From a virus, in the IMG/VR virus record IMGVR_UViG_3300048824_000144, positions 1 through 60,309 of that record: a DNA stretch of 60,309 nt; one strand, given 5' to 3'. Positions within the stretch are counted from its first letter, which is position 1. The number at the start of each line of letters is the position of its first letter. Shown one piece after another: positions 1 to 60,309 of the stretch. The translations under genes and the position numbers were made by a program. A model generated the notes under the pieces. The model was not told the origin of the DNA. It did no database searches and saw only the letters and a list, made by a program, of their open reading frames with translations.

Positions 1-127
1 AAGCGGAGGGGCGGCTTTGGGCGCGGACTTGGCGGCTGTGGCCATGGCTGGAATCCTTAATCGATCTTGTACATGTTATATAACATCGCCGGAAGTCCCT
101 TGGACGCAAAGACTTGCAGAGATGCTA
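1..127. repeat. terminal overlap of a circular assembly (copy 1)
   Basis: reads identically to 60183-60309 base by base. Confidence 0.9.
73..86. promoter_or_regulatory. perfect 14-bp palindrome ATGTTATATAACAT, candidate operator/promoter of the leftward operon starting at 60227
   Basis: self-complementary; sits about 28 nt upstream (minus strand) of the ATG at position 45 (=60227), before an AAGGA RBS; contains TATATA/TATAAC. Confidence 0.4.
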
Positions 128-367
128 TGCCCGGCCCATCAGGACCGGGGAGTTACTGGAACGGTTCTGGAGCGAACTTACGAGTGCGCCGAGGAGGGAG
201 GTGCGCCGGTGCGCCGGGTCGAAGCGGCCTCACGGCGCTAGGCGGAGATTGAGAGTAGGATGCGACTGGGGGGGCGGAGATCAGCTCCTGACCGGTTTTA
301 CCTGTTCCGTTCACGGGCGCTGAGCGAGCCCTCCCCCCTCTCAGTAAAATATTAGCAAATCCCAGCC

Positions 368-1048
368 CTATCCGATGGGGTGGGTGAACTTGAACATTTC
401 CCTGAGTTCATTCGCGGGATCGGTGATGTACTTCTGCCACCACTTGCGCGGGGGCGGATAGACGAACTTGTGAATTTCGTGTTGGACGTCCCCGGTCGTG
501 TCGGCCAGGTTCCCAGAGATGGTGTTGAAGTGGCCGATGAGTTGCGGGATCTGCGGGTCGCTGAGTTGCGTGTCCAGCGTCTTGGCAGCGCCGGTGATGC
601 CATCGGCCGAATCGCCCAGGCGCGCAATCGTGTCCTGGAGCTGATCGCCGTTCCCCACAATCTGCATATCGAGCGCGGGCAAGGTGGTGACGTCTAAGTG
701 AGTCAGGATGCCGTCGACGTGGGCCAGCAGCCCGCTCTGCCTCTTAGATCCGTTCAGCGAAATATCGGTGTGAATGAGGAGGTCATGGAAGTCAGCTATT
801 GTCTTGGTAAACTCGTCGGTCTGCCGCTTTTGCGCGGCCCGCTCTTCGCCCACGATCTTCTGCACGTCCTGCGCCGAGCCCGCCAGGCTCTTTGCCGTGC
901 CCTCGACGGCGCGCGTGGCTCCGCCCACTTGGTCGAGAACGCTGTGAAAGTCGGAGAGATCCCGGTGAACGTCATGGACGATCACCAGGACCCCTCCAGT
1001 AAGCGCGAGGAGCAGTGCGAACAGCGCGATGAAGAGGGCAATTTTCAT
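368..1048 (-). CDS. membrane-anchored protein, last gene of lysis cluster (function unknown)
   Basis: 226 aa; N-terminal hydrophobic helix MKIALFIALFALLLALTGGVLVIV then a long polar helical region; co-oriented behind endolysin/holin-like genes. Confidence 0.6.
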   Translation of the reverse strand: MKIALFIALFALLLALTGGVLVIVHDVHRDLSDFHSVLDQVGGATRAVEGTAKSLAGSAQDVQKIVGEERAAQKRQTDEFTKTIADFHDLLIHTDISLNGSKRQSGLLAHVDGILTHLDVTTLPALDMQIVGNGDQLQDTIARLGDSADGITGAAKTLDTQLSDPQIPQLIGHFNTISGNLADTTGDVQHEIHKFVYPPPRKWWQKYITDPANELREMFKFTHPIG

Positions 1049-1103
1049 TGTCTAAAGTCCGCCATCCCCAACCGCGATTGCGTAAAGCCGATCGCGATTT
1101 TCT

Positions 1104-1538
1104 TTAAGCAGCCGCGGGCGCTGGCGTTGCCGAGGGCGCTCTGGTGAGCAGCGCGTTGGCTTCGCCGACGATGGTATTGACCACGCTCGTGATCTGCGTC
1201 GACGTCTTGGAGTTCTTGACTTCGGCAGCCGTGAGCAGTCCGCCCAGATTGCTCTGGAGGCTGTTCAGCGCGGCTTTGACCACGGCCAGGGCCGGAGATC
1301 CGGCTGGCACCATGGCGCCTGAAACCAGGGCTTTGATGGTTGCGAGATCGGCCTGCGCCGTATTGACGGCGGCGGCCACAAGCTGCTCGGCGGGTTGGCC
1401 GGCGGCCAGGCCAACGAGGACCTCAAGGAAAGGAGCGGTGTAGCTGATGCCGGAGGAAAGCGTGTTCTCCCACGTCGTGGAACCAAACAGCTTCTTGGCC
1501 TCAGCTTCGACTTTATCGACAAACGTTTTGAAGGACAT
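1104..1538 (-). CDS. hypothetical Ala-rich helical protein
   Basis: start moved to internal ATG (MSFKTFVDK...); the 23 upstream codons are Arg/His-rich and overlap the previous gene. Confidence 0.5.
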   Translation of the reverse strand: MSFKTFVDKVEAEAKKLFGSTTWENTLSSGISYTAPFLEVLVGLAAGQPAEQLVAAAVNTAQADLATIKALVSGAMVPAGSPALAVVKAALNSLQSNLGGLLTAAEVKNSKTSTQITSVVNTIVGEANALLTRAPSATPAPAAA

Positions 1539-1563
1539 GATGCGGTGATCTCTTTTCTGCCAT

Positions 1564-1992
1564 CTACGCCGATGGCGGCAGGGTGGGTTGTGGTTTAGGG
1601 GGAACACTGGGATCGTTGCTCGGCAAGCTCGGAACGTTGGGAGGCACGAGCTGCGGAATCTCGGCGCGCATCCATGGAATCAGGCCGAAGACCTGATTGA
1701 GCAGCGCATCGACGTTGTAGCCGGCCAGACCCGCCAGCCCCCACGGAGGAAGCGCAACGCCCGCCGTGGCCAGGGTTCCGCTCAGGGCGTGCAGCGGCCC
1801 TTGCAACGCGGCGGGAAAGACGATGGCGGAAAAAAACAGGCGCACCAGAACGCTCACAGCCTGCAGTTGCAGCCACTTCTTCATCCCCGCCCAGCCGGTT
1901 GTGAGTCCGTTGGAATTGGAGCGCACGGAGTTCTGTATCTGCAGGAACAGGTGCAGGACGATTCCGGTGAAGTACATCACCCAGAGCAGCAT
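1564..1992 (-). CDS. putative holin / multi-pass membrane protein
   Basis: 142 aa with several hydrophobic segments and a Pro-rich tail; immediately downstream of the endolysin. Confidence 0.5.
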   Translation of the reverse strand: MLLWVMYFTGIVLHLFLQIQNSVRSNSNGLTTGWAGMKKWLQLQAVSVLVRLFFSAIVFPAALQGPLHALSGTLATAGVALPPWGLAGLAGYNVDALLNQVFGLIPWMRAEIPQLVPPNVPSLPSNDPSVPPKPQPTLPPSA

Positions 1993-2049
1993 GTTTTTTT
2001 CTCCTGAGAGAGATCGCGAACTTATGTTGCGGGGGAACTTATGTAGCGG

Positions 2050-2652
2050 TCAGGCGGTCGCGTTCCAATCCTCAGCACACGCCTTGTAGATCGAAAGAAC
2101 CTTCAACGCGCGGCCGAGGCCGGGGATCACTTCACACACTCCGTAAGTGGCGGCGTGTCCAACCTCATGCGCTTTGGCGTCGACTTCGCGGATAAACTCC
2201 ATCCCGCAGCGGCAGTGCCAGCCCGGATCCGTCGACCAACTCTGGGAAACCTGATTGACGAACTCTTCCGGAGTCTTCGCAGCCAGCGCCGCGGCGTAGT
2301 GAGGCAGAAACGATGACAGCCGGCTCAGCGTGGCCATGCGATCGGCAAAGCAGCTTGCCCAATCGGGATATTTTTCCCAATCGGTTTCGGTGACGATCCA
2401 CTCGCTGTTTTCGAACTCGTGCGCCGGCAGCCGCATCACGCCATAGGCGTTGTGTCGGTGCTCTTTCATGCCGAAAAGATTGTTGCCCTCGCGCGCGAGC
2501 TGGCTTCCGCCGTAGATGGAAACCTTGGTGACTGGATCCGGATGGCCGGACTCGAGGGCCGCTTCGCACGCCGCCATCTCCGGGAAAACGTGCCCCGCCT
2601 TTTTCGCCTGGGCCGCGGCCGTCTGCAGAAATTCTTTTTGCTGTGGGTTCAT
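2050..2652 (-). CDS. endolysin, glucosaminidase (GH73/FlgJ-type) domain
   Basis: AALESGH (catalytic-Glu context) and GNNLFGMK motifs typical of mannosyl-glycoprotein endo-beta-N-acetylglucosaminidase; start set at ATG 2652 with GAGGA RBS. Confidence 0.75.
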   Translation of the reverse strand: MNPQQKEFLQTAAAQAKKAGHVFPEMAACEAALESGHPDPVTKVSIYGGSQLAREGNNLFGMKEHRHNAYGVMRLPAHEFENSEWIVTETDWEKYPDWASCFADRMATLSRLSSFLPHYAAALAAKTPEEFVNQVSQSWSTDPGWHCRCGMEFIREVDAKAHEVGHAATYGVCEVIPGLGRALKVLSIYKACAEDWNATA

Positions 2653-2903
2653 GGGGAGTCCTCTTTCGAAAGCTCGATCAGATCGAAGCCGCCGTCCTTC
2701 CGGTCGACCAGCAGGAAGCGCCCGGACGATTCGGAAACGTGGAAGCACAAGGCACGCTCGGCGTGGATGTAGCAGAAGCCGCGGACCGGGCTGCCCTGGC
2801 GCGGCTTGATGGTCACGGCCAGCGCCGCGGTCACGGGCAATTCGTGATCCGCGCGGGTCGCAAGTTCCTCACCGGGATTCGGCGGGAAGGTGAGCAGGGT
2901 CAT
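2649..2903 (-). CDS. hypothetical protein
   Basis: 84 aa, balanced composition; stop overlaps the endolysin start (ATGA). Confidence 0.5.
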   Translation of the reverse strand: MTLLTFPPNPGEELATRADHELPVTAALAVTIKPRQGSPVRGFCYIHAERALCFHVSESSGRFLLVDRKDGGFDLIELSKEDSP

Positions 2904-3054
2904 GTGAGATGATCCCTTCCGTTGAGGGCAGAGTTCGCCGCTAAGACGACAACCCTTGCGCCCCGCGGCTCAGAGCGGCAATCTGAGACAGGACGGGTAA
3001 AGCTGTCTGGTGTCCAAGACCACGCGGACAAGGCTCAAATAGTCGGAGGCGAAT

Positions 3055-5904
3055 TTAGAGCACTCCCAGCGATCCGTATTGCGAATACTCGCCATCGCCT
3101 TCCACCCACGGCGTGCTGGGCGGCTGGTAGAGCGTGGGCGCCGCGAATTCGTAAATCGAGGGATCGGTTTCGCGCAGCACCAGGTCGATGCCGATGCAGG
3201 GCGCGCCGTTCTTCACTTCGATCACCTGCGTGGCCTGGGTCACGAAGAACGTGATGGGCGGAGGCTGCAACAGCGCTGCCCAGCGTGCATGCGTGAAGGT
3301 GATGGTGTCCCCGGCCTGCACTTGAAATGCAGTCAATTTGCAGGCCAAATGCCCGGAGACCTGAAAGCGCAAAAGCATTAGCACGATCTTGGCGAGACGC
3401 TGCGCTTGCCAGATGGAGGTGCAGAAGCCGAAGCGCACTTCCTTCCAAATGATTTGTCCGCCGTCCTCGGTGAGGTAATCGGGATGGCCCTGCAGCCCGT
3501 TGCCCTGATAAGGCGGGAAGTCGGTCCAGCGCCAGGGCGCCGGCTGCGCTTCGGTGGTATTGGTGGGAACGAACGAGGGCATGATGGTGCCCTTCACTCC
3601 GTTGCAGATGTCGCGCCGCGAGATCCTGAAATCGAACTTGATGGAGTCGCGCAGGTCCGCATCAGTCAAGGCCACCACGGGCGGCGAGTAGACCCCGCCA
3701 AACAGGTGCCACAGATCTCCCGGAGGCACGAGCACACCGGCGCAGGAAGCCACCAGCGCCTTGAGCACGTCTCCGCGCGCGGTCCCGTAATCGAATACCC
3801 CATCGCAGTTGTAGCGATTCTCGCTGACAGTGCCCCCGTTCGAGGCGACCGTGACGACGACGGTTTCTTCGCACAGGTTCGCCATCGCGTTGATCGAGTC
3901 CATGTCGATGGTCGAAGGATCGGCTCCCTCTCCATAGTCGGTGTTGGTGAGGTAGTCGTAAATGATCAGCGCCGGATTCGAGGGATTGGTGGCCGCAATG
4001 CCCGCGGTGGGAACTCCCAGGCACAGCCACACTTGCGGATTCTGGCCGCTGCCGCCGCTCACGTCGCCGACGGTGCATTGCAGCGTGGCCGGCGTCCCGC
4101 CCACGATCTGGTTGGGAATCACGATATCGAAGCTGGTTCCGGTGTAGGTGGCGCCGGGGCTGTTGACCACGACGTGATCGATCTGGAAGTTGTAAGGAGC
4201 CGCCACCCCGCCGCCCAAGCGCATATAGGCGGTGGCTGTAGCCGCGTACGCTTGATTGTTCGGTTCGCTCGAATCGTAGACCGGGAACGACAAAGGTTGC
4301 GCGCTAAAGCCGGAGCCTGGAGTGGGGACCGAAATCGCCGTCACGCCCAGCGTCGGACCTTGCTGGCCCAGGTTGATCACGTTCACAGTGGCCAGAATGC
4401 TTGCGCCATTCGGAAAGCCCGTGGGCGGACTGATCTGCGATGCGCCGTTGATCACCTGGAAAGATTGCCCAATGCCGAGATATCCGTAGCCGGGATTCAC
4501 GATGGCGCAGGAGGCAATCCGGCCGCCCGACACCACGACGGAGAGCACTGCGGTGTAACCGCCGGGGTTGCCCGGCTGCAGCACGAAGATGGTGTAGGTT
4601 CCGTCGATGCCTCCGCTGCCGGCGTTCTGTACGCTGGTTGAAACCAGGCCGTTCACAATCGTCATCGTCGAGCCATCCGGCGTGTACTGGCCGGGCTGCG
4701 TGGCCCAGGTCGGCTCGCTCGGCCCCGTATCAAATTCGAGCGGCGATCCGCCGCACGCCGGCTCCATCAGGGTTTGCAGGTTGCCGTTGGGATCGGTAAA
4801 GGTGTAGGGATATAGGATCGTGCGTTCCGGCCCCGGCCACCCACCGGACTGAAGCGGCCCTGCGTCCAGCCATTCCGCCTCATTGTCGGCCGTGGGAAAA
4901 CCCGGCCCCGCGAAGGCTGGCGGATTGGGCCCCGGCCCGCTCTGGAAGCTGCCACCCGGCCCATTGGTTTGCCATTCCACCCGGTTGGCGGCGTCGATGA
5001 TGTAATTCGCAAACGAGTAGAAGCTGTCAGGGTGCCAGGTGGTGGGACTACCGCCGCCGCCCAACATGCGCGTGTCGAGGATCGGCTTGCCCGTGATCGG
5101 GAAGCGGATGGTGGGAACGTAACCATTGACAAAGATCGGCTGGAAAGTTGCGAGATTGTGTCCCGTTCCGATCTGCGAACCATCCGCGAGATAGTCGTAG
5201 CGCAGGGCGACGTGGACCTTGGCGCGTCCCACCTGGCAGCAACTCAGCCCCCAATCCGGACAGGCCCCGCTCAGCATGGGGAAGGGCATGCCCTCGACAA
5301 TTCCGTTCTCGATCAGCACCGAGGCGGGATTGCCCACGTCGAATTCAAAGGCGATGTGGTAGGAGCCGGGGAACTCGTTTTCCTCGCCGTCGTTGGTGTT
5401 GCCGCCCCAGGGATTGAGCGGGTCCGAAGGCACCCAGATGCCATTCCCGATGTTCGTCAACTCGGTGTAAATGTTGTCGATGATGACGCACATGATCCCG
5501 CCGCGCCCGAACGACGTGATCTGATGGCCGGTAAGCGTGAAAACCAGATGCCGCCAGTTGGCCTGCGGGCCCTCATTCTGGTAGAGCTGATCCCCGGCGG
5601 GCGCGCTGTCGTAGGTCTTGACCCCGCCCACTTCCACGTTCCCATAGACCACGCGGCGGTAGGCGGCAGACTCTTGCGCGTTCGACTGGCTCCCCGGAAC
5701 CGAGGTGTCATTGGGATTGAGGATCGACTGCAACAGCCCGAAAGTGCCGGTGAGTCCGGCGCTCAGGCCCACGGCAAACAGCGTGCTCTCGGAGAAAGTC
5801 ATTCCCCAGATGGCAACCGTCGCGCCCGAGGCGGCGCCGTAGGTGGCGACCATCAGGGCCACCCCGACCGCGATCATTCCGATTTCTTCGGCGGTTTTGG
5901 ACAT
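3055..5904 (-). CDS. tail host-specificity protein (lambda gpJ / GTA g15-like)
   Basis: 949 aa; N-terminal hydrophobic segment, YRRVVYGNVEVGG motif typical of gpJ-type proteins, Gly/Thr/Asn-rich beta composition; follows hub-like and NlpC-like genes. Confidence 0.7.
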   Translation of the reverse strand: MSKTAEEIGMIAVGVALMVATYGAASGATVAIWGMTFSESTLFAVGLSAGLTGTFGLLQSILNPNDTSVPGSQSNAQESAAYRRVVYGNVEVGGVKTYDSAPAGDQLYQNEGPQANWRHLVFTLTGHQITSFGRGGIMCVIIDNIYTELTNIGNGIWVPSDPLNPWGGNTNDGEENEFPGSYHIAFEFDVGNPASVLIENGIVEGMPFPMLSGACPDWGLSCCQVGRAKVHVALRYDYLADGSQIGTGHNLATFQPIFVNGYVPTIRFPITGKPILDTRMLGGGGSPTTWHPDSFYSFANYIIDAANRVEWQTNGPGGSFQSGPGPNPPAFAGPGFPTADNEAEWLDAGPLQSGGWPGPERTILYPYTFTDPNGNLQTLMEPACGGSPLEFDTGPSEPTWATQPGQYTPDGSTMTIVNGLVSTSVQNAGSGGIDGTYTIFVLQPGNPGGYTAVLSVVVSGGRIASCAIVNPGYGYLGIGQSFQVINGASQISPPTGFPNGASILATVNVINLGQQGPTLGVTAISVPTPGSGFSAQPLSFPVYDSSEPNNQAYAATATAYMRLGGGVAAPYNFQIDHVVVNSPGATYTGTSFDIVIPNQIVGGTPATLQCTVGDVSGGSGQNPQVWLCLGVPTAGIAATNPSNPALIIYDYLTNTDYGEGADPSTIDMDSINAMANLCEETVVVTVASNGGTVSENRYNCDGVFDYGTARGDVLKALVASCAGVLVPPGDLWHLFGGVYSPPVVALTDADLRDSIKFDFRISRRDICNGVKGTIMPSFVPTNTTEAQPAPWRWTDFPPYQGNGLQGHPDYLTEDGGQIIWKEVRFGFCTSIWQAQRLAKIVLMLLRFQVSGHLACKLTAFQVQAGDTITFTHARWAALLQPPPITFFVTQATQVIEVKNGAPCIGIDLVLRETDPSIYEFAAPTLYQPPSTPWVEGDGEYSQYGSLGVL

Positions 5905-6151
5905 AGATTAAAATCTCGGGATGACGCAGAGGCGCAAAATCGGAAGTTGCGCGAAATGCGGCGGCGGCGTGCTCTCCGTCCGCGACCGCAAGGATCACAC
6001 CATCGGCGAACCCAGCCGCATCGGGTTGGTGGGTTATCGCGCCGGGGTGAAGCTTTGAAACCGCTTGGGCAGAACTCTGGTGCAGCCGGTGCATTTCAAA
6101 CATTCACGACCGGAGATGCATCTGTCCGCACTGCAGGGAGTGTCGCGAGGC

Positions 6152-6598
6152 CTAAGCGATCTTCCACGCGCGCAGCCAGAACCTCATGGGGACGCGGATA
6201 AAGCCGCGTTCGCTGGCGCACCAGGCGAAGCGGCCGCTGTGATCGATGGTGCCCAGCGCGAGGCCGGGATCTCGAGCCTGAATCAGGGCCACGTCGCCGC
6301 GGCGGCCGAACTTGGGCAGGGGCTGAGATTCCGCTTGCTTGCTGGCCCACTCGGGAAAGCCGTGCTGCTGCGCGATGCCGGCGGCGAACTTGCCAAGGTC
6401 GGAACCGATCAGGGTCATGGCCTCGGCTTCGCTGGAATACTGGCCGCGAAAGGGAGCGCCCGGATCCACTCCGGCAACCGCCTGAATGCCGTCGCAGACA
6501 CTCATGGCGCAATCGAATTTGCCCCACTCGAAGCGCGCCTTCCGCGATTTCTCGAAGTGCGCCGCCAGCAGCTCGTGCCAATTTGGGAGGCGTTTCAT
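6152..6598 (-). CDS. NlpC/P60-like tail-associated protein (gpK / GTA g14 position)
   Basis: 148 aa; WGKFDC...H arrangement; located between hub-like and gpJ-like genes. Confidence 0.5.
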   Translation of the reverse strand: MKRLPNWHELLAAHFEKSRKARFEWGKFDCAMSVCDGIQAVAGVDPGAPFRGQYSSEAEAMTLIGSDLGKFAAGIAQQHGFPEWASKQAESQPLPKFGRRGDVALIQARDPGLALGTIDHSGRFAWCASERGFIRVPMRFWLRAWKIA

Positions 6599-6691
6599 TT
6601 CAGGAATTCCCCAAAGAAAATTGATCGCGGCGAAACCTGGCCGCTGGCTTTCTCATGCTAGGTTCTACGCAGCCCAAAGGAGGGCCTTCGA

Positions 6692-7252
6692 TTGAAGAAG
6701 CAAGTAACTCGCATCACGCTTTTCGTCGCCGCGATCCTGCTGGCAGCGTTCGCGGCCCGCTTTAACCCACACAATACGGCTCAGGCTTCGCTCGGTACCT
6801 TGCACGAGGTCTGGAATGAAGAATGGACAACGAGTTCCGCAATCAGCTCAACCACACTGATCACGCCGACCGTCGATACCACGTACACCGTGTTTTTCTA
6901 CGGAAGCGCGACTGGGACGCCAACGGGCACAAACGCGGATAGCTTCGCGCCCTACTTCACCTGGACCGACGATGTGGGCAATGAACAACTTGGGGACAGC
7001 ACACCCAACGTCGGAGGCGGCTACTGCACCTGGGGCAAAGCCGGAACCGGCGGAGGCGACTGCGGCGCGGGTTATGAGTATGGCCCGTTGCTCCACGAAC
7101 TCACAGCGAATGGAGATGTCCCCAACGCGGGGCCAAACGTAGTCATCTTCCCCGTGCGCGTAAAAGCCAACACCAGCCTCGTCTTTGCAATGCCGGTTTT
7201 GAACCCGGACAACCTCAGCGCGCACGTCAGTGTGCAGGTCATGGGCTGGTAG
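6692..7252 (+). CDS. secreted protein of unknown function (moron on opposite strand)
   Basis: 186 aa; signal-peptide-like MKKQVTRITLFVAAILLAAFAARF; Thr/Gly/Asn-rich; AAAGGAGG RBS; only plus-strand gene inside the tail module. Confidence 0.6.
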   Translation: MKKQVTRITLFVAAILLAAFAARFNPHNTAQASLGTLHEVWNEEWTTSSAISSTTLITPTVDTTYTVFFYGSATGTPTGTNADSFAPYFTWTDDVGNEQLGDSTPNVGGGYCTWGKAGTGGGDCGAGYEYGPLLHELTANGDVPNAGPNVVIFPVRVKANTSLVFAMPVLNPDNLSAHVSVQVMGW

Positions 7253-7274
7253 ATCGGAATAAAGATCGGGGCCG

Positions 7275-8261
7275 CTAGGCCGCTTCCGTCACGATGATGG
7301 TGACGGAAGCGGTCACTGGCGTAGTTGGCTTGGTCACTCCGCTGCCAAAAAACGCTCCGTACACGAAGCGCGCTGTCACCACGCACATGCCCTGTTTCAA
7401 TCCCGTCACAATGCCGCCGCCCGATCCCGTCCCGCCATTCGCGAGCTGAGCGATGCTCTGATCGCTTGAATATACCTGGCATCCCCAGCCCGAAGGACCG
7501 CCGGGCCCCATTACTATCTGCGTGGTGCCATCGCTGTAAGTCACGGTGGCGACGAGCTGCACCGTCTCGCCAACCGCGATGGCGATGGGGCCGGACTGCC
7601 CCGGCTGAATGGTCAGAAAGTTCGGCTGTCGCTGCGTCTGGTTGGGATTGCTCTGGTAGGGCGACGGCCACAAGACCAGATAGTCCTGCAGCAGTTGCAC
7701 CTGAAAGAAGCCGGTGTCGCCGGGATAATCGACCTGCTGGTCGACGTCGGTAAATCTCCGTTCCGGAGCGCGGTTCAAATCGATCAGCGGATTTTCGCAG
7801 GTAATGGCGATGGCGCAGGTGGCCGCGCCCTCGGTGATGGTGGGAACGTCGAGCGCGCCCTGAAAGACCTGGACGGGATCTCCGATGATTTGCGGATTCC
7901 CCGGCGCCATGCTCAGGAAGCCGAGCCACACCGTGGCGATCGCGGTTTGCCGGACGGCGTTGATCGCGTCGGTCACCAGATCGACGGGGATCCCCGACAT
8001 TTCAAGCGTGATATTGGATGCCACCACGTCGGTGACTTCGGGGATAGTGCGAATGGTTCCCAGCCAGCCGATGCCGGTGAAGGCGCTCCCGTAAGGAAAC
8101 GTAGATGCAGGATCATAAGGCGGCCCCGGCGCCGTGATCGAACCCAGCCCACTCCACAGGTAAACCGTTTCGGTGAGGAAGGCGATGCGGACCAGGAGCG
8201 CGGGTTGTAATTGGCCGGCAAGAGTCTGCGCCAGAACCGCCGGGCTCATGTTTCTGGGCAT
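7275..8261 (-). CDS. tail hub/distal tail-like protein with C-terminal Ig-like (Big_2-type) domain
   Basis: start at ATG 8261 overlapping the upstream stop; N-terminal part has the pattern LVRIAF..VYLWSG..F.G.GWLG resembling GTA g13/DUF2163-type proteins; C-terminus TVQLVATVTYSDGTT...GMCVVTA is Big_2-like. Confidence 0.6.
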   Translation of the reverse strand: MPRNMSPAVLAQTLAGQLQPALLVRIAFLTETVYLWSGLGSITAPGPPYDPASTFPYGSAFTGIGWLGTIRTIPEVTDVVASNITLEMSGIPVDLVTDAINAVRQTAIATVWLGFLSMAPGNPQIIGDPVQVFQGALDVPTITEGAATCAIAITCENPLIDLNRAPERRFTDVDQQVDYPGDTGFFQVQLLQDYLVLWPSPYQSNPNQTQRQPNFLTIQPGQSGPIAIAVGETVQLVATVTYSDGTTQIVMGPGGPSGWGCQVYSSDQSIAQLANGGTGSGGGIVTGLKQGMCVVTARFVYGAFFGSGVTKPTTPVTASVTIIVTEAA

Positions 8262-8503
8262 CAGACATCGCCTTTGCCGGACTCGCGCAATGCCGCAGCC
8301 GTCAAATTGCGCCACACCCGCTTCATGGTTTCGGGCATGGTCTTTTTTCCGCTGCCGGGCGCGGGCGCCCACTCCGGCTGCAGGTCAATCAGCGGCGAGG
8401 CCAGCTCGCGCATGTCTTCGAGAAAGCTGGCATACGCAGCCTGAGCACAGCGATCTAACTTTTCGTCAACACCGCTCTGGGTCACTGCCGTGGGCAAGGG
8501 CAT
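8261..8503 (-). CDS. hypothetical protein
   Basis: 80 aa, acidic, balanced composition; coupled to the downstream gene. Confidence 0.5.
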   Translation of the reverse strand: MPLPTAVTQSGVDEKLDRCAQAAYASFLEDMRELASPLIDLQPEWAPAPGSGKKTMPETMKRVWRNLTAAALRESGKGDV

Positions 8504-8556
8504 ATCGGCTCCTGCGGCGCGCTGCGCGGGCTGGACGCCCGCTCTGTTTTGGGATT

Positions 8557-8588
8557 GAGCTAAGAGCTAATAGCTAAGAGCTAGAAGC
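8557..8588. repeat. short tandem AGCTAAG/AGCTA repeats in tail-operon spacer
   Basis: gagctaagagctaatagctaagagctagaagc read directly. Confidence 0.5.
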
Positions 8589-8593
8589 GGTTT

Positions 8594-8779
8594 TCAAATC
8601 GCCTCGCGGCACTTCATGGCAAAGTTGAAAGTCTTGGTTTTCATGGCGGCCGCCTCGCGGCGGTTTTCCGCGAGACGGAAGGTTCCCGTGGGATTGATCA
8701 GCACCAGCGGCGTGCCCGGGATCGGCGCTTCGCGCAGGTTGGGAAAAATATCCAGCGTGGCCAGCGGCGAACCGGAATT
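8594..8779 (-). other. 62 coding-looking codons in frame directly after the TAG stop of 8780-9073
   Basis: frame checked triplet by triplet; translation NSGSPLATLDIFPNLREAPIPGTPLVLINPTGTFRLAENRREAAAMKTKTFNFAMKCREAI; only an internal GTG/ATG as possible start. Confidence 0.35.
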
Positions 8780-9073
8780 CTATCCGGCCGCGGCGACGGT
8801 TTCGGGGGCAGGCTCAGCATTGGGCTTCACTTCCACCAGGTTGAAGTTACCACCGCGCAGCGGGACCAGGCGGAACTCTTGGCCGGGAAAAAACCTCTCC
8901 ACGGTTTTGGCTTCCGATTCCAGCAGCTTCTCCACGTCGTTGGGAGTGAGGAACCTTCCCGGCTTCGTCCGCATCGGATGCCGAAACCGCGTGCCGTCGA
9001 GCAGGATGACGTGGAAGACAACATTCTTGCGCCAGCCGGCCGGCAACGCCCGGCGATGGGGAATGCCTCTCAT
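8780..9073 (-). CDS. hypothetical protein
   Basis: 97 aa starting MRGIPHRRALPAGW; ATGA overlap with the upstream gene; ends at TAG. Confidence 0.6.
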   Translation of the reverse strand: MRGIPHRRALPAGWRKNVVFHVILLDGTRFRHPMRTKPGRFLTPNDVEKLLESEAKTVERFFPGQEFRLVPLRGGNFNLVEVKPNAEPAPETVAAAG

Positions 9074-9411
9074 TGCAAAAGCGCCTTCGCCAGAAAATGC
9101 CCGAGCGCCAGGATACCGACTTCCGCGCCTTTGGCCGCGGCGCCGCCCACCAGCGCGTAGAGCAGCGCCACGCGGATCTTGCTGTAGCTCAGCCGGCTGT
9201 TCAGCAGCTTGATGGTGGTATCGCGCTCGCTGATCGACAAATGCTGCGAGGCAATGATCCTGTCGCGGTCGCCAACGGCCGCGCTGAGAATTCGAAGTTG
9301 CCGCCAGTTCTCGTTGAGCTGGTCGCGCAGCACCGCGGGAGAAGAGTCCCGATACTGATTCTTGCGGTCGGGGTTCGTGCTCTCGGGAACCGGTTTGGGA
9401 TCCAAATCCAT
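9070..9411 (-). CDS. coiled-coil protein with C-terminal membrane helix
   Basis: 113 aa; heptad-like middle, C-terminal VALLYALVGGAAAKGAEVGILALG; first gene after leader repeat A. Confidence 0.6.
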   Translation of the reverse strand: MDLDPKPVPESTNPDRKNQYRDSSPAVLRDQLNENWRQLRILSAAVGDRDRIIASQHLSISERDTTIKLLNSRLSYSKIRVALLYALVGGAAAKGAEVGILALGHFLAKALLQ

Positions 9412-9436
9412 GGCTTACCTGCTTTTTGAGTCGTAC

Positions 9437-9534
9437 GTGCATCGGATTTCGAATCCGATGCTCTAGCCAAACCCACCGCTATTTGATTGAGCGCACAGGC
9501 GGGGAAACCCGCCTCTGGCGGTTCTATGGCTGTT
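9437..9534 (-). repeat. leader repeat A (paralogue of 52488-52585)
   Basis: 98 nt align without gaps to 52488-52585 with 17 mismatches counted by eye, including an exact 24-mer GCCTCTGGCGGTTCTATGGCTGTT (9511-9534); two hairpins; tRNA-like GCGGTGG...TAGAGCA-anticodon-arm segment on the minus strand. Confidence 0.8.
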
Positions 9535-9718
9535 TCGCCCCCGGAATCGTGCCCAGTTCGGAACCCAACCGCTTCGCCGGCGGCGCCGGCGTCGGGAACA
9601 GTCCGTAATCGTTGTAGACCACTAGCGCCAGCATCAGCAGCATTTCACTGGAGAGATCGCTTCCCCCTGGCGTAGCTCTGAGAAACGCGACGTCGACCGC
9701 GGCCATACACCATCCCAT
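9524..9718 (-). CDS. possible small hydrophobic protein
   Basis: internal ATG of the 9524-9793 ORF (MGWCMAAVDVAF...); weak RBS; stop lies inside repeat A. Confidence 0.3.
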   Translation of the reverse strand: MGWCMAAVDVAFLRATPGGSDLSSEMLLMLALVVYNDYGLFPTPAPPAKRLGSELGTIPGAKQP

Positions 9719-9796
9719 GAACGTGCAGCCCGGCGGAGTTCGGAAACGTCCCGCCGGCGGCCCGGAGCTGCTGTTAGCCTTCTTGGGAGACACATC

Positions 9797-10435
9797 TTAC
9801 TCACACACCGCTGAGGGCCGGCTGTCATCGCCAGGGCGAGGATTCGCCACGCTATCTCGACGAGCGTCCGGCGGCGCATCGCTGGTGGCAGGAGCCAGAT
9901 AAGATCCGCGCGAAGAAAATGCTTTCCAGCGGTCCGCATAAGCGTGCCCGCCGAAGGCCAGCGTGGCCTTGTCGTCGAACGTGTCTTTCTCGCGACGTCC
10001 GATGGCTTTCACTTTCTGTTGCGCGCGCTGCACCAAATGCCGCGGCGCCGGCGCTTCCTCGCGCCAGTCTTTGAGATCGCCCGCGATGCCCACGTTCGCT
10101 TCCATCTCCGCCAGCGAAATGCTGGCCGCGCTGTCCGGAGTCTGGCTGGGAGTGAACCGCGGCGACACCGGCGCCAGCTCGCAGAGCTGGAACGCCTTGC
10201 AGCGGTTGATGTAGCGCCCGCGTCCCGCCGCTTTCATGGCATCGGCCTGCGCCTGGGTCACCGAATAAGGCGTGGGAAGGCTCTGGTTCTGATCGATGTA
10301 GAACAGGGGCACGCCGGTAACCGCCGGAGCGGTGGCCGCGGTCGCTAGGGCGAGGGCGAGACGCTCCCGCTTTCCCAGGCGCAGGTGGGCGCACCCGTGC
10401 CTTCGGCAATCACGATTGCATTGATGGGGATTCAT
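9797..10435 (-). CDS. hypothetical protein
   Basis: 212 aa from internal ATG (MNPHQCNRDC...); balanced composition after the first 30 aa. Confidence 0.55.
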   Translation of the reverse strand: MNPHQCNRDCRRHGCAHLRLGKRERLALALATAATAPAVTGVPLFYIDQNQSLPTPYSVTQAQADAMKAAGRGRYINRCKAFQLCELAPVSPRFTPSQTPDSAASISLAEMEANVGIAGDLKDWREEAPAPRHLVQRAQQKVKAIGRREKDTFDDKATLAFGGHAYADRWKAFSSRGSYLAPATSDAPPDARRDSVANPRPGDDSRPSAVCE

Positions 10436-10552
10436 AGGATTTTTCAGGAGTTGAAGCGGAGATGCCCGTGGACGGACGGGTAGCGCCAGAGATGCGCCTT
10501 GGGTTGCCGGGGCGTCGACGCCGCCCATTCGGGAGGCGACCGGCTCTTACCT

Positions 10553-10566
10553 AGCTTTCAGCTTTC
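10553..10566. repeat. tandem AGCTTTC x2
   Basis: ctagctttcagctttcagcg read directly. Confidence 0.4.
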
Positions 10567-10712
10567 AGCGACAGGAGCAACAGGAAGGATGAAGCCACAG
10601 GAAGAACGTATGCGTTGAACCGGGTCGCGACCCAGATTCTTCCTGTTTTTCGCCGAGTATAACAGGTTACGAAAGTGCTGCCCCGGAATTCGTGGCGAAC
10701 CAGCCTCGCCAC

Positions 10713-10934
10713 TTATGCCGTTTGGCGGGCATTCTCCCCGTTTGGCACGGGTTTCGCCTCCGAAACCAGCCGCAGCAGTTGGCCCGGCGTGGTAACCACG
10801 GAGGGTTGCTGGGAACAGTCGACGTACTCTTCCACGCGGCCGTCGCATCGGCAGCGCAGAGAGCCAGAGATCAGGTCGATCAGCGCCATCTGCTGGGAGT
10901 GAGTCAGCTCCAGGACGAACTTTCCATTCTCCAT
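10713..10934 (-). CDS. hypothetical protein
   Basis: 73 aa from ATG 10934 (MENGKFVLELTHSQQ...) with GGAGG RBS 7 nt upstream. Confidence 0.6.
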   Translation of the reverse strand: MENGKFVLELTHSQQMALIDLISGSLRCRCDGRVEEYVDCSQQPSVVTTPGQLLRLVSEAKPVPNGENARQTA

Positions 10935-10989
10935 CGCGCGCCTCCGCAAATTGTCGGGGGCCAGCCGCGTGCCTGCAGCCAGCCCCCTG

Positions 10990-11061
10990 TCGAGTCAGGC
11001 GGAGTCGAACCGCCTACCTCCTGATTATGAGTCAGGTGCTCTGCCAATGAGCTATGACAGT
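10990..11061 (-). tRNA. tRNA-Met(CAT)-like, defective acceptor stem (possible pseudogene)
   Basis: good D arm GCTC/GAGC, anticodon arm CCTGA-CTCATAA-TCAGG and T arm GGCGG-TTCGACT-CCGCC, but only 4 of 7 acceptor pairs; the 3' strand looks interrupted (TGAC-TCGA-CAG); no CCA. Confidence 0.4.
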
Positions 11062-11113
11062 AGGTCGCAGTCTGACATCGGCGCTTCCCGGCCCGCTACA
11101 AACTCCACCCTGA

Positions 11114-11144
11114 TCTGGCTGCTCTACCACTGAGCTACGCCGGC
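11114..11144 (-). other. tRNA 5' half fragment (acceptor GCCGGCG + D arm)
   Basis: GCCGGCGTAGCTCAGTGGTAGAGCAGCCAGA, then no matching anticodon/T arm. Confidence 0.6.
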
Positions 11145-11153
11145 ATTTGTTTT

Positions 11154-11187
11154 TGGGGCCGGCGGTGGGATTCGAACCCACGCGCAC
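11154..11187 (-). other. tRNA 3' fragment (T arm + acceptor CGCCGGC + C + CCA)
   Basis: GTGGGTTCGAATCCCAC CGCCGGC C CCA; its acceptor strand is the exact complement of the 5' half that lies 9 nt downstream. Confidence 0.6.
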
Positions 11188-11335
11188 CATTTCTAGAATT
11201 TGCACGTCCGTTGCCGCCTTTCCTGCTGTGATCCTTCGGGGTGATAGCCTGACCAGAGCGCCTTCCAGCGCCCTCTTCATCCTGAGTCTGAGCCGCACCC
11301 TGAATCTGGATAACCCTTGCGGGTCACCCCACTCG

Positions 11336-12118
11336 TTAGGCTGACTGCTGGGCTCCCGCTTCGAACACCGGCTGAAACACGTAATCCAGCAGCTTCTTGC
11401 CAATCTTGTTGCCCGCCACTTCCACGTCCGTCTCGTTGGCTTTGGCCCGCGCTTTCCGCACCGCGCGCAGCAGCATGTCGCAGCGATCGAGCAAGTCCGA
11501 CTTCATGGCAGGAGTGAGCATAGCAGACCATTCCAGCTCTTGGATCGCGCCCACCGGAACGTCCTCGTTGTAGACCTGCGTCTGCCGCGGATGTTCCTTG
11601 GTGGCCGGCGCCAGCTCGAGAACTTTCGGCTCTTTCTTAGTTCTCGTCTTGTTGACCAGCCGCGCCTGGTAGATGCCCTTCCCGCGCTGTGTGTCCGGCT
11701 GAAAGCCTTTGGCCGGGTCCAGCGTGGGAATCGCCGCCACCAGGTCCGAGACTTCTTTGATCCGCTTTTCCAGTTGCAGCAGCGACGTGGCCGGAATTCC
11801 GGTGAGCAGCGTGGATCCATCTTCGGTCACCACGTCGGCAATCGCCTCGGTGTTCGCGACGTCGACTTGGTGGGCCACGTCCCAGGCCTTCGCCATCACG
11901 CCCGTAATCCATGTGATCTCTTTCAGCACCGTCGACTGGATATCGGACTGCGTTTCCGTCACCGCCTGGGCGTTCTCGGAGTTGGGAGTGAACGTCACTC
12001 TTTTTTCCTCGAACAGGTGGCGCTTCTTGTGGAAGGTTTCAATTAGCTCTCCGCGCGTCTTGTTGGCTTGCGTGGAGAGATTCGATTCAACCGCCAGCAG
12101 CTCGTGCAACTTTGCCAT
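11336..12118 (-). CDS. conserved-looking hypothetical protein (260 aa)
   Basis: MAKLHELLAVESNL... long N-terminal helix, balanced composition throughout; last gene of the leftward operon. Confidence 0.7.
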   Translation of the reverse strand: MAKLHELLAVESNLSTQANKTRGELIETFHKKRHLFEEKRVTFTPNSENAQAVTETQSDIQSTVLKEITWITGVMAKAWDVAHQVDVANTEAIADVVTEDGSTLLTGIPATSLLQLEKRIKEVSDLVAAIPTLDPAKGFQPDTQRGKGIYQARLVNKTRTKKEPKVLELAPATKEHPRQTQVYNEDVPVGAIQELEWSAMLTPAMKSDLLDRCDMLLRAVRKARAKANETDVEVAGNKIGKKLLDYVFQPVFEAGAQQSA

Positions 12119-12171
12119 GATCCTTCATCCTCACAAATTAGATTTACAACAAATCCGCAATTGAAAAGTCG

Positions 12172-12582
12172 CTAGTCCAGCGCCAGCGCCGCCGAACGCG
12201 GCCGCGAAGCAGCCCCGCGTCCGCGATCTCTGCGCGGCGTGCCCTTAGGCCATGCGTCCTGCAATGTCTTTTCATAGCCCTCACTGGCCAGCGGCAACTG
12301 ATCCGGTTTCCCCGAATACGTGGCCACCGCTTCGAGCGCATTCTGCAGCGCGCCTTGCGCGTTGCGCGAGATCCATGTGGGCAGGCACTTGTCCGCGTGG
12401 ACGTGATGATAGCGGCCCGTGCCGGCCGCGGCATCGTCCCACCCCATGATGGTGATTCCCTTGACCCAGCGGCCGTTCGAAATCAGCAGCATGGCAGCGC
12501 GCTCGATCAGCACGCAGGGACGCCGCGCAGCGCCGTCGCCGGCGCAAGGTTCGGTACAAACGTCGCAGGAAAATGAGATCAT
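12172..12582 (-). CDS. hypothetical protein
   Basis: 136 aa; overlaps the upstream stop. Confidence 0.5.
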   Translation of the reverse strand: MISFSCDVCTEPCAGDGAARRPCVLIERAAMLLISNGRWVKGITIMGWDDAAAGTGRYHHVHADKCLPTWISRNAQGALQNALEAVATYSGKPDQLPLASEGYEKTLQDAWPKGTPRRDRGRGAASRPRSAALALD

Positions 12583-12950
12583 TGTTTCGAACCCCGCTCC
12601 ACAGTCTGCCCCGGATTGGTGCGGTTAGGCTCCTGCAGCGCACCTCCGCCGCTGGCCCGCGGCTCCGGCTTCGTAGGCTTGGGGAGCGGCCAGGGCAAGC
12701 CGTTCTTGCAATTGCGGCTCATTGCGGTAGTGCAGCCCGATACCAACAGGCGAATCTGCGGCTTCTCGGGACGATCCGTGAGCAGGTGCAGGAGTTCCTC
12801 CATGCAGTCCCTTGTCCGGGGCATCGTATCGAAATGCGGCTCGTAAACCCTGGTTCCGAGGTCAAGGATGAGACATTGCAGGCAGACAAGGCTCTGGCCA
12901 CACTGCTCGCGGCAGACGGCGCAGTGCCGCCCGTAATAGATGTGGCTCAC
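12579..12950 (-). CDS. Cys-rich hypothetical protein
   Basis: 123 aa; CAVC...CGQSLVCLQC cluster at the N-terminus. Confidence 0.6.
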   Translation of the reverse strand: MSHIYYGRHCAVCREQCGQSLVCLQCLILDLGTRVYEPHFDTMPRTRDCMEELLHLLTDRPEKPQIRLLVSGCTTAMSRNCKNGLPWPLPKPTKPEPRASGGGALQEPNRTNPGQTVERGSKQ

Positions 12951-13183
12951 TCGCTCCCCTTGCGTTCGTTTTCGGCCGCGCCCATGACCGGCGCTTGAGC
13001 CGGCTGCTTGCGGTTGCGTCCTTCGCGGAAGAGCTGGCGATTATAGGCCTGCTCCGCCCGGTCGACAAAGCCCACGCCCTGGCTCGGCCACACCGAGGGA
13101 TGGGCCAACGGCTCCGCCTCGCGCATGTAAGGCGGCCGCGCCACTTCCCACTTCGTTACCTCGTCCCCATACCGCGCCATCAC
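12947..13183 (-). CDS. hypothetical protein
   Basis: 78 aa, coupled on both sides. Confidence 0.6.
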   Translation of the reverse strand: MMARYGDEVTKWEVARPPYMREAEPLAHPSVWPSQGVGFVDRAEQAYNRQLFREGRNRKQPAQAPVMGAAENERKGSE

Positions 13184-13545
13184 GCCACCCGGCTTTCTTT
13201 CCTCTCAGCCTGACGTTCCCTGGGGATGATCGAAGTCGCACGATCGCGGTTACGCGATCTCTTGGCGTCCGGCGCCCTGTACTCGAAACTCCTCTGCTGC
13301 GGCAACCGGCGGAGTCCCAATCGAATCTCTTTCGGCAGGCCGGCAATGCCCAGCTCCTCCACCGCGCGGCTCAGGGTGTTGCGGTGCATTCCCAGCGCCT
13401 GCGCCGTGCGGCACATATTGCCGCGGTGTTGCTGCAGCGAGATCTCGATCATTTCCTTTTTGAGTTCTCTGGCGCCCTCGCCCGGAGTCATGCCTGCCAG
13501 CAACATCTGCTGGGCTAGCTGGCCGATCATCAATCTCGATTCCAT
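13180..13545 (-). CDS. Fis-type (HTH_8) DNA-binding protein
   Basis: ISLQQHRGNMCRTAQALGMHRNTLSRAVEELGI matches the Fis/NtrC C-terminal HTH pattern; ATG 13545 with GAGGAG RBS. Confidence 0.7.
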   Translation of the reverse strand: MESRLMIGQLAQQMLLAGMTPGEGARELKKEMIEISLQQHRGNMCRTAQALGMHRNTLSRAVEELGIAGLPKEIRLGLRRLPQQRSFEYRAPDAKRSRNRDRATSIIPRERQAERKESRVA

Positions 13546-13843
13546 AAGTCTCCTCAGTCCTTCCCGACACCCGCGCCGCCGCCTTTTTGTCGGCTTCCTC
13601 CATCCAGGCGATGTACTGCGTGACCTCGGGAAGTTTGAGATCAGCGGCCAAGGCTTGAACGTGAGGAACCAACCGGGGAGCGAGTAACGACAGGTTGCAT
13701 AGCGTGTCCACCAGCGCCAGGTATTGCTCCGGGCCGATGCGAATGGTTTGCGCCCCGATCGACAGATCGCTGCCAAGGACGGGGTGTTTTACGGAGAGCA
13801 GAGCGGACTCCCCGCGACGATCGATAGGGTGTGCTGCGTTCAT
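13250..13843 (-). CDS. hypothetical protein; only the first ~90 codons look coding (frame problem at an A5 run)
   Basis: N-terminus MNAAHPIDRRGESALLSVKHPVLG... is protein-like; after GAC AAA AAG (13584-13588) the frame turns Arg/Gly/Pro-rich and overlaps the Fis-like gene. Confidence 0.4.
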   Translation of the reverse strand: MNAAHPIDRRGESALLSVKHPVLGSDLSIGAQTIRIGPEQYLALVDTLCNLSLLAPRLVPHVQALAADLKLPEVTQYIAWMEEADKKAAARVSGRTEETYGIEIDDRPASPADVAGRHDSGRGRQRTQKGNDRDLAAATPRQYVPHGAGAGNAPQHPEPRGGGAGHCRPAERDSIGTPPVAAAEEFRVQGAGRQEIA

Positions 13844-14114
13844 TCAAGGCCGTTCTAATCCCGGAGGAGCCAGGGCCAAAGCCGGAGGCACGGTAACGGT
13901 CACCGCTGTCTGTCGGCATGGCCGGTTCTGGTGGTCTGTTCATTGGCCGGGCCGCAGAAACAGGCAAAACTGCGACCGGACAATGGCTCTGGCGATTCTC
14001 CGCGACCTCCTTTCCTCTCCGAATTCGTAAATCACATCGGCGCGCGTCCGAGGGGAAGCCCCAGCAGCTCGTCGAGATGGTTTACCTTCTGCGGCGGGTT
14101 ACGCCGCAAAACTC

Positions 14115-14618
14115 TTAGCGCCCCGGCTTGTCAGCCGGGCCCGGTTCTTGCTCCTCTTCCGCGAAGGCGATTGGCGGCACCATCACCCGCTCGGCATTGT
14201 CGCCGCCGGCCTTGGTGACCCTCGAGACGTGGAACCAGTGCGAACTCTCCAGCGTTTTCTTTTCCTTGTCGATGGGCGGGCGCAGCGTCACATCGACGCG
14301 GCCGGTGAGATCGAAGTTGACCGCCTCGACGACGCCCTGGAAGCCGGTTATGGCGTCCGTCGCTTGGTAGCCGAGCAGCGCGAGACTCCCCGCCGCATCG
14401 CTAAATGGGGGAACTGGCACCACGGGCTGCGTGCCTGATTTCTCCAGCCGTCCGCCGTCAAAAAAGCGCCCGCCTTCCAGCTTTCCTTTGTCGTCGATGG
14501 ATGGAGTGACCCACGGCTGAATGCAGCCGTAGAGATCGTAGGAGACGGATTCGACAACGCCGCTGAAACCGGTGATGCGGTCGGTCACGCGGTAGCCGAG
14601 CAGATTGAGATACTTCAT
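14115..14618 (-). CDS. hypothetical protein with internal duplication
   Basis: two copies of LLGY..TD.ITGF.GVVE.V..DL.G separated by about 85 aa. Confidence 0.7.
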   Translation of the reverse strand: MKYLNLLGYRVTDRITGFSGVVESVSYDLYGCIQPWVTPSIDDKGKLEGGRFFDGGRLEKSGTQPVVPVPPFSDAAGSLALLGYQATDAITGFQGVVEAVNFDLTGRVDVTLRPPIDKEKKTLESSHWFHVSRVTKAGGDNAERVMVPPIAFAEEEQEPGPADKPGR

Positions 14619-14644
14619 GTTTTCCTCCGAACCTGATTTGCGAG

Positions 14645-14974
14645 TTAGGCCGAGGCCGATCGCACCGCGTGCGGCCGATTATCTTGTGCCTGTGGGTCGG
14701 TGCCGGCGGGCTGCTTGGCATCGCCGTCCCCTTCCAATTCCTTTTTCAGCGACACGCGCAGCAGCGCCGCTACTTCAAGACTCAGCTTGATCTCGAAACC
14801 GTCCACGTTGCCTGGCGCTTTGAAGACCATCTTGCGTATGAAGAAATACCGCTCGTCCTCTTTGGCCCCGCGGAATTCGATCAGGTCCACTTTGGCGCGC
14901 GGCCCGTTCACCAGATTCACCACCAGTCGCTCGCCCGGAACTTGTTCCGAGCGCGACATAACTCCCGTCGTCAT
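14645..14974 (-). CDS. hypothetical protein
   Basis: 109 aa from ATG 14974 with GAGAGGAGA RBS. Confidence 0.65.
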   Translation of the reverse strand: MTTGVMSRSEQVPGERLVVNLVNGPRAKVDLIEFRGAKEDERYFFIRKMVFKAPGNVDGFEIKLSLEVAALLRVSLKKELEGDGDAKQPAGTDPQAQDNRPHAVRSASA

Positions 14975-15011
14975 TGCCCGTCTCCTCTCTTCGATCAAAG
15001 TTAACTGCCAG

Positions 15012-15389
15012 TCAAACAACATTGGCCCCGCCATGCGGCCGCGGAGCCACAGAGAAGTCGCGTCCGGACTCTCGGGATAACGGATCGCCCGTGCCCTGGG
15101 CGCGGGCGCCCTTTCCAACTAACGCAGCTCCCCTCGCGGGTTGCTGGATTGCCTCTCCGTGGCTCCGTGGCGGCACGGGGCCGATGGTCACCACACCCGG
15201 CTCCCGGAATTGCAGGTTGCGGGATCTTGCGAAGGCGACCAGCTCCTCGATCGCTTCCCCAATGCCCAGCGTTCGATTGTTCTTGAAACCGTCACTCTCA
15301 TCGCGCCAGCCCGTGAGATAGGCGATGGTCGGCTCAGTCAGCGCGAGATGAAGCCGGCGGCGCACACCGGAGGCGCGATGTCGGCTCAC
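15012..15389 (-). CDS. hypothetical protein
   Basis: GTG 15389 overlaps the upstream stop (GTGA); the middle part LHLALTEPTIAYLTGWRDESDGFKNNRTLGIGEAIEELVAFAR looks coding, the C-terminus less so. Confidence 0.45.
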   Translation of the reverse strand: MSRHRASGVRRRLHLALTEPTIAYLTGWRDESDGFKNNRTLGIGEAIEELVAFARSRNLQFREPGVVTIGPVPPRSHGEAIQQPARGAALVGKGARAQGTGDPLSRESGRDFSVAPRPHGGANVV

Positions 15390-15709
15390 TGGATCGCCTC
15401 CGTCTCGGCGGGGAAGAGGAATTCCACCGGCATCGCGGTCTTGAACGGCGGCGGGCTCAGCTCGTAGGCGCGCCGATCTTTCAGATACATTTCGGCATGG
15501 AAGAGCGTGCAAGCGCCTTCCTTGTTGTCCAGGTCATACTCCCGCTCGGCCGCGTCGATCAGGTCGAAGCGCGCTTCCAGATCGCAGGCGCGGAAGATCA
15601 TCTCTCGCGCCACCCGCGGGAAGTCCGTCAAGTCGTTGCGCCCCGCTTTGAAGCGGCCGTTTACGACGACGCCGTGTTCCAGCTTCTTGAAGTACGGTTT
15701 GCCGCTCAT
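15386..15709 (-). CDS. hypothetical protein
   Basis: 107 aa from ATG 15709 (MSGKPYFKKLEHG...), ATGA overlap. Confidence 0.65.
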   Translation of the reverse strand: MSGKPYFKKLEHGVVVNGRFKAGRNDLTDFPRVAREMIFRACDLEARFDLIDAAEREYDLDNKEGACTLFHAEMYLKDRRAYELSPPPFKTAMPVEFLFPAETEAIQ

Positions 15710-15978
15710 GAAGCAGCCTTTCCCGCACCCGGTAGGATCTGCTGGACCGGCCCGCCGGCACGCGCGCTGGCGCGTTTCTGCAGCCACTCCCGCGCGGCCG
15801 CATGCGCTTCCTCGTACCCCTCACCAAAACGCTGCCAGAGCGCACGCTGCATGGGCTTCGGGAGGGCGTGATAGCAGCCCCGGCAGAAGCCGTTTTTGGG
15901 CGGCTTGGCGCCCTGGCAGATGCAACATTCCGTGGCCATGAACTCCATCCAGGCCTGCGCTCTCTCCGCCGCGCTCAT
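15706..15978 (-). CDS. Cys-rich hypothetical protein
   Basis: 90 aa; CCICQG...CRGC. Confidence 0.65.
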   Translation of the reverse strand: MSAAERAQAWMEFMATECCICQGAKPPKNGFCRGCYHALPKPMQRALWQRFGEGYEEAHAAAREWLQKRASARAGGPVQQILPGAGKAAS

Positions 15979-16322
15979 GAGGCAGCCTCGCGCCGCGAAC
16001 TATCCTTGGCTTCGTTCGCACCGGCCGGCATCCCCTCGTTCACAAGGCGGCCGCTCTGGGGGGGGTGAGAGAAAAAGTTTTGAGGATCGGCAAAGACCAT
16101 GCCGCAAAAGCCGCAGTGCGGGCACGCGGCGTCGGGAGGCTTGCTGTGCCCGCAGCTCAGGCAAGGCTCCAGCAGAACCTTGATGGGTTGCGGCTCCGGG
16201 TCAGGCCACCGCGGTTCGACGGAGGGACCGCGCACCAGGTAAACCCGCGGGTGCCAGCGCCACACGGCATAGATGGCAAACGGCACAGTGATCGCTAGCG
16301 CCACGCTCAGGGCAGTCGTCAT
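15975..16322 (-). CDS. membrane-anchored Cys-rich protein
   Basis: 115 aa; N-terminal TM MTTALSVALAITVPFAIYAVW; CLSC...CPHC. Confidence 0.65.
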   Translation of the reverse strand: MTTALSVALAITVPFAIYAVWRWHPRVYLVRGPSVEPRWPDPEPQPIKVLLEPCLSCGHSKPPDAACPHCGFCGMVFADPQNFFSHPPQSGRLVNEGMPAGANEAKDSSRREAAS

Positions 16323-16555
16323 GCCGGCACCGCCGCACCCATGACCTGTGATCTCGCCAGCCGCATCGCGGCGATGGCTTCGGGGGGCGTCACCGGATCG
16401 GGGCCGGAATAAATTTCGAAGGTAGCCATGCCGCAGACGGTGCAGATGTGCGTGCGCTCCTCATCGAGCGAGCTGTGAGCCCAGACCACGCCGTCGTTAG
16501 GGCATTTGTGCTTGTGCCCCATGTCGTCATAGTCCGCATAGATCACGACGCTCAT
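16319..16555 (-). CDS. hypothetical zinc-ribbon-like protein
   Basis: 78 aa; HKC...CTVC. Confidence 0.65.
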   Translation of the reverse strand: MSVVIYADYDDMGHKHKCPNDGVVWAHSSLDEERTHICTVCGMATFEIYSGPDPVTPPEAIAAMRLARSQVMGAAVPA

Positions 16556-16779
16556 GCGGCTGGCCTCCTTTCTGGCGCTGGCTTCTTCTCAGGCGCCGCA
16601 TCCGCCGCATCCGCGGAAGTGCGCTCCCGCAGGATCGCGCCGATGACGGTATGCAGCCGCTCCAGCTCGTGGAGGCGCAAGCGAAGATGCTGCACGCTCA
16701 CCCCGCCGGCTGAGCTGCCATGGAACTCGGTTTCGCGCAGGGGTGACGAGATTGCCCTCGTCGCGGTGTTCGAGCACAT
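16552..16779 (-). CDS. hypothetical protein (possibly the C-terminal half of a gene split at 16740-16743)
   Basis: coding-looking from LRETEFHGSSAGGVSVQHLRLRLHELERLH onward. Confidence 0.45.
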   Translation of the reverse strand: MCSNTATRAISSPLRETEFHGSSAGGVSVQHLRLRLHELERLHTVIGAILRERTSADAADAAPEKKPAPERRPAA

Positions 16780-16927
16780 CGATCAGGCGGCAGGGCGTCG
16801 ATACCACGCTCGACACCACGGTCTGGCTGATCTCGGTGAAGGTGCGAGCGAGCTGATAGTGGGCCGCGGCATCGTGGACATCAACGCGCGCGCCGTGGCC
16901 GTTGCTGCCGTTGCGGGAGCTTTTCAT
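16589..16927 (-). CDS. hypothetical protein (possibly the N-terminal half of the same split gene)
   Basis: coding-looking up to ...LIDVLEHRDEGNLVT, then Arg/Ala/Gly-rich. Confidence 0.45.
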   Translation of the reverse strand: MKSSRNGSNGHGARVDVHDAAAHYQLARTFTEISQTVVSSVVSTPCRLIDVLEHRDEGNLVTPARNRVPWQLSRRGERAASSLAPPRAGAAAYRHRRDPAGAHFRGCGGCGA

Positions 16928-17271
16928 GGGTACTCCGTTCCGTGATTGACAAACCAGTCGATCGCTTGATCGAGCATGGCGGGATCAACCAAATTGCCAC
17001 GAATCTGCTGCCGAATAGTCAGCTCCTCGGCGAGTTCGCGGGCCTCGAGATAAGCCTTTTCAACACACAGAGGGTTCGAGCAGACGTCAGGCTGGATCCA
17101 CTGGCAGGGAACGATGCGGCAGAAGGGGGGAGCCGTCACCAGGGCGTCGGTGCGGCCAGGGGGAAGGATGAGCGGGTCGAGGTCCGGGGAGATCTGGACT
17201 TCGATCAGCCGGCAGGCCCGGCGTTCGGTACACGCGCAGAATTTGCAGGCGCTGGGAGCCTCAGCAGCCAT
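16924..17271 (-). CDS. Cys-rich hypothetical protein, first gene of leftward operon
   Basis: 115 aa; CKFCAC...C...C. Confidence 0.65.
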   Translation of the reverse strand: MAAEAPSACKFCACTERRACRLIEVQISPDLDPLILPPGRTDALVTAPPFCRIVPCQWIQPDVCSNPLCVEKAYLEARELAEELTIRQQIRGNLVDPAMLDQAIDWFVNHGTEYP

Positions 17272-17320
17272 GAGAAACCACCCTCAGCGAACGCCCGAGG
17301 GGAAGTGGCTCCTTTTGGAA

Positions 17321-17345
17321 ATCGTAGCTTATTCGTAGCTTATGT
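17321..17345 (+). repeat. integrase arm-type site candidate (ATCGTAGCTTATTCGTAGCTTATGT), copy 1
   Basis: 25-mer identical to 17586-17610; internally a tandem CGTAGCTTAT repeat. Confidence 0.7.
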
Positions 17346-17445
17346 GATCCAAAAAGACCCTAAATCCACTCACGTTCCGTCTGTCAGGGGGTTTCTAAGT
17401 CGTTGCAAACACAAGAAAACAGGCCATGCCAGCAAGAGGGTACTT

Positions 17446-17486
17446 CCCTTAAAAGGGCATTGCTCTACCAACTGAGCTACGCGCCC
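17446..17486 (-). other. tRNA-Lys(TTT) 5'-half-like segment, candidate attP core
   Basis: GGGCGCG TA GCTC AGTTGGTA GAGC A ATGCC CTTTTAA, then the tRNA fold is lost; 10 nt downstream of the integrase stop; flanked by arm repeats. Confidence 0.55.
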
Positions 17487-17495
17487 ACATTGCCT

Positions 17496-18863
17496 TCATT
17501 TCCCTGCTAACCCCCTGATTTGTTTATGTCTTACAGGAGCCAGCCGGGGCGACATCGCCGTCGCTCGCTGCGGAGTTTTTCGGGGATCGTAGCTTATTCG
17601 TAGCTTATGTTTCCCCGCCAAACCCTGCATCTTCTCCTGTTTTACCACATCCGCGCGTCCCTTGCGTTCCTGCTCCCGGTATTCGCCCAGCTTGTGCATC
17701 TCCCGCTTGAGCCGCTCCGGGTTGCGCAGCGCATAGCGGTTGAACATCGAGTCGGTCTTCCAGCCGCAGATGACCTTGATGTCCTCTCGGGTCATCCCGG
17801 CTTCCAGCATGTTGCGGGTCGCGGTGCGGCGCAGATCGTGCACCAGCAGGCGTTGCGTCATGCCCGCCATCGCCGTCACCAGCCGCCACAATTTATCGAA
17901 GCGCTTCACTTCCCGGTCCGCCTCTTTGCCTCGCGTGAACAGGCGATCCTCCGGACCCTTGCCCCGCACCGCCTCGCGCAGGATCTCGACCAGCCGCGGA
18001 CACCACTTGCTGTGAAAGGGAACGTCGCGGGCTTCGCGGTTCTTGCTCTTGTCCCCCGGCAGCCGGATCAGCCCCTCGTGCGGGCTGATGAAGCGCACCT
18101 GCGAAACCACCAGCTTCACCACTTCGCTGTGACGCCAGCCGTAGGTGTACGCCACTTCAAACACGCCTTCGAGCCAGGCCCCGCCCCGCCGCACCGTGCG
18201 GCAGGCCGCCGCAAACGCATCGTGGAAGCCCGTCTCCATGAAGCCTTCGCGCTTGTTGTCGGCGAAGCTCGGGAAGTAGGGCATGGTGCGAATCAGCGGC
18301 GGGTTGCCCCGCGTGCCCAGCTTGAAGCAGCGCCGCAGGATGTTCAGCTCGCGCCCGATGGTCGCGCCCTCGACGTGTTCCGCCTCGCGCTTGCGCACGT
18401 AGCGCAGCACCATGTCGTTCGACACATCCTGCGCCCGCATGGGACCGAAGAAGGGCGCCAGATTGCGTTCCCAGCGCTGCACTCCGTTTTCGATCGACGC
18501 GCGTCCCATGCGATGCCAGTCCTCTTTCACCAACAGAAACAAATCGTTGATCCGTACCTGCCGCGTCTGGGGCGTTCCCGCCACCCCGCCGCGCACCCGC
18601 GCTTTCAACTCTTCGAGCTTGCCGTACGCTTTGTGCTCATCCGTGGTCTCGCTCGACTCGATGTAGGCGCGCCCTTGATGGACGAACTGCAAAATCCAGA
18701 AGGGCGAGGAAGCCTTGCGGTACACCGAACCCTCGCCTTTACGCCTGCGTTGCTTTTCCTGCTGCTTTTGCACTGGCACGTCTGGCGCTCCTTGCTCTCG
18801 GAATAGGCCCGGAGACAGACGATCCCGCCGAGCCGCGCCCAGTGTAAACGAGATCACCCGCAT
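17496..18863 (-). CDS. int: tyrosine recombinase / phage integrase (Int1)
   Basis: 455 aa; LLVHDLRRTA and GWKTDSMFNRYAL (H-x-x-R ... Y) catalytic motifs; GSVYRK...W N-terminal arm-binding-like region. Confidence 0.9.
   Translation of the reverse strand: MRVISFTLGAARRDRLSPGLFREQGAPDVPVQKQQEKQRRRKGEGSVYRKASSPFWILQFVHQGRAYIESSETTDEHKAYGKLEELKARVRGGVAGTPQTRQVRINDLFLLVKEDWHRMGRASIENGVQRWERNLAPFFGPMRAQDVSNDMVLRYVRKREAEHVEGATIGRELNILRRCFKLGTRGNPPLIRTMPYFPSFADNKREGFMETGFHDAFAAACRTVRRGGAWLEGVFEVAYTYGWRHSEVVKLVVSQVRFISPHEGLIRLPGDKSKNREARDVPFHSKWCPRLVEILREAVRGKGPEDRLFTRGKEADREVKRFDKLWRLVTAMAGMTQRLLVHDLRRTATRNMLEAGMTREDIKVICGWKTDSMFNRYALRNPERLKREMHKLGEYREQERKGRADVVKQEKMQGLAGKHKLRISYDPRKTPQRATAMSPRLAPVRHKQIRGLAGK
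17586..17610 (+). repeat. integrase arm-type site candidate, copy 2 (inside the int 3' end)
   Basis: identical 25-mer to 17321-17345. Confidence 0.7.
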
Positions 18864-18890
18864 AAGCTACGATGAACTACGCGCGCTACG
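18862..18890 (-). repeat. inverted cluster of three CGTAG-type arm-site units at the int start codon
   Basis: the minus strand reads CGTAGCGCG CGTAGTTCAT CGTAGCTTATG. Confidence 0.55.
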
Positions 18891-18907
18891 TCCCTTCGAT
18901 TCCCGTC

Positions 18908-19153
18908 TCAGGTCCCGACGCGCTTGTTGCGGTCCACGTAGGCGTCAAGATCGCGGAGATCGAAGGTGAGCCAGCCGTCCCCATTCTGCAGGTACGGCAG
19001 CTTGCCGGTTTTCGCGAGATCGCGGATCGTCCACGCGCTGATTCCCAGGTATTCCGCCGCTTCGCGGGTTTTCAGCATTCTCCGCCGCACCGGGGCCGAG
19101 GGCCGTTTTCTTTCCGCCGGATCCATCAGTTTGCTGGCCAGGGCCGCGCTCAC
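18908..19153 (-). CDS. excisionase-type HTH DNA-binding protein
   Basis: MLKTREAAEYLGISAWTIRDLAKTGKLPY...DLRDLDAYV matches the excisionase/MerR-like HTH_17 pattern; directly upstream of int. Confidence 0.7.
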   Translation of the reverse strand: MSAALASKLMDPAERKRPSAPVRRRMLKTREAAEYLGISAWTIRDLAKTGKLPYLQNGDGWLTFDLRDLDAYVDRNKRVGT

Positions 19154-19476
19154 GAGGCAGCCATCCTTTCCGCGGGAGCGGCCGGGGCCACGAAGGCGGA
19201 CTCCGGCGCATACCGCATCAGGCGGGCCTGCACGCGCAGAAAGACCGCGTGCGGAATGCGCAACACCTGGTAACCGCGCTTGTATTTTTGTTTGCGGCCG
19301 CGCAGCAGACGGCTGCTTTCGCCGAAGTGCAGCACGCCCGGCTCGTTGAGGAACTGGCGCCGGACCGTGTCATAACTCACGTTCCATTGTACGGCGATCT
19401 CGCTGATGGTGAGAGGTGGCGGGGACGGGACGTTCGATGCTGGCGCTGTCTTGCGCTCAGCCGCGAGGCTGGGCAT
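19150..19476 (-). CDS. HTH DNA-binding protein (regulator candidate)
   Basis: LTISEIAVQWNVSYDTVRRQF helix-turn-helix; faces the operator-rich intergenic region. Confidence 0.6.
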   Translation of the reverse strand: MPSLAAERKTAPASNVPSPPPLTISEIAVQWNVSYDTVRRQFLNEPGVLHFGESSRLLRGRKQKYKRGYQVLRIPHAVFLRVQARLMRYAPESAFVAPAAPAERMAAS

Positions 19477-19772
19477 ACTCGTGGCTCCTGTTCCAAAAGA
19501 GTTTGGGTGGTCACCCTAGGCGTGCCGACCACGGCCACTCAGATTGTTCTTTTCTGACTTCCCAGTGAGCGGAACAGCTCGAGGATCAGATGCGGCTCAC
19601 TTTACGCCCTCGCACAAAAGTCTGTCAATCGCGGAAATAGCCGAGTCTGCGAATCGTGCAAATCTAGCGTATGTCGGAGTGAATAAGTTGTGGAAATCGA
19701 GGATCGTTCGCCGCTGTGAATCTCCCCTAAAGCCTTTGCCAGGAAGGTGCTGCAGTTTCCACAGCGCGATCT

Positions 19773-19886
19773 AGCCACAGGTGGCTTTCGGCGCACACGC
19801 CTGCCCCCAACCTAGCCGCTGGCTTTCGTCCATTTTCCAGCCGAAAGGCACCGGCTGGCTAGGTCAAAAACGCACCCGCTGGCTTG
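19773..19886. promoter_or_regulatory. operator-like motif cluster
   Basis: AGCCACAGGTGGCT palindrome (19773-19786), CCGCTGGCTTT (19816), CCGGCTGGCTA (19851), CCGCTGGCTTG (19876); one more CCGGCTGGCTT at 21721 beyond the IS. Confidence 0.5.
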
Positions 19887-19968
19887 GCCCTTTTTTCGGA
19901 TTTCGTAACAAGACAATCTGGATGCTGTCGATCTCGCCGCCAGCCCGTCCCTAATCTTTTCAAGGGAA

Positions 19969-20106
19969 TTATATAGATGACTCGCTCCTTCGACGCTTTG
20001 CATACTGATCTCTCCGCTTCCGGCGCTTGGCCGCTTTGGTCTTGGGTTTCGGACGATACGAGAGAACTTTGTCCGCGATTCGATCTAGCTCTGGGGGAGT
20101 TTTCAT
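19969..20106 (-). CDS. small basic protein inside the IS (conserved in both IS copies)
   Basis: 45 aa MKTPPELDRIADKVLSYRPKPK...; ATGA overlap with the transposase stop; homologue at 43429-43551. Confidence 0.4.
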   Translation of the reverse strand: MKTPPELDRIADKVLSYRPKPKTKAAKRRKRRDQYAKRRRSESSI

Positions 20107-21029
20107 GCTGTCAGTTCCTTGTAGGTGAGATGCTTTCCGACTACCGCGACTACGAACGAATCCAGCCGCTCCAGAGTGTGACGGCTCACATTGCCGACGT
20201 TCAGGCGGAACGTAAACTCATCCACGTAGCGGTGCAGATGCTTCTTGGAAACCTGATGGTAAACGCCATACACTCCGCGCTTGAGTACGGCCCAAACGGA
20301 TTCAATGCTGTTCGTGCTAACGCCGTTCTCGGAGTAGATTCCAGCCGTGTGATTGATCGCTTCGTGCCGAAAGAACAGACCGTCAAGGCCGACGTATCCG
20401 GTCGCTTCGTCCGTAAAGATCGTGGAACCTACTTCGACGTTGGCATGGACAGCCGATTGCAGCGCGGCCATGTCGGTAGCCTCAATCGGCATCGCTACGG
20501 TGCGTCCGCCGCGCTCCCTGAGTCCTACGACAGCCGTCTTCCCGACGCTTCCACGTCCGGCCTTGAGTTTTTTGTGTTCGTGCTTGTTGCGCTCTTTTCC
20601 ACCGATGAAGCATTCGTCTACTTCGACGATGCCGCGCAACTTGTCAAGGTCATCGCCAGAGCCGCACGCCTCGCGGAGACGTTGGAGCATGAACCATGCC
20701 GACTTCTGGGTAACACCGATCTCTTTCCCCAATTGCAAGCTGGAGATGCCCTTGCGTGCGGTTACGAGCAGGTACATGGCATAGAGCCATTTGTGCAACG
20801 GAATATGGCTGCGCTCGAAGATCGTCCCTGTACGGATCGTGAAATCGAGAGAACAGGCATTGCAGCGATAGAAGCCAACCTTGGGTTGCTTGCCGATGCG
20901 CTCACGGTTCTTACATTCAGGGCAGAACGGACCATCGGGCCAAATCCGCGATTCGAGATAGAGCCGTGCCGACTCAGGGGTCGGGAACATCTCGAAAAGT
21001 TGAAAGGTGCTGATTGTAGATTTGCTCAT
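20103..21029 (-). CDS. IS1595-family (ISXO2-like) DDE transposase
   Basis: 308 aa; N-terminal zinc ribbon CPECK...CNAC, then HKWLYAMYLLVTARKGISSLQL and DECFIGG...TDE..GY typical of ISXO2-like transposases. Confidence 0.9.
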   Translation of the reverse strand: MSKSTISTFQLFEMFPTPESARLYLESRIWPDGPFCPECKNRERIGKQPKVGFYRCNACSLDFTIRTGTIFERSHIPLHKWLYAMYLLVTARKGISSLQLGKEIGVTQKSAWFMLQRLREACGSGDDLDKLRGIVEVDECFIGGKERNKHEHKKLKAGRGSVGKTAVVGLRERGGRTVAMPIEATDMAALQSAVHANVEVGSTIFTDEATGYVGLDGLFFRHEAINHTAGIYSENGVSTNSIESVWAVLKRGVYGVYHQVSKKHLHRYVDEFTFRLNVGNVSRHTLERLDSFVVAVVGKHLTYKELTA

Positions 21030-21032
21030 AAC

Positions 21033-21494
21033 TTAACTTCCCCACTGGTGTTCCGTAATGCTCACTTCCTCCGATTCCAGCATGGAAGCAATCTGTTCTG
21101 CATCTTCGCGTCGGCAAAACCGGATGGCCTTTGCAGAATCCGTTGTCCATTCAAAAGTCCAACTCGCTATCAGCCATTGCGGGGCGCCACCATACAAAGC
21201 AGGGCGTTTTTCTATCAACCAACCAGCTTCCACAGAGGAATGACCGCCTGATGAATGCAATGGTTCAGCATCGAAGATATGCCCTGACCCGCACCAGTAG
21301 ATCAAGCCATTACCATCAAGCAATTCTTCGCACCTTGGATGTGGGCAAAGTTTCGGAGTTAGGATTAGGGTCAGATCATCATCTTCCCGTCTCGCGGTCT
21401 CCGATTTGCATTGGGGGTGGCAGGTGATACCTCGATCCCTCTCGATTAACAATCCGCATCCGGTGCAGTGGATATACCCAGTTATCTCAGCCAT
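21033..21494 (-). CDS. zinc-ribbon cargo protein of IS copy 1
   Basis: 153 aa; CTGC...CHPQC...CPHPRC; stop 4 nt before the transposase ATG. Confidence 0.6.
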   Translation of the reverse strand: MAEITGYIHCTGCGLLIERDRGITCHPQCKSETARREDDDLTLILTPKLCPHPRCEELLDGNGLIYWCGSGHIFDAEPLHSSGGHSSVEAGWLIEKRPALYGGAPQWLIASWTFEWTTDSAKAIRFCRREDAEQIASMLESEEVSITEHQWGS

Positions 21495-21746
21495 TTCGTT
21501 CTCCTCAACTTCCTATATAGTAGATAACTCGCTGCATTTTGTCAAGAACTTTAGTCGTTTTGTTCTGAAAGGGTTAGCGACTCATGTATATAATTCCCCT
21601 TTTCAAGGAGTTCCCTTCTCGCCAAAGTGCCGATTCGTCGGCACCGTGCCGAAATCTCGGCAGAGGACGAGACGTGCCCGCCGCGCCTTTCCGGAAAATG
21701 GAACGTAAAATAACAAGCCTCCGGCTGGCTTCTAGGATCACCGAAT

Positions 21747-21756
21747 GTGGTATATA
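21747..21756 (+). promoter_or_regulatory. candidate extended -10 (TGTGGTATATA) of rightward early promoter
   Basis: TG-n-TATATA about 75 nt upstream of the first plus-strand gene, just after a CCGGCTGGCTT motif. Confidence 0.35.
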
Positions 21757-21830
21757 AGAGCAACGACGATCCCTGGGGCCTTCTGTACCACGGGAGCTGT
21801 TTTTTATTCCCGGGAAGGGGGGCGAGCTCC

Positions 21831-22184
21831 ATGGGCCGCGAGAAGCCGGCCGCCAGCGAAACTTTCGAGGTCTGGCGTGCCTCTTTTCAAACCGCGGTAG
21901 TAGACCGTTTCCCGACACTAGCCCATCTTCTAGCCAAGCCGGACGGCGTGCAATTGTTGCGCGCCGTGTGGGAAGTCTTGCAGGGCGCCGAGGCCGAAGA
22001 AGAGATCTGCTGTCCCATCCATCCCCTCACTCTCCTGGTATGCCCGCGCTGCATCGCCTCTAAAGGCGGCGCCGCCACCGCCATCAAATATACTCACGAG
22101 CAACTCGCGCGCTGGGGACGGAAAGGCGGACGCCCGAGGAAGAAGGCCAGAAAGCGCAAGGCGGCGCCAGCCACCACGCCATAG
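21831..22184 (+). CDS. hypothetical protein with basic C-terminus
   Basis: 117 aa from ATG 21831; CCPIHPLTLLVCPRC; WGRKGGRPRKKARKRK tail. Confidence 0.55.
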   Translation: MGREKPAASETFEVWRASFQTAVVDRFPTLAHLLAKPDGVQLLRAVWEVLQGAEAEEEICCPIHPLTLLVCPRCIASKGGAATAIKYTHEQLARWGRKGGRPRKKARKRKAAPATTP

Positions 22185-22204
22185 AAACTGTCGAGAGTCC
22201 CCGC

Positions 22205-22483
22205 TCAGTTGTGGCTGTGCGCGCCTCTGCCGTCGCCGTACCACCAATCCAGCAGTTCGCCGGTCTCGGCCCGCAAGCACCATTCCGCCTCCGCCTCGAG
22301 CAGCCGGTCGACGCGATGGCGCGCTGGCGGTGTGGAGGCGCGCTGGAGATTCTTCGGGCCGCGCCCCGAGAGAGGAAGCGCGCCGAGAGAATCGCCGCCA
22401 AGGATGCTATCTTGAGATCGGGCACAGTGGACGCACTCTAGCACAGCCGCGACATTCTGATTCCCGCTATTTGCTGTGCACAC
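22205..22483 (-). CDS. possible small protein on the opposite strand (uncertain)
   Basis: C-terminal part VDRLLEAEAEWCLRAETGELLDWWYGDG looks coding; only a GTG start and no clear RBS. Confidence 0.25.
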   Translation of the reverse strand: MCTANSGNQNVAAVLECVHCARSQDSILGGDSLGALPLSGRGPKNLQRASTPPARHRVDRLLEAEAEWCLRAETGELLDWWYGDGRGAHSHN

Positions 22484-22732
22484 CTGTGATCCGGTGAGGA
22501 AAACCCAGTAGTGGCTTGCCCGGACCGACGCAATGAAAGATCGCCCGCAGCGGGATTCGGCCCATTTTGCCTCGATTGGAAACTGGTTTTCCCCGGCAAT
22601 CCACAGCTTTTTTCTTTTTCCAACAGCATCTCCACCAGGAACCGCTTCTGCCTCTTCCCCAAAGCTTGACAAACTGATATTCCTGCCCCGGTCGGAAAAA
22701 GCCAGTACTGGCTCCCGGCTCTCCTGGACAAA

Positions 22733-23545
22733 ATGCTCGGTGCTCTGGAAGTGAAGGTGATCGCGCGTCTCGCCGCCCAGCACGGCTCCGCTTGGAAGCC
22801 GCTGCACACGGCTGTGATGTCCTGCCTGCTGGCCCACCGCAATCGCCGCACCGGGAACTGCTGGCCGGAGCGTAAGGCGATTGCCAGCTACTGCGGCCGC
22901 AGCGTGCGGACTGTCGACCGGGCGGTCGACCAACTGGTGGCTTGGGGCGCTATCAAACGCCAGCAGCCGCGGGCGGTTTCCAGCCAGCGTTTCCGCGAGG
23001 CGCAATACGTTTTCCTCTTCGAGCTTCCCTCTGCAACCTCGAGCCGTGCGACAAAATCAGCCGGAGCCGTGCGACAAAATCAACCGGAGCCGTGCGACAA
23101 AATCGGGGGGGGCAATAAGGAAGAAGGGAAAGGTCTAGAGCAAGCCAAAGATCCCAAGGGAAAGAATACCGCGCCCGACGAAATTCCAGCCCAGGAGGAC
23201 CAAGTGCCCGAGATCGAGATTCCGAAGTTGCAACAGGCAGCAGTGCGCGTGATGGAGATGATCGGCATGCCCATCACTACGGGGAATCAAAGCAGAGTCG
23301 AAGCCGGCATCGTGGCGGAAGCCAAATTCTCCGGTCGTGACATCGAGGAGACGGCGCGAGCGATCGCACACGCCGCGCTCGACGACCAGCGCCGGGGCGT
23401 GGCCATCAACAAGTGGTATTTCGAAGACACGAAGTGGCGTCAGGGAGGCAGTGGAAATGGAAGAAAACTTACTCAGGCCGAACGAGCGCTCGATGCCTGC
23501 GAGCAGGCCAAAGCAAACATCCGTCGGCGACACGGTGGAGGATGA
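22733..23545 (+). CDS. replication initiator-like winged-helix protein (iterons inside the gene)
   Basis: CWPERKAIASYCGRSVRTVDRAVDQLVAWGAI HTH typical of phage/plasmid replication organisers; three 23-bp iterons within the ORF. Confidence 0.7.
   Translation: MLGALEVKVIARLAAQHGSAWKPLHTAVMSCLLAHRNRRTGNCWPERKAIASYCGRSVRTVDRAVDQLVAWGAIKRQQPRAVSSQRFREAQYVFLFELPSATSSRATKSAGAVRQNQPEPCDKIGGGNKEEGKGLEQAKDPKGKNTAPDEIPAQEDQVPEIEIPKLQQAAVRVMEMIGMPITTGNQSRVEAGIVAEAKFSGRDIEETARAIAHAALDDQRRGVAINKWYFEDTKWRQGGSGNGRKLTQAERALDACEQAKANIRRRHGGG
23041..23109 (+). repeat. three tandem 23-bp iterons (candidate origin of replication)
   Basis: GAGCCGTGCGACAAAATCA(G/A)CCG at 23041, 23064 and 23087; the period is not a multiple of 3. 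Confidence 0.75.
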
Positions 23546-24536
23546 AGAGCGGGCGAGTTGCAAAATGCAGTCGAGTTTCAAGATTTGGATCGTTGAACAA
23601 TTGACTCTGGTCGCCATCTCTCTCGGCGATGCTGTGACCACCGAACGCCTGGAAACCTGTGCCGAGGATCTTGCCGACATTCCCCGCGACGCGCTGGCCC
23701 TGGCGTTCGTAAAAGTGCGGCGCGAATACGAGTATCCCAAGCTTCCGCCGGTAAGCTATATCCGCAAGATGGCCGGCGCCGGGCCACACGCGGATGGACG
23801 CCCGGGCCCGGAGGAAGCGTGGGCCAGAATGCCCAAGGGCGATCGCATGGAGGACGACACAATCGTGTGGCGCGAGGAAGAACGCGCCGCCTACTTCGCG
23901 TGCCGTAGTTTGCTTTTGGAGGGTGACCAGATCGGCGCGCGCATGGCTTTCAAGGAACGCTACGAAAAAGAACTGGCGCAAGCGCGCTCCCAGGGCAGGC
24001 CTGTGGAATGGACGATCAGCGCCGGCTTCGACGTTGAGCAGCGCTTGTCGGCGCTGGCCGCGGCCGTGCAGGAGAAACGCATCAGCCTGGACGCCGCGAT
24101 CCAGTTTGTCCCCGGCGAACGGCGTAATGACTTCGCGCACATGCTGCCGGCGGCAGAAGCGAAAGGGCTGCTGACCGGCGAGGTCGCTTATCGGGAGATC
24201 GATCCTCTAGCGAAGCTGGCGAATGTTCCGGGCATAACCGGCATGCTGGCCAGGATGCAGATGGCGGGCTCTCTCCCCGAGGAACTAAAGGCTGATCCAC
24301 CCAAACCCAAACCTTCGCCGCTGAGTGACGCGGAGCGGGCAGAACGCAGAAAACGAGAGCACGACTTTATCCGCGCGCGCATGGAGAGCGAAGCCGGCCA
24401 CACGTTGACCGACGAGGAAATCCGGCAGCGCCAGATCGATGCCGGGCGCCGCGTCATGGAGCGCGAGGCGGAGCTGGCGAAACCACCCCAGCCTGAGAAA
24501 GCAGAGGCGACGGTGCCGGAGAAGCAGGAGGCATAA
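23457..24536 (+). CDS. hypothetical replication-module protein
   Basis: GGAGG RBS before ATG 23457 (alternative start 23565); coding-looking throughout, Glu/Arg-rich coiled C-terminus. Confidence 0.6.
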   Translation: MEENLLRPNERSMPASRPKQTSVGDTVEDEERASCKMQSSFKIWIVEQLTLVAISLGDAVTTERLETCAEDLADIPRDALALAFVKVRREYEYPKLPPVSYIRKMAGAGPHADGRPGPEEAWARMPKGDRMEDDTIVWREEERAAYFACRSLLLEGDQIGARMAFKERYEKELAQARSQGRPVEWTISAGFDVEQRLSALAAAVQEKRISLDAAIQFVPGERRNDFAHMLPAAEAKGLLTGEVAYREIDPLAKLANVPGITGMLARMQMAGSLPEELKADPPKPKPSPLSDAERAERRKREHDFIRARMESEAGHTLTDEEIRQRQIDAGRRVMEREAELAKPPQPEKAEATVPEKQEA

Positions 24537-24538
24537 GC

Positions 24539-25003
24539 GTGCCCATTAAGAACTACACCACGGAAGTCGGCGTAGACCGCACCATCGGCGAGATCAGTTC
24601 CATGCTGGCCTCGCACGGAGCGCGCAGCGTGCAGGTGGATTACGACGGCACGGGCAAGGCCGAGGGCGTGGGCTTCAATTTCCCCGTGGCCGGCCAGATG
24701 ATTCACTTCCGGCTGCCAGCGAACGTCGAAGGCGTCGGCGCGGCGATGGAGCGGCAGGGCGTGGCTGCCCGTTCCCATCAGAAAGGCGGGCGCTCGGTGG
24801 ATCAGCCCCGCAAAGTGGCGTGGCGCATTTTGAAGGATTGGGTGGCGGCACAGATGGCGATTGTCGAAGCGGGCGCAGCCCAGCTCGCCGAAGTATTCCT
24901 GCCCTACGCCGTACAAGCGGACGGCAAAACGGTCTATCAGGCGTTCGAGGAAAATCAGCAGAAGCAGCTGCGGGCGAAGAATCATCCCGCGAAGAGCGCA
25001 TGA
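24539..25003 (+). CDS. hypothetical protein
   Basis: 154 aa; GTG start with GGAGG RBS. Confidence 0.65.
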   Translation: MPIKNYTTEVGVDRTIGEISSMLASHGARSVQVDYDGTGKAEGVGFNFPVAGQMIHFRLPANVEGVGAAMERQGVAARSHQKGGRSVDQPRKVAWRILKDWVAAQMAIVEAGAAQLAEVFLPYAVQADGKTVYQAFEENQQKQLRAKNHPAKSA

Positions 25004-25386
25004 AACGCAGCAGCACCAACCCGCCAGTGATTACCGATCTGCCAGTTCGAAAACTGGCGGGACTGACGAGGCCCGCGCCAAAGGCGGCGACAAAATCCCG
25101 GACAAATGGCCGGACAAAATTGCAGCCCTTCGTGGAGTGCGATCCGCGCCGGTTGGACGATGCGTACCTGGCGCAGGTTCCGACTTGGGAGCTGGGCGCG
25201 ATGTTCTCGGCGCCGCATCCCGAAGCGGCCGTGGTCATGGCGCCGGGCAAACTGGACGTGCTGCCCGCGCCGGTTGCAAAGCCGCAGCCACCGGCGAAGC
25301 CGAAGAAGGGCGAGGAAGAGTGGCTTTCAGGAGAGGAGCTTTCAGGAGAAGATCATGGCAACGGTCTACATGTACAGCGGGGGTGA
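25000..25386 (+). CDS. hypothetical Pro/Lys-rich protein
   Basis: ATG 25000 overlaps the upstream stop (ATGA). Confidence 0.5.
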   Translation: MKRSSTNPPVITDLPVRKLAGLTRPAPKAATKSRTNGRTKLQPFVECDPRRLDDAYLAQVPTWELGAMFSAPHPEAAVVMAPGKLDVLPAPVAKPQPPAKPKKGEEEWLSGEELSGEDHGNGLHVQRG

Positions 25387-25732
25387 GCTGGTGCGAACCT
25401 ACCAAGGCGCGCAAAGACGGCGTGGAGGCGAAGCGGTGAGCCTGCCCCACAAAACCCGTCCAGTGCAGGTTTGGGTCGACGCCGATCTCGGCATCGCGGA
25501 CCTGGTGGTCTATCTCAACACCATTCCGGGCGTGCGTACGGACGCGAGCTGTCAGGGAACCATCGGCGAAGGCGGTCCGAATCCCTACCGCGCGCAGGTG
25601 ATGTGCCACTGGACGAACGAAGCGTGGCCGCGGCTGCGCGAGGAATTCGATATCACTCCGCTGGGCATGAATTGGGGCTATGTGCATCCCAGAAATCCGG
25701 AAGACGAGGCCAAGCATGAGCACAACGATTGA
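25355..25732 (+). CDS. hypothetical protein
   Basis: 125 aa from ATG 25355 with AGGAGAAG RBS. Confidence 0.6.
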   Translation: MATVYMYSGGELVRTYQGAQRRRGGEAVSLPHKTRPVQVWVDADLGIADLVVYLNTIPGVRTDASCQGTIGEGGPNPYRAQVMCHWTNEAWPRLREEFDITPLGMNWGYVHPRNPEDEAKHEHND

Positions 25733-26663
25733 GTGGACCGACGAAACCTGGAACCCGGTCACGGGATGCGACAAGATCTCGCCCGGCTGCACTCGCTGCT
25801 ATGCCAAGGCGCTACACGACATGCGGCATAAGGCGTGGCTCAACGGGAAGAAAATGCCGGCGCAGTATTCCGTGCCCTTCGAGCAGGTGCAATGCTGGCC
25901 TGACCGCCTGGAGATTCCGCTCCACTGGCGCGCGCCCCGCCTGTGCTTCATCAACTCCATGGCCGATCTCTTCCACGAGGACGTGCCCTTCTCTTTCATT
26001 GCCAGTGTTCTGTACACCGTCGCGTGCACGCGAAGGATCACCTATCAGGCACTGACCAAGCGCGCCGACCGCATGCTGGAATATTTCCAGAGCTTTGCCC
26101 TGAAATCTCTGGCACCGCGCATGCCCCAGGCCAGCTCCTACGGGGGTCCCGCCGAAGTGTGGCGCTGGCCGCTGCCCAACTTCTGGCCCGGAGTCTCGGT
26201 CGAAAGCCGGCGCTATCTCTACCGTCTCGATCGCTTGCGCGAAGCGCCGGCGGCCGTCCGCATGGTGAGCTTCGAACCGCTGCTCGAGGATCTGGGCGAA
26301 GTCAATTTGCAGGGGATTGGCTGGGCAATTGCCGGAGGGGAAAGCGGCCGGGGCGCGCGTCCCATGCACCCCGATTGGGTGCGATCGCTGCGCGATCAGT
26401 GTGTTGCTGCCGGCGTCCCCTTCTTTTTCAAGCAGTGGGGCGAGTGGGGAAGTTATCAGGAGCGAGAGCATCCTGGCGGCGGAAAGGGCATGCTCGATCC
26501 GGGCTGGCGCGAGAAGGGCGGCGCTTACATGCTCCGCGTGGGCAAGAAGCACTCCGGCGCCGTGCTCGACGGCCGCGAGTGGCGCGAGTTCCCCAAACCC
26601 TATCCCGGTCACGAAGTGATCCGGCTGCAACGACAGAAAAAAAGAAAGGCGGTAGCGGCATGA
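25716..26663 (+). CDS. phage Gp37/Gp68 family (DUF5131) protein
   Basis: N-terminal signature [26 protein letters not shown]. Confidence 0.8.
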
Positions 26664-26911
26664 GCAGCAAAGACACACTCTTCGACAAAGTGCGCGAGAT
26701 CATCGTGCAGCAACTCGGGGTTGACGAATCAGACGTAACGCCAACCGCAAAATTCGTGGACGACCTGGGTGCGGACTCGCTCGACACCGTGGAGCTGGTG
26801 ATGGAGTTCGAGGAAAAATTCGAGATCATCATCGGCGACGAGGACGCGGAAAGAATCGTCACCGTGCAGGACGCGGTGGACTATCTGCGGAGGAAGGTCA
26901 AGGCGGCATGA
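26660..26911 (+). CDS. acyl carrier protein
   Basis: 83 aa; [19 protein letters not shown] phosphopantetheine-attachment motif (DSL); ATGA overlap with the DUF5131 gene. Confidence 0.8.
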
Positions 26912-27138
26912 TCTTCGAAGTCGAAGTCAAAACCGAGGGCGAGAAGCTGCAGCGCGGCGATCTGTTCTACGAAAAGCGCCGTCTGCTGCGTGTGGAGCGC
27001 ATAGGTAAGCCGCGTGGCAAGGAGCGCCGGTTCACGGTGAAGTTCCGGCTCATCGGGAAAATCAATCTCGACCGCCAGATGCGGAGCGACCGCACCTTCG
27101 TGCCGAGGACGAGGCGCCAGAGGAGCGTGGCGTGCTAG
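26908..27138 (+). CDS. hypothetical basic protein
   Basis: 76 aa, coupled to the ACP stop. Confidence 0.55.
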
Positions 27139-27233
27139 GGATTCGAGCATGAAGAAATGCAGCACTCCAAAATGCCGGCGGAAGCCCACTGGACGCCGGC
27201 GATGGATGAGCAGGTCCGCACCAGCTTTGGTTC

Positions 27234-27335
27234 ATGGATCTGCTGACCAACGACCAGGCCAATCATTTAGAGGCGATGCGCGAACGCGGACGCCCCAGAC
27301 ATTTTCTCGACAAAGCGGCGGAGGCAGCAGCGTGA
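27234..27335 (+). CDS. possible 33-aa protein
   Basis: MDLLTNDQANHLEAMRERGRPRHFLDKAAEAAA; its stop overlaps the next GTG start. Confidence 0.3.
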   Translation: MDLLTNDQANHLEAMRERGRPRHFLDKAAEAAA

Positions 27336-27571
27336 GTCTGTTTCAGTGTTCCAAGTGCGGCGGGCGCGAGAACACGGCGCTATCCGAGGGCGGCTATCTC
27401 GCCCACAGGATCGCGCCGGAAGAACTCGTCAAGAAGGGGCTCGATCCCAACGGCGAGTATTGCAGCGCGTGTTTTACCGGCAAGTGGCACGGGCGATTTC
27501 CGCAGGAATTCTATCCGCTCGGTTCGATGGAGATGGACCGCGACGGCAATCTCAGACGGAGGCAAACATGA
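27332..27571 (+). CDS. zinc-ribbon protein
   Basis: 79 aa from GTG 27332 with GGAGG RBS; CSKC...CSAC. Confidence 0.55.
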   Translation: MSLFQCSKCGGRENTALSEGGYLAHRIAPEELVKKGLDPNGEYCSACFTGKWHGRFPQEFYPLGSMEMDRDGNLRRRQT

Positions 27572-27954
27572 GCACCATGGCCCGTCCCGCGCTAACGCCA
27601 GCTTCCGTCGCCGGCCTGCTGGGCGGCTTCCGCATCCGCTTTGCCGACGAGGGCGATGTGCAGCTGGCCATCGCCGAAATTCTGGACCGCGGCCGCATCG
27701 CCTACCAGCGGGAATTCCGGTTGACCGCGCGGGATCGCCTCGACTTCCTGCTGACCGATTCCAGCATCGCCATTGAAATCAAAATCAAGGGCCGCACGGC
27801 GGAGGTCCTCCGCCAGCTCGAACGCTACGCGGGACACGAATTCATCGCCGGGCTGGTGCTGGTTACCACCCGCCGGCTGCAGGCGGCGCAGATGCCCGAT
27901 TCCCTGAATGGCAAAGCCCTGGCCGTCGCCCTGATCGGAGGCCTAGGGCTATGA
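27568..27954 (+). CDS. PD-(D/E)xK (VRR-NUC-like) nuclease candidate
   Basis: RDRLDFLL...IAIEIKIKG resembles a D...E-x-K core; sits directly upstream of the SNF2 helicase, as VRR-NUC genes do in many phages. Confidence 0.5.
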   Translation: MSTMARPALTPASVAGLLGGFRIRFADEGDVQLAIAEILDRGRIAYQREFRLTARDRLDFLLTDSSIAIEIKIKGRTAEVLRQLERYAGHEFIAGLVLVTTRRLQAAQMPDSLNGKALAVALIGGLGL

Positions 27955-29741
27955 CGCCCGCGACCATCTCCAGCTTCGGCAAAATCGCTTTTGTGCCTGC
28001 GCTGGGGTGGATGATTTCCACTCAGCCCCACGTCGCGCTGCGCCTCAAGCGCATCTTCCCCAAAATCTCTCCGCAACGGCAGGGCTGGCTCCAGCTCTCC
28101 GACACTCCGGAGAACGCCCGCGAGATCGAATGGTTTCTCGAACGCTATCCCCACCAGGTCGAGGACGCGGTAAGGCGGCGTCTCAAGAAGCGATCGCGCG
28201 AGCATCGCGAGAAAGAGGCGCTGGTCGCGCGCATGCTGGCCGGGATCGTGGACGCCATCGCCTACCCGATGGCCGAGCCGCCGCGCCCGTATCAGATCAC
28301 CGCCGCCGAATTATGGAAGGTGAGCGGCGGACTGCTTCTGGCCGACGATCTGGGCAGCGGCAAAAGCATCACCGCCATTACCGGCATCGTGGATCCCCGC
28401 CTGCAGCCCGCGTTGATCGTGTGCTATCCCCATCTCACCCGGCAGTTTCTAAAGTTTTTCAGGCGATTCGCACCCCATTTGAACGTCCACATCCTGCAAA
28501 AAGGAACGCCGTACGATCTCACCGGCCGCTTCCACGTCATCCGCGGCGACCGCTTGGTCTGCCTGCGAGGCGACGGACTGCCCCAGGTGATCATCACCAA
28601 CTATGAGAAGCTGACCGGCTGGGCGGGAACGCTCGCTCCCCTGCTGAAAAGCGTGGTCTGGGATGAATGCCAGGAGCTTCGCCATCCCGGCACCAACAAA
28701 TATTTCGCGGCCAAGACGATTGCCGATGCGGTCGAGTTCCGCATGGGCGCCAGCCACACCCCCATGCACAACTACGGGATCGAGATGTGGAACGTCTACC
28801 AGTGCATCGACGACGAAGTGCTGGGCAGCCGCGAAGAATTTTCGACGGAATGGTGCGGCGGCCGCGGCGAAGTGGTGAAGCAGCCGAGGGCGCTGGGCAG
28901 CTACCTGCGACGCTCCGGGACCTTTCTCCGGCGCACCCGCAAGGAACTCAAGATTGAGTTGCCGCCGGCGCAGAGCATCGTCGAAACCATCGAAACCGAT
29001 TCCGATCTTCTGGAACGCGAAACCGTGTCGTGTGCGGACCTCGCCCGCACCATCCTGGCGGCCGGAGAAAGCCGCAAGGGACGGAAGATGCAGGCTGCGG
29101 GCGAATTTGACATGCGGCTGCGCCAGGCCACCGGCATCGCCAAAGCGCCCTATGTGGCGGCGTTTGTGCGCATGCTGCTCGAAACCGGGGACGAGGACGA
29201 AAAGGTGCTGGTCGCCTGCTGGCATCGCCGGGTCTACGACATCCTCATGCAACTGCTGGCCGAGTTCCATCCCACCATGTACACCGGCAGCGAGACTCCG
29301 TCCCAGAAGGCGCGGAACCTGGGCGAATTTATTAGCGGGAAATCGCGCGTGATGCTGATGTCGCTGCGCGCCGGCGCCGGGACCGACGGCATCCAGCGAG
29401 CGTGTTCCCTGGGAGTGGTGGCGGAGCTGGATTGGTGTCCGGCGGTGCACGAGCAGTTCGGCGGCCGCCTCGACCGCGATGGCCAGCTCTGGCCGGTTTT
29501 CCTGTACTTCCTGGTCGCGGAAGAAGGCAGCGACCCCACCGTCGCCGACGTCGCCGGCGTCAAGGCGCAACAGCTCACCGGCATCCGCGATCCCGACGCG
29601 GAGATGATCGAGGAGCTACAGCTCGATCCCAATCATGTGAAGAAGCTGGCGGAGGCGTTCCTCAAAGGCCGCAGCGCAAAGACCAGCGGGCCGCCGTCAG
29701 TGATCGGCCATCCCGTCAGCACGGAAGAGGCAACCGCGTGA
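27951..29741 (+). CDS. SNF2-family helicase
   Basis: 596 aa; motif I LADDLGSGKS, motif II DECQELRH, helicase-C LMSLRAGAGTDGIQ. Confidence 0.85.
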   Translation: MTPATISSFGKIAFVPALGWMISTQPHVALRLKRIFPKISPQRQGWLQLSDTPENAREIEWFLERYPHQVEDAVRRRLKKRSREHREKEALVARMLAGIVDAIAYPMAEPPRPYQITAAELWKVSGGLLLADDLGSGKSITAITGIVDPRLQPALIVCYPHLTRQFLKFFRRFAPHLNVHILQKGTPYDLTGRFHVIRGDRLVCLRGDGLPQVIITNYEKLTGWAGTLAPLLKSVVWDECQELRHPGTNKYFAAKTIADAVEFRMGASHTPMHNYGIEMWNVYQCIDDEVLGSREEFSTEWCGGRGEVVKQPRALGSYLRRSGTFLRRTRKELKIELPPAQSIVETIETDSDLLERETVSCADLARTILAAGESRKGRKMQAAGEFDMRLRQATGIAKAPYVAAFVRMLLETGDEDEKVLVACWHRRVYDILMQLLAEFHPTMYTGSETPSQKARNLGEFISGKSRVMLMSLRAGAGTDGIQRACSLGVVAELDWCPAVHEQFGGRLDRDGQLWPVFLYFLVAEEGSDPTVADVAGVKAQQLTGIRDPDAEMIEELQLDPNHVKKLAEAFLKGRSAKTSGPPSVIGHPVSTEEATA

Positions 29742-29950
29742 AGCATTTCGCCGAAGACACCGCCGGGCGTTCGCCGCACGACGGAGCCGCCGCGTCCTTC
29801 GAGGAAATCGGCCGCGCTCTGGGCATCACGCGCGGCGGCGCGTGGATGCTGTATCAGAACGCGCTTCGCAAACTCCGCCATCCCTGCAATGCGGCCGCTT
29901 TGCGCCGGCTGCAGGAGTTGTGCGATCTCAAACTCAGGAGAGAGCTGTGA
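29738..29950 (+). CDS. sigma-70 region-4-like HTH protein
   Basis: 70 aa from GTG overlapping the helicase stop; SFEEIGRALGITRGGAWMLYQNALRKLR. Confidence 0.5.
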   Translation: MKHFAEDTAGRSPHDGAAASFEEIGRALGITRGGAWMLYQNALRKLRHPCNAAALRRLQELCDLKLRREL

Positions 29951-29952
29951 GC

Positions 29953-31368
29953 ATGAAGGGCAAAGGCACGCCCTGGTCGGCCGAGGAGGAAGCGCGTTTG
30001 CGCGAAGTCTACCCGTTCGCTATGACGCGCGATATCGCCCCGCAGTTCGGGCGTTCGGCGCATGCCGTAAAGAGCCGCGCCCTGGTGCTCCGCCTTATGA
30101 AGGCGAAGCAGCGCAAGGAGTGGACCGCCGCCGATGCGTGGATGCTTCGCGCCTTCTATCCGCACCTTCGCAACGACATCCTCGCGCGGCGCCTGGGATG
30201 CACCGTGTTTGCGCTCTACCGGCGCGCCCACCAGCTCGGGCTGCACAAGAGCCAGATCTTCCTCGACGGCCCAGACTCCGGACGCACGCGGCCGGGAGAC
30301 ACGCGGGGCGCTGCCCGCCGCTTCCAAAAAGGCCATGTCTCGCAGAACAAAGGCCTCCGGCGTCCCGGATATTTTCGCGGCCGCATGCGCGAGACGCAGT
30401 TCCGCAAAGGCCAGCGCCCGCACAACGAGATGCCGCTGTGGAGCTTCCGGTTTAATTCCATGGGCTACCTCATGCTCAAAACCGGGAAGCCGGCCCCGAA
30501 GCCCAACGACGGCTGGGAGTGGGTTCACAAGCTGGTCTGGGAGCAGGCCCACGGTCCCGTTCCAGCCGACTGCCGTATCTGGTGGAAGGACCGCGATCAC
30601 GGAAACTGCGCCCTCTCGAATCTGGAGCTGGTTTCCGATGCCGAGCACATGAAGCGCACTACCATCCACAATTTCCCCGAGCTGAGAGCAGCGATCTTCT
30701 CGCGCCGGGTCTACCGGCCCAATGTTGAGACTCTGCGCCGCCACATGCGGAAGTTCCAGCATAAGACCTATGGGCAGCCCCTGAGCGCGGCCGATCTGGA
30801 GTTTCTCGCGTTACCCCGCCGCGCGAAGTGTTCCGAGAAAGCCTGTCCCTTCCCACATGCGGACGGCAGCGCCAAGTGCCGCTATCACGAGCATTTTTTC
30901 GAGTTCAAGTGGTCGATGGAATGGCGGGCGCTCGATCGCGGCGATGTCTACGGCACGGGCGACATCCCGATCCCCCTGTTCACTTCGATGCCGGGTTGGG
31001 AGATTCCGTACTCTCACGAGCGCACGGTTTTTGAACACAACGGAGAGCGGGATAGGGGACGGAAGTTGAGCGATACGTGGTGGCGCGAGCAGGTCATCAA
31101 GGCTGAAGAAGCCCCTGCTCCAAATAGTCAGCACACGGGGGCCTTCGTTCTCTTTAAGGGTTTCGGCAAGAGAAAAATTCGCAAGGTTCAGCGCAAGCGC
31201 GCCCAACAGGCCGGCTGGCACGGCCACCATCCAGAGCAAAAGCCTCGGGACAGTTTCTCTCGTGACACGCTGGAGGACCTGCCTCGGCCACAGGACGCGG
31301 AAGATCAGCAAGATCAGCAGAACGAGGACGTCTATCTTGACGCCGGGTTCACTCCGCTGTACCCCTGA
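29953..31368 (+). CDS. HNH endonuclease with Myb/SANT-like N-terminal repeats
   Basis: WEWVHKLVWEQAHGPVP...WWKDRDHGNCALSNLELVSDAEH (HNH_3-type); two W-x-EE..L...YP repeats at the N-terminus. Confidence 0.7.
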   Translation: MKGKGTPWSAEEEARLREVYPFAMTRDIAPQFGRSAHAVKSRALVLRLMKAKQRKEWTAADAWMLRAFYPHLRNDILARRLGCTVFALYRRAHQLGLHKSQIFLDGPDSGRTRPGDTRGAARRFQKGHVSQNKGLRRPGYFRGRMRETQFRKGQRPHNEMPLWSFRFNSMGYLMLKTGKPAPKPNDGWEWVHKLVWEQAHGPVPADCRIWWKDRDHGNCALSNLELVSDAEHMKRTTIHNFPELRAAIFSRRVYRPNVETLRRHMRKFQHKTYGQPLSAADLEFLALPRRAKCSEKACPFPHADGSAKCRYHEHFFEFKWSMEWRALDRGDVYGTGDIPIPLFTSMPGWEIPYSHERTVFEHNGERDRGRKLSDTWWREQVIKAEEAPAPNSQHTGAFVLFKGFGKRKIRKVQRKRAQQAGWHGHHPEQKPRDSFSRDTLEDLPRPQDAEDQQDQQNEDVYLDAGFTPLYP

Positions 31369-31455
31369 AAGATCGGTTTTCCACAAGCAGCTACGACCAA
31401 AAGACACGTTGCCAGCAGGTGGCTTTTCTGCTAAAGATCAGGCGCGAGGTGATCC

Positions 31456-31689
31456 TTGATTCACAAATTCCCCGAACTGGCCGGACGAACGATCGCCAGC
31501 GCCGAAGTGCGCCTGGGCAACCCCGATACCACCGAACCCGACGAAGTGGAACTGCGCTTCACCGACGACACCATCCAGATTTTCGAGGTCCGTCCCAGGC
31601 TGCCTGAGTTTTCCCACTACCTACGGGTCGCGGACCAGGAACCCCTGCCCGATCCCGTGCCTCTCCCGCGCACCAACGGCGACACTTAA
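31456..31689 (+). CDS. hypothetical protein
   Basis: 77 aa, TTG start, acidic. Confidence 0.45.
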   Translation: MIHKFPELAGRTIASAEVRLGNPDTTEPDEVELRFTDDTIQIFEVRPRLPEFSHYLRVADQEPLPDPVPLPRTNGDT

Positions 31690-31738
31690 AAAGCGGGCGA
31701 GGCTGCTATATTCGGGGATTGGGTGAGGCTCCCCCACC

Positions 31739-32173
31739 TTGGAAAACGGCACCGACTGCCGCATCAGTGGATGGAAAGAGATCGCCGCCTTTCTCAATTG
31801 CTCGATCAGCACCGCGCAACGCTGGGAACGGCTGGAAGGTCTGCCCGTCCATCATCACGCTCACGCCGCCCGAGCCACCCCTTACCTGGTCCCGGTTGAA
31901 GTGAATTTCTGGCGCAGCGCCCGCGAGCTGCGAAACGGCAATGGGGAACGCGCGGATGCGGGCGTGCTCCGCCAGGCGGCGGCGCTGGCCGTGCACGTCG
32001 AGGTCCTGCGCGCCGCCCCCATCGAAGCCCTGGCCCTCTGGTGCCGCATGGCCCGCAAGCAGAGCTTCGAAATGTATCTGCGGCATCAGGCCCAGCAACA
32101 GCGCAGCCGGCGCGTGCTGGTCCATTCCCGCGGGCTGCTGGAACTCCTTCGGATACGCATTCCCAGGATGTGA
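31739..32173 (+). CDS. HTH protein candidate
   Basis: ISGWKEIAAFLNCSISTAQRWERLEGLPV HTH at the N-terminus; the C-terminal half is less convincing. Confidence 0.45.
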   Translation: MENGTDCRISGWKEIAAFLNCSISTAQRWERLEGLPVHHHAHAARATPYLVPVEVNFWRSARELRNGNGERADAGVLRQAAALAVHVEVLRAAPIEALALWCRMARKQSFEMYLRHQAQQQRSRRVLVHSRGLLELLRIRIPRM

Positions 32174-32301
32174 CGCCTGATAACGCTTGCCCGCGCAACT
32201 CAGCGGCGCTAGGTTTTCCACACGCACCAACGGCAATCTGTGGATTATGTCCGAAACCAGGACACTCTCCGCTCTTGATTTTTTCGCGGATTTTTGAAAA
32301 A

Positions 32302-32600
32302 TTATTCCGAAAGGTTCCACTGGCAGCGGTCGACGTAGTTGTCGGAATACTGCACCAGGCCGGGGGTTCCGCGCCATTGGATCCCCGGATCGCCCGGAGA
32401 CAGCTTGAGCAGCGCGGGGCTATTCAGCAGGCCCTGCGGGATGCCGGCGCCGCTACCGACGTCGTCGAAGGTGGCTACGTGCAGGATTCGGCAGTTGCAG
32501 AAGCCGAGGCCGAGCTTGCTCCTATTCCGGCCTGAACATCAATGGCACCAACCTCAACACCGGGTTCGTGGGAGTGGTCAAAAGTGAACAGACCGGCCAT
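32302..32600 (-). pseudogene. degenerate minus-strand gene remnant
   Basis: two coding-looking frames (MAGLFTFDHSHEPGVEVGAIDVQAGIG... and ...LGFCNCRILHVATFDDVGSGAGIPQGLLNSPALLKLSPGDPGIQW...NYVDRCQWNLSE) that cannot be joined without a frameshift; the second has no start. Confidence 0.25.
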
Positions 32601-32839
32601 GGCCGGCAGCGTACAAAGGAGGCGCGCCCCACGCGTGCCGCTTGGATTACTGGCTTATCCAGCGGGTTAACTATGCGCCGCGCCGCGCAGCCGGCAATCT
32701 TCCGGAGAGCCCAGCAAGGGGGGTTTTCCTGTTTGATGTCCTGTTACTTCCTCCCGGTCTGGTGGAGAGTGTCGGCTGCGGGGCGCGTCGTTTTGCCCTG
32801 ATTCTGAAAATCGCAAAGGAAAGAGGCTCTGAAAACACC

Positions 32840-33139
32840 ATGAACACGAACCCGGTTAAACAATACTCCGCCAAGCTGGAATTGCCCAACGGTTTCACGG
32901 GCGAGCTGACCGCGCCCGATCCCAACATCCTCAAAGAAACCATTCAGCGCATCCTCAACGGAGGCTCGCGCATCGAGCCCGTGGCCGGCCAGACCGACGT
33001 TCTCGCCGTGTATCACACCTCGTTCGACGGCGGCAAAACGCCAGTCACCCTCATCTCGGCGGTTTGGGTGGCGGAGCACCTGAGCAACAAGGCGCTCATA
33101 TCGGCGAGAGACGAGCAACGCCGACTACAAGCCGCCTAA
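32840..33139 (+). CDS. hypothetical protein
   Basis: 99 aa from ATG 32840 with AAGGAAAGAGG RBS. Confidence 0.55.
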   Translation: MNTNPVKQYSAKLELPNGFTGELTAPDPNILKETIQRILNGGSRIEPVAGQTDVLAVYHTSFDGGKTPVTLISAVWVAEHLSNKALISARDEQRRLQAA

Positions 33140-33270
33140 CCTTCCGACCATCCAGCCTCCGGCGCTCCTGGGGGAGGGCCGCCGGAGGCAGGTTGCCTGC
33201 TCTCAGAACTTCGGTAACTACCGGGGAGTGCCTTTCGGCTGGGAAAATCGGGCATCTGTGGAGTGTTTTC

Positions 33271-33735
33271 ATGTCCAACCTCAATTTCGAGGCTTGGCTT
33301 GCGACCCTGAGTTTGGATGCAGCTCATTCTGATCTCTGTCCCAACCTTGCCTACATACCCATCCGCCAGCTTCGGCGGCTGTGGCGGGAAGACTGTCCGC
33401 CCGGCGCCGAGGCCATCAGCGCGCACCAATGGAAGAAACGTGCGCCGCGCGCGGTCCGCCCGCTGGTAGGGGTCAGCACCGAAAGGCTGATCGCCGAGGC
33501 CCAGCGGCGCGGAATATCGCTGCTGCAGCTCAAGCCGGCCCCTGAATCCCGCCGTGCCCGCATGAAGCGGGAGATGGCGGCCCGCGGCCACACCGATGCG
33601 GCGCGCTTGAGCACGGCCCGCTCCGATCAGGACCAGGAGATGGACCGCCGCGCCGTCGACCAGAGTGAGGGCGGCGAACGCGGCAAGCGGAAGCCGCGAA
33701 AAAGCGACGATGACTCTCCCGAAAACGAGGGATAA
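33271..33735 (+). CDS. hypothetical protein with charged C-terminus
   Basis: 154 aa from ATG 33271; last gene of the plus-strand block. Confidence 0.55.
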   Translation: MSNLNFEAWLATLSLDAAHSDLCPNLAYIPIRQLRRLWREDCPPGAEAISAHQWKKRAPRAVRPLVGVSTERLIAEAQRRGISLLQLKPAPESRRARMKREMAARGHTDAARLSTARSDQDQEMDRRAVDQSEGGERGKRKPRKSDDDSPENEG

Positions 33736-33741
33736 ATAAAC

Positions 33742-33781
33742 GGGCGGTGAGTTCCATTCCTCTCGGAGTGGATCACCGCCC
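33742..33781. terminator. hairpin at the convergence of the plus and minus blocks
   Basis: GGGCGGTGA - 22 nt - TCACCGCCC; flanked by two copies of CGCTTTGCGCGATG (33781, 33850). Confidence 0.35.
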
Positions 33782-33863
33782 GCTTTGCGCGATGGGGACT
33801 TTCTAGCGTTCCCGGTTTTCCGCAAGATGGCTTGCGAGTCACCGGAACGCGCTTTGCGCGATG

Positions 33864-34853
33864 CTAAGTGCCAGTGGCGGCGGTCGCCGTCTCTGGCTCT
33901 TGTTCTTTCTCCGGCAGCTTCGCCTTGGCCCTCGCCGCCTCCATCGTGAAGTGGACGATGTAGGCGCTCAAGCTGACTCCGGTAGCCTTCGCCGCCTTCG
34001 CCACAATCCCCTTCTGAGTCGGGTTGGCGAAGCGGGTGAAGTTGCGCCGGTCATATTCCGACGATCCCTCGCTCGGCTTCTTTTCGCCCTTTTCCCGGCT
34101 TTGCGGAGGAACGGCGCGCGGTTTCAGTTCCATCTTCTTGCCGGCCTGGGCCGCTTCCAGCGCGAAATGCGCGCTGTAGGCGCTCAAGCTGTTGGCCTTG
34201 GCTACGTCGGCGGCTTTCGCGGCGAGTTCCTTGTCGGCGGCAGTCTCGAAGCGGACGAACACCCCGATGCGTCCCGCATCGCTGGCGGCGTGGCCGGCTT
34301 TGACCAGCGGCCGAGCTTTCGCGACGGTCTTTTTCGCGGGCTTCTTGGCAATGGCCTTCTTCGCAACAGCCTTCTTGCCAGCGGCCTTCTTCCCAACCGC
34401 CTTCCGCGCGGTAACTTTCGGGGCCTTGCGGGCGGGCGCGGCCTTCCCGATCTTGCTCTTCGGCTTGGCCTTCGATTTTGCCTTAGCGGTTTTTGAGCCG
34501 GCGGCTTTCGCAGCGAGCTTGGTCTTGCGGGTTTTTGGTTTCATGGCCAGCAGATTACCGCCGATCCGTTCCGGCACGCAAGCAAAATCTTCGCTTGCCA
34601 CCGGCTGGCTTCCGCCCCGCTCCCGTTCTGGGAAGAAGATCGAGCTGCCCAACTCGCCCAGCATCAGCTTCCGCAGGTTGGCGAGGCAGAAGTCGCAATC
34701 GACGCACTGCAGCGGCCCGCTGCGTCCCGAAGCCATGTGGCCGTGGCACTTGGGACAGCGGCAGTTGCGCTCGTACTCGCGCACCCGCGCGACCAGCACA
34801 TCCGCGAGATCCTCGATCCCCGCCGGCATCGGCTTTTTCTCGCCCGGCCTCAT
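33864..34853 (-). CDS. zinc-ribbon / histone-H1-like Lys-Ala repeat / double ribbon-helix-helix-like protein
   Basis: CRCPKC...CVDC; about 90 aa of AKKA/KAAGKK repeats; two SLSAY..HF..EAA modules resembling RHH DNA-binding domains. Confidence 0.7.
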   Translation of the reverse strand: MRPGEKKPMPAGIEDLADVLVARVREYERNCRCPKCHGHMASGRSGPLQCVDCDFCLANLRKLMLGELGSSIFFPERERGGSQPVASEDFACVPERIGGNLLAMKPKTRKTKLAAKAAGSKTAKAKSKAKPKSKIGKAAPARKAPKVTARKAVGKKAAGKKAVAKKAIAKKPAKKTVAKARPLVKAGHAASDAGRIGVFVRFETAADKELAAKAADVAKANSLSAYSAHFALEAAQAGKKMELKPRAVPPQSREKGEKKPSEGSSEYDRRNFTRFANPTQKGIVAKAAKATGVSLSAYIVHFTMEAARAKAKLPEKEQEPETATAATGT

Positions 34854-35377
34854 TGCGCCTTCACCGGAACGACCTTCGGAACCAGAAGGCTGCGCGCATA
34901 CTGCAGCGAGACGCAACTGCCGCGAGTGTCGCGGCCGTACCACTCCGGCCCCCGACGTTTCCGCCGCTTGCGATGGTACATGGCGCAGAATTTGTCTCCC
35001 AGCACCGCATGAAAGGTTTCCCAGATTTCCCGGAGCCGGCGGTCGGCCGGAGGTTCAACGATGTCATCGACGTGGCGCTGCCACTCCGCGTCGTAGCGAT
35101 CGGAGAGACGGGAATCCCGCATCGCCTCCCACGCTTCCAGGTCATCCAGCCACCGGCGTTCGTGGACCGCCATCTCCCAAAGCACCTGAAAGGGATCAAG
35201 TTCCGCATCGCAGTCGCGGCAGGAGACGATGCGCTTCTCCTCATTCACCGACACTCGGGGATGACGGCAGGACTGATAGCCGGCGCGCACCGTCCCCAGC
35301 AATGGCTCACGCTTCTTGCGCGTGAACTCAATCAGGTTCGACGACAAAGGATCGGGAGTCTCGTCTTTGACGATCAT
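34850..35377 (-). CDS. zinc-finger-like hypothetical protein
   Basis: 175 aa from ATG 35377 (ATGA overlap); SCRH...SCRDC. Confidence 0.65.
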   Translation of the reverse strand: MIVKDETPDPLSSNLIEFTRKKREPLLGTVRAGYQSCRHPRVSVNEEKRIVSCRDCDAELDPFQVLWEMAVHERRWLDDLEAWEAMRDSRLSDRYDAEWQRHVDDIVEPPADRRLREIWETFHAVLGDKFCAMYHRKRRKRRGPEWYGRDTRGSCVSLQYARSLLVPKVVPVKAQ

Positions 35378-35760
35378 CCCGTTAGCAGGATCAGGCCGCC
35401 TTCCCACGGAGCCGGATCCGGAACGTCGTAGAGAGCGATGAAGGCATGGAGCACGCCGGGAATATTCAGCGAGGGGTTCAGCACCCACAGGCCGGGCGCG
35501 ATGCGGTCGACGCCAAACTCCACCAGCTCGCCGGCCAGCATCTTCGGGCCCTCTCTTGAGATCGAGATTCGCAACGGCGCGGAGCGGCGTTCGAAGCGCA
35601 AGAGCAAGTCGCTGCCCTCGTCGCTGAAAATCAAATCAGGGTCGAAGAGCGGGCCGGAGCGCACATAGCGGAAGAAGGCGACACCGCACGTCGCGGCGGG
35701 ATCGCCCAGAATTTCGGTTGCCTTATCGCGCCAGGCCTGCAGCTCGGCAAGTGTCCTCAT
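35374..35760 (-). CDS. hypothetical protein
   Basis: 128 aa, balanced composition. Confidence 0.65.
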   Translation of the reverse strand: MRTLAELQAWRDKATEILGDPAATCGVAFFRYVRSGPLFDPDLIFSDEGSDLLLRFERRSAPLRISISREGPKMLAGELVEFGVDRIAPGLWVLNPSLNIPGVLHAFIALYDVPDPAPWEGGLILLTG

Positions 35761-36017
35761 GCTCCCACTCCGCCGAACGTGTGCCGCACCATTTCTGGCG
35801 CGGGCACGCCCTCGGGAACGAAGCGTCCGTCAGAGACGCGCCCCTTGATCTCGGCCAGCGGCACGGTCGGGGGAGAGAACGCCTTGCCCGAGAGTTCGCA
35901 GGACGTGTCGGGATGGATGAACACCATGCCCTCGTCGACGCGCCGCATCCGCAGAAGCGGTTCTCCGCAGGCCCCGCAATAGTATTGGCTCCGCGTGTAG
36001 AAATTGAATTCGCTCAT
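35757..36017 (-). CDS. zinc-ribbon-like protein
   Basis: 86 aa from ATG 36017 (MSEFNFYTRSQYYCGACG...). Confidence 0.6.
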   Translation of the reverse strand: MSEFNFYTRSQYYCGACGEPLLRMRRVDEGMVFIHPDTSCELSGKAFSPPTVPLAEIKGRVSDGRFVPEGVPAPEMVRHTFGGVGA

Positions 36018-36045
36018 CGTTTGGTCAACCCCAGCCTCTTTCCCT

Positions 36046-36252
36046 TTACGTCTCCAGATGCGGGCAAATCTGGTCCAACAGATCGCGACCCAACTTCGCG
36101 CTCGTTCCCGCCACATAGCCGTACTCCCGCAACTTCCGATAGATGGTCGTCTGTCCGATCCCCAATTGCCGCGCCGCCTCCGGTATATTTTTTACTTCGC
36201 GGATCGCCGCTAGAACCGTATCCCTTTCGATTTCCGCCAGCGGCCGGATCAT
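36046..36252 (-). CDS. Fis-type (HTH_8) DNA-binding protein
   Basis: AIREVKNIPEAARQLGIGQTTIYRKLREYG; ATGA overlap at 36252. Confidence 0.7.
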   Translation of the reverse strand: MIRPLAEIERDTVLAAIREVKNIPEAARQLGIGQTTIYRKLREYGYVAGTSAKLGRDLLDQICPHLET

Positions 36253-36752
36253 GCTGCCCGCCTGCATTCCTCTTCCAGTTGCCGGTTGGCCCGGAGAATC
36301 CACGCCATCACCACGGTGCGCGCGGGGAGCGCCTTTGCATCTTTCCGCCAACCCCGCAGGTCGTACATGATCGTGTCAAACTCTGCCAGGGGCGCGGGCG
36401 TGAAGATAGACTTCGCCGGCAGCAGGACAAAGCCATAGCGGTGCGCCCACTGGTCGCGCAGCAGCTCCAGCCAGGTGCATCCGATTTCGGGGTCGTCCGA
36501 AGCGCAGCCGCCTTCCAGGTTGAACCAACCGTGGCGGTCACGCTGCAAGTTCGGCTTCCGGGTCCAAACCCAGGCACCCAGCTCCCCGAGGGCGCCGGTG
36601 GAATTCCACACCGCCGGATGATTCAGGCGCCCATAGGTCGCGTGCCCCACCGTCCACAGCGCGCGCTCCGCCGTCCCGCCCAGCGTCTCCGGCAGATCGG
36701 GGAAGAGCTTGAGCAGATCCATGTCGAAATCGTCAGACCAGAATTTCTCCAT
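36249..36752 (-). CDS. hypothetical Trp-rich protein
   Basis: 167 aa. Confidence 0.65.
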   Translation of the reverse strand: MEKFWSDDFDMDLLKLFPDLPETLGGTAERALWTVGHATYGRLNHPAVWNSTGALGELGAWVWTRKPNLQRDRHGWFNLEGGCASDDPEIGCTWLELLRDQWAHRYGFVLLPAKSIFTPAPLAEFDTIMYDLRGWRKDAKALPARTVVMAWILRANRQLEEECRRAA

Positions 36753-36805
36753 ATCTCGAACCTCGAAACCTCACGCGGATCCTCCGGGCGGAATGAAACG
36801 GTCGC

Positions 36806-37072
36806 TTATTCGCCGATCGCGCGATTGTAGCCCAGAAATTCGTTGCCTTCCGCATCCTTGCTCACCGGGATCATCAGGTCGCACTTCCCGGCTGTACAAT
36901 TCGGCGAACGCCCGTGATGATCGATCGAAACCAGCCGGGCGCAGTCGTTGACCCAATCCACGATGTCCTGATTCTCCCGGCGATGGCGCACCGTGACTTT
37001 GGCGCGGCCGCCTTCGCCCTCGCCTACGCCACAGCCGTGGCAGGTGTATTCGACTTGGAGAAGATCGCCCAT
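36806..37072 (-). CDS. Cys-rich hypothetical protein
   Basis: 88 aa; CHGC...C...C. Confidence 0.6.
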   Translation of the reverse strand: MGDLLQVEYTCHGCGVGEGEGGRAKVTVRHRRENQDIVDWVNDCARLVSIDHHGRSPNCTAGKCDLMIPVSKDAEGNEFLGYNRAIGE

Positions 37073-37074
37073 GC

Positions 37075-37296
37075 TCAGTCGGCCTCTTCGCCGGTATCGG
37101 CATCGACCGTGTTCTTGCGGTAACGCCGGGAGCGCACCAGGCGATACTCCGCCACCACGGTGGGCCCGTCGTCTTCGATTGCCGCGCTCACGCTAAGGTG
37201 GGCCAGAAACTCCGGCGGCCGCGCAGGATCTCGGTTGGGATCGAAGGTGATAAGCACCGTCTTGGGGAAATTCCGTTCTGCCATCGTTCCTCTCAT
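37075..37296 (-). CDS. hypothetical protein
   Basis: 73 aa. Confidence 0.6.
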   Translation of the reverse strand: MRGTMAERNFPKTVLITFDPNRDPARPPEFLAHLSVSAAIEDDGPTVVAEYRLVRSRRYRKNTVDADTGEEAD

Positions 37297-38435
37297 CCGA
37301 ACAGCCTCAGTTGCGGTACCAGGTCCTCTTCCATCTGCGGGCCTGCGAACAGATCCTCACCGCGGTAGGGCTTTTCCGCGAAGTTGTGCCGGTACTCGGA
37401 AAACGGCATGCCTTTGCCAAAGCGATTGCCCCAGCGCCGGAATGCCTTGAGTTTCTCGCTGGTCCAATCGTGCAGGCAGGGCAGCGGGCCTTCCATGTAA
37501 TCGAGCGGGGTTCGCGCCTGCACAATGGGAATGGCGCCCCACTCGTTGATTTCGTGGACCCGGGCCTCGCATTGTTCCAAAGGCTCGTTGCCGGCGAGGC
37601 AGTAGATGTGCAGCCGGGAGCGGCTGATTCCCGCCTCATCCAGCAACCCGATAACCTGCAGCACCGCGTCCCGCTCTCCCGCTTCGTCATAGGCAAAGCG
37701 CCACGCCACCAGCGGCAGACGCCGCCACAGCTCGATCGCCCAGGAGCGCGTAGCCAGCGACCGCGGCTCGAATCCGCTGTTTGCATCCACCGTGGGAAAG
37801 CCGGCCGCCAGCGTGCGCTCCACAATCAGCTCTTGATGGGCCCGCGGCAACGCCGAGAGATTGTTGTCGGAGATCAGCCGGGCGGGACAAGCGTCGGGGT
37901 AGAGCGTATAGCGCCAGCCTTCCATTTCCGGCACCGAGCAGATGGGCGGCTTGCCATCGCGAGGGAAGCCCAGGGTGCAGTTCTTGGCGGGACAGCCCCG
38001 CGACCAGAAAACCATCTTGTAGTCTCCGGGCTCGCGTTCGAAGCGGACGTCCGGGGTGCTCTGCGGCCAGATCCCCAGCTTCTCGAAAATGGCCTGCCGC
38101 ACTCCGAAGGTTCCAGGGCCACCCACTTCCACGGGCTGGCCGAACGCCTGCGCCATCGACGCCGTGGAAATCAGCGTCGGGACGTGCCAGGAGAAAACCG
38201 CGCTGATCCAAACCGCGTCGAAGCCAAACAGCGGGGTGACGTCGGAGGCCCGGAAGATCTCGGCGCCATGCACGCGCTGCCACCAGCGGGCGGCTTTCTC
38301 GAGTCCCAGGTTGTAGGCGGGATGGCTGGCGTTCACGAGGAGCACGCGGGGGCGGCGAACACACTTGCGCGGCCCCCGGCGCTCAACGCTGATATCCGAA
38401 ACTTCCACAGGTTTTCCAAAGCCGGCGGCTGGCAT
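37293..38435 (-). CDS. B12-binding/radical-SAM-like fold protein (degenerate Cys motif)
   Basis: 380 aa; VLLVNASHPAYNLGLEKAA...DAVWISAVF...VEVGGPGT resembles the B12-binding module; WSRGCPAKNC lacks a third Cys. Confidence 0.6.
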   Translation of the reverse strand: MPAAGFGKPVEVSDISVERRGPRKCVRRPRVLLVNASHPAYNLGLEKAARWWQRVHGAEIFRASDVTPLFGFDAVWISAVFSWHVPTLISTASMAQAFGQPVEVGGPGTFGVRQAIFEKLGIWPQSTPDVRFEREPGDYKMVFWSRGCPAKNCTLGFPRDGKPPICSVPEMEGWRYTLYPDACPARLISDNNLSALPRAHQELIVERTLAAGFPTVDANSGFEPRSLATRSWAIELWRRLPLVAWRFAYDEAGERDAVLQVIGLLDEAGISRSRLHIYCLAGNEPLEQCEARVHEINEWGAIPIVQARTPLDYMEGPLPCLHDWTSEKLKAFRRWGNRFGKGMPFSEYRHNFAEKPYRGEDLFAGPQMEEDLVPQLRLFG

Positions 38436-38577
38436 TTGTTGAGGATAAGCGGGCCCGCATGCGGTTTCAAACGCTCAGATCGGGCCGCCTGATCCACCGG
38501 CGCACGGCCATGCTATAGTCGGCGATCCCCTGTGGATCACAGTGGAAACGGTGGAAATCTAAAATATTGTTGGCGGC

Positions 38578-38979
38578 CTAGCCGGACAGAGCCGCTTTCA
38601 GCTTCTCACCCAGACTCCACCGGCTGGCCGCCGGCCAGGTCGTCGCTGCGGTCGGTTTCTCGTATTCTTCCTTCCACGCCGCCATGACTTCGGGGTCGAC
38701 GTATTGTTCCTGATAGCGAGGCATCGTCCGGTTGCGGCGATGGTCGCGAAACAGATCCAGCGCCAACGCCCACTCCACGCTCATCCGCACGTTGAAGCTG
38801 AAACCGCACAGCGTGCACCAATAGTCGCGCCCTTGCAGCGGTTTGCCCTCGCGGTTCGTCGTCCGCGCCGAGCGCTGCAAATTCTTGGTCCCGCAGCGGA
38901 TGCAGAATCGACACCCATGCGCGAACTCGTTTTCGTCAAAGTTGCCCAGCAGCCGCGCAATTACGTCGATGTCGTGCAT
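38578..38979 (-). CDS. zinc-ribbon protein
   Basis: 133 aa from ATG 38979 with GAGGGGA RBS; CRFCIRC...CTLC. Confidence 0.65.
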   Translation of the reverse strand: MHDIDVIARLLGNFDENEFAHGCRFCIRCGTKNLQRSARTTNREGKPLQGRDYWCTLCGFSFNVRMSVEWALALDLFRDHRRNRTMPRYQEQYVDPEVMAAWKEEYEKPTAATTWPAASRWSLGEKLKAALSG

Positions 38980-38997
38980 GACAGTCCCCTCAGAAAT

Positions 38998-39073
38998 TGG
39001 TAGGCCCAGAAGGATTCGAACCCTCAAAAGCTGCTCCTAAGGCAGCCGTGTTTGCCGATTACACCATGGGCCC
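38998..39073 (-). tRNA. tRNA-Leu(TAG) with only a 4-nt variable region (atypical)
   Basis: acceptor GGGCCCA/TGGGCCT, A73, CCA; anticodon arm GCTGC-CTTAGGA-GCAGC; T loop TTCGAAT; same acceptor as tRNA-Leu(CAA) at 39379. Confidence 0.65.
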
Positions 39074-39075
39074 AC

Positions 39076-39166
39076 TGGTGCACAGAGAAGGATTTGAACC
39101 TCCGCGTCCCACTCGGGGAAACCGGGTTACAGCCGGTCCGTTTCAGCCGGGCTCACGCATCTGTGC
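39076..39166 (-). tRNA. tRNA-Tyr(GTA)
   Basis: acceptor GCACAGA/TCTGTGC; ACCGG-CTGTAAC-CCGGT; long variable arm; GGAGG-TTCAAAT-CCTTC; CCA. Confidence 0.8.
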
Positions 39167-39170
39167 AAAA

Positions 39171-39260
39171 TGGCGGAGAAGGTGAGATTTGAACTCACGA
39201 CACCCGCAGGTGTGGCAGTTTTCGGGACTGCTGGCATAAGCCGGACTCGCCCACTTCTCC
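39171..39260 (-). tRNA. tRNA-Ser(CGA)
   Basis: GGAGAAG/CTTCTCC; GCAGT-CCCGAAA-ACTGC; long variable arm; T loop TTCAAAT; GCCA end. Confidence 0.75.
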
Positions 39261-39261
39261 G

Positions 39262-39349
39262 TGGCGGAGAGTGCGAGATTCGAACTCGCGGCGCCCTTGG
39301 GCGCTCGATCTTAGCAGGATCGCGGCATAAGCCACTCGCCCAACTCTCC
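39262..39349 (-). tRNA. tRNA-Ser(GCT)
   Basis: GGAGAGT/ACTCTCC; CGATC-CTGCTAA-GATCG; long variable arm; GCGAG-TTCGAAT-CTCGC; CCA. Confidence 0.8.
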
Positions 39350-39378
39350 GTTTGAATTGTCAAAGATCAAAGAAACTT

Positions 39379-39462
39379 TGGTAGGCCCAGAGAGATTTGA
39401 ACTCTCATGCCCGAAGGCGACCGCTCTTGAGGCGGCTGCGTCTGCCGTTCCGCCATGGGCCT
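39379..39462 (-). tRNA. tRNA-Leu(CAA)
   Basis: AGGCCCA/TGGGCCT; GCCGC-CTCAAGA-GCGGT; 13-nt variable arm; GAGAG-TTCAAAT-CTCTC; ACCA. Confidence 0.8.
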
Positions 39463-39545
39463 GAATTGTGTGGGGACTAATAACCCAGCAGGATGCTGAG
39501 TCGTAACGACAATCGGGATGAGTGTAGAGCGAACATCGAAGTTTT

Positions 39546-39622
39546 TGGTTGCGCGGGGTGGATTTGCACGCACCGTCTGGAGGTTATGAGCCTCCCGTAT
39601 TGTCCTACGCTACTACCGCGCC
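39546..39622 (-). tRNA. tRNA-Met(CAT), initiator-like 3' end, irregular D and T arms
   Basis: GGAGG-CTCATAA-CCTCC; ends ...CCGCGCAACCA as bacterial initiators do; the T stem pairs only as GGTG/CACC. Confidence 0.55.
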
Positions 39623-39627
39623 TCTCA

Positions 39628-39656
39628 AACCTAGCGGAAGCGCCCCGCGGTGTCAA
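39628..39656 (-). promoter_or_regulatory. candidate internal promoter TTGACA-N17-TAGGTT
   Basis: -35 at 39651-39656, -10 at 39628-39633; the predicted start coincides with the 5' end of tRNA-Met at 39622. Confidence 0.4.
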
Positions 39657-39741
39657 TCGCAAAAGCGGTCACGGGAGTGCGTGGCCCGAAGATCGCTCAT
39701 TTTCCGGTCAATCCGCAGGCGATTAGCGCATCGTCAAAAAA

Positions 39742-39824
39742 TGGTCGGGGTGAGAGGACTCGAACCTCTGGTGTTTGTGTACCTGCTCCCAAGGCAGGTG
39801 GCCTCGCCGCTAGCCGACACCCCG
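39742..39824 (-). tRNA. tRNA-Pro(TGG) with 12-nt variable region
   Basis: CGGGGTG/CACCCCG; CCTGC-CTTGGGA-GCAGG; AGAGG-TTCGAGT-CCTCT; ACCA. Confidence 0.65.
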
Positions 39825-39825
39825 A

Positions 39826-39901
39826 TGGTGAGAAGCCTCCGAGTCGAACGGAATCCTCTGGCTTTTCAGGCCAGCGCGCGCACCGGCTACGCCAGCTTCC
39901 C
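39826..39901 (-). tRNA. tRNA-Phe(GAA)
   Basis: GGGAAGC/GCTTCTC (one G-U); CTGGC-CTGAAAA-GCCAG; T loop TTCGACT; ACCA. Confidence 0.8.
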
Positions 39902-39968
39902 ACATTTTGGAGCCGGGTTACATCACGCGCGTTTCCCGGCAAGCTAGCGCGATAGCCCTTGCAAGATC

Positions 39969-40043
39969 TGGTGGACAAGGCGGCACTCGAAGCCGCGCCT
40001 GACGGGTGCAAACCGTCTATGCTCCCACTTACACCACTCGCCC
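39969..40043 (-). tRNA. tRNA-Ala(TGC)
   Basis: GGGCGAG/CTTGTCC with G3:U70; GACGG-TTTGCAC-CCGTC; GCGGC-TTCGAGT-GCCGC; ACCA. Confidence 0.8.
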
Positions 40044-40046
40044 ACT

Positions 40047-40121
40047 TGGGGTGACCCGAGGGAGTCGAACCCTCTAAAACGTGTTCCACAGACACGCCCC
40101 GCACCGTTTGGGTTGGGCCAC
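40047..40121 (-). tRNA. tRNA-His(GTG)
   Basis: GTGGCCC/GGGTCAC; CGTGT-CTGTGGA-ACACG; discriminator C; CCA; the base at -1 is A, not G. Confidence 0.7.
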
Positions 40122-40135
40122 TCAAAAACTAAACT

Positions 40136-40211
40136 TGGAGCCGGCGGCGTGGAGTTGAACCCGCAACCTGTCGAGTACAGATCGACCGCTCTGCCTTTGA
40201 GCTACACCGGC
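40136..40211 (-). tRNA. tRNA-Thr(TGT)
   Basis: GCCGGTG/CGCCGGC; GTCGA-TCTGTAC-TCGAC; T stem with a bulged A; TCCA end. Confidence 0.7.
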
Positions 40212-40224
40212 ACTTCTAAAAAAC

Positions 40225-40300
40225 TGGAGCCAGCGATCAGATTCGAACTGACTGCCTCTCCCTTACCAAGGGAGCGCACATCCTCATGTGCTTCACCGGC
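40225..40300 (-). tRNA. tRNA-Thr(GGT)
   Basis: GCCGGTG/CGCTGGC (two G-U); CTCCC-TTGGTAA-GGGAG; GTCAG-TTCGAAT-CTGAT. Confidence 0.8.
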
Positions 40301-40305
40301 AAACA

Positions 40306-40380
40306 TGGAGCCAGCGCGACGGATCGAACGCCGATCACCAGGGTACGAATCTGGCGCTCTGCCTGTTGAGCTACGCTGGC
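40306..40380 (-). tRNA. tRNA-Thr(CGT)
   Basis: GCCAGCG/CGCTGGC; CCAGA-TTCGTAC-CCTGG (one mismatch); CGGCG-TTCGATC-CGTCG. Confidence 0.7.
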
Positions 40381-40381
40381 C

Positions 40382-40455
40382 TGGAGGTCGGTGAGGGAGT
40401 TGAACCCCCGTCAGATGCTTTGCAGGCATCTACCTGGCCGCTCGGACAACCGACC
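40382..40455 (-). tRNA. tRNA-Cys(GCA)
   Basis: GGTCGGT/ACCGACC; GATGC-CTGCAAA-GCATC; GGGGG-TTCAACT-CCCTC. Confidence 0.8.
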
Positions 40456-40461
40456 GAAACC

Positions 40462-40536
40462 TGGTGCGGGGAACGGGACTCGAACCCGTGTCATCGCGTT
40501 GGCAACGCAATATCCTGGCCGCTAGACGATCCCAGC
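40462..40536 (-). tRNA. tRNA-Gly(GCC)
   Basis: GCTGGGA/TCCCCGC (one mismatch); TTGCG-TTGCCAA-CGCGA; ACGGG-TTCGAGT-CCCGT. Confidence 0.75.
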
Positions 40537-40544
40537 ACAAAATT

Positions 40545-40619
40545 TGGAGCGGACGGCGAGAGTTGAACTCGCGTCATTGGGTTGGAGGCCCAAGGCACCA
40601 GCCGCTATACCACGCCCGC
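40545..40619 (-). tRNA. tRNA-Gly(TCC)
   Basis: GCGGGCG/CGTCCGC; TTGGG-CCTCCAA-CCCAA; GCGAG-TTCAACT-CTCGC. Confidence 0.75.
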
Positions 40620-40734
40620 TCGCGCGCTCGCTTTGTAGGCGTCCTCGACGCCTCGTTCCCCGTCGCAGATCGGGAGACTGCTTTCCTGCTCCGGGCTTTC
40701 CCCGGTCGGCCCTGCGACTCCAGCGAACGCAAAA

Positions 40735-40811
40735 TGGCAGGCCGCGTGAGATTCGAACTCACTAGAACTAGTTTTGGAGACTAGCGCCCTTCCAGTCGGG
40801 TCATGCGGCCT
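40735..40811 (-). tRNA. tRNA-Trp(CCA)
   Basis: AGGCCGC/GCGGCCT; CTAGT-CTCCAAA-ACTAG; GTGAG-TTCGAAT-CTCAC; GCCA. Confidence 0.85.
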
Positions 40812-40812
40812 A

Positions 40813-40890
40813 TGGCGGGAATGACGAGACTCGAACTCGCTTTACTCCTCAGTGACAGTGAGGCGGCTCGGCCACTTTGCCCTCATCCCC
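40813..40890 (-). tRNA. tRNA-Asp(GTC)
   Basis: GGGGATG/CATTCCC; CCTCA-CTGTCAC-TGAGG; GCGAG-TTCGAGT-CTCGT; GCCA. Confidence 0.8.
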
Positions 40891-40911
40891 GTAAATCAAT
40901 TGTCAAAGAAC

Positions 40912-40986
40912 TGGCAACGGCTCAGAGATTCGAACTCTGCTCTCGGCGTCCAGAGCGCCGGGTCTTTCCCACTAAACGAAGCCGCA
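40912..40986 (-). tRNA. tRNA-Gln(CTG)
   Basis: TGCGGCT/AGCCGTT with unpaired 1:72; CGGCG-CTCTGGA-CGCCG; CAGAG-TTCGAAT-CTCTG; GCCA. Confidence 0.75.
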
Positions 40987-40993
40987 ACAAAAT

Positions 40994-41068
40994 TGGCAGC
41001 CGGTGAGAGAATTGAACTCCCGTAGCTGGATCCAAAGGCCAGCGCCTAAGCCACTCGGCCAACCGGCC
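40994..41068 (-). tRNA. tRNA-Gln(TTG)
   Basis: GGCCGGT/ACCGGCT; CTGGC-CTTTGGA-TCCAG (one mismatch); GGGAG-TTCAATT-CTCTC; GCCA. Confidence 0.7.
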
Positions 41069-41248
41069 TCAAATTTTCAAACTCACCGCCTTCACGCAGC
41101 GGCCGCACAGCACGAACTTGTCATCCGGCAGCATGCCGCGGGTCAGGTAATCGACCCTCGCATCCGAGATCAGCTTGCGATGATCCCCGCCACGCTCGCA
41201 TTCGAGAGCGTCGGTCAGCTTCACGGTTTCCCCGAATGCCTGCAACAT
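41069..41248 (-). CDS. possible 59-aa protein embedded in the tRNA array
   Basis: MLQAFGETVKLTDALECERGGDHRKLISDARVDYLTRGMLPDDKFVLCGRCVKAVSLKI; AGAGAGG upstream; its stop abuts the tRNA-Gln 5' end. Confidence 0.4.
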   Translation of the reverse strand: MLQAFGETVKLTDALECERGGDHRKLISDARVDYLTRGMLPDDKFVLCGRCVKAVSLKI

Positions 41249-41261
41249 CTCCGACCTCTCT

Positions 41262-41335
41262 TGGTAGGGCCACGGAGAATCGAACTCCGGTTCTCTGATC
41301 GAAAGTCAGTTTTCCTGCCACTAGAAGATGACCCC
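41262..41335 (-). tRNA. tRNA-Glu(TTC)
   Basis: GGGGTCA/TGGCCCT (G-U pairs); ACTGA-CTTTCGA-TCAGA; CGGAG-TTCGATT-CTCCG; ACCA. Confidence 0.75.
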
Positions 41336-41341
41336 ACAAAC

Positions 41342-41415
41342 TGGTAGCGCATCCGAGAATCGAACTCGGGTTCCCTGTTAGAGAGACAGGCTGCCTGCCA
41401 CTAGCAGAATGCGCC
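41342..41415 (-). tRNA. tRNA-Glu(CTC)
   Basis: GGCGCAT/ATGCGCT; CCTGT-CTCTCTA-ACAGG; CCGAG-TTCGATT-CTCGG; ACCA. Confidence 0.75.
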
Positions 41416-41417
41416 GC

Positions 41418-41448
41418 AAAAAACTTAAGCCCCTCGTTGGAGGGGCTT
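41418..41448 (-). terminator. rho-independent terminator
   Basis: the minus strand reads AAGCCCCTC-CAAC-GAGGGGCTT followed by AAGTTTTTT. Confidence 0.65.
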
Positions 41449-41566
41449 CGATGGCGTTGGTGCTCTCGAAATCCCCTCACATAAACGTGCCTTCCCCCTG
41501 CCACGCGGCTGGCGTAGTGGGTGTCGGCTGGTGGCCGAAGCAATCGCTATGTTGGAAGAGATTCAC
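41418..41566 (-). ncRNA. candidate ~150-nt small RNA inside the tRNA array
   Basis: bounded by promoter TTGACG-N17-TACTCT (41573-41601) and the terminator at 41418-41448; no plausible ORF. Confidence 0.35.
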
Positions 41567-41572
41567 AGATCG

Positions 41573-41601
41573 AGAGTACCGTCCCGCAGGCAGCGCGTCA
41601 A
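41573..41601 (-). promoter_or_regulatory. candidate sigma-70-type promoter TTGACG-N17-TACTCT
   Basis: -35 at 41596-41601, -10 at 41573-41578, spacing counted as 17. Confidence 0.45.
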
Positions 41602-41741
41602 GAACGAAAGGCCATGATCGAAAAGCAACATGTAAACATGTAAACATGCTCACACGGTTGCGAATGATCCTTCGCCAAAGAACGGCTCAGGATTTCGCGT
41701 CCGGGCTCCCGCTTCGCTCACGCCCGGAGAACCGCTCAAAA

Positions 41742-41817
41742 TGGCAGGCAGCCAGAGAATCGAACTCTGATCCCGGCTTTCGGAAAACCGTGTGCTCATC
41801 CGTTGCACCAGCCGCCC
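41742..41817 (-). tRNA. tRNA-Arg(CCG)
   Basis: GGGCGGC/GCTGCCT (G-U pairs); CGGTT-TTCCGAA-AGCCG; CAGAG-TTCGATT-CTCTG; GCCA. Confidence 0.8.
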
Positions 41818-41820
41818 GCA

Positions 41821-41896
41821 TGGTGCCCGCGCTGAGATTCGAACTCAGGTCTGTCGCTTAGGAGGCGACCGCTCTCTCCAGTTGAACTACGCGGGC
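41821..41896 (-). tRNA. tRNA-Arg(CCT)
   Basis: GCCCGCG/CGCGGGC; GTCGC-CTCCTAA-GCGAC; CTGAG-TTCGAAT-CTCAG; ACCA. Confidence 0.85.
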
Positions 41897-41909
41897 TGCA
41901 AACAAAAAA

Positions 41910-41985
41910 TGGCAGGAGCGGCAGGAATCGAACCCGCATTCCACGGTCCGTAGCCGTGTGCCCTGATCCGTTGGACGACGCTCCC
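41910..41985 (-). tRNA. tRNA-Arg(ACG)
   Basis: GGGAGCG/CGCTCCT; CACGG-CTACGGA-CCGTG; GCGGG-TTCGATT-CCTGC; GCCA. Confidence 0.8.
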
Positions 41986-41989
41986 ACTT

Positions 41990-42064
41990 TGGTAGAGCCT
42001 GGATGACTCGAACACCCATTTCAGGCTTAGAAGGCCTGATCCTATCCCGTTGAATGAAGGCTCC
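41990..42064 (-). tRNA. tRNA-Arg(TCT)
   Basis: GGAGCCT/AGGCTCT; CAGGC-CTTCTAA-GCCTG; GGGTG-TTCGAGT-CATCC; ACCA. Confidence 0.8.
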
Positions 42065-42069
42065 CAACC

Positions 42070-42135
42070 TGGTGCGGGTGACAGGAATCGAACCTGCTGC
42101 CACTCGATTAAAAGTCGAGTGCTCTAATCCACCGC
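42070..42135 (-). tRNA. tRNA-Lys(TTT)-like, 5' D-arm region deleted (probable pseudogene)
   Basis: GCGGTGG-ATTAGAGC-ACTCGA-CTTTTAA-TCGAGT-GGCA-GCAGG-TTCGATT-CCTGT-CACCCGC-ACCA, 66 nt; restoring about 12 nt would give a canonical GCGGGTG/CACCCGC tRNA. Confidence 0.45.
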
Positions 42136-42286
42136 TGCTTCCGCGCCCTCACCGTGTCCGCCGATTCGCGTCCGCCCATCAGAAGAACGCTTCCTTCGAT
42201 TGATCGAAAACCGCAGACTCGACGGCCAGGTGCTTCATTCGAGAGAGCAGTGGCGGCAAGTTCGGATGCAACATCGCGTTTTCTCC

Positions 42287-42592
42287 TCAGTTCTGCGGAG
42301 CCCGCTGCGCTTCGTCGATCAGGGCGCGGCTGGCAAACTGGTCTGTCTGGCATTGCGCGAGTGCCGGCTTCGCCTCTTCCATGGTGCGAAAGCGGGTCAC
42401 GCTGTCTTCGTAGTACAGATCCCACGAGAGGCAAATGCCACACCACGGGTTGAGCACGCGTTGGTCGACGGCGTTCTTGAGCAAAGCCTGGAGCTGCCGC
42501 TGGGCTTCTTCACCGCTGGTTTCGGCATCGTCATAGGCCACTGCGATAACGCAGTGGCGATCGGGGCAAAGGCATTGCACAATGTGGATCAT
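42287..42592 (-). CDS. Cys-rich hypothetical protein
   Basis: 101 aa; CLCPDRHC...CGIC. Confidence 0.65.
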   Translation of the reverse strand: MIHIVQCLCPDRHCVIAVAYDDAETSGEEAQRQLQALLKNAVDQRVLNPWCGICLSWDLYYEDSVTRFRTMEEAKPALAQCQTDQFASRALIDEAQRAPQN

Positions 42593-43020
42593 GCTGCCGC
42601 CGTCGTTTTCTGTGCGCCCTTGCGTTGCACCGTGATGTAGCCGGCGCCGGCCATCTCCATGACCAGATCCTCATCGAGAGCGGGCAGCATGGTGCGCGGA
42701 GTGAGCAGATCGAAAACTCCCAGCAGCGAACCGAGGGCCATGTAGCGCAGAGCCACCCCTTGGTCGCCGAGCCACGCGCCCAGCTCAAGATAGCTATGCT
42801 CTTTGCCGTCCAGCGGATCGCACTCTTGCCAGTCGCCCGGATGCGCTTTGGTCAAGGCTTCGAACTCGGCCGCGCTGGGTTCGTCTTTCTTCGCCACCAA
42901 AAAGAAAACCATGTCGGCAGTGTGGCCGATTGGATCGGGCTTCGTGCCCACGTCGATGCAGCGGCCGCATTTGCATTCTCCGCGATCGGTGTGGGCGTCA
43001 ACGTATTCTCCTAGCTTCAT
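42589..43020 (-). CDS. hypothetical protein
   Basis: 143 aa from ATG 43020 (MKLGEYVDAHTDRGECKCGRC...); a GTG at 43029 is also possible. Confidence 0.65.
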   Translation of the reverse strand: MKLGEYVDAHTDRGECKCGRCIDVGTKPDPIGHTADMVFFLVAKKDEPSAAEFEALTKAHPGDWQECDPLDGKEHSYLELGAWLGDQGVALRYMALGSLLGVFDLLTPRTMLPALDEDLVMEMAGAGYITVQRKGAQKTTAAA

Positions 43021-43076
43021 GTTCGCCACCCCAAAATGATGGGACTTATATACTTAACTCCCTAAACACAATGAAA

Positions 43077-43517
43077 TCAGCCATCAACATCGGCCAACAG
43101 TTCCGGCGTAACTTTCGCTATGGCGTAGGCGTCGGTCAGGTCGCACACTCCGCCTTCGCAGTGCCATCGGTCATCAAGGCTCAAATAATTCAGCAGCCGA
43201 GCGGCTTCGGGTGTGGTCATCGTTACGGCACTCCAGCACCAATTACCGACCCATTCGTGCTTTCCGCTAAGAACCTCAAAGCGTCGGCGCGACAGACACA
43301 GGAAGTTACCACTGAACGAGTACCGAGGCTCCGATCCTCTCTCGCCCCACTGGAGATCAATCTCGTCTCCGATCTGCACAGCAGATACGCGTCCAGTGTC
43401 GATTCCGTGTTCGTCATTCGTCGCCAGACTAACTATTACGTTCACGTTTTGCCTTCTTTCGCTTTCGGGGTTTCTTGCGCTTCGACTTCGGACGGTAAGC
43501 CAGTACCACATCCGCAA
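43077..43517 (-). CDS. cargo protein of IS copy 2 (start uncertain)
   Basis: C-terminal 110 aa look coding (IDLQWGERGSEPRYSFSGNFLCL...WHCEGGVCDLTDAYAIAK); the N-terminus overlaps the small basic ORF. Confidence 0.45.
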   Translation of the reverse strand: MRMWYWLTVRSRSARNPESERRQNVNVIVSLATNDEHGIDTGRVSAVQIGDEIDLQWGERGSEPRYSFSGNFLCLSRRRFEVLSGKHEWVGNWCWSAVTMTTPEAARLLNYLSLDDRWHCEGGVCDLTDAYAIAKVTPELLADVDG

Positions 43518-43551
43518 TCGCGTCTAGGACGGGGGGAGTTTTGCGCTTCAT
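43429..43551 (-). CDS. small basic protein (homologue of 19969-20106)
   Basis: MKRKTPPVLDAIADVVLAYRPKSKRKKPRKRKKAKRERNS shares KTPP.LD.IAD.VL.YRPK with IS copy 1. Confidence 0.4.
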   Translation of the reverse strand: MKRKTPPVLDAIADVVLAYRPKSKRKKPRKRKKAKRERNS

Positions 43552-43645
43552 GAGATTCCCTTTTTACACTTCGCACAGACAGCGAGAATGTACAGTGTGG
43601 CTGTCCGCAACCGTCCACCACATATCCGGCAGAACGATGCCTTCT

Positions 43646-44563
43646 TCATGCGGTCAACCCTTCATAGGTCAGCCGCTTGCCGACTACGGCCAGAACAAAG
43701 CTATCCAGCCGCTCAAGAGTGTGGTACTTCACGTTGCCGACGTTCAGCCGGAAGGTGAACTCGTCAACGTACTTGGCAAGATGCTTCTTGCTTATTTGGT
43801 GATAGACGCCGTACACGCCGCGTTTCAGGACTGCCCAAACGCTCTCGATTCCGTTCGTGCTCGCCTGACCCAGCCGGTACTCGCCCGCCATGTGATTGAC
43901 GCTCTGGTGACGGAAGAAAAGACCATCAAGGCCGATGTATCCGGGTGCCTCATCCGTGAAGATCGTAGAGCCGACTTCCACATTGGCGTGGATGGCGGAT
44001 TGCAAACTGACTTGGTCGGTAGCTTCCAGCGGCATTGCAATAGTGCGTCCGCCGCGCTCCCTGAGTCCTACAACGGCAGTCTTGCCCACGGAGCCACGCC
44101 CAGCCTTGAGCTTTTTGTGCTCGTGCTTGTTGCGCTCTTTCCCGCCGATAAAACATTCGTCAATTTCGACCATGCCGCGAAGTTTGTCCAGCTTCCCGCC
44201 GCACGCCTCCCGAAGCCGATGCAGAACGAACCACGCCGACTTCTGCGTAATGCCGATTTCCTTGGCAAGCTGCATCGAACTGATGCCTTTTCGCGCTGTG
44301 ACGAGCAGGTACATGGCATAGAGCCACTTGTGCAGAGGAATGTGGCTGCGCTCGAAGATCGTGCCTGTACGGATGGTGAAATCCAATTGGCAGGCATTGC
44401 AGCGATAGAAGCCGCCCTTGCGAGTTGTGATGCGTTCAGTGGCTTTGCAGGTCGGGCAAGTGACGCCGTTTTCCCAGAGACGGGATTCCAGATAGAGCCG
44501 TGCGGACTCCGCGTCGGGAAACATCTCGAAAAGCTGGAATGTGCTGATCGTGCTCTTACTCAT
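43646..44563 (-). CDS. IS1595-family (ISXO2-like) DDE transposase
   Basis: 305 aa from ATG 44563 (MSKSTISTFQLFEMFP...), collinear and highly similar to 20103-21029. Confidence 0.9.
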   Translation of the reverse strand: MSKSTISTFQLFEMFPDAESARLYLESRLWENGVTCPTCKATERITTRKGGFYRCNACQLDFTIRTGTIFERSHIPLHKWLYAMYLLVTARKGISSMQLAKEIGITQKSAWFVLHRLREACGGKLDKLRGMVEIDECFIGGKERNKHEHKKLKAGRGSVGKTAVVGLRERGGRTIAMPLEATDQVSLQSAIHANVEVGSTIFTDEAPGYIGLDGLFFRHQSVNHMAGEYRLGQASTNGIESVWAVLKRGVYGVYHQISKKHLAKYVDEFTFRLNVGNVKYHTLERLDSFVLAVVGKRLTYEGLTA

Positions 44564-44567
44564 TGCG

Positions 44568-44738
44568 TTACCCCTCGCATCCCATCTGGTAATAGCCGCC
44601 ACAGTCCTGGGAGCAGAAATCTATCGTTTGCGTGCGAACCTCTTGCTTTTGGCGAGCGGGATTCCATGCTCGGTCGATTATCTTTCGCGGTACAGGTGTC
44701 TCGATTGGCTTCCCGCAGTAAGGGCATTTGGCTGTCAT
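44568..44738 (-). CDS. zinc-ribbon cargo protein
   Basis: 56 aa MTAKCPYCGKPIETP...CSQDCGGYYQMGCEG; stop 5 nt before the transposase ATG. Confidence 0.45.
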   Translation of the reverse strand: MTAKCPYCGKPIETPVPRKIIDRAWNPARQKQEVRTQTIDFCSQDCGGYYQMGCEG

Positions 44739-44795
44739 TTTGTCAAAACCTCCGTCAAAACTTTACAAAACGGCGTAAACATTCAAGAGCGGATT

Positions 44796-45062
44796 TCACA
44801 CTTCTGGTGGAATTGGCAATCGCCGGTGCTCAACTACGGCAAGTTCCCCAGCGTGGAGTCTGCCATAGCAAGAGCAATCCTTACTTGGCGGGTGGTTGCA
44901 GCATAGATAGCGCCCATCCGCCCCAATCCACGCCTGATGCGTGTAGTCGTAATGTTCCGACCTTAGTGTCCGCTCCGCCGCATCCGTGGTTAGCCTTGCG
45001 TATCGAATGGTGCTCACAGTTGACCTCCGATCAAGATAGGGTGTTTCACAAGTACTACGCAA
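44796..45062 (-). CDS. possible cargo protein
   Basis: 88 aa ORF in a low-G+C segment; overlaps the next ORF by 49 nt. Confidence 0.3.
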   Translation of the reverse strand: MRSTCETPYLDRRSTVSTIRYARLTTDAAERTLRSEHYDYTHQAWIGADGRYLCCNHPPSKDCSCYGRLHAGELAVVEHRRLPIPPEV

Positions 45063-45202
45063 AACATGCGCTCGAAAGCGTTGCGAGGAGCTAATGTTCG
45101 CTTATTCAGGTAAGAGATCACGTTCGCGAGCTTCAGTGACCCCACATAATTGCCTTCTGCCTCGCACTCTCTCAGCAACTCTAAACAAATACTGTAGGCC
45201 AT
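45014..45202 (-). CDS. possible cargo protein
   Basis: 62 aa; MAYSICLELLRECEAEGNYVGSLKLANVISYLNK looks coding. Confidence 0.35.
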   Translation of the reverse strand: MAYSICLELLRECEAEGNYVGSLKLANVISYLNKRTLAPRNAFERMFCVVLVKHPILIGGQL

Positions 45203-45221
45203 TTGTAAGGGAACTATATAC

Positions 45222-45933
45222 TTAACTCCCTAACTGCCGAGTTTCAACATTGCACACAGCTTCCGCATAATCGACAATACAGCTCGCCAGCTCAGGAGGA
45301 ATGGTTGCCGCTACGCCACTACAGTTAGCGCGACCGCCGGCCAATCTCTCGCTCTCTTGCTGCCACCGATTACGCCAGTCCTGCACACTGATGTCCTGCG
45401 GACGCTTCTCCATCCATGCGCCAGGAGCTCCACGAAAGCCCTTGCCTTTAATAATCCCTTGCGGCATGAGCGGCGGTACTCCGCTGCCCCACAGGTAGAA
45501 CGGGCCGCAATGATGGACTGCATTGCCCACAAACTGCTGCGCCGCTCTGACGTTCTCCATGACGAAGGGAATGCCGGATGCCATGCACAATTCACGGGTG
45601 TGATTGAAGAGCCTAATACCTTGCGTTGGGTAAGGGGGGCTTGGGTGAAAGCACTTCATGCCGTGTACAGAAAACTCTTCACAGGGAGAGGAGGCACAGA
45701 TGAAATCGAACTGTTCCGACCAGTGGCAAGCAAACCGATCTTGGAGCATTACATAACCGTTTCCCGATGCTGCAAAATTAAGCACGTCCTCTTTCAGGAA
45801 GTACAATCCCTGCGGAACCTCTGGGGGGTTCAACTAAGTCAACCGCAACGACATTCCAGCCTCGCGACAAAAATGGTTTCGACCATCCGAGTCGCCCGCA
45901 AAAGAGATCAAGCATCCGTTTCATGTTTGGCAT
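45222..45933 (-). pseudogene. C5 cytosine DNA methyltransferase split by a frameshift at a C6 run
   Basis: motif I DLFCGRLGWS in frame A (45933-45778); motif IV SSPCEEFS and motif VI FVMENV in frame B (45833-45222); frames meet at GGGGGG 45823-45828. Confidence 0.7.
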
Positions 45934-45959
45934 CCTAGCACCCCAGAAAAGGGAGTTAA

Positions 45960-46100
45960 CTATATAATTCCCAAAATGATGATCACAACGACAACCAGTT
46001 CGCAGACCGCGCCCGGGCGCGGATGGTTGGAGACGATCAGCACGCAGCCGGCTAGCGCCAAAAGCGCGACCAGCTTTTCCTGAGTGATGGTGATGGTCAT
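45960..46100 (-). CDS. small membrane protein whose last codons were replaced by the IS insertion
   Basis: MTITITQEKLVALLALAGCVLIV...; GGAGG RBS; removing the IS restores ...ILGWRT-TGA overlapping the ATG at 43020. Confidence 0.45.
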   Translation of the reverse strand: MTITITQEKLVALLALAGCVLIVSNHPRPGAVCELVVVVIIILGII

Positions 46101-46417
46101 GCGTGGCCTCCGCATTTCGCGATGGGCGAACCGGCCACCGCGCGCCGCAAGCTTTCGAGGCGCTTCCATTCTTCCACCGCGGCATCGGCCGCCTGGCGCA
46201 GCGTCATGCCTTCGGGATCTCCGGCAGTTGAGCCGGGGACGAAGCAGGAGCATCGGCCCTGTAGGTGTGCGATCGAGCCGATGATTCCGCGCAGCCCGCA
46301 GTTGCGGTGCATCCACACGAGCCCGGCGTTAAAGGGCATGCGCTCCTCGCCCTCGAGGATTGCTTCGGTGCAGCGGGCGCAGATGACGGCCGGTGTGGGC
46401 CTAGCTTCATCGTTCAT
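46097..46417 (-). CDS. Cys-rich hypothetical protein
   Basis: 106 aa; CARC...C...CSC. Confidence 0.65.
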   Translation of the reverse strand: MNDEARPTPAVICARCTEAILEGEERMPFNAGLVWMHRNCGLRGIIGSIAHLQGRCSCFVPGSTAGDPEGMTLRQAADAAVEEWKRLESLRRAVAGSPIAKCGGHA

Positions 46418-46623
46418 GCTTTTGCACCCGATTGGCGCTGCTTTTTCCGCGTCTTTCCAGCATCGCTTAGGTCTGTCAGTTTGACCTCGAAGCTCAGCGC
46501 GATATGCGCGGTCACTTCCACGCCCAGGCCGGAGGACCTCAACGCGGCGGAAAGCTTGCCGATCTTATCCACCACGCGCTGCAGTTCGTACGCCGAAAGG
46601 TTAGGGTCGTCTTTATCCGCCAT
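46414..46623 (-). CDS. hypothetical protein
   Basis: 69 aa from ATG 46623 (MADKDDPNLSAYELQRVVDKIGK...). Confidence 0.55.
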   Translation of the reverse strand: MADKDDPNLSAYELQRVVDKIGKLSAALRSSGLGVEVTAHIALSFEVKLTDLSDAGKTRKKQRQSGAKA

Positions 46624-46918
46624 CGGTTTCCTTTCCGGTTTCGGGATCCACCATGCGATCGCAGAATTCGCGCGACCGCCGGATGCTTTCTTCGTTGACG
46701 GTAAGCCCGTTGCGCTTCGCGATGGTGCGGATAGCCTCTTCCAGCACATCCATCACGTCGGGCCGCGGACCGGCGCGGTTCAGCGGACTCGCTTCGCCCA
46801 CAGCCAGCAGCAACTCGTGCCCGGTGGGGCAAAGCTGGAAGGGATGGCCTTCGCACTGCTGGCAGACGTCCAGGTGAGCGTGGAAATTATCGGCGGCGAT
46901 TTCTAAAGGAGTTTTCAC
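46613..46918 (-). CDS. hypothetical protein
   Basis: 101 aa from GTG 46918 (GTGA overlap); CQQCEGHPFQLC. Confidence 0.6.
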   Translation of the reverse strand: MKTPLEIAADNFHAHLDVCQQCEGHPFQLCPTGHELLLAVGEASPLNRAGPRPDVMDVLEEAIRTIAKRNGLTVNEESIRRSREFCDRMVDPETGKETDGG

Positions 46919-47331
46919 GCGGCCGTTTTCTCCTCCATCGTCTCCGCGAACAGCTTGCGGGCGTCGGCGCGGATGCTGGCGGCGCGGCACTCGGCGACTC
47001 CATCGTTCACGACGTTGCCCTCGCAGGTGATGCGAATGACGTGCTCTCCGTTGATTTCCGCTTCCGCCGTCAGTTCCCCTTCCGGGGTGGTGATCGAGCC
47101 GCGCCCTGACGCGACCGCGCACAGCGGGCAGGCACCGGAGGCCATGTGCTCCATGGCGTTGATCAGCATGGGCGCGCGCTCATCATGGTACTTCTTGAGC
47201 TTCTCGCGCAGGGCGGTAACTTCCGCGAGTACGCGGCGCGTCTTGCGGCCCGCGAGGTAGTTTGTGGTCACCACCGCGATCAGGAAGGCGTCGATCCCGT
47301 AGCGAAACATAGTGAACATTGTGTGCATCAT
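46915..47331 (-). CDS. membrane-anchored hypothetical protein
   Basis: 138 aa from ATG 47331; N-terminal TM FRYGIDAFLIAVVTTNYL. Confidence 0.6.
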   Translation of the reverse strand: MMHTMFTMFRYGIDAFLIAVVTTNYLAGRKTRRVLAEVTALREKLKKYHDERAPMLINAMEHMASGACPLCAVASGRGSITTPEGELTAEAEINGEHVIRITCEGNVVNDGVAECRAASIRADARKLFAETMEEKTAA

Positions 47332-47885
47332 GCAATCGGCTCCAGCTCTCCCTCGCGGTTGCGGTGAAGAGCGTCCAGCGTGGCCGCTTCCTCTGTGGCT
47401 TCGGTCAGGTCGAAGCAGAAGCGGCCAGTGTCCAGTTCCACATCGGGCGCCGCCGCGTTGAATACGCGCCGGTCCAGTCCGTCGCGAGTGTAACCGTAGG
47501 AGAGCCCATAGCCCTTCATCCCAATGGCGTTTACGTTGACCAGCAGGGCCTCGTGGGTGAGCGCCTTCGGCCATTCCCAAAGATTGCGGGGCATGTCGGC
47601 AAACGTCTTGCCGGGCGGCGGCGAAGCAAACAGCGCGTCGGAAAAGAACACGATCACGCGCGCGTGCGCCTGAAACAAAATCTTCACGATGATGCTGCCG
47701 ATGATGTTCTTGCTCTTCCAGTGCGCCATCATCTCGGGATGGAGCGGAGTGGAAAAGGGGCGCTCGATGCCGGTCTCCGGCGGGAAGGCCATCGGGCGCG
47801 GCGCAATCGGCCCCGGATTGGCCAGCATTTCGCTCCGCACTATTTCCACCGCGTAGTCCACTTCCGTCTTGTAGAGCTGGGTCAT
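47328..47885 (-). CDS. hypothetical protein
   Basis: 185 aa, balanced composition. Confidence 0.65.
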   Translation of the reverse strand: MTQLYKTEVDYAVEIVRSEMLANPGPIAPRPMAFPPETGIERPFSTPLHPEMMAHWKSKNIIGSIIVKILFQAHARVIVFFSDALFASPPPGKTFADMPRNLWEWPKALTHEALLVNVNAIGMKGYGLSYGYTRDGLDRRVFNAAAPDVELDTGRFCFDLTEATEEAATLDALHRNREGELEPIA

Positions 47886-48127
47886 GCAGCTATCTCCACC
47901 AGGCGCTCAACCTTCACCACGCCATCTTCGATCTTGCGGCCGTAAAGATGAGCCGCACAGTAATACCACCAGCGGAAACCCGTCCCGTGCTTTCTGCGAA
48001 GCGCGGCGACCGCCGGATCGTGGCATCCCTTTTGCCGGCACGTCCGGTCGAGATCGGCCACCTTCCAGCCTTCATCGGCAACCCACTCTCGGCGATAGCC
48101 CGCTGGAACATCGTCGGCCTCCGTCAT
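47882..48127 (-). CDS. hypothetical protein
   Basis: 81 aa. Confidence 0.65.
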   Translation of the reverse strand: MTEADDVPAGYRREWVADEGWKVADLDRTCRQKGCHDPAVAALRRKHGTGFRWWYYCAAHLYGRKIEDGVVKVERLVEIAA

Positions 48128-48456
48128 CGCGGCTCGCTTTCAAGCGTCATCGTTACGCCGCAGTGTTTCGGCCAGCCGCCGGCGAGATACCCAGCGAACT
48201 CCTGCTTCGAGATTTCCCGTACATGATCGCATTCGTGGCAGCGCAGCGAGTAACGCTTTTCCCGGTAAAGGTCAGACGCGATCCGCTTATTCGCGCCGAT
48301 CACTTCGAGAAATCCGCCGAGTGCCCCGAAGGTGGGGTCGATGCCGTTGAGCGTGAGGTTGGTGGAACCGAGGTCGATGCGCCGCCAGCGCCCCTGCGCG
48401 AGGGCCAGTGAGCTGAGGGCCAGAACGAAGACGAGCAGGAACCAATTCCGCTTCAT
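48124..48456 (-). CDS. secreted hypothetical protein
   Basis: signal-peptide-like MKRNWFLLVFVLALSSLALAQG. Confidence 0.65.
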   Translation of the reverse strand: MKRNWFLLVFVLALSSLALAQGRWRRIDLGSTNLTLNGIDPTFGALGGFLEVIGANKRIASDLYREKRYSLRCHECDHVREISKQEFAGYLAGGWPKHCGVTMTLESEPR

Positions 48457-48468
48457 AGTTCTCTCCTT

Positions 48469-48621
48469 TTAACTTTTCCTCCATCGCGGCCGCAGCTCCT
48501 CAACTTCGCGCTGCCACAGGCCGAGAGCCGGCGATCCCGGAAAGAGCTGGCATCCCCGGCCGAAAACCAGTCCCGCCCAAACGTAGCGCGGCCACGCGAT
48601 GATGTACCTGAGCAGTCTCAT
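48469..48621 (-). CDS. possible 50-aa hydrophobic protein
   Basis: ATG 48621 overlaps the RtcB stop (ATGA). Confidence 0.4.
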   Translation of the reverse strand: MRLLRYIIAWPRYVWAGLVFGRGCQLFPGSPALGLWQREVEELRPRWRKS

Positions 48622-49892
48622 GCCGGCGCGCTCTCGACTTTCTTCCGGCCTATTTTTTCGTCGCCGCCCTTGACGCACACGAACTGCTTGAGCCGGTACA
48701 CCGGTTCCACCAGGTCGGACTGCGCCGCCATCACCGCTTCAATGTCTTTGTAGGCGCCCGGAGTCTCATCGAGCACGCTGGCATCTTTCAGGCACTCGAC
48801 GCCTTCCGTCGCCTTGATGTGATCGGCCAGGCTGAATTGCCGCACCGCTTCTTTGCGCCCCATGGCGCGCCCGGCGCCGTGCGAACAGGTCTGGAAAGAA
48901 TCCGTGTTCCCGAGGCCGCGCACGATGTAGGTCCGCGCGCCCATGCTGCCGGGGATGATGCCCAGATCTCCCAGCCGCGCCCGAACCGCTCCCTTGCGCG
49001 TGACCAGAACGTTTTCGCCGAAGTGACTTTCCCACACGACGTAATTGTGATGACAGTGGACGCGGAACTCTTCGCCGACGGCCCCCAGCAACGGAGAAAG
49101 GGCGGCTACGATATTTTCCATCATGATCTCGCGGTTGCGCCAGGCGAAGCGCTGCGCGAATGAGACGGCGTGCAGGTAGTCGTCGAATGCCGCCTCGCCC
49201 CGCGGTAGAAAGGCCAGGTCGGGATCGGGCAACTCGATAAACCAGCGCTTGCACAAGTCTTTTGCGACGTCGGTAAAATAGCCGCCAATCTTGTTGCCCA
49301 GCCCGCGCGAGCCGGAGTGCAGCACGATCCACACGCGCTCTTGCTCGTCGGCGCAGATTTCGATGAAGTGATTTCCCGTGCCCAGCGTCCCGAGTTGCGA
49401 GAGCGTGTTCTTGGCCTGTGCTCCCGGATGCTTCGCAATGATGCTTCCGTACTCGGCGGAGAATTCTGAGTTCCAGGCTTCGGCGATCGCCGCCGGAGCC
49501 ACGCTCTCCGGAGTTCGCGCCCAGCCGCCAACGTCTCCCACGGCGCCGTTATTCGTACGGCCGTGAGGGACCGCCTTCTCGATCGCCGCGCGCACTTCGG
49601 CCAGATCTGCAATTTGTTCGCGCCGGAATTGCGTGCGAACCGCCATCATTCCGCAGCCGATATCCACGCCCACCGCCGCCGGCACAACCGCATTGCGCGT
49701 GGGCAGCACCGTGCCCACGGTCGATCCCATGCCCCAATGAGTGTCGGGCATGGCCGCCATCCACTTGTAGATGAAGGGCAGCCGCGCCGTGTTCTTGAGC
49801 TGGTCGATGGCCTTGTCCTCGAAGCGCACGCCTTTGCGCCACGCTTTGATGATGCGGCCTTCGCCGGCGTCGATGATCTCGAAATTGCTCAT
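48618..49892 (-). CDS. rtcB: RtcB RNA ligase (3'-phosphate/5'-hydroxyl)
   Basis: 424 aa from ATG 49892; GVDIGCGM, GTLGTGNHFIE, HSGSRGLGN, HCHHNY, GSMGA, SCHGAGR motifs. Confidence 0.9.
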   Translation of the reverse strand: MSNFEIIDAGEGRIIKAWRKGVRFEDKAIDQLKNTARLPFIYKWMAAMPDTHWGMGSTVGTVLPTRNAVVPAAVGVDIGCGMMAVRTQFRREQIADLAEVRAAIEKAVPHGRTNNGAVGDVGGWARTPESVAPAAIAEAWNSEFSAEYGSIIAKHPGAQAKNTLSQLGTLGTGNHFIEICADEQERVWIVLHSGSRGLGNKIGGYFTDVAKDLCKRWFIELPDPDLAFLPRGEAAFDDYLHAVSFAQRFAWRNREIMMENIVAALSPLLGAVGEEFRVHCHHNYVVWESHFGENVLVTRKGAVRARLGDLGIIPGSMGARTYIVRGLGNTDSFQTCSHGAGRAMGRKEAVRQFSLADHIKATEGVECLKDASVLDETPGAYKDIEAVMAAQSDLVEPVYRLKQFVCVKGGDEKIGRKKVESAPA

Positions 49893-50266
49893 GCCTGATT
49901 CGCCTGCCACGGGTACTGCTGAAAATCTTCGCCGAGCAGCTCCGCCGCGGCCTCGCACAGCGCCACGCCCGCAAGCTGATTGGTTTCCGGATACCAGGTG
50001 CCGTCCCGGCCCCATTCCAGATAGGTGATGCCGGCGAGCCGGCGATAACTCCATCCGTCGTCACAGCGCAGTTGCCGGACGCGCTCCGCTCGCTCCCGCG
50101 TCATGCGCGGTTTGATCTCCGCGTAGAACTCGGCGTGCCTCGTGCCGGCAGCTTCGGCCAACTCCAAAAGTTCATCGACGCCCACGGCGTGGCCGCCGTC
50201 GCGGAACAGCGCATCGCGCTCCGCCGAGGAGATCTTCGAGTCGCCCATGTACAGCATGTTTTTCAT
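49889..50266 (-). CDS. hypothetical protein
   Basis: 125 aa; coupled to rtcB. Confidence 0.65.
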   Translation of the reverse strand: MKNMLYMGDSKISSAERDALFRDGGHAVGVDELLELAEAAGTRHAEFYAEIKPRMTRERAERVRQLRCDDGWSYRRLAGITYLEWGRDGTWYPETNQLAGVALCEAAAELLGEDFQQYPWQANQA

Positions 50267-50288
50267 GCCGCGGTCTCCGCGCCCGGCT

Positions 50289-50903
50289 TCAAAATTTCGA
50301 CGTGGCTGATGGCGACTGCGGATGAGAGCTTGCCGTCATCGGAGCGAATGTAAGCTCCGCCGTCATCAGCCGATAGGCTTCTTCGATCTTGCCTTCGCGC
50401 ACCAGACGGACGCGGTCATTCGCCGGCCACGCGCGGCCCCAATCCTCGCCCTGCCACAGATCCCGGAAAAGCGGAAAGCCCCGCCTGAAATCGTTGAGCA
50501 CGGAAGCATCGCCGTTCCAGGTCGCATCGTCGGCGCGCTCGACCGAGAACTCCACGCCGAGATAGGCGATCCCTTCATTGTTCCAGGTCGAATCGATCAG
50601 GGCGCCGAAGGCATCGGCATTCCACGCATGGTGCATGGGCAGATAGGAATTGAAGGGCTCAGGCATGAGCGCGAAGCCTTCGATGTAGCGATAACCGCGG
50701 GCGGCCGAAAGCATGATGGAGTTGCCGAAGCACTGTTTGATCCGTCCGTCGGGCAGGTTCGGCGGATAGGCGCGCGGCTCGTACCAGGTGCCGTGACGCA
50801 GCACGAAATCCCACATGAGGCGATAGTGCAAGCCCGGCGGCTGGGGCGCGACATCGCGAAGCCGCTCCAGGAGCCGAAGCAATCTCTCTCTCGCTTGGCT
50901 CAT
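50289..50903 (-). CDS. hypothetical protein
   Basis: 204 aa from ATG 50903 (MSQARERLLRLL...). Confidence 0.65.
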   Translation of the reverse strand: MSQARERLLRLLERLRDVAPQPPGLHYRLMWDFVLRHGTWYEPRAYPPNLPDGRIKQCFGNSIMLSAARGYRYIEGFALMPEPFNSYLPMHHAWNADAFGALIDSTWNNEGIAYLGVEFSVERADDATWNGDASVLNDFRRGFPLFRDLWQGEDWGRAWPANDRVRLVREGKIEEAYRLMTAELTFAPMTASSHPQSPSATSKF

Positions 50904-51178
50904 CAGTTGAACCCCTCGATCCACTTCCGCATTTTCTCAGGAGTGTTGAGGTGGCCACTCATGGCCAGCGCCACGCCGAGTTCGCCACAGAGGGTCACGC
51001 TGCTTTGGGTTTCGGCATGCTTGCGGAGATCGGAAGTCATCGAGGCCAGAGCGCCGGTAAGGTCGCCTCGGTCGACGTATTCCAGGGCGCGCTGTTTACA
51101 CCAGGCCAGATGTTCCGCGCGGGAGCCGCGATCATTCTGCGAGTTATCGAATACGGAGCTGTCGGAGAAAGCCATCAC
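50903..51178 (-). CDS. hypothetical protein
   Basis: 91 aa. Confidence 0.6.
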   Translation of the reverse strand: MMAFSDSSVFDNSQNDRGSRAEHLAWCKQRALEYVDRGDLTGALASMTSDLRKHAETQSSVTLCGELGVALAMSGHLNTPEKMRKWIEGFN

Positions 51179-51380
51179 TACCAGCCTAAAAAGCCACTAC
51201 TGCCTTTGGTGACAGGATCGGAGTCTAGCGCACGATCTTGTCCGCCGCAAGTCCTCTTTCGTGGATTTTTCTGATTTTCCGGATTTCGGAAAGCCGAAGG
51301 AGGCCGGGAGTCCCGGCCTGGCTCTGCGCTCCTACCCTCCGACGCGGGGTGCGACCACCGCAAGAGAGATCGATCATAGC

Positions 51381-51602
51381 TCATCGCTCCGTCCACCGGA
51401 CCAACTGCACCGCCTGAATTCTTCCCGGAGCGTAGCGGCGAACCCGCCGTCGAGCCTGCCGGGGGTTGGCGGCGGGCAGGAGAATTTTCAGGGCCATGCC
51501 TTCATCGAGGACGTGGACGTTTGCGGGGCAAACGGTGACAAAGTAGTGACGCACCGGCGTCTGCGTTTTGACTTCCAGAAGATCGGCCAACGGATCGTTC
51601 AT
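51381..51602 (-). CDS. hypothetical protein
   Basis: 73 aa from ATG 51602 (ATGA overlap). Confidence 0.5.
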   Translation of the reverse strand: MNDPLADLLEVKTQTPVRHYFVTVCPANVHVLDEGMALKILLPAANPRQARRRVRRYAPGRIQAVQLVRWTER

Positions 51603-51817
51603 CGCGCACTCCACAGAGATGCCCAAGGCGGGCTCTGCCATAGCCATGCCCAGGCTTCGTCGAAGGAATCAAACCAGTGGAACTTGACGCCGGCTTCATA
51701 GATCGGATTTTCAGCGGCGACGTACCAGATCCCGGGAGCGCGGCGCCGCAGAAAGAATTTCACTCCGCCTCTCCGCGCAGCGCGCCCAGCGGCGTCATGG
51801 GTCCACCATGGCCTCAC
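51599..51817 (-). CDS. Trp-rich hypothetical protein
   Basis: GTG start overlapping the upstream stop; FHWFDSFDEAWAWLW. Confidence 0.45.
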   Translation of the reverse strand: MRPWWTHDAAGRAARRGGVKFFLRRRAPGIWYVAAENPIYEAGVKFHWFDSFDEAWAWLWQSPPWASLWSAR

Positions 51818-52059
51818 GCTGCCTCTCCCAACTGCAGAACGCCCAGCGGCATCGTGGCCTGGCGTCCGGCGCCTTCATCCCACACTTCGATCAGGTCGCA
51901 GGCCGTTATCTTGCCACAGCCGCCGCAACCAATCCTCCCCGGCCCGATCGTGTTGGGATCCACCAGATACATTTTGCCCAGCGGCGCGCTTTCCTCGAGC
52001 ACCGGGTAGCCGCATTCGCAGATGCCCCGCCGCACGCACTTGGCCCACACCCCACTCAT
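51814..52059 (-). CDS. Cys-rich hypothetical protein
   Basis: 81 aa from ATG 52059; CECG...CGGCG. Confidence 0.6.
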   Translation of the reverse strand: MSGVWAKCVRRGICECGYPVLEESAPLGKMYLVDPNTIGPGRIGCGGCGKITACDLIEVWDEGAGRQATMPLGVLQLGEAA

Positions 52060-52262
52060 GGCACCGTACCCTTCGGCGAAGCGCCGCCTTCCAGTTCTTT
52101 GAGGTACGCCGGCACCGCCCACCGCACCGAGGGGTGAAATATCGCGTCGATCAGATCCGGCACCAGAACGTCGGCGTCGGTAATCGTCACGCCGGTCAGG
52201 TCGGCCCGCCGGCTCAGGCCGGTGATGATGGAATGTTCGAGCGTAGCTCTCGCGTCGGTCAT
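52056..52262 (-). CDS. hypothetical protein, first gene of the RtcB/tRNA operon
   Basis: 68 aa; GGGAGG RBS. Confidence 0.6.
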   Translation of the reverse strand: MTDARATLEHSIITGLSRRADLTGVTITDADVLVPDLIDAIFHPSVRWAVPAYLKELEGGASPKGTVP

Positions 52263-52279
52263 GGGAAAAGCCTCCCAGC

Positions 52280-52306
52280 AAAAAAGCCTCCCGCCTGGGC
52301 GGGAGG
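52280..52306 (-). terminator. rho-independent terminator between leader repeat B and the operon
   Basis: the minus strand reads CCTCCCGC-CCA-GCGGGAGG followed by CTTTTTT. Confidence 0.65.
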
Positions 52307-52487
52307 AGTGGTTTTAAGGGGGTATGCGGGGCCGTAAAGGGGCCTAGCAGCTCGATGGAGGGGCTTGGTGGGATTGGGGAGCCACCCGCTGGCTTTCGTC
52401 AGGGCGGGGTTGGGTTCGATTGTCGTTCGCGAACCGGGCCCGGCTCTGGCACCCATTCCGCCCACGAACCGCGCCCGATTCGCCGGT

Positions 52488-52585
52488 GTGCATCGGATTC
52501 TCAATCAGATGCCCCCGCCAAACCCACCCCTAAGTGATTGAATGCACAGCCCCGGCAACCGGCCTCTGGCGGTTCTATGGCTGTT
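52488..52585 (-). repeat. leader repeat B (paralogue of 9437-9534)
   Basis: see 9437-9534; exact 24-mer at 52562-52585. Confidence 0.8.
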
Positions 52586-52616
52586 CTGGAGGCCATTTTT
52601 CGGCCGCTCGAAGGTT

Positions 52617-53198
52617 TCATTGAAGCCTCCCCGCTGGCCCGGACTCGAAAAGCGGAAGCCGGCGTTCCAGGCGCTTAGGCTTAATCGGCGGAACAGCGAC
52701 CTCCGAAATCCTTCCGCCTGTCAATCTCGTGGCCACCGCAGACATTCCGCCATTCTGGCAGGCCTGGAGTTCGGGGTGCCTCTCGATATGGATCCGCAGA
52801 AGGTCATCCTCAAAAGTCCCCTTAATGTAGTTGTGAAAAGGGCAGCAAGGCTGGGAGTTCCCGTGGTAGCCGCGCCCGCTATCTATCCTGTCCACCCCGA
52901 CAAGAATCTCCGGGCGGCAACCGCCGCCGAACACGCATGGCAGCCAGATGATCGTGTGAAATTCCGCCCGCGGCAACGGTTCCAGTCCGCGCCCCACGGC
53001 GTTATGCACGTGCCGGGAGTAAGAGCCGAACTTCGCAGTCCATTTGGCGTCACGGGCGGTCGAGCATGCTCCGCAGCCGGATGCCAACCCGTCCTTGCGG
53101 GACCTGTTCTTGGAGAAGTCCTCAATCGGCAGATAGAACTTGCAGACAGAGCACCATCTGAGGCCGGGAGGATCGCTGCCGTAGTTGTGCCTGCTCAT
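52617..53198 (-). CDS. HNH-type endonuclease candidate
   Basis: 193 aa; CSVC...CGAC zinc motif and VDRIDSGRGYHGNSQPCCPFHNYIKG HNH-like core. Confidence 0.6.
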   Translation of the reverse strand: MSRHNYGSDPPGLRWCSVCKFYLPIEDFSKNRSRKDGLASGCGACSTARDAKWTAKFGSYSRHVHNAVGRGLEPLPRAEFHTIIWLPCVFGGGCRPEILVGVDRIDSGRGYHGNSQPCCPFHNYIKGTFEDDLLRIHIERHPELQACQNGGMSAVATRLTGGRISEVAVPPIKPKRLERRLPLFESGPAGRLQ

Positions 53199-53209
53199 GC
53201 GCTTCCTGC

Positions 53210-54589
53210 CTACGAACCTGGGGTCAGCGGCAACCTCGCCTGCCGCTCCAGCAGAGCTTCCTGGCGCCGGGCGGCCGCGGCTTTGTCGTGCAGGGACGCC
53301 GCTTTCCGGATGTCGCGTTCGTCCACGATGTTGTAGCGTTCGAAGACGGCGGCGGTCTTGTGGCCGCTGATCATCATCGCCGTTTTTTGCATCACCCCGT
53401 CCCGCACCATGTTCCGCACCCCGCTCCGGCGCAGGTCATGGAAGAGCAGCCGCGCACACCCTGCTGCCGCGGTCGCCTTGGCCCACGCCCTGCGGAAATC
53501 CTTGACGGGGCGGCCGTTTGTTCGGGTAAAGAGACTGTCCTCCGGCGCTTTGCCCGCGATCGCGCCGCCCAGCAGTTCATAGACGGTCTTGGTCATCGCC
53601 ACGACGCGCGCGTCGTCGTTTTTGGTCTCGCCGGCATAGAGGACGATGGTGCGCTCCGCCATATCCACCTGGGCCACTCGCAGGCCCAGCAGCTCCCCAC
53701 TTCTCCAGCCGTAGGTGTAGCCCATCTCGAACAGCGTGCGCAGGTAGGGGCCGATGGCCGCCGTGGCGCGGACCAGCGCCGGATACTGCTCGTCCTGCAC
53801 AAACCCCTGGCGGACGTTGCGCTCCTTGAGCATCGAGAAGTAGGGCTGTTCGCCCATCTTCAGACGTCCGGTTTTGATGGCCAGCTTGTAGCAGCGTTTC
53901 AGGGCCGCGAGTTCCCGGTTCACGGTCGCGTTGCAGGCTTTTTCCTCCAGACGCCGGGCCACATACGCGTCGATCTGTTCCGCCGAAACGCTCGCGGCCG
54001 GCAGCGCCCCAAAGCTCGCTTCCAGATGCTTGCGCCAGCGGATTTTCAGGTCGTCGAGGCTCTTGCGCTGGTTGATCACATAGTCGCGTTCGAGCGACTC
54101 GTAAAGATCGCGAACGCAAAGCTGGGCTCCGGTTCGCCCGGCACCGCCGTCCCCGGCCTGGGCGCGGCGCTTTTCCTTTTCCAGATCGATCTCCCGCATC
54201 TTCCGGCGCAACACTTCCTGCGCTTCCTTCGGCTTTACGCAGCCCGTCGTCTGGCGCACGCGCCTGCCGTCGCGGTAGTACTGCATCCCCAGAAAGCGTG
54301 AGTCTTTCTGGGGATACAGACTGCCGGAGCCGCGCATGTGGGATTTGCGAGTGGGCATAGAGGGATGGGGCGGGGTGAGACGGAAAGGTTCTTTTTCTTC
54401 AAAACGGCTGGGAGAGGACGGGACTAGCCGGGCTATGGACGAGGCCGCTTCTACGAGGCGTCTGATCTTCTGCGCGTGGGCCGGATAAAGATCCGCCAGC
54501 CAACCTAGATCATCGGAAGGCTGAGGCTTGGGTCCGGGAACGCTCGCCTGCGGAACAACGAACAGCTTGGCAGCCGCAGAGCCGGTCAC
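53210..54589 (-). CDS. int: tyrosine recombinase / phage integrase (Int2)
   Basis: LLFHDLRRSG and GHKTAAVFERYNI catalytic motifs; GTG 54589 overlaps the upstream stop; alternative start at ATG 54358. Confidence 0.85.
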   Translation of the reverse strand: MTGSAAAKLFVVPQASVPGPKPQPSDDLGWLADLYPAHAQKIRRLVEAASSIARLVPSSPSRFEEKEPFRLTPPHPSMPTRKSHMRGSGSLYPQKDSRFLGMQYYRDGRRVRQTTGCVKPKEAQEVLRRKMREIDLEKEKRRAQAGDGGAGRTGAQLCVRDLYESLERDYVINQRKSLDDLKIRWRKHLEASFGALPAASVSAEQIDAYVARRLEEKACNATVNRELAALKRCYKLAIKTGRLKMGEQPYFSMLKERNVRQGFVQDEQYPALVRATAAIGPYLRTLFEMGYTYGWRSGELLGLRVAQVDMAERTIVLYAGETKNDDARVVAMTKTVYELLGGAIAGKAPEDSLFTRTNGRPVKDFRRAWAKATAAAGCARLLFHDLRRSGVRNMVRDGVMQKTAMMISGHKTAAVFERYNIVDERDIRKAASLHDKAAAARRQEALLERQARLPLTPGS

Positions 54590-55209
54590 TCCCGCACCTC
54601 ACCGGCACTGCGGGCGGGGAATAGCGAAAGCGGCTTTTCGGCTGGCCGCTGGGATCGCGCTGGCATCCTCGGCGCGGGCTTGGTCTTCTCGTCCACCACC
54701 AGAGGCACCGAGCTTTCCAACAGATAGGCGATAACGCGCCCCCGGATCCTCTCCAGCGTTTCCCAAAACCCGAGGGCCCTGTTGCAGCGATCGCAGAGCC
54801 AGCCGCGCATAAGCCCCGTTTCGTGGTCGTGATCGAGCACGAGTTTGACATCCGGCCTAAGGCAGAGCGGGCAGCTTCCCACCCGCGTTTCTCCCGTCGC
54901 ATTTTTTACGCCGCGCCGCCGGCGCAGCGCGGCGCGCACTGCGGCGCGCACTTTCTCGGAATTGTTCTTTCTGTACTGCGCTGCCTTCTGCCTCGCTTTC
55001 TCGGGATTGTTCTTTCTCCATTTGCGCGCCCGCACCGCCGCCGCCGCCGCTTTCTCGGGATTGTTCTTTGCGGGAGCGCGCCTGCGTTGCCGCACCTTCT
55101 CAGGATTGCGCCTTCTGTAGCGGCGGTCCGCCGCTTTGTGGCTTTCTGAAGCGCCCCGCTTATGAGGGTGCGTCGAGATTCCGTTCCAAAAGGTTCCCTG
55201 CTCGCTCAT
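54586..55209 (-). CDS. endonuclease VII-type (recombination endonuclease) protein
   Basis: CPLCLRPDVKLVLDHDHETGLMRGWLCDRCNRALG; N-terminal (R/K)NNPEK repeats. Confidence 0.75.
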   Translation of the reverse strand: MSEQGTFWNGISTHPHKRGASESHKAADRRYRRRNPEKVRQRRRAPAKNNPEKAAAAAVRARKWRKNNPEKARQKAAQYRKNNSEKVRAAVRAALRRRRGVKNATGETRVGSCPLCLRPDVKLVLDHDHETGLMRGWLCDRCNRALGFWETLERIRGRVIAYLLESSVPLVVDEKTKPAPRMPARSQRPAEKPLSLFPARSAGEVRE

Positions 55210-55407
55210 GAAGGATCGAATCCTAATCCCGGATCGGGCTGTGCGGCAAGCTGGAAATTCTAAAAGCCAGCCGCCGGGTTGCACCGCCGTCAGCTCAATC
55301 CTCAAATTCACAAAGCCCTAGATAACGGCGCTTTCAAGGCGAGGGCCATATAAACCCACTACCCACCATCTGGAGCAGCGCGTCAGAGCGCACTTGGACC
55401 GCCGGAT

Positions 55408-55524
55408 TTACTTCGACACCCATGGTTGGAAAGTGATGCCGCGCTCAGCGATCTCGGCGTCGGCCAGCTTGTATTGCGCGTAGCAGGACGCCAGCAGTTC
55501 GGCCCGGCTTCGGCTGGCCCTTTC
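55408..55524 (-). other. coding-looking extension one frame off the stop of 55523-55786
   Basis: ERASRSRAELLASCYAQYKLADAEIAERGITFQPWVSK follows the A6 run at 55526-55531. Confidence 0.35.
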
Positions 55525-55786
55525 ATTTTTTGGCGCGCAGCCCTTCCTTCCCAGCGAGGAACAGTTCGCGGCGCGCCACGTTGAGCCAGTGTCCGGGCCG
55601 GCGGAGCGCGCACCATCTATCCCGCCAAGTGGCCCGCTCTACCAGCATGGCGAGAGTGGCCAGGTAGTCGGCTTCCAATTCTTCGCGGCTGATGCCCCGC
55701 AGGTGGCTAGGCGGGTAGATCAGCGTGCCGCCGCACGATCCTCCAAACCATCCGGGGCTGGGCGTTTTTGGTTTGAACTCATCCAT
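55523..55786 (-). CDS. hypothetical protein
   Basis: 87 aa. Confidence 0.6.
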   Translation of the reverse strand: MDEFKPKTPSPGWFGGSCGGTLIYPPSHLRGISREELEADYLATLAMLVERATWRDRWCALRRPGHWLNVARRELFLAGKEGLRAKK

Positions 55787-55833
55787 GGCCGCGATCCTAT
55801 CACGGAGGAAATGCCTGAGATTCGCGGGGTTGC

Positions 55834-55861
55834 TGAGAACTGAGAACTGGCAACTGAGAAC
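55834..55861. repeat. TGAGAAC heptamer repeats in the divergent promoter region
   Basis: tgagaac at 55834, 55841 and 55855. Confidence 0.5.
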
Positions 55862-55897
55862 TGATCTGTGCTACGTTGCCCCTCGGAGGTAGTAAAC

Positions 55898-56203
55898 ATG
55901 CCAGGTTCCATGACCAAGACTCAGCTCACCGCCCATCTTGCCGAATCGTTCGATCCACCCATGGCGAAGAAAACCGTCGCCACCTTCCTCGACGAGCTGG
56001 CCACACTCGCCATCAAAGAGACGAAGAAGAACGGCGTCTTCATTGTGCCCGGCATCGGCCGGTTGGTGAAGGCGCACCGCAAAGCCCGCATGGGCCGCAA
56101 CCCGCAGAGCGGAGAAGCCATCAAGATCGCGGCCAAAACCGTGGTCAAGTTCCGCGTGGCAAAGAATGTGAAGGACGCCATCAATCCGCCCAAAGCCGCC
56201 TAG
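55898..56203 (+). CDS. HU/IHF-family DNA-binding protein
   Basis: GRNPQSGEAIKIAAKTVVKFRVAKNVKDAI signature; GGAGG RBS before ATG 55898. Confidence 0.8.
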   Translation: MPGSMTKTQLTAHLAESFDPPMAKKTVATFLDELATLAIKETKKNGVFIVPGIGRLVKAHRKARMGRNPQSGEAIKIAAKTVVKFRVAKNVKDAINPPKAA

Positions 56204-56322
56204 CGCGGGTTAGACTTGAAGGCGTCCATTTGTTGGCGGGTGATTGTCGCTGTATTTTGCGCTCGGTTAGATCGTGGGCAAACGTTCAACAGCCGACTAT
56301 CAATTCGCGGCCTAAAGCAGAA

Positions 56323-56362
56323 GCGCCTCGGGAACAGTGACGCCCGCGGCGCTTTTGTGTTT
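56323..56362 (+). terminator. terminator hairpin after the HU gene
   Basis: GCGCCTCGGG-10 nt-CCCGCGGCGC followed by TTTTGTGTTT. Confidence 0.5.
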
Positions 56363-56377
56363 CCGTTGCCGAGCGAA

Positions 56378-56632
56378 TCATCCGCTGGCCGCCAGCAGGT
56401 TCACCGCATGCACGTTCTTCTGGTGGATCTGAAAGTCCAGCAAGGTGGGGAACAGCAAACGCTTCGCATCCTGCGCCTTGAAGCCACAGCGCGCAATGCA
56501 GAGCCGGCAGCCCCAGCCGTCGATGCCGTTGGTCACGGAGATGTGGGTCGGGTCGCGCCACTGGATCTGCGGGAAGCGCCGTTCCATCTCGGCATCGAAG
56601 AGGGCCACCGGTAGCTGGTTGGCTGCACTCAT
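56378..56632 (-). CDS. hypothetical protein
   Basis: 84 aa. Confidence 0.6.
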   Translation of the reverse strand: MSAANQLPVALFDAEMERRFPQIQWRDPTHISVTNGIDGWGCRLCIARCGFKAQDAKRLLFPTLLDFQIHQKNVHAVNLLAASG

Positions 56633-57135
56633 AGTTCAGCCTCGGAGCGTGGCTGGCAGCGCGGCTCAGACCATACGAGACATGCGGCGCCGCAGTATTC
56701 GCGGCGCACCAGCCGGAAGAACAGCCGCGTGAGCCACCAAGAGCAGAGCGGCGTGTGGTGAGGCAGACCTGCGCGCCACCCCTTCGGAGTAAACCAGCGA
56801 GCTTCCCAAGTGCAAATCATTTCCGCGACCTTGCCGACGTGGGCGCCGAAGAAAACCACGCGCCAGTCCTCGACGTCCAGCGCAACCTTCTGCCGGTTGC
56901 AGCGCAGGCAACACGGCACTTTGTGCTTGTGTCCGCCGCCGGTCGATTTCGGAATCCAGTGATCGAAGGTTGCCGTGTCCCACCAGAACTCGTTTGCCAG
57001 GCTGCTGTGGGGCGTGCCCGGTTTGCGCGAAAACCGGCTCAGCTTCTTGTGCGCCAACTGCACGCCGCAGTAGAAACAATAACTGTGATAGACCCGCCTG
57101 CTGAACTGGCGCACAGTGTCGATCGCATCGCGCAT
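56629..57135 (-). CDS. HNH endonuclease
   Basis: CFYC...DHWIPKSTGGGHKHKVPCCLRCNRQK. Confidence 0.75.
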   Translation of the reverse strand: MRDAIDTVRQFSRRVYHSYCFYCGVQLAHKKLSRFSRKPGTPHSSLANEFWWDTATFDHWIPKSTGGGHKHKVPCCLRCNRQKVALDVEDWRVVFFGAHVGKVAEMICTWEARWFTPKGWRAGLPHHTPLCSWWLTRLFFRLVRREYCGAACLVWSEPRCQPRSEAEL

Positions 57136-57141
57136 CTCGCC

Positions 57142-57306
57142 TCATCTCCCATCTCCCCCAAGGCGACCGAGCGCCGGAATCAAAGCTAGCAAGCAGAGCA
57201 GCGCGGCAATTGCGATGACGCGCGAGGGAAGCTGGCAAATGGCGATCGCCACGCCCGCGCACAGCGCCGCGCGATAGATGCCGCGCCACAGGATCGTTAG
57301 CGTCAT
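57142..57306 (-). CDS. possible 54-aa membrane protein
   Basis: MTLTILWRGIYRAALCAGVAIAICQLPSRVIAIAALLCLLALIPAL; ATGA overlap at 57306. Confidence 0.45.
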   Translation of the reverse strand: MTLTILWRGIYRAALCAGVAIAICQLPSRVIAIAALLCLLALIPALGRLGGDGR

Positions 57307-57563
57307 TGCGGAGGCCCTCCTAGTTTGGGAAGCCCCTCAATCGTGGGCGCGCCCAGGAGCGAGCGCACTACGAGCCCTTGAGATTTGGCAGTCGCGGCCG
57401 CATGTTCGGCGGAATCGAAGTTCGACACCTGCACGTCGCCGGCGGGAAAGCCGTGCTTGTCGACGGGAACCCAGCGCGATCCGCTCCACGCCAGGTTTTC
57501 CTGTTCCGCGTTGACGATGATCCAGCGGTGGAAGGCGTTGAGCGCGAGTCGGCAGTTCATCAT
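57303..57563 (-). CDS. hypothetical protein
   Basis: 86 aa from ATG 57563. Confidence 0.6.
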   Translation of the reverse strand: MMNCRLALNAFHRWIIVNAEQENLAWSGSRWVPVDKHGFPAGDVQVSNFDSAEHAAATAKSQGLVVRSLLGAPTIEGLPKLGGPPQ

Positions 57564-57826
57564 CAGCTCCCCTTTTCGGTTTCGCGCAGGACCTCCGCGA
57601 ACACGAAGCGCACCAACCGGATGCGCTTGCCGTAGCGGGCGGCCTGAGCTTCGGCTTGCGGCCAATATTTTTCCATCTTCGCCCGGTCCACCGCCACCAT
57701 GGGCACGGTGCCAGCGGGAACGACCGCCTGTTTCAGTCCCAGCTTTTTGTCGCCGGGGTCAAGTTCGTTCTCGCCCACCCACGCGAACAGCTCAAGCACT
57801 TTTTTCCTCCGCTGTGCGGATGGCAT
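57563..57826 (-). CDS. hypothetical protein
   Basis: 87 aa. Confidence 0.6.
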   Translation of the reverse strand: MPSAQRRKKVLELFAWVGENELDPGDKKLGLKQAVVPAGTVPMVAVDRAKMEKYWPQAEAQAARYGKRIRLVRFVFAEVLRETEKGS

Positions 57827-58292
57827 CCTTCATCACGCGGAAACCGATATCGCTCAGGATCAGCAAGGCATACGGCGGGTTGCCGATTTTCACTTCGCCG
57901 CCGGCGACCAGGGCGCGGAAGTTTTCTTCGTCGAGGGCAACGCGTACCTGCTGGCGCACGAGCTGAGGGACGCGGCCCAGCAATGCCTTTTTGATCCGCT
58001 CCAAATCCGCCGGATCGCAGACGTGACTCGCCACGCTCTTGGGCGAGAGCAGAGCTTCGCAATGACCGCAGCGGGCCAAGCCAAACTCACGCGCCGAAGC
58101 GTCTCCCCGGATGCTGGCGCCCAGGCCTCCAGCCAGACGCGTGACGCACCCAATGTTCAGCAGCCGCCATTCCTCTTCCGGCACGCCATCGGCCAACTGC
58201 AGGAAGGTGGAGTAGACTTTCTCGGTTATTTCCTGCCGGCGGTGTTCCCGCAGCAACAGTTCGTCGACGTGATCGTTATCCTGTGCGCTCAT
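57792..58292 (-). CDS. hypothetical protein
   Basis: 166 aa from ATG 58292 (MSAQDNDHVDELLL...). Confidence 0.6.
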   Translation of the reverse strand: MSAQDNDHVDELLLREHRRQEITEKVYSTFLQLADGVPEEEWRLLNIGCVTRLAGGLGASIRGDASAREFGLARCGHCEALLSPKSVASHVCDPADLERIKKALLGRVPQLVRQQVRVALDEENFRALVAGGEVKIGNPPYALLILSDIGFRVMKDAIRTAEEKSA

Positions 58293-58414
58293 ACGGGATC
58301 GGAGTCTAGCACGATCCTTTTGCCGGCGGCTGGCTTTTTTTCTTCCCAAAAAAGAAAAGCGCCCGGATCGCCCTCGCGGGGCTCTCCGGGCTGGAGGGTT
58401 GTGGGGAAGGCAAA

Positions 58415-58681
58415 TTATGCCAGCAGCCGCTCCGAGGGCACGCGGAACTGAGCCGCGATTTCTGACGCCATGAAAGAGCGGCTTTCCAGAAACTCCGCGT
58501 CCGCCGGCAATATCGAGATCAAGCTGTAGGCTGTCCAGTCGCCGGTGCTGCCCAGATCGAGGCCGCCAGAAAACGCAGGCCGGATTTCCGTCGGGAAGCT
58601 GAATACCCGAAAGGGATAAGTCCGCGCGGCCGCAATGGCCAGTCCGCCCACCATCGCCCGCAGGAAGCCGCGCCGGTTCAT
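58415..58681 (-). CDS. small protein with twin-arginine-like signal
   Basis: MNRRGFLRAMVGGLAIAAA. Confidence 0.55.
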   Translation of the reverse strand: MNRRGFLRAMVGGLAIAAARTYPFRVFSFPTEIRPAFSGGLDLGSTGDWTAYSLISILPADAEFLESRSFMASEIAAQFRVPSERLLA

Positions 58682-59067
58682 GAGGAAGTGGAAAAGGTCC
58701 CGTGGCCGCCGCGCTTCTGCAGTTCGCTTATCCTCGCGACCGCCCGAGCGACAGTTCGGTCATCCATGGGCGGGACACTCAGTTCGATGTGCTCCGCCGC
58801 ATCGGAAGCTTCCAGCTCGAAGATATCCACGCCGGGATCGAGCACGATGGGTTTGTGGAGGCCGAGCGCCGCGAGCCGCTGCGCGATCGCCTGGCGCGAT
58901 TCCGGGCTAACGTGGTGCGGCATGCGGAACGCGTATTGCCGGTTGCGGCGAATCTCGATCGCTTCGGCCTGGGGCGCGATGGCCTTGAGCGCGTTCAGGC
59001 TAACGGCGGCGCCGCCGCCCAGACCAAGGAAGGAAAAGAATTTTCGGCGATCCATAATTTTCTCCAT
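58678..59067 (-). CDS. protein with twin-arginine-like signal
   Basis: MDRRKFFSFLGLGGGAAVSLNALKA. Confidence 0.6.
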   Translation of the reverse strand: MEKIMDRRKFFSFLGLGGGAAVSLNALKAIAPQAEAIEIRRNRQYAFRMPHHVSPESRQAIAQRLAALGLHKPIVLDPGVDIFELEASDAAEHIELSVPPMDDRTVARAVARISELQKRGGHGTFSTSS

Positions 59068-59318
59068 CAGACGCGCGACACTTTCATGTCGAGCAGTTCC
59101 AGCATATCGCCGGCGGGAACTTCCGGGAAGGATGCGCTCACCACGTCCATCTCCACGCCGCCCATGGTTTTGTTGAACCGCGCATCCACCAGCTTCGCAT
59201 CCCGCGGCAAGCCATTCCTCACCACATACGACGGCGCGACGTGGCGGCCTTCGCAGAACAGGTCCACCAGCACGTCGAGCGAAAAGATAACTCTCTTGGC
59301 TCTCGCGTTCCCGTTCAT
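59067..59318 (-). CDS. hypothetical protein
   Basis: 83 aa from ATG 59318 (ATGA overlap). Confidence 0.6.
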   Translation of the reverse strand: MNGNARAKRVIFSLDVLVDLFCEGRHVAPSYVVRNGLPRDAKLVDARFNKTMGGVEMDVVSASFPEVPAGDMLELLDMKVSRV

Positions 59319-59548
59319 TTTCCCGGCTCCGGGAAATCGATCACTGCCGCCGGTCCCACTGGCGGCGCGGCCGTTTTCTTCATGGCGTCGATCTCGCTTT
59401 TCATGGCGTCGATCAGGAAGTCCAGCTCGTGGCCATCGGCGAACAGATGGATCACGCGCGCTTCGAGTGCCGGTAGCGGTTCGCCGACGTGCCATTCGGT
59501 GACGATTCTAACTCCGCCCGCGCCGAATTCCTTGAAGACCAGGCTCAC
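59315..59548 (-). CDS. hypothetical protein
   Basis: 77 aa, GTG start. Confidence 0.55.
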   Translation of the reverse strand: MSLVFKEFGAGGVRIVTEWHVGEPLPALEARVIHLFADGHELDFLIDAMKSEIDAMKKTAAPPVGPAAVIDFPEPGK

Positions 59549-59709
59549 TCTTTTTTCTCCGCATCGAGCGCGGTCCGCAAACGGCCCGCCAGGGCCAGCA
59601 TGCTTTTCGGCTCCTCGCGCAGGCAGCGCTCGATATACTCCGCGTTATACACGGCAAAGATCCGGTCCACCAGCTCGCGCGCCAGTTGATGCACCGGGGG
59701 CTCGCTCAT
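59545..59709 (-). CDS. possible 54-aa protein
   Basis: MSEPPVHQLARELVDRIFAVYNAEYIERCLREEPKSMLALAGRLRTALDAEKKE; coupled at both ends. Confidence 0.5.
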   Translation of the reverse strand: MSEPPVHQLARELVDRIFAVYNAEYIERCLREEPKSMLALAGRLRTALDAEKKE

Positions 59710-60227
59710 GCCGCCTTCGTTCTTTCCCGCACTACCAGCTTGGGCGTCAGTTCCTTGGGCACGCTGCAGCGCGCATAGAGCACGAACAGCGCATCCGGAA
59801 AGTTGCCTTCGTCATGCTCTTTGCGGAGGAAGCTGGCAGCCTCCGGCGAAAGCGTCCAGCGGATCGACTTCTCGAAAACGTGGCCCATCACGCGCGATTG
59901 ATCGGCCTCCACCAGCGCCAGCCGAAAGGTTTCCACTGCGGAAGCGTCGATCGCTGTGCTGCTGCCAAACGTGCCCATCACTTCCAGCTTCACCCCGTAG
60001 AGCAGCTTCGATTTCTCCGAGTGCACCGAGCCGAACTCCCGCACTTGGCCGAGCAGCGTGTCCCAGATTTCATCGAGGCGCGCCTTGTGAGGAGCGGCCT
60101 GATCGCCGGCCTTTTTCGCAATGGCGGCGATCTTCTTTTCGAGCTTGCGGTATTCCTTCGCGAGTTGCTCCACTTCGGCCGGAAGCGGAGGGGCGGCTTT
60201 GGGCGCGGACTTGGCGGCTGTGGCCAT
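59706..60227 (-). CDS. hypothetical protein with N-terminal coiled coil (weak resemblance to Mu Gam-type proteins)
   Basis: 173 aa; AEVEQLAKEYRKLEKKIAAIAKKAGDQAAPHKARLDEIW...; first gene after the palindromic operator. Confidence 0.65.
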   Translation of the reverse strand: MATAAKSAPKAAPPLPAEVEQLAKEYRKLEKKIAAIAKKAGDQAAPHKARLDEIWDTLLGQVREFGSVHSEKSKLLYGVKLEVMGTFGSSTAIDASAVETFRLALVEADQSRVMGHVFEKSIRWTLSPEAASFLRKEHDEGNFPDALFVLYARCSVPKELTPKLVVRERTKAA

Positions 60228-60309
60228 GGCTGGAATCCTTAATCGATCTTGTACATGTTATATAACATCGCCGGAAGTCCCTTGGACGCAAAGACTTGCA
60301 GAGATGCTA
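60183..60309. repeat. terminal overlap of a circular assembly (copy 2)
   Basis: identical to 1-127. Confidence 0.9.

Follow-up and report, generated by a model that had tools for sequence, protein, structure and literature searches.

A duplicated 98-nt element in a 60-kb phage-like circle: a conserved tandem repeat and palindrome, and a candidate recombinase-type DNA site

A 98-nt sequence occurs twice in the window, the whole 60,309-nt stretch of viral DNA that was analysed. This repeat is genuine and under strong selection, and what has been selected is a tandem 11-bp repeat and a palindrome, with DNA of fixed length but freely varying sequence between them. Judged from its sequence, the 98-bp unit may be a binding site of the recombinase type on double-stranded DNA, composed of arm repeats and a core inverted repeat. 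Its likeliest partner would then be the tyrosine integrase Int2. This is the reading preferred here, although it is held tentatively and at somewhat less than even confidence.

Structure and conservation of the element

The window was assembled as a circle of 60,182 bp, with a terminal overlap of 127 nt and a G+C content of 62%. In two tracts, 21.5-0.4 kb and 60.2-33.9 kb, nearly all genes are carried by the minus strand, and both copies of the element, A and B, are co-oriented with every gene that flanks them. The sequence-only reading of this DNA had described two 98-nt copies that align without gaps, with 17 mismatches and a shared 24-mer, and re-alignment reproduced this description exactly. 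The copies are identical at 81 of 98 positions (self-BLAST E = 5e-24), and the exact 24-mer GCCTCTGGCGGTTCTATGGCTGTT is found at 9511-9534 and 52562-52585. A core 18-mer matches twice in the window, compared with 0.03 matches expected. No third or diverged copy was found in the window by BLAST, by pattern searches allowing mismatches or with a covariance model. The parts of the element, with element positions counted along the gene-sense minus strand, are as follows.

Element positions 1-24, minus strand: block 1, AACAGCCATAG AACCGCCAGAG GC, tandem 11-nt repeats identical at 9 of 11 positions; 0 of 24 columns variable
Element positions 25-36, minus strand: spacer of constant length; 11 of 12 columns variable
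Element positions 37-73, minus strand: block 2, CTGTG..TCAATCA..TA..GGTGG.TTT.GC; 15 of 37 columns variable
Element positions 74-96, no strand assigned: palindrome of 23 nt; 1 of 20 arm columns and 3 of 3 centre columns variable
9437-9534, minus strand: copy A, complete unit, 81/98 identical to copy B without gaps; in the same place in L003 and L005-L017
9511-9534, minus strand: block 1 of copy A, AACAGCCATAG at 9534-9524, AACCGCCAGAG at 9523-9513, then GC; the TAG stop codon of ORF89 lies inside, at 9526-9524
9499-9510, minus strand: hypervariable 12-nt spacer of copy A, equal to the inner part of the first hairpin proposed earlier
9462-9498, minus strand: block 2 of copy A, semi-conserved, with 15 of 37 columns varying among six types
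9439-9461, no strand assigned: palindrome of copy A, GCATCGGATT-TCG-AATCCGATGC, perfect over 10+10
52488-52585, minus strand: copy B, complete unit; in the same place, directly behind int2, in L019-L026 and L044-L051
52562-52585, minus strand: block 1 of copy B, both 11-nt repeats identical to those of copy A
52490-52512, no strand assigned: palindrome of copy B, GCATCGGATT-CTC-AATCAGATGC, with one arm mismatch; perfect in types B' and B2
The element as a gapped pattern: AACMGCCAKAGAACMGCCAKAG, a gap of 49 or 50 nt, GCATCNGATT
The B-type core: GCATCGGATTGAGAATCCGATGC

A scan with a core 20-mer led to one metagenome contig (L003) and one MAG match (L004), and about 45 further loci were reached through the proteins flanking the element. 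More than 30 contigs from about 15 samples bear the element, and six sequence types, which differ pairwise at 6 to 26 positions, were compiled from the related metagenome contigs.

Type A: the window, L005, L008-L012 and L014
Type A': L003/L017, L006, L007, L013 and L016
Type A2: L015
Type B: the window, L020-L023, L025, L026, L045-L047 and L049-L051
Type B': L019/L048 and L024
Type B2: L044

The MAG match, from Oceanipulchritudo, was rejected both as a homologue and as a host attB. It consists of a 21-mer inside a lipoate-ligase-like ORF, and about one chance match is expected in 596 Gb. In IMG/VR, no matches to the 24-mer or to the palindrome pattern and no relatives of int2 were found, and a 17-mer gave six matches, none with extended similarity. 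Nothing similar was found among the GenBank phages.

The variability among the six types is unevenly distributed. There are 30 variable columns in total and none in block 1 (P = 3e-5), and block 1 and the palindrome arms jointly contain at most one (P = 5e-9). The tandem repeat has the consensus AACMGCCAKAG, and 20 of the window's 60,288 positions have tandem 11-mers like those of block 1. The arms of the palindrome are invariant in five of the six types. Its centre separates the two groups, since on the minus strand every A type has CGA and every B type has GAG. The constraint on block 1 does not come from coding, since ORF89, which stops within it in the A types, and int2 of L019, whose frame crosses it and stops in the spacer, read it in different frames, and no ORF covers block 1 of copy B in the window. 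Coding on the plus strand (...LWRFYGC...) was also rejected, as the frame is open in copy A and has a stop in copy B.

The palindrome is readable as a core-type inverted repeat with 8-bp arms around the 7 bp TTTCGAA; the 8+7+8 arrangement fits, and the cleavage positions are putative. The tandem repeats lie 61-84 bp from the palindrome centre, on one side only. Block 2 is possibly a DNA-bending region or one of the IHF/HU type. The IHF consensus includes an ATCAA core and a TTR part; as read here, block 2 contains the former and lacks the latter.

Where near-identical genomes differ, all the differences fall in the variable parts of the element, and they end at the palindrome. The window and L006 differ at 6 positions within 9464-9509 and at none over the next 700 nt, and the window and L019 differ at 14 positions within 52507-52559 and at none over the next 1,000 nt. 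In the comparison with L019, the sequence upstream is 84% identical or unrelated. This pattern is equally compatible with a crossover at the palindrome and with homologous recombination seeded by identical stretches. Recombination products were not observed, and across the 51 loci (469 kb) no copy is broken or has altered flanks. Neither attL or attR, a solo half-palindrome, an A/B hybrid site nor a host attB was found in the 51 loci or in the 20-mer genome scan.

Such junctions could also be left by functionless remnants kept alike by gene conversion, whose short identical stretches would act as mosaic linkers for related genomes in the manner proposed for the PeSLs of T4 (PMC2839356). In favour of this, mosaic junctions fall at both edges of the element and at the palindrome, copy A is present in some genomes only, as an insertion of about 130 nt, and at two variable positions both copies of a genome share a state that differs between genomes (column 63, G or T; column 70, C). 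However, 44 positions are essentially unchanged while the intervening 12-nt spacer is almost saturated with changes, and conversion would have to skip both the spacer and the palindrome centre every time. Moreover, L015 has the same block 1 and palindrome as the window despite flanks that are only 83-87% identical. An origin as remnants is for these reasons regarded as improbable. The PeSLs of T4-type phages resemble the element in being short conserved intergenic cassettes, repeated within a genome at the junctions of shuffled modules, but they combine a strong sigma-70-like promoter with a terminator stem-loop and occur in many copies (PMC2839356, PMC4122927). In contrast, the element has two copies only, with neither a promoter match nor a U-tract after the palindrome.

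Several other origins were rejected. Derivation of the palindrome from a tRNA or tRNA-like structure is contradicted by a B-type loop without the C56 of a T-loop and by negative ARAGORN and Rfam results. The repeats of a diversity-generating retroelement were excluded because the mismatches between the copies show no adenine specificity and a reverse transcriptase is absent. A cos or pac site was dismissed as well, as the differing centres mean that the ends would not be cohesive and the window has no terminase gene.

Genomic context of the two copies

The genes and sites that surround the two copies, together with those of the first integrase, are listed below.

9524-9793, minus strand: ORF89, upstream neighbour of copy A, with a GC3 signal and an in-frame indel relative to L003
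9070-9411, minus strand: ORF113, downstream neighbour of copy A, with homologues 1-3 genes before terminase genes
53210-54589, minus strand: int2, tyrosine integrase and proposed partner of the element (Pfam Phage_integrase, E = 9e-20)
52617-53198, minus strand: ORF193, EndoVII/HNH-like, inserted between int2 and copy B (phrog_1035, E = 9e-14)
52287-52306, minus strand: intrinsic terminator between copy B and ORF68, an 8-bp stem with 7 G-C pairs, then CTTTTTT
52056-52262, minus strand: ORF68, first gene past copy B and the terminator
17496-18863: int1, the first integrase
17321-17610, minus strand: attP of int1, including the 5' part of tRNA-Lys, with the crossover near 17488-17448; repeat family D13
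17610-17586 and 17345-17321, minus strand: arms of the int1 attP, ATAAGCTACGA twice, tandem 11-nt repeats

The spacings given in the earlier description were exact, with copy A 25 nt before the ATG at 9411 of a 113-codon ORF and copy B 225 nt before the ATG at 52262 of a 68-codon ORF. The further statement that each copy heads an operon describes geometry only, and in relatives the two genes flanking copy A are adjacent or 6 nt apart. Copy A always lies between ORF89 and ORF113. Where the element is absent, these genes are spaced by 6 nt in L028 and L029, whose ORF113 is 79% identical, and by 3 nt in L032 and L033, and unrelated intergenic sequence occupies the junction in L018 and L030. These comparisons show copy A to be a dispensable insertion, about 130 nt long, at a gene junction older than itself. 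Because copy A is such an insertion and ORF89 and ORF113 are adjacent in relatives, the two copies are not the two ends of an element integrated in the phage. Their interpretation as attL and attR was likewise rejected, given that the same arm, and not the core alone, is common to both and that the junctions of L028/L029, L032/L033, L018 and L030 exist without the element.

The position of copy A corresponds to the boundary between early and late genes, since distant homologues of ORF113 are found one to three genes before the genes for the small and large terminase subunits, portal and capsid. Copy A has no neighbouring integrase, yet it is constrained like copy B. Candidate roles for it are a partner site for exchange with related genomes and a regulatory binding site.

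The second of these roles is part of a broader alternative in which the element is a regulatory DNA cassette for transcription, without recombination. A phage regulator bound to the tandem repeats, the palindrome or both would switch on or roadblock the tail/lysis and RtcB/tRNA operons. Candidates for this regulator are a Fis/NtrC-type HTH_8 protein encoded at 13180-13545, the products of ORF243 or ORF89, and an excisionase-like factor, and small DNA-binding proteins are indeed encoded nearby. Precedents for such a cassette are P2 Cox and 186 Apl, each of which recognises direct repeats in helical phase both in attP and in a promoter. The stoperators described in mycobacteriophages are another (PMC9283540). 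The location of copy A at the boundary before the terminase, portal and capsid genes in ORF113 homologues would suit this function, as would the presence in L018, at the equivalent place, of an unrelated palindrome, TGATCAA-AC-TTGATCA, just before the ribosome-binding site. However, relatives have an ORF89/ORF113 junction without any element, copy B goes with int2 and not with ORF68, and a search of 600 nt around either copy on both strands gave no sigma-70-type promoter match and no TAnnnT hexamer at conserved positions. A purely regulatory cassette is accordingly thought unlikely. The same promoter search bears on two alternatives that had been put forward from the sequence alone. Paired late promoters found no sigma-70-type match in either region or on either strand, whereas recombination sites are favoured by anatomy and context.

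A promoter of a different kind has also been weighed. The sigma-54 consensus is TGGCAC-N5-TTGCW, with GG and GC 10 bp apart, and block 1 contains TGGCGG-N5-TGGCT on the plus strand, where it could form a promoter antisense to ORF89 and int2 with the palindrome about 90 bp upstream as an enhancer. The GG-N10-GC spacing is right and the palindrome centre would fall at about -91. Nonetheless, a relaxed form of this pattern is at chance frequency, with 10 occurrences in the window where 6.4 are expected, a result that 12 of 100 shuffles equal. In addition, a G replaces the conserved consensus T at -14, an AAA+ activator gene was not found, and transcription would oppose every gene. This possibility is therefore given hardly any credence.

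Copy B follows int2 directly in each of the three B types and in every contig that contains B. The stop codon of int2 is inside the element in L019 and L024 and 34 nt before it in L044, while in the window the two are separated by ORF193, which is absent from L019, L024 and L044. The ORF68 homologue of L040-L043, the closest without int2 upstream, has no element, spacer or terminator in this place. Copy B thus travels with int2 and not with the operon that it was said to head.

The first integrase provides a comparison. Int2 and the int1 product are paralogues that share 32% identity over about 400 residues, including the N-terminal region, and the N-terminus of Int2 gave no match to a Pfam arm-binding family. 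Searches of PDB, Pfam and NCBIfam were uninformative for ORF243, ORF113 and the Int2 N-terminus. The attP of int1 could be mapped from a host junction in tRNA-Lys, as the homology between L008 and the window ends at 17488, beyond which host DNA follows, and the shared sequence is the 5' part of tRNA-Lys(UUU) as far as the anticodon loop. For int1, the contigs sampled include the integrated as well as the unintegrated state. This junction also excludes the 98-nt element as the attP of int1. Within the int1 attP, one pair of repeats is inside the 3' end of int1 and the other pair is beyond the core, and a terminator-type hairpin precedes the next gene. The same layout is common to int1 and int2 and consists of the integrase gene, the site, about 190 nt, a terminator-type hairpin and the next gene. 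Block 1 has the same design as the demonstrated arm site of the paralogue int1, and by this analogy its function as an arm for Int2 is putative.

Viewed as an attachment site, the element has arm-type direct repeats in the form of two invariant tandem 11-nt repeats, and a position beside an integrase gene is found for copy B and not for copy A. The nearest lambda-type attP for comparison is that of int1. The element resembles this class in that copy B adjoins the 3' end of the integrase gene, in that its helically phased tandem repeats correspond to arm sites and its inverted repeat with a short centre to a core, and in the possible bending region between them and the terminator-type hairpin before the next gene. 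It differs in its one-sided repeats, in the lack of a tRNA-like target, in the fact that attL and attR were never seen and in the second copy far from the integrase. Beyond the palindrome, no match to the arm repeats at 8 or more of 11 positions was found in any B type except for a single 8/11 match in L044, where chance would give 2.4 per 475 nt.

In the one-sidedness of its repeats, the element is nearer to the IRS of Tn4430 than to a two-armed attP. The IRS, the site of the recombinase TnpI, is 116 bp long, and all four of its motifs share one 9-bp recombinase-binding sequence (PMC2847244). Both the IRS and the 98-bp element are sites of about 100 bp with an inverted-repeat core and two tandem accessory repeats on one side, and the IRS is used by a tyrosine recombinase on directly repeated copies. 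In contrast, the repeat AACMGCCAKAG of the element reads unlike its palindrome arm GCATCGGATT, the context is not that of a Tn3-family transposon, and the two copies differ in the centre of the core.

RNA structure and transcriptional read-through

The element could also act in cis after transcription, as a sense-strand RNA comparable to put, EAR or canT, and modify RNA polymerase so that it passes 52287-52306 and the later terminators of the tail/lysis operon. The sequence-only reading had proposed an antitermination RNA like put or nut on the basis of the terminator geometry and of two hairpins thought to be kept in both copies. The geometry has been upheld, and the intrinsic terminator claimed between copy B and ORF68 is present at 52306-52287 on the minus strand; a conserved structure, covariation and an Rfam match did not emerge. 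Since the gap between the terminator stem and the ATG of ORF68 is 24 nt, with no room for a promoter of its own, expression of ORF68 needs read-through of a strong terminator. L044 also has this terminator, in a form whose inner stem and loop are different (CCTCCCG-ACAAC-CGGGAGG, then CATTTTT). The need for read-through and the conservation of this terminator with a changed stem, beside the canT/T1 precedent, are the main support for an RNA function, and the common orientation of both copies and all flanking genes is in agreement with it.

Of the two hairpins, the one formed by the palindrome has held up, being perfect in A and containing one mismatch in B (AATCAGATGC). The first hairpin, made up of the hypervariable spacer and its edges, is not conserved. 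It forms a clean 6-bp stem in type A only; the stem of A' is interrupted by a C-C mismatch and that of B by two mismatches, and it cannot form in B' or B2. Compensatory changes had been claimed for its inner stem, but 69% of cells are paired, a single cell is compensatory and four of the seven pairs depart by unpaired cells only. When RNAalifold was applied to the six types, it returned a long-range helix between block 1 and block 2 and the palindrome hairpin, with an unfavourable covariation term of +1.6. Shuffles matched or beat the alignment in covariation score in 388 of 500 cases and in percent paired in 344 of 500. Both helices are drawable in all types, with 95.8% of cells paired in the 12-bp long-range helix and 98.3% in the 10-bp hairpin. 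Of the four variable positions within them, one is a G-U to G-C change in L015, which works on the sense strand only and so favours an RNA, but the other three break the pair. Copy A folds better than its shuffled sequence (z = -2.5), while copy B folds no better (z = +0.24). A search with the covariance models of Rfam 15 yielded nothing at the gathering score and only chance-level matches at E up to 10, the best of them a tRNA model with 16 bits on the palindrome. The earlier proposal had turned on structure-preserving substitutions in homologues, and among the six types none was seen beyond those of shuffles. The apparent compensation between two paralogous copies thus vanishes after four more sequence types are included, and the features that are conserved are the tandem 11-nt repeat and the palindrome.

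Comparison with known antitermination systems gives a mixed picture. The put RNAs of HK022 (putL and putR) are about 70 nt long, lie a short way downstream of early promoters and have two conserved stem-loops next to each other (PMC9378689). The element is similar in having two like copies, each before a long operon, with drawable stem-loops and a terminator past one copy, but one of its hairpins is unconserved and it shows no detectable promoter and no covariation. In Tn916, canT spans about 340-450 nt ahead of xis/int and has been shown to act in cis, and T1 is an insulator terminator (PMC11658703). There, too, the integrase end of a mobile element has, on the other side of the attachment site, a terminator guarding the next operon, whose expression needs read-through. 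Compared with canT, however, the element is only 98 nt long and is known from sequence alone. The arrangement might also resemble Tn916 in that only the circular form would join the antiterminator to a terminator-guarded operon. The nut site of lambda consists of boxA, which resembles CGCTCTTTA, and then a short boxB hairpin. In contrast, the CGCTC of copy A is replaced by GCATTC, GGGTTC or GCTTGC in the other types, and the element has no conserved boxB-like 5-bp stem with a purine-rich loop.

Further points against an RNA are that the tandem 11-nt repeats and the free spacer of fixed length are features of a DNA site, that the element is absent from close relatives in which the same genes are simply adjacent, and that no terminator was found between copy A and ORF113. 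Overall, an RNA function is considered rather doubtful. It is weakened and not abolished, because the terminator behind copy B is real and is kept with a changed inner stem in L044, and because only six types were compared.

Proposed mechanism and implications

If the element is a recombinase-type site, block 1 would be bound by the N-terminal domain of Int2, with its two tandem 11-bp repeats serving as arm-type or accessory sites on the same face of the helix. The two arms of the palindrome would be occupied by the core-binding and catalytic domains, with cleavage flanking the central 7 bp. Block 2 would be bent, perhaps by a protein of the HU/IHF family, a gene for which is present in the int2 module, and the 12-bp variable stretch would be a mere spacer of fixed length. 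Copy B would represent the site that moves with int2, and copy A a second complete copy inserted between ORF89 and ORF113. Given the differing centres, exchange between A and B would not be productive, which would allow two direct copies to coexist in a 60-kb circle. The binding protein, the place of cleavage and this centre-based block on A x B exchange are what we infer from the arrangement as a whole.

The evidence for this mechanism comprises the invariance of block 1, the parallel with the int1 attP, the linkage to int2, the common layout at the two integrase genes, the free variation of the spacer, the negative RNA tests and the junctions at the palindrome. Against it stand the one-sided arms, the copy A without an integrase, the unmatched N-terminus of Int2 and the fact that no product has been seen, and homologous recombination would suffice to explain the junctions. 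On balance, recognition of the element by a recombinase, probably Int2 if any, is a plausible but tentative conclusion.

An extension of this mechanism treats A and B as heterospecific sites, with the same arms and different centres, comparable to loxP and lox2272. By two exchanges, Int2 would swap arcs between co-resident related genomes. The two copies split the circle into a 17-kb arc that contains ORF113, the tail fibre, the endolysin and int2, and a 43-kb arc that contains RtcB, the tRNA array, the replication genes and int1, so that natural cassette exchange of this kind would shuffle host-range and tRNA modules. Both palindromes are exactly where near-identical sequence turns diverged, which is compatible with such exchange, but homologous recombination explains the same observation. 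The proposal of heterospecific sites, and the module shuffling that would follow from it, is distinctly speculative and quite improbable on present evidence.

Each of these readings would have different consequences. If the RNA reading were true, the element would represent a new class of processive antiterminator outside the enteric phages. If, instead, Int2 binds the cassette, this phage-like element would possess a second, separate system of site-specific recombination, and one of its sites would have been duplicated where the late region starts. It would then offer a concrete case of a recombinase site that doubles as a module boundary in a mosaic phage-like element.

Covariation of the element copies and the int2 neighbourhood

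The A and B copies of the 98-nt non-coding element co-vary between genomes at two variable positions of its minus-strand alignment, columns 63 and 70, when A'/B' and A2/B2 are treated as one-genome pairs solely on the basis of their same-sample origin. At column 63 (9472/52523), both copies in the window have G, and both have T in A'/B' and A2/B2. At column 70 (9465/52516), the window has T in A and G in B, and A'/B' and A2/B2 all have C. This pattern hints at gene conversion between the copies or at co-evolution with a shared binding factor.

The tyrosine integrase gene int2, which precedes copy B, has an EndoVII/HNH-like gene on either side, with a third HNH gene 2 kb further along:

54586-55311, EndoVII/HNH-like gene
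52617-53198, EndoVII/HNH-like gene (ORF193, between int2 and copy B)
56629-57135, HNH gene

In a related locus (L020), the gene upstream of int2 shares 4 nt with the beginning of the int2 reading frame. The presence or absence of ORF193 differs among genomes that are otherwise near-identical, as would be expected for a mobile endonuclease gene. Two small DNA-architectural proteins are also encoded, one upstream of each of copy A and int2:

13180-13545, minus strand, Fis/NtrC-type HTH_8 protein of 121 residues, encoded in the module preceding copy A
3154-3447 of related locus L019, HU/IHF-family protein, encoded in the module preceding int2

The int1 attachment site, transposases and tRNA-like sequences

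The attP of int1, the paralogous integrase gene, was mapped via a host junction at 17488, found in a related locus (L008 1860-2040):

17321-17610, int1 attP region
17496-18863, minus strand, int1 gene

A 5' fragment of a tRNA-Lys(UUU) gene, reaching as far as the anticodon loop, is present in the phage at this site. Each side of the core has a pair of tandem 11-nt arm repeats (ATAAGCTACGA, twice), and one of these pairs falls within the int1 coding region.

Two transposase genes of the IS1595 family (Pfam DDE_Tnp_IS1595, E 1e-42), sharing ~78% identity, are located in islands of low G+C content (53-54% vs 62%). Short inverted repeats of the form GGGA.TTATATA...TCCC lie nearby and are probably IS ends:

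20103-21029, minus strand, transposase gene
43646-44602, minus strand, transposase gene
19964-19988, inverted repeat
21576-21598, inverted repeat
43041-43065, inverted repeat
45209-45233, inverted repeat
45951-45975, inverted repeat

Two Rfam tRNA matches were not called by ARAGORN:

10994-11058, minus strand, tRNA match (53.7 bits, model positions 4-67)
42073-42144, minus strand, tRNA match

The first is tRNA-like with incomplete acceptor ends. It is isolated, with DUF7873 on one side and a small ORF on the other, distant from the array of 24 tRNA genes at 38998-42064.

Circularity and head genes

The window has a terminal overlap of 127 nt (1-127 = 60183-60309). A contig of 117,946 nt from another sample, Ga0495392_000098 (loci L005 and L046), carries B and A at the same spacing as in the window, 43.05 kb. 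From the locus offsets, and with sequence from the second pass only, it appears to re-enter the window (8762->7815) after a 60,183-nt turn, and then runs into unrelated DNA with DUF932, Ku, DnaJ and methyltransferase genes. Possible readings of this contig are an assembly that wraps around or is chimeric, and a tandem or composite element.

The window as a whole yielded no terminase, portal or capsid gene, although genes for a tail fibre, another tail protein and an endolysin are present. In relatives, terminase, portal and capsid genes directly follow the homologue of ORF113, the gene downstream of copy A (L018 11472-19078, L030 2428-10122, L032 12531-18601). In relatives without the element, this homologue is preceded by conserved intergenic sequence of their own (L018 9950-9990, L030 1100-1300), which in L018 includes a palindrome, TGATCAA-AC-TTGATCA, unrelated to that of the element and just 5' of the ribosome-binding site. 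The 60-kb circle could represent a derivative without a head or a satellite-like element.

Follow-up and report, generated by a model that had tools for sequence, protein, structure and literature searches.

The 60,309-nucleotide stretch of viral DNA analysed here (the window; IMG/VR record IMGVR_UViG_3300048824_000144) is part of a temperate, tailed phage-like element whose host is an uncultured soil bacterium of the Acidobacteriaceae. It carries a long tRNA array that is real, yet belongs to a kind of mobile tRNA array described before, of which it is a new copy, and is no new kind of system. The reading we prefer, to which we would give a probability of about 60%, is that the element uses its mobile long tRNA array (L-array) together with the RNA ligase RtcB to keep translation going when tRNAs are cleaved or depleted.

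Table 1. Features of the window discussed in the text
Feature	Position	Strand	Basis or remark
Y RNA-like module with CAT tRNA-like body	10994..11182	-	Rfam
CAT tRNA body	10994-11058		Rfam tRNA, 53.7 bits
Integrase and attP region	17447..18863	-	
attP core, 40 nt	17447-17486		
Integrase	17496-18773/18863	-	Pfam
Long tRNA array, 27 genes	38998..42144	-	ARAGORN and Rfam
tRNA-Leu(TAG)	38998..39073	-	Rfam, 62.1 bits
Non-canonical CAT-anticodon tRNA	39550..39621	-	Rfam, 27.2 bits (gathering score 29)
tRNA-His(GTG)	40047..40121	-	Relaxed ARAGORN only
59-aa ORF	41069..41248	-	Coding score; between Glu(TTC) and Gln(TTG)
Array-internal spacer	41416..41741	-	Terminator scan and conservation
Predicted terminator	41427-41448		Hairpin and T-run
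Decayed tRNA-Lys(TTT)	42073..42144	-	Rfam, 39.5 bits; 5' edge of array
Two ORFs, 146 and 101 aa	42287..43029	-	Coding score; directly upstream of array
IS1595-family insertion, 2932 bp, 54% GC	43041..45972	-	Pfam
IS transposase	43646-44602	-	Pfam DDE_Tnp_IS1595, 1.5e-41
Methylase-like fragment within IS	45222-45833		
Target duplications, 8 bp	43033-43040 and 45973-45980		
Six or seven small co-oriented ORFs	46097..48456	-	Coding score; between RtcB and IS
RtcB, 424 aa	48618..49892	-	Pfam PF01139 and PHROG 1075
125-aa ORF	49889..50266	-	Overlaps RtcB start (ATGA)
Second tyrosine recombinase	53210..54589	-	Pfam and PHROG matches; heads gene block containing RtcB
Endonuclease VII gene	54586-55209		Annotation on L001; precedes second tyrosine recombinase

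Make-up and conservation of the tRNA array

The array packs 27 tRNA-like genes into 3147 bp. ARAGORN at default settings accepts 24 on the minus strand (38998-42064) and Rfam at its gathering score 25, namely the same 24 and the Lys(TTT)-like gene, while His(GTG) and the CAT gene were added by relaxed ARAGORN and by Rfam at an E-value threshold. The count given in the first-pass annotation, 26 cloverleaves and one damaged Lys-like gene, is therefore matched by the predictors, which do not reject the array as pseudogenes; about 24 of the 27 genes look intact in these predictions. Read 5' to 3', they run Lys(TTT) remnant, Arg TCT/ACG/CCT/CCG, Glu CTC/TTC, the 59-aa ORF, Gln TTG/CTG, Asp, Trp, Gly TCC/GCC, Cys, Thr CGT/GGT/TGT, His, Ala, Phe, Pro(TGG), the CAT tRNA, Leu(CAA), Ser GCT/CGA, Tyr and Leu(TAG). 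The proposed grouping by amino acid holds for Arg (four genes), Thr (three) and Glu, Gln, Gly and Ser (two each), but the two Leu genes, also listed as a group, are not neighbours. An encoded CCA, at first ascribed to every gene, is present in 26 of 27, since the CAT gene has one only if its 1:72 pair is a G.A mismatch. As had been noticed, acceptor stems often deviate from strict pairing: the 25 tRNAs scored contain 19 G.U pairs and two mismatches, with G1.U72 in seven of them. Identity marks such as G3.U70 in Ala and the encoded CCA are kept.

The stem pairs changed 39 times in a compensatory manner, 13 times on one side and only once so as to break a pair relative to L003, the nearest relative; relative to L261, there were 112 compensatory and 45 broken pairs. 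These counts show strong structural selection on the array tRNAs. Their isotype order is common to seven related loci and recurs in at least 10 independent loci; related phage contigs and chromosomes of soil bacteria have it, the cultured Tunturiibacter phage Tunturi 5 has part of it, and it is kept over RtcB divergence down to about 57% identity. The array is an old, horizontally mobile syntenic cassette common to phages and chromosomes of Acidobacteriota, and its shared gene order, with RtcB frequently inside or beside it, identifies it as a long tRNA array (L-array, or tRNA array unit).

The absence of Ile, Val, Asn and intact Lys tRNAs was correctly noted. In seven relatives, genes for Asn, Val, Ile, Met and Lys form the head of the array (five of the seven with Val), and this comparison indicates that in the window's lineage the entire head of five or six genes (Asn, Met, Val, Ile, Lys) was lost as a block, making the absence a lineage-specific deletion and not a design feature. 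The Lys(TTT) gene at the 5' edge is the decayed orthologue of an intact Lys(TTT) in L142; it is damaged, as first described: folded by hand, it has two acceptor and two D-stem mismatches, and ARAGORN makes no Lys call for it. Damage is, however, not limited to Lys: His(GTG) has kept C73 but has A at position -1, where eight relatives have G, and is probably impaired. The loss of five or six tRNAs together with this decay shows that the window's lineage can do without much of the array.

Is the array, then, a hitch-hiking mobile cassette in decay, with no current function for the element? The deleted head, the degenerating Lys and His genes, an insertion sequence nearby and the pseudogenised 59-aa ORF of L003 would all suit such an account, but across about 22 genes compensatory substitutions greatly outnumber disruptive ones, and gene order has held across the RtcB divergence given above, so we regard it as very improbable.

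Two further tRNAs are unusual. The CAT tRNA, with T-loop TGCAAAT and G1.A72, is 85-87% identical to its counterparts in three relatives while neighbouring tRNAs reach about 65-75%; in relatives RtcB and Pro(TGG) immediately precede it. Leu(TAG) is just 76 nt long, lacks the long variable arm and has G37; four relatives share the short form (76-77 nt) and three others have a long one.

RtcB, its neighbours and the question of a single operon

RtcB joins RNA ends bearing a 3'-phosphate or 2',3'-cyclic phosphate to 5'-OH ends. The protein encoded in the window aligns with Pfam PF01139 over its entire length (E = 3e-120) and also matches PHROG 1075 (1.4e-134), and the residues aligned to P. horikoshii Asp95, Cys98, Asn202, His203, His234, His329 and His404 are all conserved. 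The enzyme is full-length with no catalytic residue missing, and both array and RtcB are real and look functional. Its closest relatives are 85-88% identical, one of them, at 85%, in a bacterial chromosomal context. RtcB was found inside or beside the array in eight loci, Tunturi 5 included, whereas three related phage contigs have the array and no RtcB within 10 kb, which means that the coupling is frequent, not obligatory. Judged by gene order, the association is no coincidence of the window, because same-order arrays with an adjoining or internal RtcB occur in many independent loci. In two of these, L142 and L133, RtcB and array are accompanied by Ro60/TROVE or a genuine YrlA, which in L133 adjoins RtcB.

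The idea that the neighbour of RtcB might resemble archease or RtcA did not survive structure searches. The AlphaFold2 model of the 125-aa ORF (pLDDT 91.8) is an all-helical, five-helix orphan fold without a structural match in PDB or BFVD, which excludes both candidates; homologues were found in close relatives only.

The first-pass annotation also placed array and RtcB in one long leftward operon, with RtcB about 6.5 kb upstream and no opposing gene between them apart from an IS. Strand and present-day distance are right, and all predicted genes in the interval are on the minus strand. The IS transposase is on that strand as well, so that the IS is not an opposing gene either. The insertion is bounded by terminal inverted repeats (GGGACTTATATA.../...TATATAATTCCC) and an 8-bp target duplication (AAAATGAT), and it is absent from L001, a contig otherwise 100% identical to the window. 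By this comparison it is recent, and the native distance between RtcB and the array is 3.5 kb, not 6.5 kb. The remaining interval consists of small ORFs: those between RtcB and the IS, some of which are common to the relative L005, gave no family matches, and the pair next to the array had none in Pfam, PHROGs, NCBIfam or PADLOC.

Within the array itself, the spacer has a promoter-like TTGACG-N17-TACTCT and about 110 nt of conserved, structured RNA without a family match in Rfam, and the predicted terminator ends 11 nt before tRNA-Glu(CTC). The spacer is conserved in three relatives, with two compensatory pairs in the hairpin. This strong, conserved internal terminator and the 2.9-kb IS argue against simple co-transcription of the array with RtcB, and the promoter-like site and the three phage arrays without RtcB within 10 kb point the same way, leaving a single operon doubtful. 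The 59-aa ORF embedded in the array has homologues at the same position in seven relatives and invariant Cys17, His23, Cys48 and Cys51; its AlphaFold2 model (pLDDT 70) found no PDB match.

Possible roles and known counterparts

Under the preferred reading, the window's copy of the cassette has lost its head, Lys(UUU) and probably His are following, and the recent IS1595 insertion has separated it from RtcB. Transcription of the array would proceed in two or more units and host enzymes would process the transcripts, yielding about 24 chargeable tRNAs that could decode about two thirds of the codons in the element. Such a private pool, unlike the housekeeping tRNAs in sequence, would sustain translation when anticodon nucleases of defence systems or toxins, or phage-induced turnover, cleave or deplete the host's tRNAs, and RtcB would reseal tRNA halves with 2',3'-cyclic-phosphate and 5'-OH ends. 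The benefit could fall to the lytically growing phage (counter-defence) or to a lysogen whose translation is stressed; either rescue of translation is a plausible role.

T4 repairs PrrC-cleaved tRNA-Lys with Pnk and Rnl1, and Lys tRNA is the classic target of PrrC and PARIS. The logic proposed here is the same, in that phage-encoded tRNAs, a tRNA ligase or both restore translation once anticodon nucleases have struck, but the window differs in that its array Lys tRNA is non-functional and ligation would follow RtcB chemistry (3'-P/5'-OH) instead of Pnk and an ATP-dependent Rnl. The description of the tRNAs as sequence-diverged holds for Lys(UUU), the one housekeeping tRNA that could be compared: the body of the array Lys differs throughout from that of the host tRNA-Lys(UUU). 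Their anticodon loops, by contrast, are identical, so loop-level evasion is absent in the sole testable case. Evasion or neutralisation of tRNA-targeting defences has been attributed to tRNAs of T5-type phages (van den Berg 2023 eLife and Azam 2024 Nat Commun, as cited in PMC12803027, which treats tRNA arrays as putative anti-defence systems), and in jumbo phages RtcB or Rnl ligases complement the tRNA set (PMC7824862).

Do the tRNAs instead serve codons that are frequent in the phage and poorly decoded by the host? This is the classical account of phage tRNAs (Bailly-Bechet 2007, as cited in PMC11924767), and GC3 of the element is somewhat above that of its host family, but relative codon usage is alike in element and host-family genes, the array includes tRNAs for codons rare in both (e.g., AGA, AGG, CTA, ACA and CAA), it has nothing for Ile, Val, Asn, Lys and Met, which account for about 20% of codons, and the same array occurs in genomes of 53-62% GC. 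The comparison of array anticodons with both codon usages, proposed in the first-pass annotation, gave no compensation pattern; given the similar usage and the provision for rare codons, the analysis does not support codon compensation as the driver, and we consider it very improbable.

A stronger rival is that array and RtcB form a lysogenic-conversion or stress module serving the host cell and not phage replication. It would normally be silent and be induced when translation is impaired, like the Anabaena trn operon and rtcB regulon, raising tRNA levels, soaking up toxin RNases and repairing cleaved tRNAs. The element is temperate, there is published precedent (PMC8421152, PMC10272220), the RtcB 85% identical to that of the window is chromosomal, and same-order arrays with RtcB occur in apparently ordinary chromosomal contexts flanked by genes for oxidoreductases, a TonB-type outer-membrane protein and an epoxide hydrolase, with Ro60/TROVE and YrlA nearby. 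The chromosomal copies beside Ro60/Y RNA fit the translational stress role published for L-arrays equally well (PMC8421152). Against this, the window's array lies within a 26-kb co-oriented block of small phage-type ORFs and is no isolated moron with its own regulator, and an unsystematic look identified no repressor gene or operator repeats. The mechanism also overlaps that of the preferred reading, the difference lying only in the beneficiary. We hold the stress module to be a possible, though clearly less likely, explanation.

The linkage of rtcB to such arrays is already published for cyanobacteria: L-arrays spread horizontally, add supernumerary tRNAs and have rtcB in their neighbourhood, and in Anabaena translational stress induces rtcB and the array together (PMC8421152). 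The L-arrays typified by the Anabaena sp. PCC 7120 trn operon (Santamaria-Gomez et al. 2021, PMC8421152; PMC10272220) share with the window more than 20 co-oriented supernumerary tRNAs on a mobile replicon, a few pseudogenes, embedded protein genes, recurrent nearby rtcB, horizontal transfer and gene order kept among their respective relatives, but they are carried by a plasmid instead of a temperate Acidobacteriaceae phage-like element, and the window's array has no adjoining HNH gene.

The window also fits the array-unit definition (at least 20 tRNA genes, density at least 2 per kb) used for Mycobacterium genomes, plasmids and cluster C/M mycobacteriophages and for Acidithiobacillus ICEs (Tran 2016, PMC4758250; Morgado & Vicente 2018, PMC5966550; Yano 2026, PMC12803027). 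Those units likewise show isotype synteny across chromosomes and mobile elements and tRNAs that are redundant with, and sequence-distinct from, housekeeping tRNAs, with a suggested anti-defence role. They differ in phylum and in their typical partners (HNH endonucleases, Pth, RF-1 or tmRNA), and the three papers do not mention RtcB.

A counterpart from the same host family is Tunturi 5 (PP885688), a 309-kb jumbo phage of Tunturiibacter, also Acidobacteriaceae (PMC11924767), which has 43 tRNAs and a "tRNA splicing ligase" (RtcB). Its segment Gln-Gln-Gly-Thr-Thr-Thr-Pro-His-Ala-Ala-Ala-Phe followed by RtcB mirrors the order of the window and the chromosomal loci. Unlike the temperate element of about 60-118 kb studied here, it encodes a CCA-adding enzyme; DNA similarity to the window is just about 70% over 183 nt, and the window's RtcB is not among its closest relatives.

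The carrier element and its Y RNA-like module

Phage-type genes on the element include matches to tail fibre and tail proteins, a glucosaminidase gene and two integrases. No capsid, portal or terminase gene is among the predicted genes of the window, which may represent just one half of a genome about 118 kb long, and no tRNA nuclease or defence gene was identified on the element. The attP core is identical to the 5' part of the host tRNA-Lys(UUU) up to the anticodon loop, a prophage junction is present in L177, and two Acidobacteriaceae MAGs, L179 and L180, have an unoccupied site whose tRNA-Lys is intact; the host tRNA-Lys(UUU) gene is the integration target.

Salmonella-type rsr-yrlBA-rtcBA is an RNA repair operon. 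Like it, the window combines RtcB with a Y RNA-like, tRNA-mimicking RNA in one genome, and in related loci true YrlA and a TROVE protein flank RtcB, but the window lacks genes for TROVE, RtcA and RtcR, the last being the regulator of the repair operon (PMC7790460). The Y RNA-like module, 37 kb from RtcB, scores 32 bits against Rfam YrlA (RF02553), below the gathering score of 69. In it, a long stem closes a permuted tRNA-like domain (fold z = -2.75), and its CAT tRNA body, without the top of the acceptor stem and without CCA, is the sole tRNA-like sequence in the window outside the array.

The tRNA array and its integrity

The window carries a genuine, well-preserved long tRNA array (L-array) together with RtcB, borne on a temperate phage-like element of Acidobacteriaceae, and systems of this kind are already known as tRNA array units or L-arrays (PMC4758250, PMC5966550, PMC8421152). 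Default ARAGORN called 24 tRNA genes between 38998 and 42064, every one of them on the minus strand. These were confirmed by Rfam at its gathering score, which added a Lys(TTT)-like gene (39.5 bits), and a relaxed ARAGORN run together with an E-value Rfam search recovered two more, His(GTG) and a tRNA with a CAT anticodon, the latter at 27.2 bits and so slightly under the threshold of 29. The 27 genes, in the same isotype groups, that the first-pass annotation had folded by hand are therefore all accounted for, and the outcome that would have spoken against them, rejection of most as pseudogenes by tRNA predictors, did not arise (24 kept by ARAGORN and 25 by Rfam at the default or gathering level). 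With 7.6-8.6 genes per kb (24 high-confidence genes or 27 in all, in 3147 bp) in a single orientation (-), the array falls within the definition given for tRNA array units, namely 20 or more tRNA genes with no fewer than 2 per kb (Tran 2016, PMC4758250). An encoded CCA, previously attributed to every gene, is present in 26 of the 27, and the acceptor-stem irregularities seen by eye were found again among the 25 tRNAs scored, as two mismatches and 19 G.U pairs, of which seven are G1.U72.

Are these genes still maintained as tRNAs? In nine tRNAs with orthologs in L003, the nearest array-bearing relative, 130 stem pairs were unchanged, 39 had changed on both sides and 13 on one side while remaining paired, and 1 was broken. 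The pattern was similar in more distant relatives (for example, 112 compensatory and 45 broken pairs relative to the phage-like contig L261), and the array tRNA-Ala has kept G3.U70. From this stem covariation and the retained Ala identity pair we infer that selection for tRNA structure acts on the array genes. The same covariation and the kept identity elements lend indirect support to the array tRNAs being expressed and aminoacylated.

The standing of three genes is doubtful. In Lys(TTT) two pairs of the acceptor stem and two of the D-stem are mismatched, and because it is homologous along its full length to the intact Lys(TTT) of L142, a locus with chromosomal-looking flanks, we consider it decayed and reject the alternative of a gene truncated at its 5' end by a deletion junction. 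The tRNA-His has an A at position -1, where eight relatives have a G that pairs with C73. In the CAT tRNA, position 55 of the T-loop is a G and G1.A72 is mismatched; since it is 85-87% identical in three distant loci in which the neighboring tRNAs are only 65-75% identical, it is conserved yet odd rather than dead. The tRNA-Tyr(GTA) is 98% identical to the copy in L136, another locus of chromosomal type, in which the neighboring tRNAs are 60-76% identical, which hints that arrays of phages and of chromosomes have recently exchanged sequence or undergone gene conversion.

The absence of Asn, Ile, Val and intact Lys tRNAs can be explained by comparison. In L003, L259, L261 and L142 these isotypes and a normal Met tRNA make up the 5' head of the array, as they do, Val excepted, in L260. 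As the relatives have this head and the window array begins at the decayed Lys(TTT), the head was evidently lost as a block in the window lineage. Since the head is gone and Lys and His have decayed, a full tRNA set cannot be essential to the element.

Features of the window discussed in the text
Feature	Position	Strand	Remarks
0.95-kb repeat	7815-8761		tail-protein gene
Composite tRNA-like RNA outside the array	10994-11210	-	permuted tRNA module on long stem, CAT tRNA body, hairpin
40-nt attachment core	17447-17486	-	
Integrase	17496-18773		
Second IS1595-family transposase	20103-21029	-	
tRNA array, 27 genes	38998-42144	-	
tRNA-Leu(TAG)	38998-39073	-	76 nt, no long variable arm; short form kept in four other loci
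tRNA-Tyr(GTA)	39076-39166	-	
CAT-anticodon tRNA	39550-39621	-	
tRNA-Pro(TGG)	39742-39824	-	83 nt, variable loop ~12-13 nt
tRNA-His(GTG)	40047-40121	-	
59-aa ORF	41069-41248	-	invariant Cys17, His23, Cys48, Cys51; between Glu and Gln in at least 7 lineages
Array spacer, 326 nt	41416-41741	-	before Glu(CTC); promoter-like hexamers, structured RNA of ~110 nt, hairpin and U-run terminator
Lys(TTT)-like gene	42073-42144	-	
IS1595-family element	43041-45972	- (transposase)	Pfam DDE_Tnp_IS1595, 1.5e-41; N-terminal zinc ribbon, 8e-08
RtcB	48618-49892	-	424 aa
193-aa ORF	52617-53198		

RtcB, gene order and the operon question

RtcB gives a full-profile match to PF01139 (positions 1-426 of 426, Pfam E = 3e-120) and matches PHROG 1075 at E = 1.4e-134. 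The possibility that it lacks the metal-binding Cys/His residues was not borne out, as the motifs DIGCG, GNHF, HSGSRG, HHN and SHGAGR are all kept relative to Pyrococcus RtcB (4dwr/1uc2). Residues matching P. horikoshii D95, C98, N202, H203, H234, H329 and H404, the positions of the metal ligands and the guanylylated His, are likewise all conserved. The window protein is thus a predicted GTP/Mn-dependent ligase that would join 3'-phosphate or 2',3'-cyclic-phosphate ends to 5'-OH ends. Pfam and NCBIfam searches of its neighbors returned no match, including no archease or RNA cyclase partner, and the adjacent 125-aa ORF, a candidate for an archease- or RtcA-like protein, was rejected as such: its model is a confidently predicted five-helix bundle (pLDDT 91.8), an orphan fold with no PDB or BFVD match. 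In L003 the gene directly upstream of RtcB (9158-9739 of that contig) is annotated as PF17720 (RLIG1, 5'-3' RNA ligase family), which places two RNA ligases side by side; the window's 193-aa ORF is unrelated to this protein despite equal length. A 380-aa ORF after the array gave a weak PHROG 'radical SAM' match only, and none in Pfam, NCBIfam, PDB-sequence or PADLOC searches.

The array order is conserved, wholly or partly, in seven other loci and reads Asn-Met-(Ile)-Val-Ile-Lys-Lys-Arg x3-4-Glu x1-2-59-aa ORF-Gln-Gln-Asp-Trp-Gly-Gly-Cys-Thr-Thr-Thr-His-Ala-Phe-Pro, continuing in some as Leu(CAA)-Ser-Ser-Tyr-Leu(TAG). It is found in the phage-like contigs L003, L259 (114 kb) and L261 (56.7 kb), in a rearranged version in L260 (105.7 kb), and in four loci with chromosomal-looking flanks (L142, L136, L131 and L090) that encode oxidoreductases, a TonB-type outer-membrane protein and an epoxide hydrolase. 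In the metagenome contig L003, whose RtcB is 88% identical to that of the window, the syntenic array (75-85% identical DNA) lies ~1 kb downstream of RtcB. In the chromosomal-type loci the array encloses RtcB (57-59% identical), which has Ala, Phe or Pro, according to the locus, on one side and another Pro(TGG) on the other. Isotype synteny extends to arrays on replicons that are not closely related, and the order is in part shared by the cultured Acidobacteriaceae jumbo phage Tunturi 5, which has ...Gln-Gln-Gly-Thr-Thr-Thr-Pro-His-Ala-Ala-Ala-Phe, one ORF and then RtcB (PMC11924767). One fixed-order array, linked in most cases to RtcB and in some to Ro60/Y RNA, is therefore common to Acidobacteriota chromosomes, temperate phages and a cultured jumbo phage.

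The linkage was also seen in broader samples. Of 82 RtcB loci taken from among the matches listed, 32 had tRNAs in the fetched flank and 12 had five or more, and among 80 IMG/VR loci with RtcB relatives ~30 had tRNAs within 10 kb, with tRNA-Pro(TGG) often abutting RtcB. One metagenome scan with RtcB revealed the chromosomal arrays; the relatives among its matches listed were at most 61% identical, and those of 85-88% identity were missed. A near-identity DNA search of 38000-50500 against phage and plasmid collections returned nothing useful, and exact-pattern scans of IMG/VR for a conserved tRNA-Arg segment and for the spacer RNA gave no match. In cyanobacteria, too, rtcB occurs in the neighborhood of L-arrays and is co-induced with the Anabaena array under translational stress (PMC8421152), and phage tRNAs have been described as 'supplemented' by ligases of the RtcB and ATP-grasp kinds, at times along with TROVE proteins (Iyer et al., PMC7824862). 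Two further features were observed in the relatives: CTA-anticodon tRNAs of amber-suppressor type, labeled 'Pyl' by ARAGORN, at ~7869 in the related array of L260 and at ~3737 in L021, an IMG/VR RtcB locus, with none in the window; and a gene for a Fic-domain protein upstream of the same-order array in L259 (7295-8305, within ~1 kb) and L260 (3474-4688, ~2-3 kb), with no such gene in the window.

Does the linkage amount to one long operon, as the first-pass annotation proposed? All the ORFs between RtcB and the array are co-oriented (-) and gave no family assignment (Pfam, PHROG, NCBIfam, PADLOC). The IS element between them, which had been taken as the one opposing gene, has its transposase on the minus strand as well; in keeping with its family, its ends are terminal inverted repeats and 8 bp of the target, AAAATGAT, are duplicated, and its site is empty in L001, a contig otherwise 100% identical to the window. 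The distance of ~6.5 kb between RtcB and the array holds with this IS present and is 3.5 kb without it. Within the array, the spacer contains a promoter-like site and a strong, conserved terminator that ends 11 nt before tRNA-Glu(CTC), and its structured RNA includes the invariant motif CAGCCGCGTGGCAGGGGGAAGG. This element is kept in L003, L259 and L261, with the hairpin found in four lineages and supported by two compensatory pairs; it matched no Rfam family and could be an sRNA or an attenuator. The 59-aa ORF farther along the array is degraded in L003 and gave neither a fold nor a family match. In three related contigs no RtcB lies within 10 kb of the array. On the evidence of the relatives' loci, the array-internal terminator and these three contigs, we conclude that the RtcB-array linkage is real at the family level and that a single operon in the window is doubtful.

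Other insertions of the same kind were observed. A second low-GC (54%) patch at 19900-22100 contains an IS1595-family transposase gene whose DNA is ~76% identical to the array-side IS, and L259 also has a related IS.

Possible functions of the array

Proposed roles of long tRNA arrays include translational-stress backup and anti-defence. Compensation for codon usage is an alternative. Codon usage is similar in the element and the host family, and the array, which can read ~67% of the element's codons, includes tRNAs for codons that are rare in both, making this role unlikely. The best-supported reading is that a spare, sequence-diverged tRNA pool and a ligase would together sustain translation when tRNAs are cleaved or depleted. 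Judged from one comparison, that of the sole host tRNA compared, tRNA-Lys(UUU), with the array Lys genes (the window copy being decayed), the body differs throughout, including the anticodon stem, and the anticodon loop CUUUUAA is identical. PADLOC found no defence system on the element.

Who would benefit from such a pool? It might be lytic growth in the face of anticodon nucleases, as suggested at first reading, or a lysogen under translational stress, for which Anabaena provides a precedent. Relatives of the array offer some guidance. No Rsr-Y RNA-RtcB repair module was recognized in the window, which has no TROVE-size ORF. It does encode, 37 kb from RtcB, an RNA whose permuted tRNA module (T-arm, loop-closed acceptor stem, D-arm) matches Rfam YrlA weakly, at 32 bits against a gathering score of 69; the CAT-anticodon body of the same RNA scores 53.7 bits and is without its top three acceptor pairs and CCA. 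TROVE or YrlA beside rtcB is found in two relatives: L142 has a TROVE/vWA (Ro60) gene 4 kb beyond RtcB and the array, and in L133, with a different array of 31 genes, the RNA directly upstream of RtcB is a true YrlA Y RNA, at 82 bits. Chromosomal copies of the array in such company favor a general RNA-damage context.

A far more elaborate scenario, which we regard as unlikely, is that the array with its embedded Cys/His mini-protein and its conserved spacer RNA that bears the terminator, RtcB and, in relatives, Ro60/Y RNA make up one ancient mobile 'tRNA-damage response cassette' shuttling between Acidobacteriota chromosomes and phages. Its unusual members, namely Leu(UAG), which is short and has no variable arm, the CAT tRNA, which is highly conserved and has G55, and the tRNAs with G1.U72, would then be specialized decoys or sensors for tRNA-targeting toxins, not ordinary decoders, and the spacer RNA would be a regulated attenuator that controls read-through into the 22 distal genes. 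Our finding reveals no new mechanism. The natural variants (head deletion, decayed Lys and His, IS insertion, arrays with and without RtcB) could guide experiments with Tunturi 5 and its host Tunturiibacter.

The carrier element and its integration site

The element adds a temperate phage vehicle for L-arrays in the Acidobacteriota, a dominant and poorly studied soil phylum. Its genes in the window encode a tail fibre, a tail protein, a glucosaminidase (lysin), SNF2, DUF5131 and HNH proteins and two tyrosine recombinases; no terminase, portal or major capsid gene was found in the window. The window ends, 1-127 and 60183-60309, are identical, which is the signature of a circular contig of 60.2 kb. 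We nevertheless set aside a complete 60.2-kb circle with an oversized array, because two independent contigs of 117-118 kb hold the same genes and ~57 kb more: a 117,946-bp JGI contig with the window genes at 99.97-100% identity, and a related 117,395-bp ENA contig with the same arrangement at 83-99% identity. The JGI contig and the window part at 7815, the inner end of the 0.95-kb repeat, which occurs twice in that contig. The true genome is probably ~118 kb; a sub-circle, or an assembly collapsed at a repeat, may account for the window.

That the element is temperate is evident from its integrase, an attP that matches the host attB, and a prophage junction. In L177, a contig of 153.8 kb, the element is joined to bacterial DNA at the 40-nt core that adjoins the integrase gene, and two Acidobacteriaceae MAGs (L179 and L180) have an intact tRNA-Lys at the empty site, with a flanking kinase gene 80-83% identical. 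The core is the 5' part of the host tRNA-Lys(UUU), so that in a lysogen phage DNA would become the upstream region of the rebuilt tRNA gene. An attP holding the 5' 40 nt of a host tRNA gene, and not the usual 3' part, is found here in an element whose own array Lys(UUU) is decayed.

Follow-up and report, generated by a model that had tools for sequence, protein, structure and literature searches.

Few insertion sequences (ISs) are believed to occur in phage genomes. In the case of the IS1595 family, we know of no biochemical study of the transposition mechanism; the ISfinder table lists, for the subgroup 'ISNwi1+', lengths of 1,750–4,750 bp, an 8-bp DR and ends of the form ggnnatTAT. An N-terminal zinc-finger or zinc-ribbon domain is found in all IS1595 groups except IS1016 (PMC8101967). 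It was on this family that ISs with passenger genes (transporter IS, tIS) were defined by Siguier et al. (2009), according to the citation in PMC3129680. The tIS concept is also applied to IS1595 in PMC11891212 and in 10.1101/2021.05.26.445724, the latter defining a tIS as an IS-like structure (one transposase, inverted repeats and DR) with passengers unrelated to transposition. A named example of an IS-borne methyltransferase is IS220, of the IS1380 family (PMC11891212).

We describe here a cargo-carrying element found in a viral DNA stretch of 60,309 nucleotides (record IMGVR_UViG_3300048824_000144, positions 1 to 60,309), hereafter the window. It has the make-up of a tIS: one transposase, terminal inverted repeats, a target duplication and unrelated passengers, the whole unit having moved together with these passengers.

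A bounded IS1595-family element that moves as one unit

The main landmarks of the element, and the two further sites in the window that are needed for comparison, are as follows.

43033–43040, unstranded: left copy of the 8-bp target-site duplication AAAATGAT, single copy in the empty-site alleles L172 and L175
43041–43062, plus strand: IRR (in the transposase orientation), the transposase-distal terminal inverted repeat GGGACTTATATACTTAACTCCC
43646–44563, minus strand: 305-aa transposase of the IS1595 family, with a DDE domain and, at its N terminus, a zinc ribbon (PF12762, PF12760, NF033547)
45951–45972, minus strand: IRL (in the transposase orientation), the promoter-proximal terminal inverted repeat GGGAATTATATAGTTAACTCCC
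45973–45980, unstranded: right copy of the target-site duplication AAAATGAT
19964–21598, minus strand: IS copy 1, 1,635 bp, with cargo ORF153, a 308-aa transposase and a small basic ORF
32020–32027, unstranded: CATCGAAG, the target of the element in the sister genome L166, empty in the window

An earlier note on this DNA had placed the outer boundaries at 43041 and 45972, and the sequence bears this out: the element measures 2,932 bp, has 22-bp inverted ends agreeing at 18 of the first 20 positions, and is flanked on both sides by the 8-bp duplication AAAATGAT. The first 20 nt of its IRL are the same as in the IRL of L001 and L003. Within the window the end pattern occurs at four sites, all of them at IS ends, and all three end copies of the 2.9-kb element fit it (0 expected in 100 shuffles). 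The same note spoke of a composite, which is wrong in the classical sense of two ISs around cargo, because there is one transposase gene only, with three ends rather than four. A blastn comparison of the whole element with GenBank phages gave no match, and no convincing sigma-70 promoter was found inside it.

The transposase matches PF12762 (DDE_Tnp_IS1595) over profile positions 1–153 of 153 (E 1.4e-41), PF12760 (Zn_ribbon_IS1595) at residues 17–59 (32.6 bits vs a cut-off of 25.4), meaning that the zinc ribbon is present, and the NCBIfam model NF033547, 'IS1595 family transposase' (E 8.9e-58, 195.7 bits vs a cut-off of 75). Both transposases of the window match DDE_Tnp_IS1595 (E 1e-41 and 1e-42), Zn_ribbon_IS1595 and NF033547; they are about 82% identical in protein and, as previously noticed, collinear, with the small basic ORF downstream in both. 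Homologs at E ≤ 1e-20 made up 7,988 of the 8,000 candidates scored. An 8-bp duplication was found here (AAAATGAT), at a second insertion site (CATCGAAG), at IS copy 1 (CTTTTCAA) and at 116 related elements. The IS1595-type identity proposed earlier thus holds on the Pfam and NCBIfam matches, the 8-bp duplication and the short terminal inverted repeats. The ends begin GGGAATTAT, which we take to fit the ISNwi1-subgroup form GGnnATTAT.

IS copy 1 has a 23-bp inverted repeat, and a 99.9% identical copy lies in another context in L184. In its cargo protein, ORF153, only a C-terminal domain of 65 aa is predicted confidently, with 322 library relatives and no match in the PDB. A stretch of IS copy 1 (around 21512–21535) that had looked like a degraded internal end was rejected as such: an alignment of six close relatives identified it as a conserved TTGACA-17-TACTAT promoter region, the extra likeness to an end being peculiar to IS copy 1.

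The site at 43033 is empty in two sister contigs, L172 and L175. Their sequence there, ...ATCATCATTTTGGGGTGGCGAACATGAAG, encodes MTITITQEKLVALLALAGCVLIVSNHPRPGAVCELVVVVIIILGWRT followed by a stop codon that overlaps the start of the next gene (ATGA); these alleles contain exactly the 47-aa gene that had been predicted, so that restoration of a small membrane-protein gene upon removal of the element can be read from natural empty sites. The same site is filled in the window and in L173, L174, L176 and L178, and occupied junctions were recovered in the independent assemblies L167, L168, L173, L174, L176 and L178. In L166 the element lies at a second site, identical at 2,932/2,932 positions, with a new 8-bp duplication, CATCGAAG, on either side of the copy, which interrupts the ORF 31739–32173(+). 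This relocated copy and the empty 43033 site of L172 belong to one contig. Both known insertion sites hold all 2,932 bp in the same sequence, and each known insertion disrupts a small phage gene. Given the empty alleles and the identical copy at a second site, the whole element is mobile as a single unit, and natural populations are polymorphic for it. The relocation in L166 may represent excision plus reinsertion, or else a fresh copy from a host-borne donor. The 2.9-kb element is, in short, a real, recently active, cargo-carrying insertion sequence of the IS1595 family in a temperate phage genome.

Passenger genes and the small basic protein

The element contains the following genes besides the transposase.

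43077–43448, minus strand: cargo ORF123, about 123 aa, of a phage early-region family with motifs WYGNWCW and DDRWHCEGGWCDL, 26 homologs
43429–43551, minus strand: 40-aa small basic protein (MKRKTPPVLDAIADVVLAYRPKSKRKKPRKRKKAKRERNS), which the IS clade conserves as its second core gene
43548–43649, minus strand: ORF33, CxxC...CxxC zinc-ribbon-like peptide, an insertion relative to IS copy 1
44568–44738, minus strand: cargo ORF56, YdaE-like zinc-ribbon protein of a phage family
44796–45062, minus strand: cargo ORF88, overlapping ORF62 by 49 nt
45014–45202, minus strand: cargo ORF62, first of the genes that follow the internal end copy
45222–45933, minus strand: C5-cytosine DNA methyltransferase-like gene, frameshifted by a 1-nt insertion at 45824–45829

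For a clade-wide comparison we used 116 delimited elements with exact 8-bp duplications, 105 of them distinct, which have in common inverted repeats beginning GGGAATTATATA. The target duplications are 83% A+T, vs 43% for the flanks. Extra DNA was present in every one of the 105 distinct elements, whose lengths ranged from 1,275 to 4,516 bp. Cargo is therefore the rule in this IS1595 clade, and the statement in the earlier note that a transposase is normally all that IS1595 elements carry is contradicted both by this count and by the tIS literature. Nor is the supposed rarity of cargo-carrying relatives in phage-like genomes supported, IMG/VR yielding 163 matches. The cargo ORFs fell into 198 clusters, 182 of which were singletons. 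The annotatable cargo consists mostly of DNA methyltransferases, which account for at least 13 of the 103 cargo proteins that reach 90 aa; Mom, PAPS_reduct and Vsr were also encountered.

Conservation of the small basic ORF had been noticed in the two window copies, and it extends much further: an HMM detected the protein in 97 of the 105 distinct elements, in 96 of these on the transposase strand. The location of the ORF shifts among elements while the protein motif is retained, and codon position 3 is the most variable (0.65 vs 0.44 and 0.36). No match was obtained in Pfam, NCBIfam, PHROG or the PDB. We count the small basic ORF among the core genes, not the cargo; its product is a predicted DNA- or transposase-binding accessory factor and a concrete candidate for a transposition cofactor.

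With this ORF set aside, the earlier tally of five or six cargo ORFs roughly holds, the members being the methyltransferase pseudogene, ORF62, ORF88, ORF56, ORF33 and ORF123. The methyltransferase has recognisable C5-like motifs (DLFCG, SPCEEFS and MENV), but the gene is split, with motif I in one frame and motifs IV and VI in another. The disruption is a 1-nt insertion in the C6 run at 45824–45829, removal of one C giving a 233-aa ORF; the intact homolog in L179 reads EPPEIP across this site. Sequencing error was rejected as the cause, because the window, L166, L167 and L168, whose assemblies derive from four different samples, share the same frameshift. Homologs number 1,194, mostly of about 210–260 aa. 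The matches to PHROG were to the DNA methyltransferase families phrog_363 and phrog_757, while those to Pfam DNA_methylase (E 0.0027, 17.6 bits vs a cut-off of 22, C-terminal part) and TIGR00675 (18 bits vs a cut-off of 100) stayed below threshold. Since motifs I, IV and VI do not share one unbroken frame and neither curated family model is matched above its cut-off, we label the gene a C5-methyltransferase-like pseudogene.

ORF123 had been drawn as 43077–43517; its true start is the GTG at 43448. Its 26 homologs, of 120–142 aa, lie in phage replication/recombination regions, and no IS1595 transposase occurs among the called genes around them or around the methyltransferase homologs. An AF2 model (pLDDT 88.8) had no match in the PDB, in the structure search that had been proposed, and one match only in BFVD, an uncharacterised Caudovirales protein (TM 0.72). 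ORF56 matched NCBIfam YdaE at E 1.2e-4 (under the curated cut-off) and phrog_1520 at 2e-6, and a 62% homolog is a resident gene in L001, outside the IS; similarly, a 36% homolog of ORF88 lies outside the IS in L027. ORF33 has ATGA overlaps with the transposase stop and with the start of the small basic ORF. Among the fetched loci we found no homologs of ORF62, and none of ORF33 outside copies of the 2.9-kb element. A PADLOC scan of the cargo returned nothing meaningful. Because four passengers (the methyltransferase, ORF123, ORF56 and ORF88) have homologs among the resident genes of phage-like DNA, the passenger genes apparently were drawn from the phage accessory-gene pool.

The internal end and the 764-bp segment

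Two further features concern the IRL-proximal part of the element.

45209–45230, plus strand: internal third end copy, IRR type, GGGAACTATATACTTAACTCCC, with the methyltransferase TAA stop inside
45209–45972, unstranded: 764-bp segment, IRL plus IRR-type end, MIC-like, containing the methyltransferase pseudogene only

The third end copy that the earlier note had described, in the orientation of the left end, is indeed present and full length, with a chance expectation of 0. It agrees with the IRR at 23 of 25 positions and with the IRL at 19 of 25, and its first 20 nt are the same as in the IRR of the relatives L086 and L019. Such full-length internal copies are rare, being found among the 105 elements only here and in L103, a multi-ended composite with four ends that was moved by its outer ends.

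The segment from 45209 to 45972 is a non-autonomous unit with both IS ends around a passenger, and in this structural respect the mini-element previously proposed is complete, with the methyltransferase as its only gene; solo copies, however, were seen neither in two public collections nor in the fetched loci. Exact junction patterns, a method of limited power since it demands exact matching, gave 0 matches in viral_contigs and, in metagenome_contigs, only the known contig with the whole composite. A scan of all fetched loci for target duplications plus inverted repeats revealed no transposase-free elements of 60–1,300 bp.

Because the third end is a complete IRR-type end, we regard the 764 bp as a MIC-like cassette, and the likeliest history has two steps, whose order we infer. 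A cassette IRL–methyltransferase–IRR' would have come into the 5' leader of a transposase-bearing tIS, at the target TTACAAAT. The transposase would then have paired the cassette IRL with the distal IRR, fusing both parts into the present unit and leaving the old IRL behind. The internal end may retain some residual activity. A search for a MIC-free ancestor through the ORF62 start region gave no matches.

The start codon of ORF62, the first gene downstream, follows the internal end after 6 nt, at a place where relatives have a promoter; a regulatory role is therefore possible, in addition or instead. A fold-back hairpin that blocks translation of read-through transcripts has been described for IS10. 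On this alternative, 45209–45230 would be a leader control site (a transposase operator and/or a –10 region, or the 3' half of a similar structure formed with the IRL and blocking such translation) rather than a transposition end, and the methyltransferase gene would have been inserted in the loop between the IRL and this site. Several observations agree with this: the copy contains a TATAGT hexamer; relatives have an inner-IR-like motif, GGGAGT(T/C)A.GTA.A.T, within a TTGAC-N17 promoter before the first gene, the copy in L002 agreeing with the internal end at 15 of 22 positions; the IRL and the internal copy pair in the minimum-free-energy fold of 45190–45972; and the short leaders of relatives fold likewise, with z-scores from –0.7 to –2.7. 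These z-scores are weak, however, and the IS copy 1 leader, at z = +0.65, shows no such fold. Moreover, the likeness in relatives is partial (14–15 of 20 at most), about as frequent in direct as in inverted orientation, and may reflect merely an AT-rich promoter, whereas the copy described here is a complete end, including the terminal GGGA, whose first 20 nt are those of a functional IRR. On balance we think a control site unlikely, though worth keeping in mind. A leader inverted repeat general to the clade was rejected on similar grounds (best scores ≤14/20, direct orientation scoring alike, weak fold z-scores) and is retained only as part of this alternative.

It is even less probable, in our judgment, that 45209–45972 is a mobile insertion cassette, autonomous in trans and still moving alone, the 2.9-kb unit being a transient neighbourhood of two elements. 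A complete pair of IRL and IRR-type ends, 764 bp apart with one gene between them, is what such a cassette would have, and such cassettes form a recognised class (IS231-MIC231, cited in PMC3129680). As points against this reading, the segment has no target duplication, its flanks ATTTGTAA and AAAATGAT being different, solo copies are absent as stated above, and both insertion sites hold the identical, entire 2,932 bp. Finally, the chance that the end motifs belong to the normal regulatory sites of phages, or that the structure is an assembly chimera, seems to us negligible: the motif is confined to IS ends in the window, the same ends delimit the 116 elements, which come from unrelated genomes and have exact 8-bp duplications, and empty alleles, filled alleles and a second insertion site come from independent assemblies. 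The earlier note had named widespread regulatory occurrence of the motifs as the finding that would speak against it; this is ruled out, and we found no point in its favour.

Significance and comparison with known systems

Taken together, the data make it very likely that 43041–45972 is a single active tIS, a member of the IS1595 family that resides in a temperate phage infecting bacteria of soil or peat; the host is probably a member of the Acidobacteriota. Its DDE transposase would recognise the two outer 22-bp inverted ends, and the entire 2,932 bp would be inserted into AT-rich 8-bp targets, which would thereby be duplicated. An IS has in this case been caught moving within a natural phage population, with filled, empty and relocated alleles together.

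A broader reading, which we offer tentatively and hold to be rather doubtful, is that the clade (with its GGGAATTATATA ends, its transposase and an obligatory small basic partner) is a dedicated shuttle of phage accessory genes, above all of orphan DNA-modification (anti-restriction) genes, between temperate phages and Acidobacteriota or other soil hosts. New cargo would be gained by end capture: one cassette or element inserts within or next to a second, and the distal ends are then the ones that the transposase uses. The element of the window, with three ends, and that of L103, with four, would be caught intermediates, and the leader repeats of relatives, promoter-like as they are, would derive from internal ends that have decayed. 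Since the clade is abundant, always cargo-laden and extremely diverse in its cargo, with many methyltransferases, it may be a significant, little-noticed route for the exchange of epigenetic and anti-restriction genes between phages and soil bacteria.

A cargo-bearing IS1595 element is of a known kind and not a new type of element. Like other tIS of the family, it has a single DDE transposase with an N-terminal zinc ribbon, an 8-bp duplication, short inverted repeats beginning GGGAATTAT, passengers inside these repeats and a size of 2.9 kb. It differs from them in residing and moving in a phage genome, in its third, internal end copy, and in the conserved small basic ORF, for which we found no description, the family being characterized by a 'single transposase gene' (PMC8101967).

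As in MIC231 (of the IS231 group) and MITEs, the 764-bp segment consists of two IS ends with one passenger gene and no transposase, but it has neither its own target duplication nor solo copies, and it is fused to a transposase-bearing part with which it travels. The compound transposons Tn10 and Tn5 likewise have more than two IS ends and use the outer ones; here, by contrast, a single transposase gene is present, complete ISs do not flank the cargo as a pair, and no partner faces the internal end. The element shares with IS220 and similar ISs a DNA methyltransferase as passenger, although the transposase family is another one and the gene, here frameshifted, belongs to a family of short, phage-type proteins whose score stays under the cut-off of the Pfam C5-methylase model.

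Ends, transposase and surrounding genome

The 2.9-kb element and the related IS copy 1 comprise the following features:

43041-43062, plus strand: left terminal end, GGGACTTATATACTTAACTCCC, read from the sequence
45951-45972, minus strand: right terminal end, GGGAATTATATAGTTAACTCCC, inverted partner of the 43041-43062 end
45209-45230, oriented as the left end (plus): third end copy, GGGAACTATATACTTAACTCCC, read from the sequence
43646-44563, minus strand: IS1595-family transposase, 305 aa, with Pfam and NCBIfam matches
19964-21598: IS copy 1, with 23-bp inverted repeats and duplication CTTTTCAA

The outer inverted ends, the duplication AAAATGAT on either side of 43041-45972 and the third end copy are all present as the earlier note described them. 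A scan of the window with a degenerate end pattern returned these three sites, the left end of IS copy 1 at 19964 and nothing else (four sites vs 0 expected by chance, 100 shuffles), so that in the window the motif marks IS ends and is not widespread as a regulatory site. The 305-aa ORF matched Pfam DDE_Tnp_IS1595 over the entire profile (1.4e-41), and also the Pfam IS1595 zinc ribbon and the NCBIfam model 'IS1595 family transposase'. It is 82% identical to the transposase of IS copy 1; transposase and small basic ORF are collinear in the two elements, as had been noted, and all else differs. The element's genes lie on the minus strand throughout, and its internal G+C is 0.47-0.59 vs about 0.61-0.67 in the flanks.

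IS copy 1 was also found, 99.9% identical, in an unrelated context beside a 420-aa C5 methylase (L184, 127-1761), where its flanks, CAAAGTAA and AAAAAGAA, are imperfect as a duplication. ORF153, the cargo protein of IS copy 1, ends in a widespread domain of 65 aa (322 library representatives), for which a fold search returned no known match.

With 100% identical ends at 1-127 and 60183-60309 (a 127-bp terminal overlap), the window represents a genome of 60,182 bp that is circular, or was assembled as such. It looks like a temperate phage genome, encoding tail fibre and tail proteins, two integrases, a helicase, an HNH protein, RtcB and 24 tRNA genes. The tRNA array and the RtcB tRNA-splicing ligase (phrog_1075, 1e-134), at 38998-42064 and 48618-50054 on the minus strand, suggest a tRNA supply and repair module. 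A 98-bp direct repeat (9437-9534 and 52488-52585, 83% identical) starts with a tRNA 3'-end-like sequence, and its second copy adjoins the integrase at 53210-54589; either the repeats may serve as att-type sites, or this may be a mosaic genome that combines two integration modules. The other integrase ORF (17496-18863) has, close to its 3' end, a 64-bp repeat with ATCGTAGCTTATTCGTAGCTTATGT (17313-17376 and 17578-17641), one copy inside the ORF and one just past its end, and these may be arm-type binding sites of the integrase. Three tandem copies of a 23-bp repeat (GAGCCGTGCGACAAAATCAGCCG, 23041-23113) look iteron-like and lie upstream of ORF 23337-24536 (phrog_6028, function unknown).

Movement within the phage population

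Exact-protein look-ups led to further contigs of this phage, from other samples. In L166 (JGI 3300048813, a 117,946-bp contig), the element is present in a copy that matches at 2,932/2,932 positions, between flanks with 100% identity to window 26194-32027 and 32020-35838. This copy is flanked by the duplication CATCGAAG, an 8-mer that is single-copy at window 32020-32027. The 43033 site is empty, with a lone AAAATGAT, in L172 (the same contig as L166) and in L175, and filled junctions occur again in L167, L168, L173, L174, L176 and L178. Both empty alleles contain an intact 47-aa ORF ending ...IIILGWRT*, whose TGA overlaps the next ATG, exactly the gene that had been predicted to be restored upon removal of the element. 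At the 43033 and 32020 sites alike, a small phage gene is interrupted and the element is co-oriented with it.

The identical relocated copy and the empty and filled alleles in other assemblies mean that the element is real, and they rule out an assembly artefact. Natural phages are polymorphic for the element, which moves as a single unit of 2.9 kb.

Related elements, cargo and a second core gene

A transposase search gave E<=1e-20 for 7,988 among the 8,000 candidates scored. Matches were confirmed in IMG/VR (163) and in GTDB genomes (162), the latter mostly Terriglobia/Acidobacteriota MAGs, with Alphaproteobacteria, Nitrospirota and others. By a script requiring an exact 8-bp duplication and inverted-repeat matches of at least 14/20, we delimited 116 elements (105 distinct), nearly all starting with GGGAATTATATA. 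They range from 1,275 to 4,516 bp; none is as short as the transposase and small ORF alone (about 1.1 kb). Extra DNA exceeds 100 bp upstream of the transposase in 69, 200 bp downstream in 58 and both in 22. A+T is 83% in the duplications vs 43% in the flanks. The ends of our element probably agree with those of the ISNwi1 subgroup, in which members with passenger genes span 1.75-4.75 kb.

An identical flanking 8-mer, as CTTGAGGG or as its complement CCCTCAAG, unusually GC-rich for the clade, occurs at three insertions (L151 1930-3800, L151 3933-6392 and L144 3933-6109) and may be a specific target common to them; two belong to this clade, in different MAGs, and the transposase of the third (L151) is no more than 35% identical.

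The 235 cargo ORFs are highly diverse, forming 198 clusters, of which 182 are singletons. No Pfam match was obtained for most of the 103 cargo proteins of at least 90 aa; among those matched, DNA-modification enzymes predominate (C5 methylase 7, N6_Mtase 3, N6_N4 2, D12 1), with Eco57I/MmeI-type, Mom, PAPS_reduct and Vsr besides. Near-identical elements of the IS copy 1 type, six in number (L007, L008, L009, L011, L087 and window 21495-21598), have in common the transposase and an 82-nt leader reaching a TTGACA-17-TACTAT promoter, with six wholly unrelated cargoes in between; the stretch from the -10 box to the transposase ATG is a sharply bounded cargo slot.

In our element, the methyltransferase gene is split, and a 233-aa protein results when one C is dropped from the C6 run at 45824-45829. 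Its 1,194 homologs are mostly about 210-260 aa, and an intact one (68% identical) reads EPPEIP across the site. Because the frameshift is the same in all four assemblies it is genuine, and we read the gene as a pseudogene. It may, alternatively, undergo phase variation or +1 recoding. Close homologs are ordinary genes of phage replication modules. The true extent of the 146-aa ORF of the earlier note is ORF123, a member of a small family occurring in phage early regions; the fold of ORF123 is predicted with confidence and has an uncharacterised phage protein as its sole structural match. ORF56 is YdaE-like. Homologs of ORF56 and ORF88 sit outside the IS in L001 and L027, so that the pool of phage accessory genes looks to be the source of the cargo. 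ORF33, a zinc-ribbon-like peptide, lies between the transposase and the small basic ORF, with an ATGA overlap with each.

The small basic ORF, noted earlier as conserved in both window copies, proved to be clade-wide: an HMM built from copies found by regex detected it in 97/105 distinct elements, nearly always on the transposase strand. As a rule, it starts in an overlap with the transposase stop (ATGA), and its own stop lies within the distal inverted repeat. In about a dozen elements, cargo lies between it and either the transposase or the end, and the motif P-x-x-L-D-x-I-x-D-x-V-L-x-Y-R-P-K with its Lys/Arg tail is still present. Variation is greatest at third codon positions. This pattern, a motif kept despite the shifted position together with third-codon variation, identifies it as a protein-coding core gene of the clade. 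Searches of Pfam, NCBIfam, PHROGs and the PDB found no relatives for it; the protein could be a DNA- or transposase-binding accessory factor.

The third end and known systems

The third end, which contains the methyltransferase stop codon, is of the distal type (IRR): 23/25 positions match IRR vs 19/25 for the promoter-proximal IRL, and over its first 20 nt it does not differ from the IRR of relatives L086 and L019. Full-length internal end copies are rare in the clade, being found, among the 105 distinct elements, in this one and L103 only. L103 (3487-5298) is four-ended: a complete IS is separated by an 8-nt spacer from a 221-bp cassette that has a pair of ends to itself; the one 8-bp duplication (TTTCAAAG) around the whole implies that this composite moved by its outer ends. 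For our element we prefer a two-step history, in which a cassette (IRL, methyltransferase and internal end) would have inserted, nested or adjacent, at an AT-rich target, TTACAAAT now following the internal end, and the IRL of this cassette and the distal IRR would then have served as the ends for transposition. The 764-bp unit is without a duplication of its own; no solo cassette was found in viral_contigs, metagenome_contigs or the fetched loci, and a search found no cassette-free ancestor. The main rival holds that the third end is a leader control element and not a transposition end. Relatives do have an inner-IR-like motif within the promoter immediately before the first gene, and in RNA folds IRL pairs with the internal copy, but the statistics for the leader motif are weak, and the cassette history remains our preferred reading.

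The earlier note's observation is thus confirmed, and its interpretation partly supported: the premise that cargo is unusual in IS1595 fails, since it was with this very family that IS with passenger genes ('transporter IS') were introduced (Siguier et al. 2009, as cited in PMC3129680). TnCentral describes them as confined to the IS1595 and IS66 families (10.1101/2021.05.26.445724), and examples are listed in PMC11891212. The type of element is therefore already known. Our element resembles the IS1595 transporter IS in its passenger genes and has all the family features, namely, the 8-bp duplication, zinc finger and DDE domain (PMC8101967). Less ordinary are the direct evidence that it is active within a phage population, its three-ended architecture, its conserved second gene and the clade-wide bias of annotatable cargo towards DNA-modification genes.
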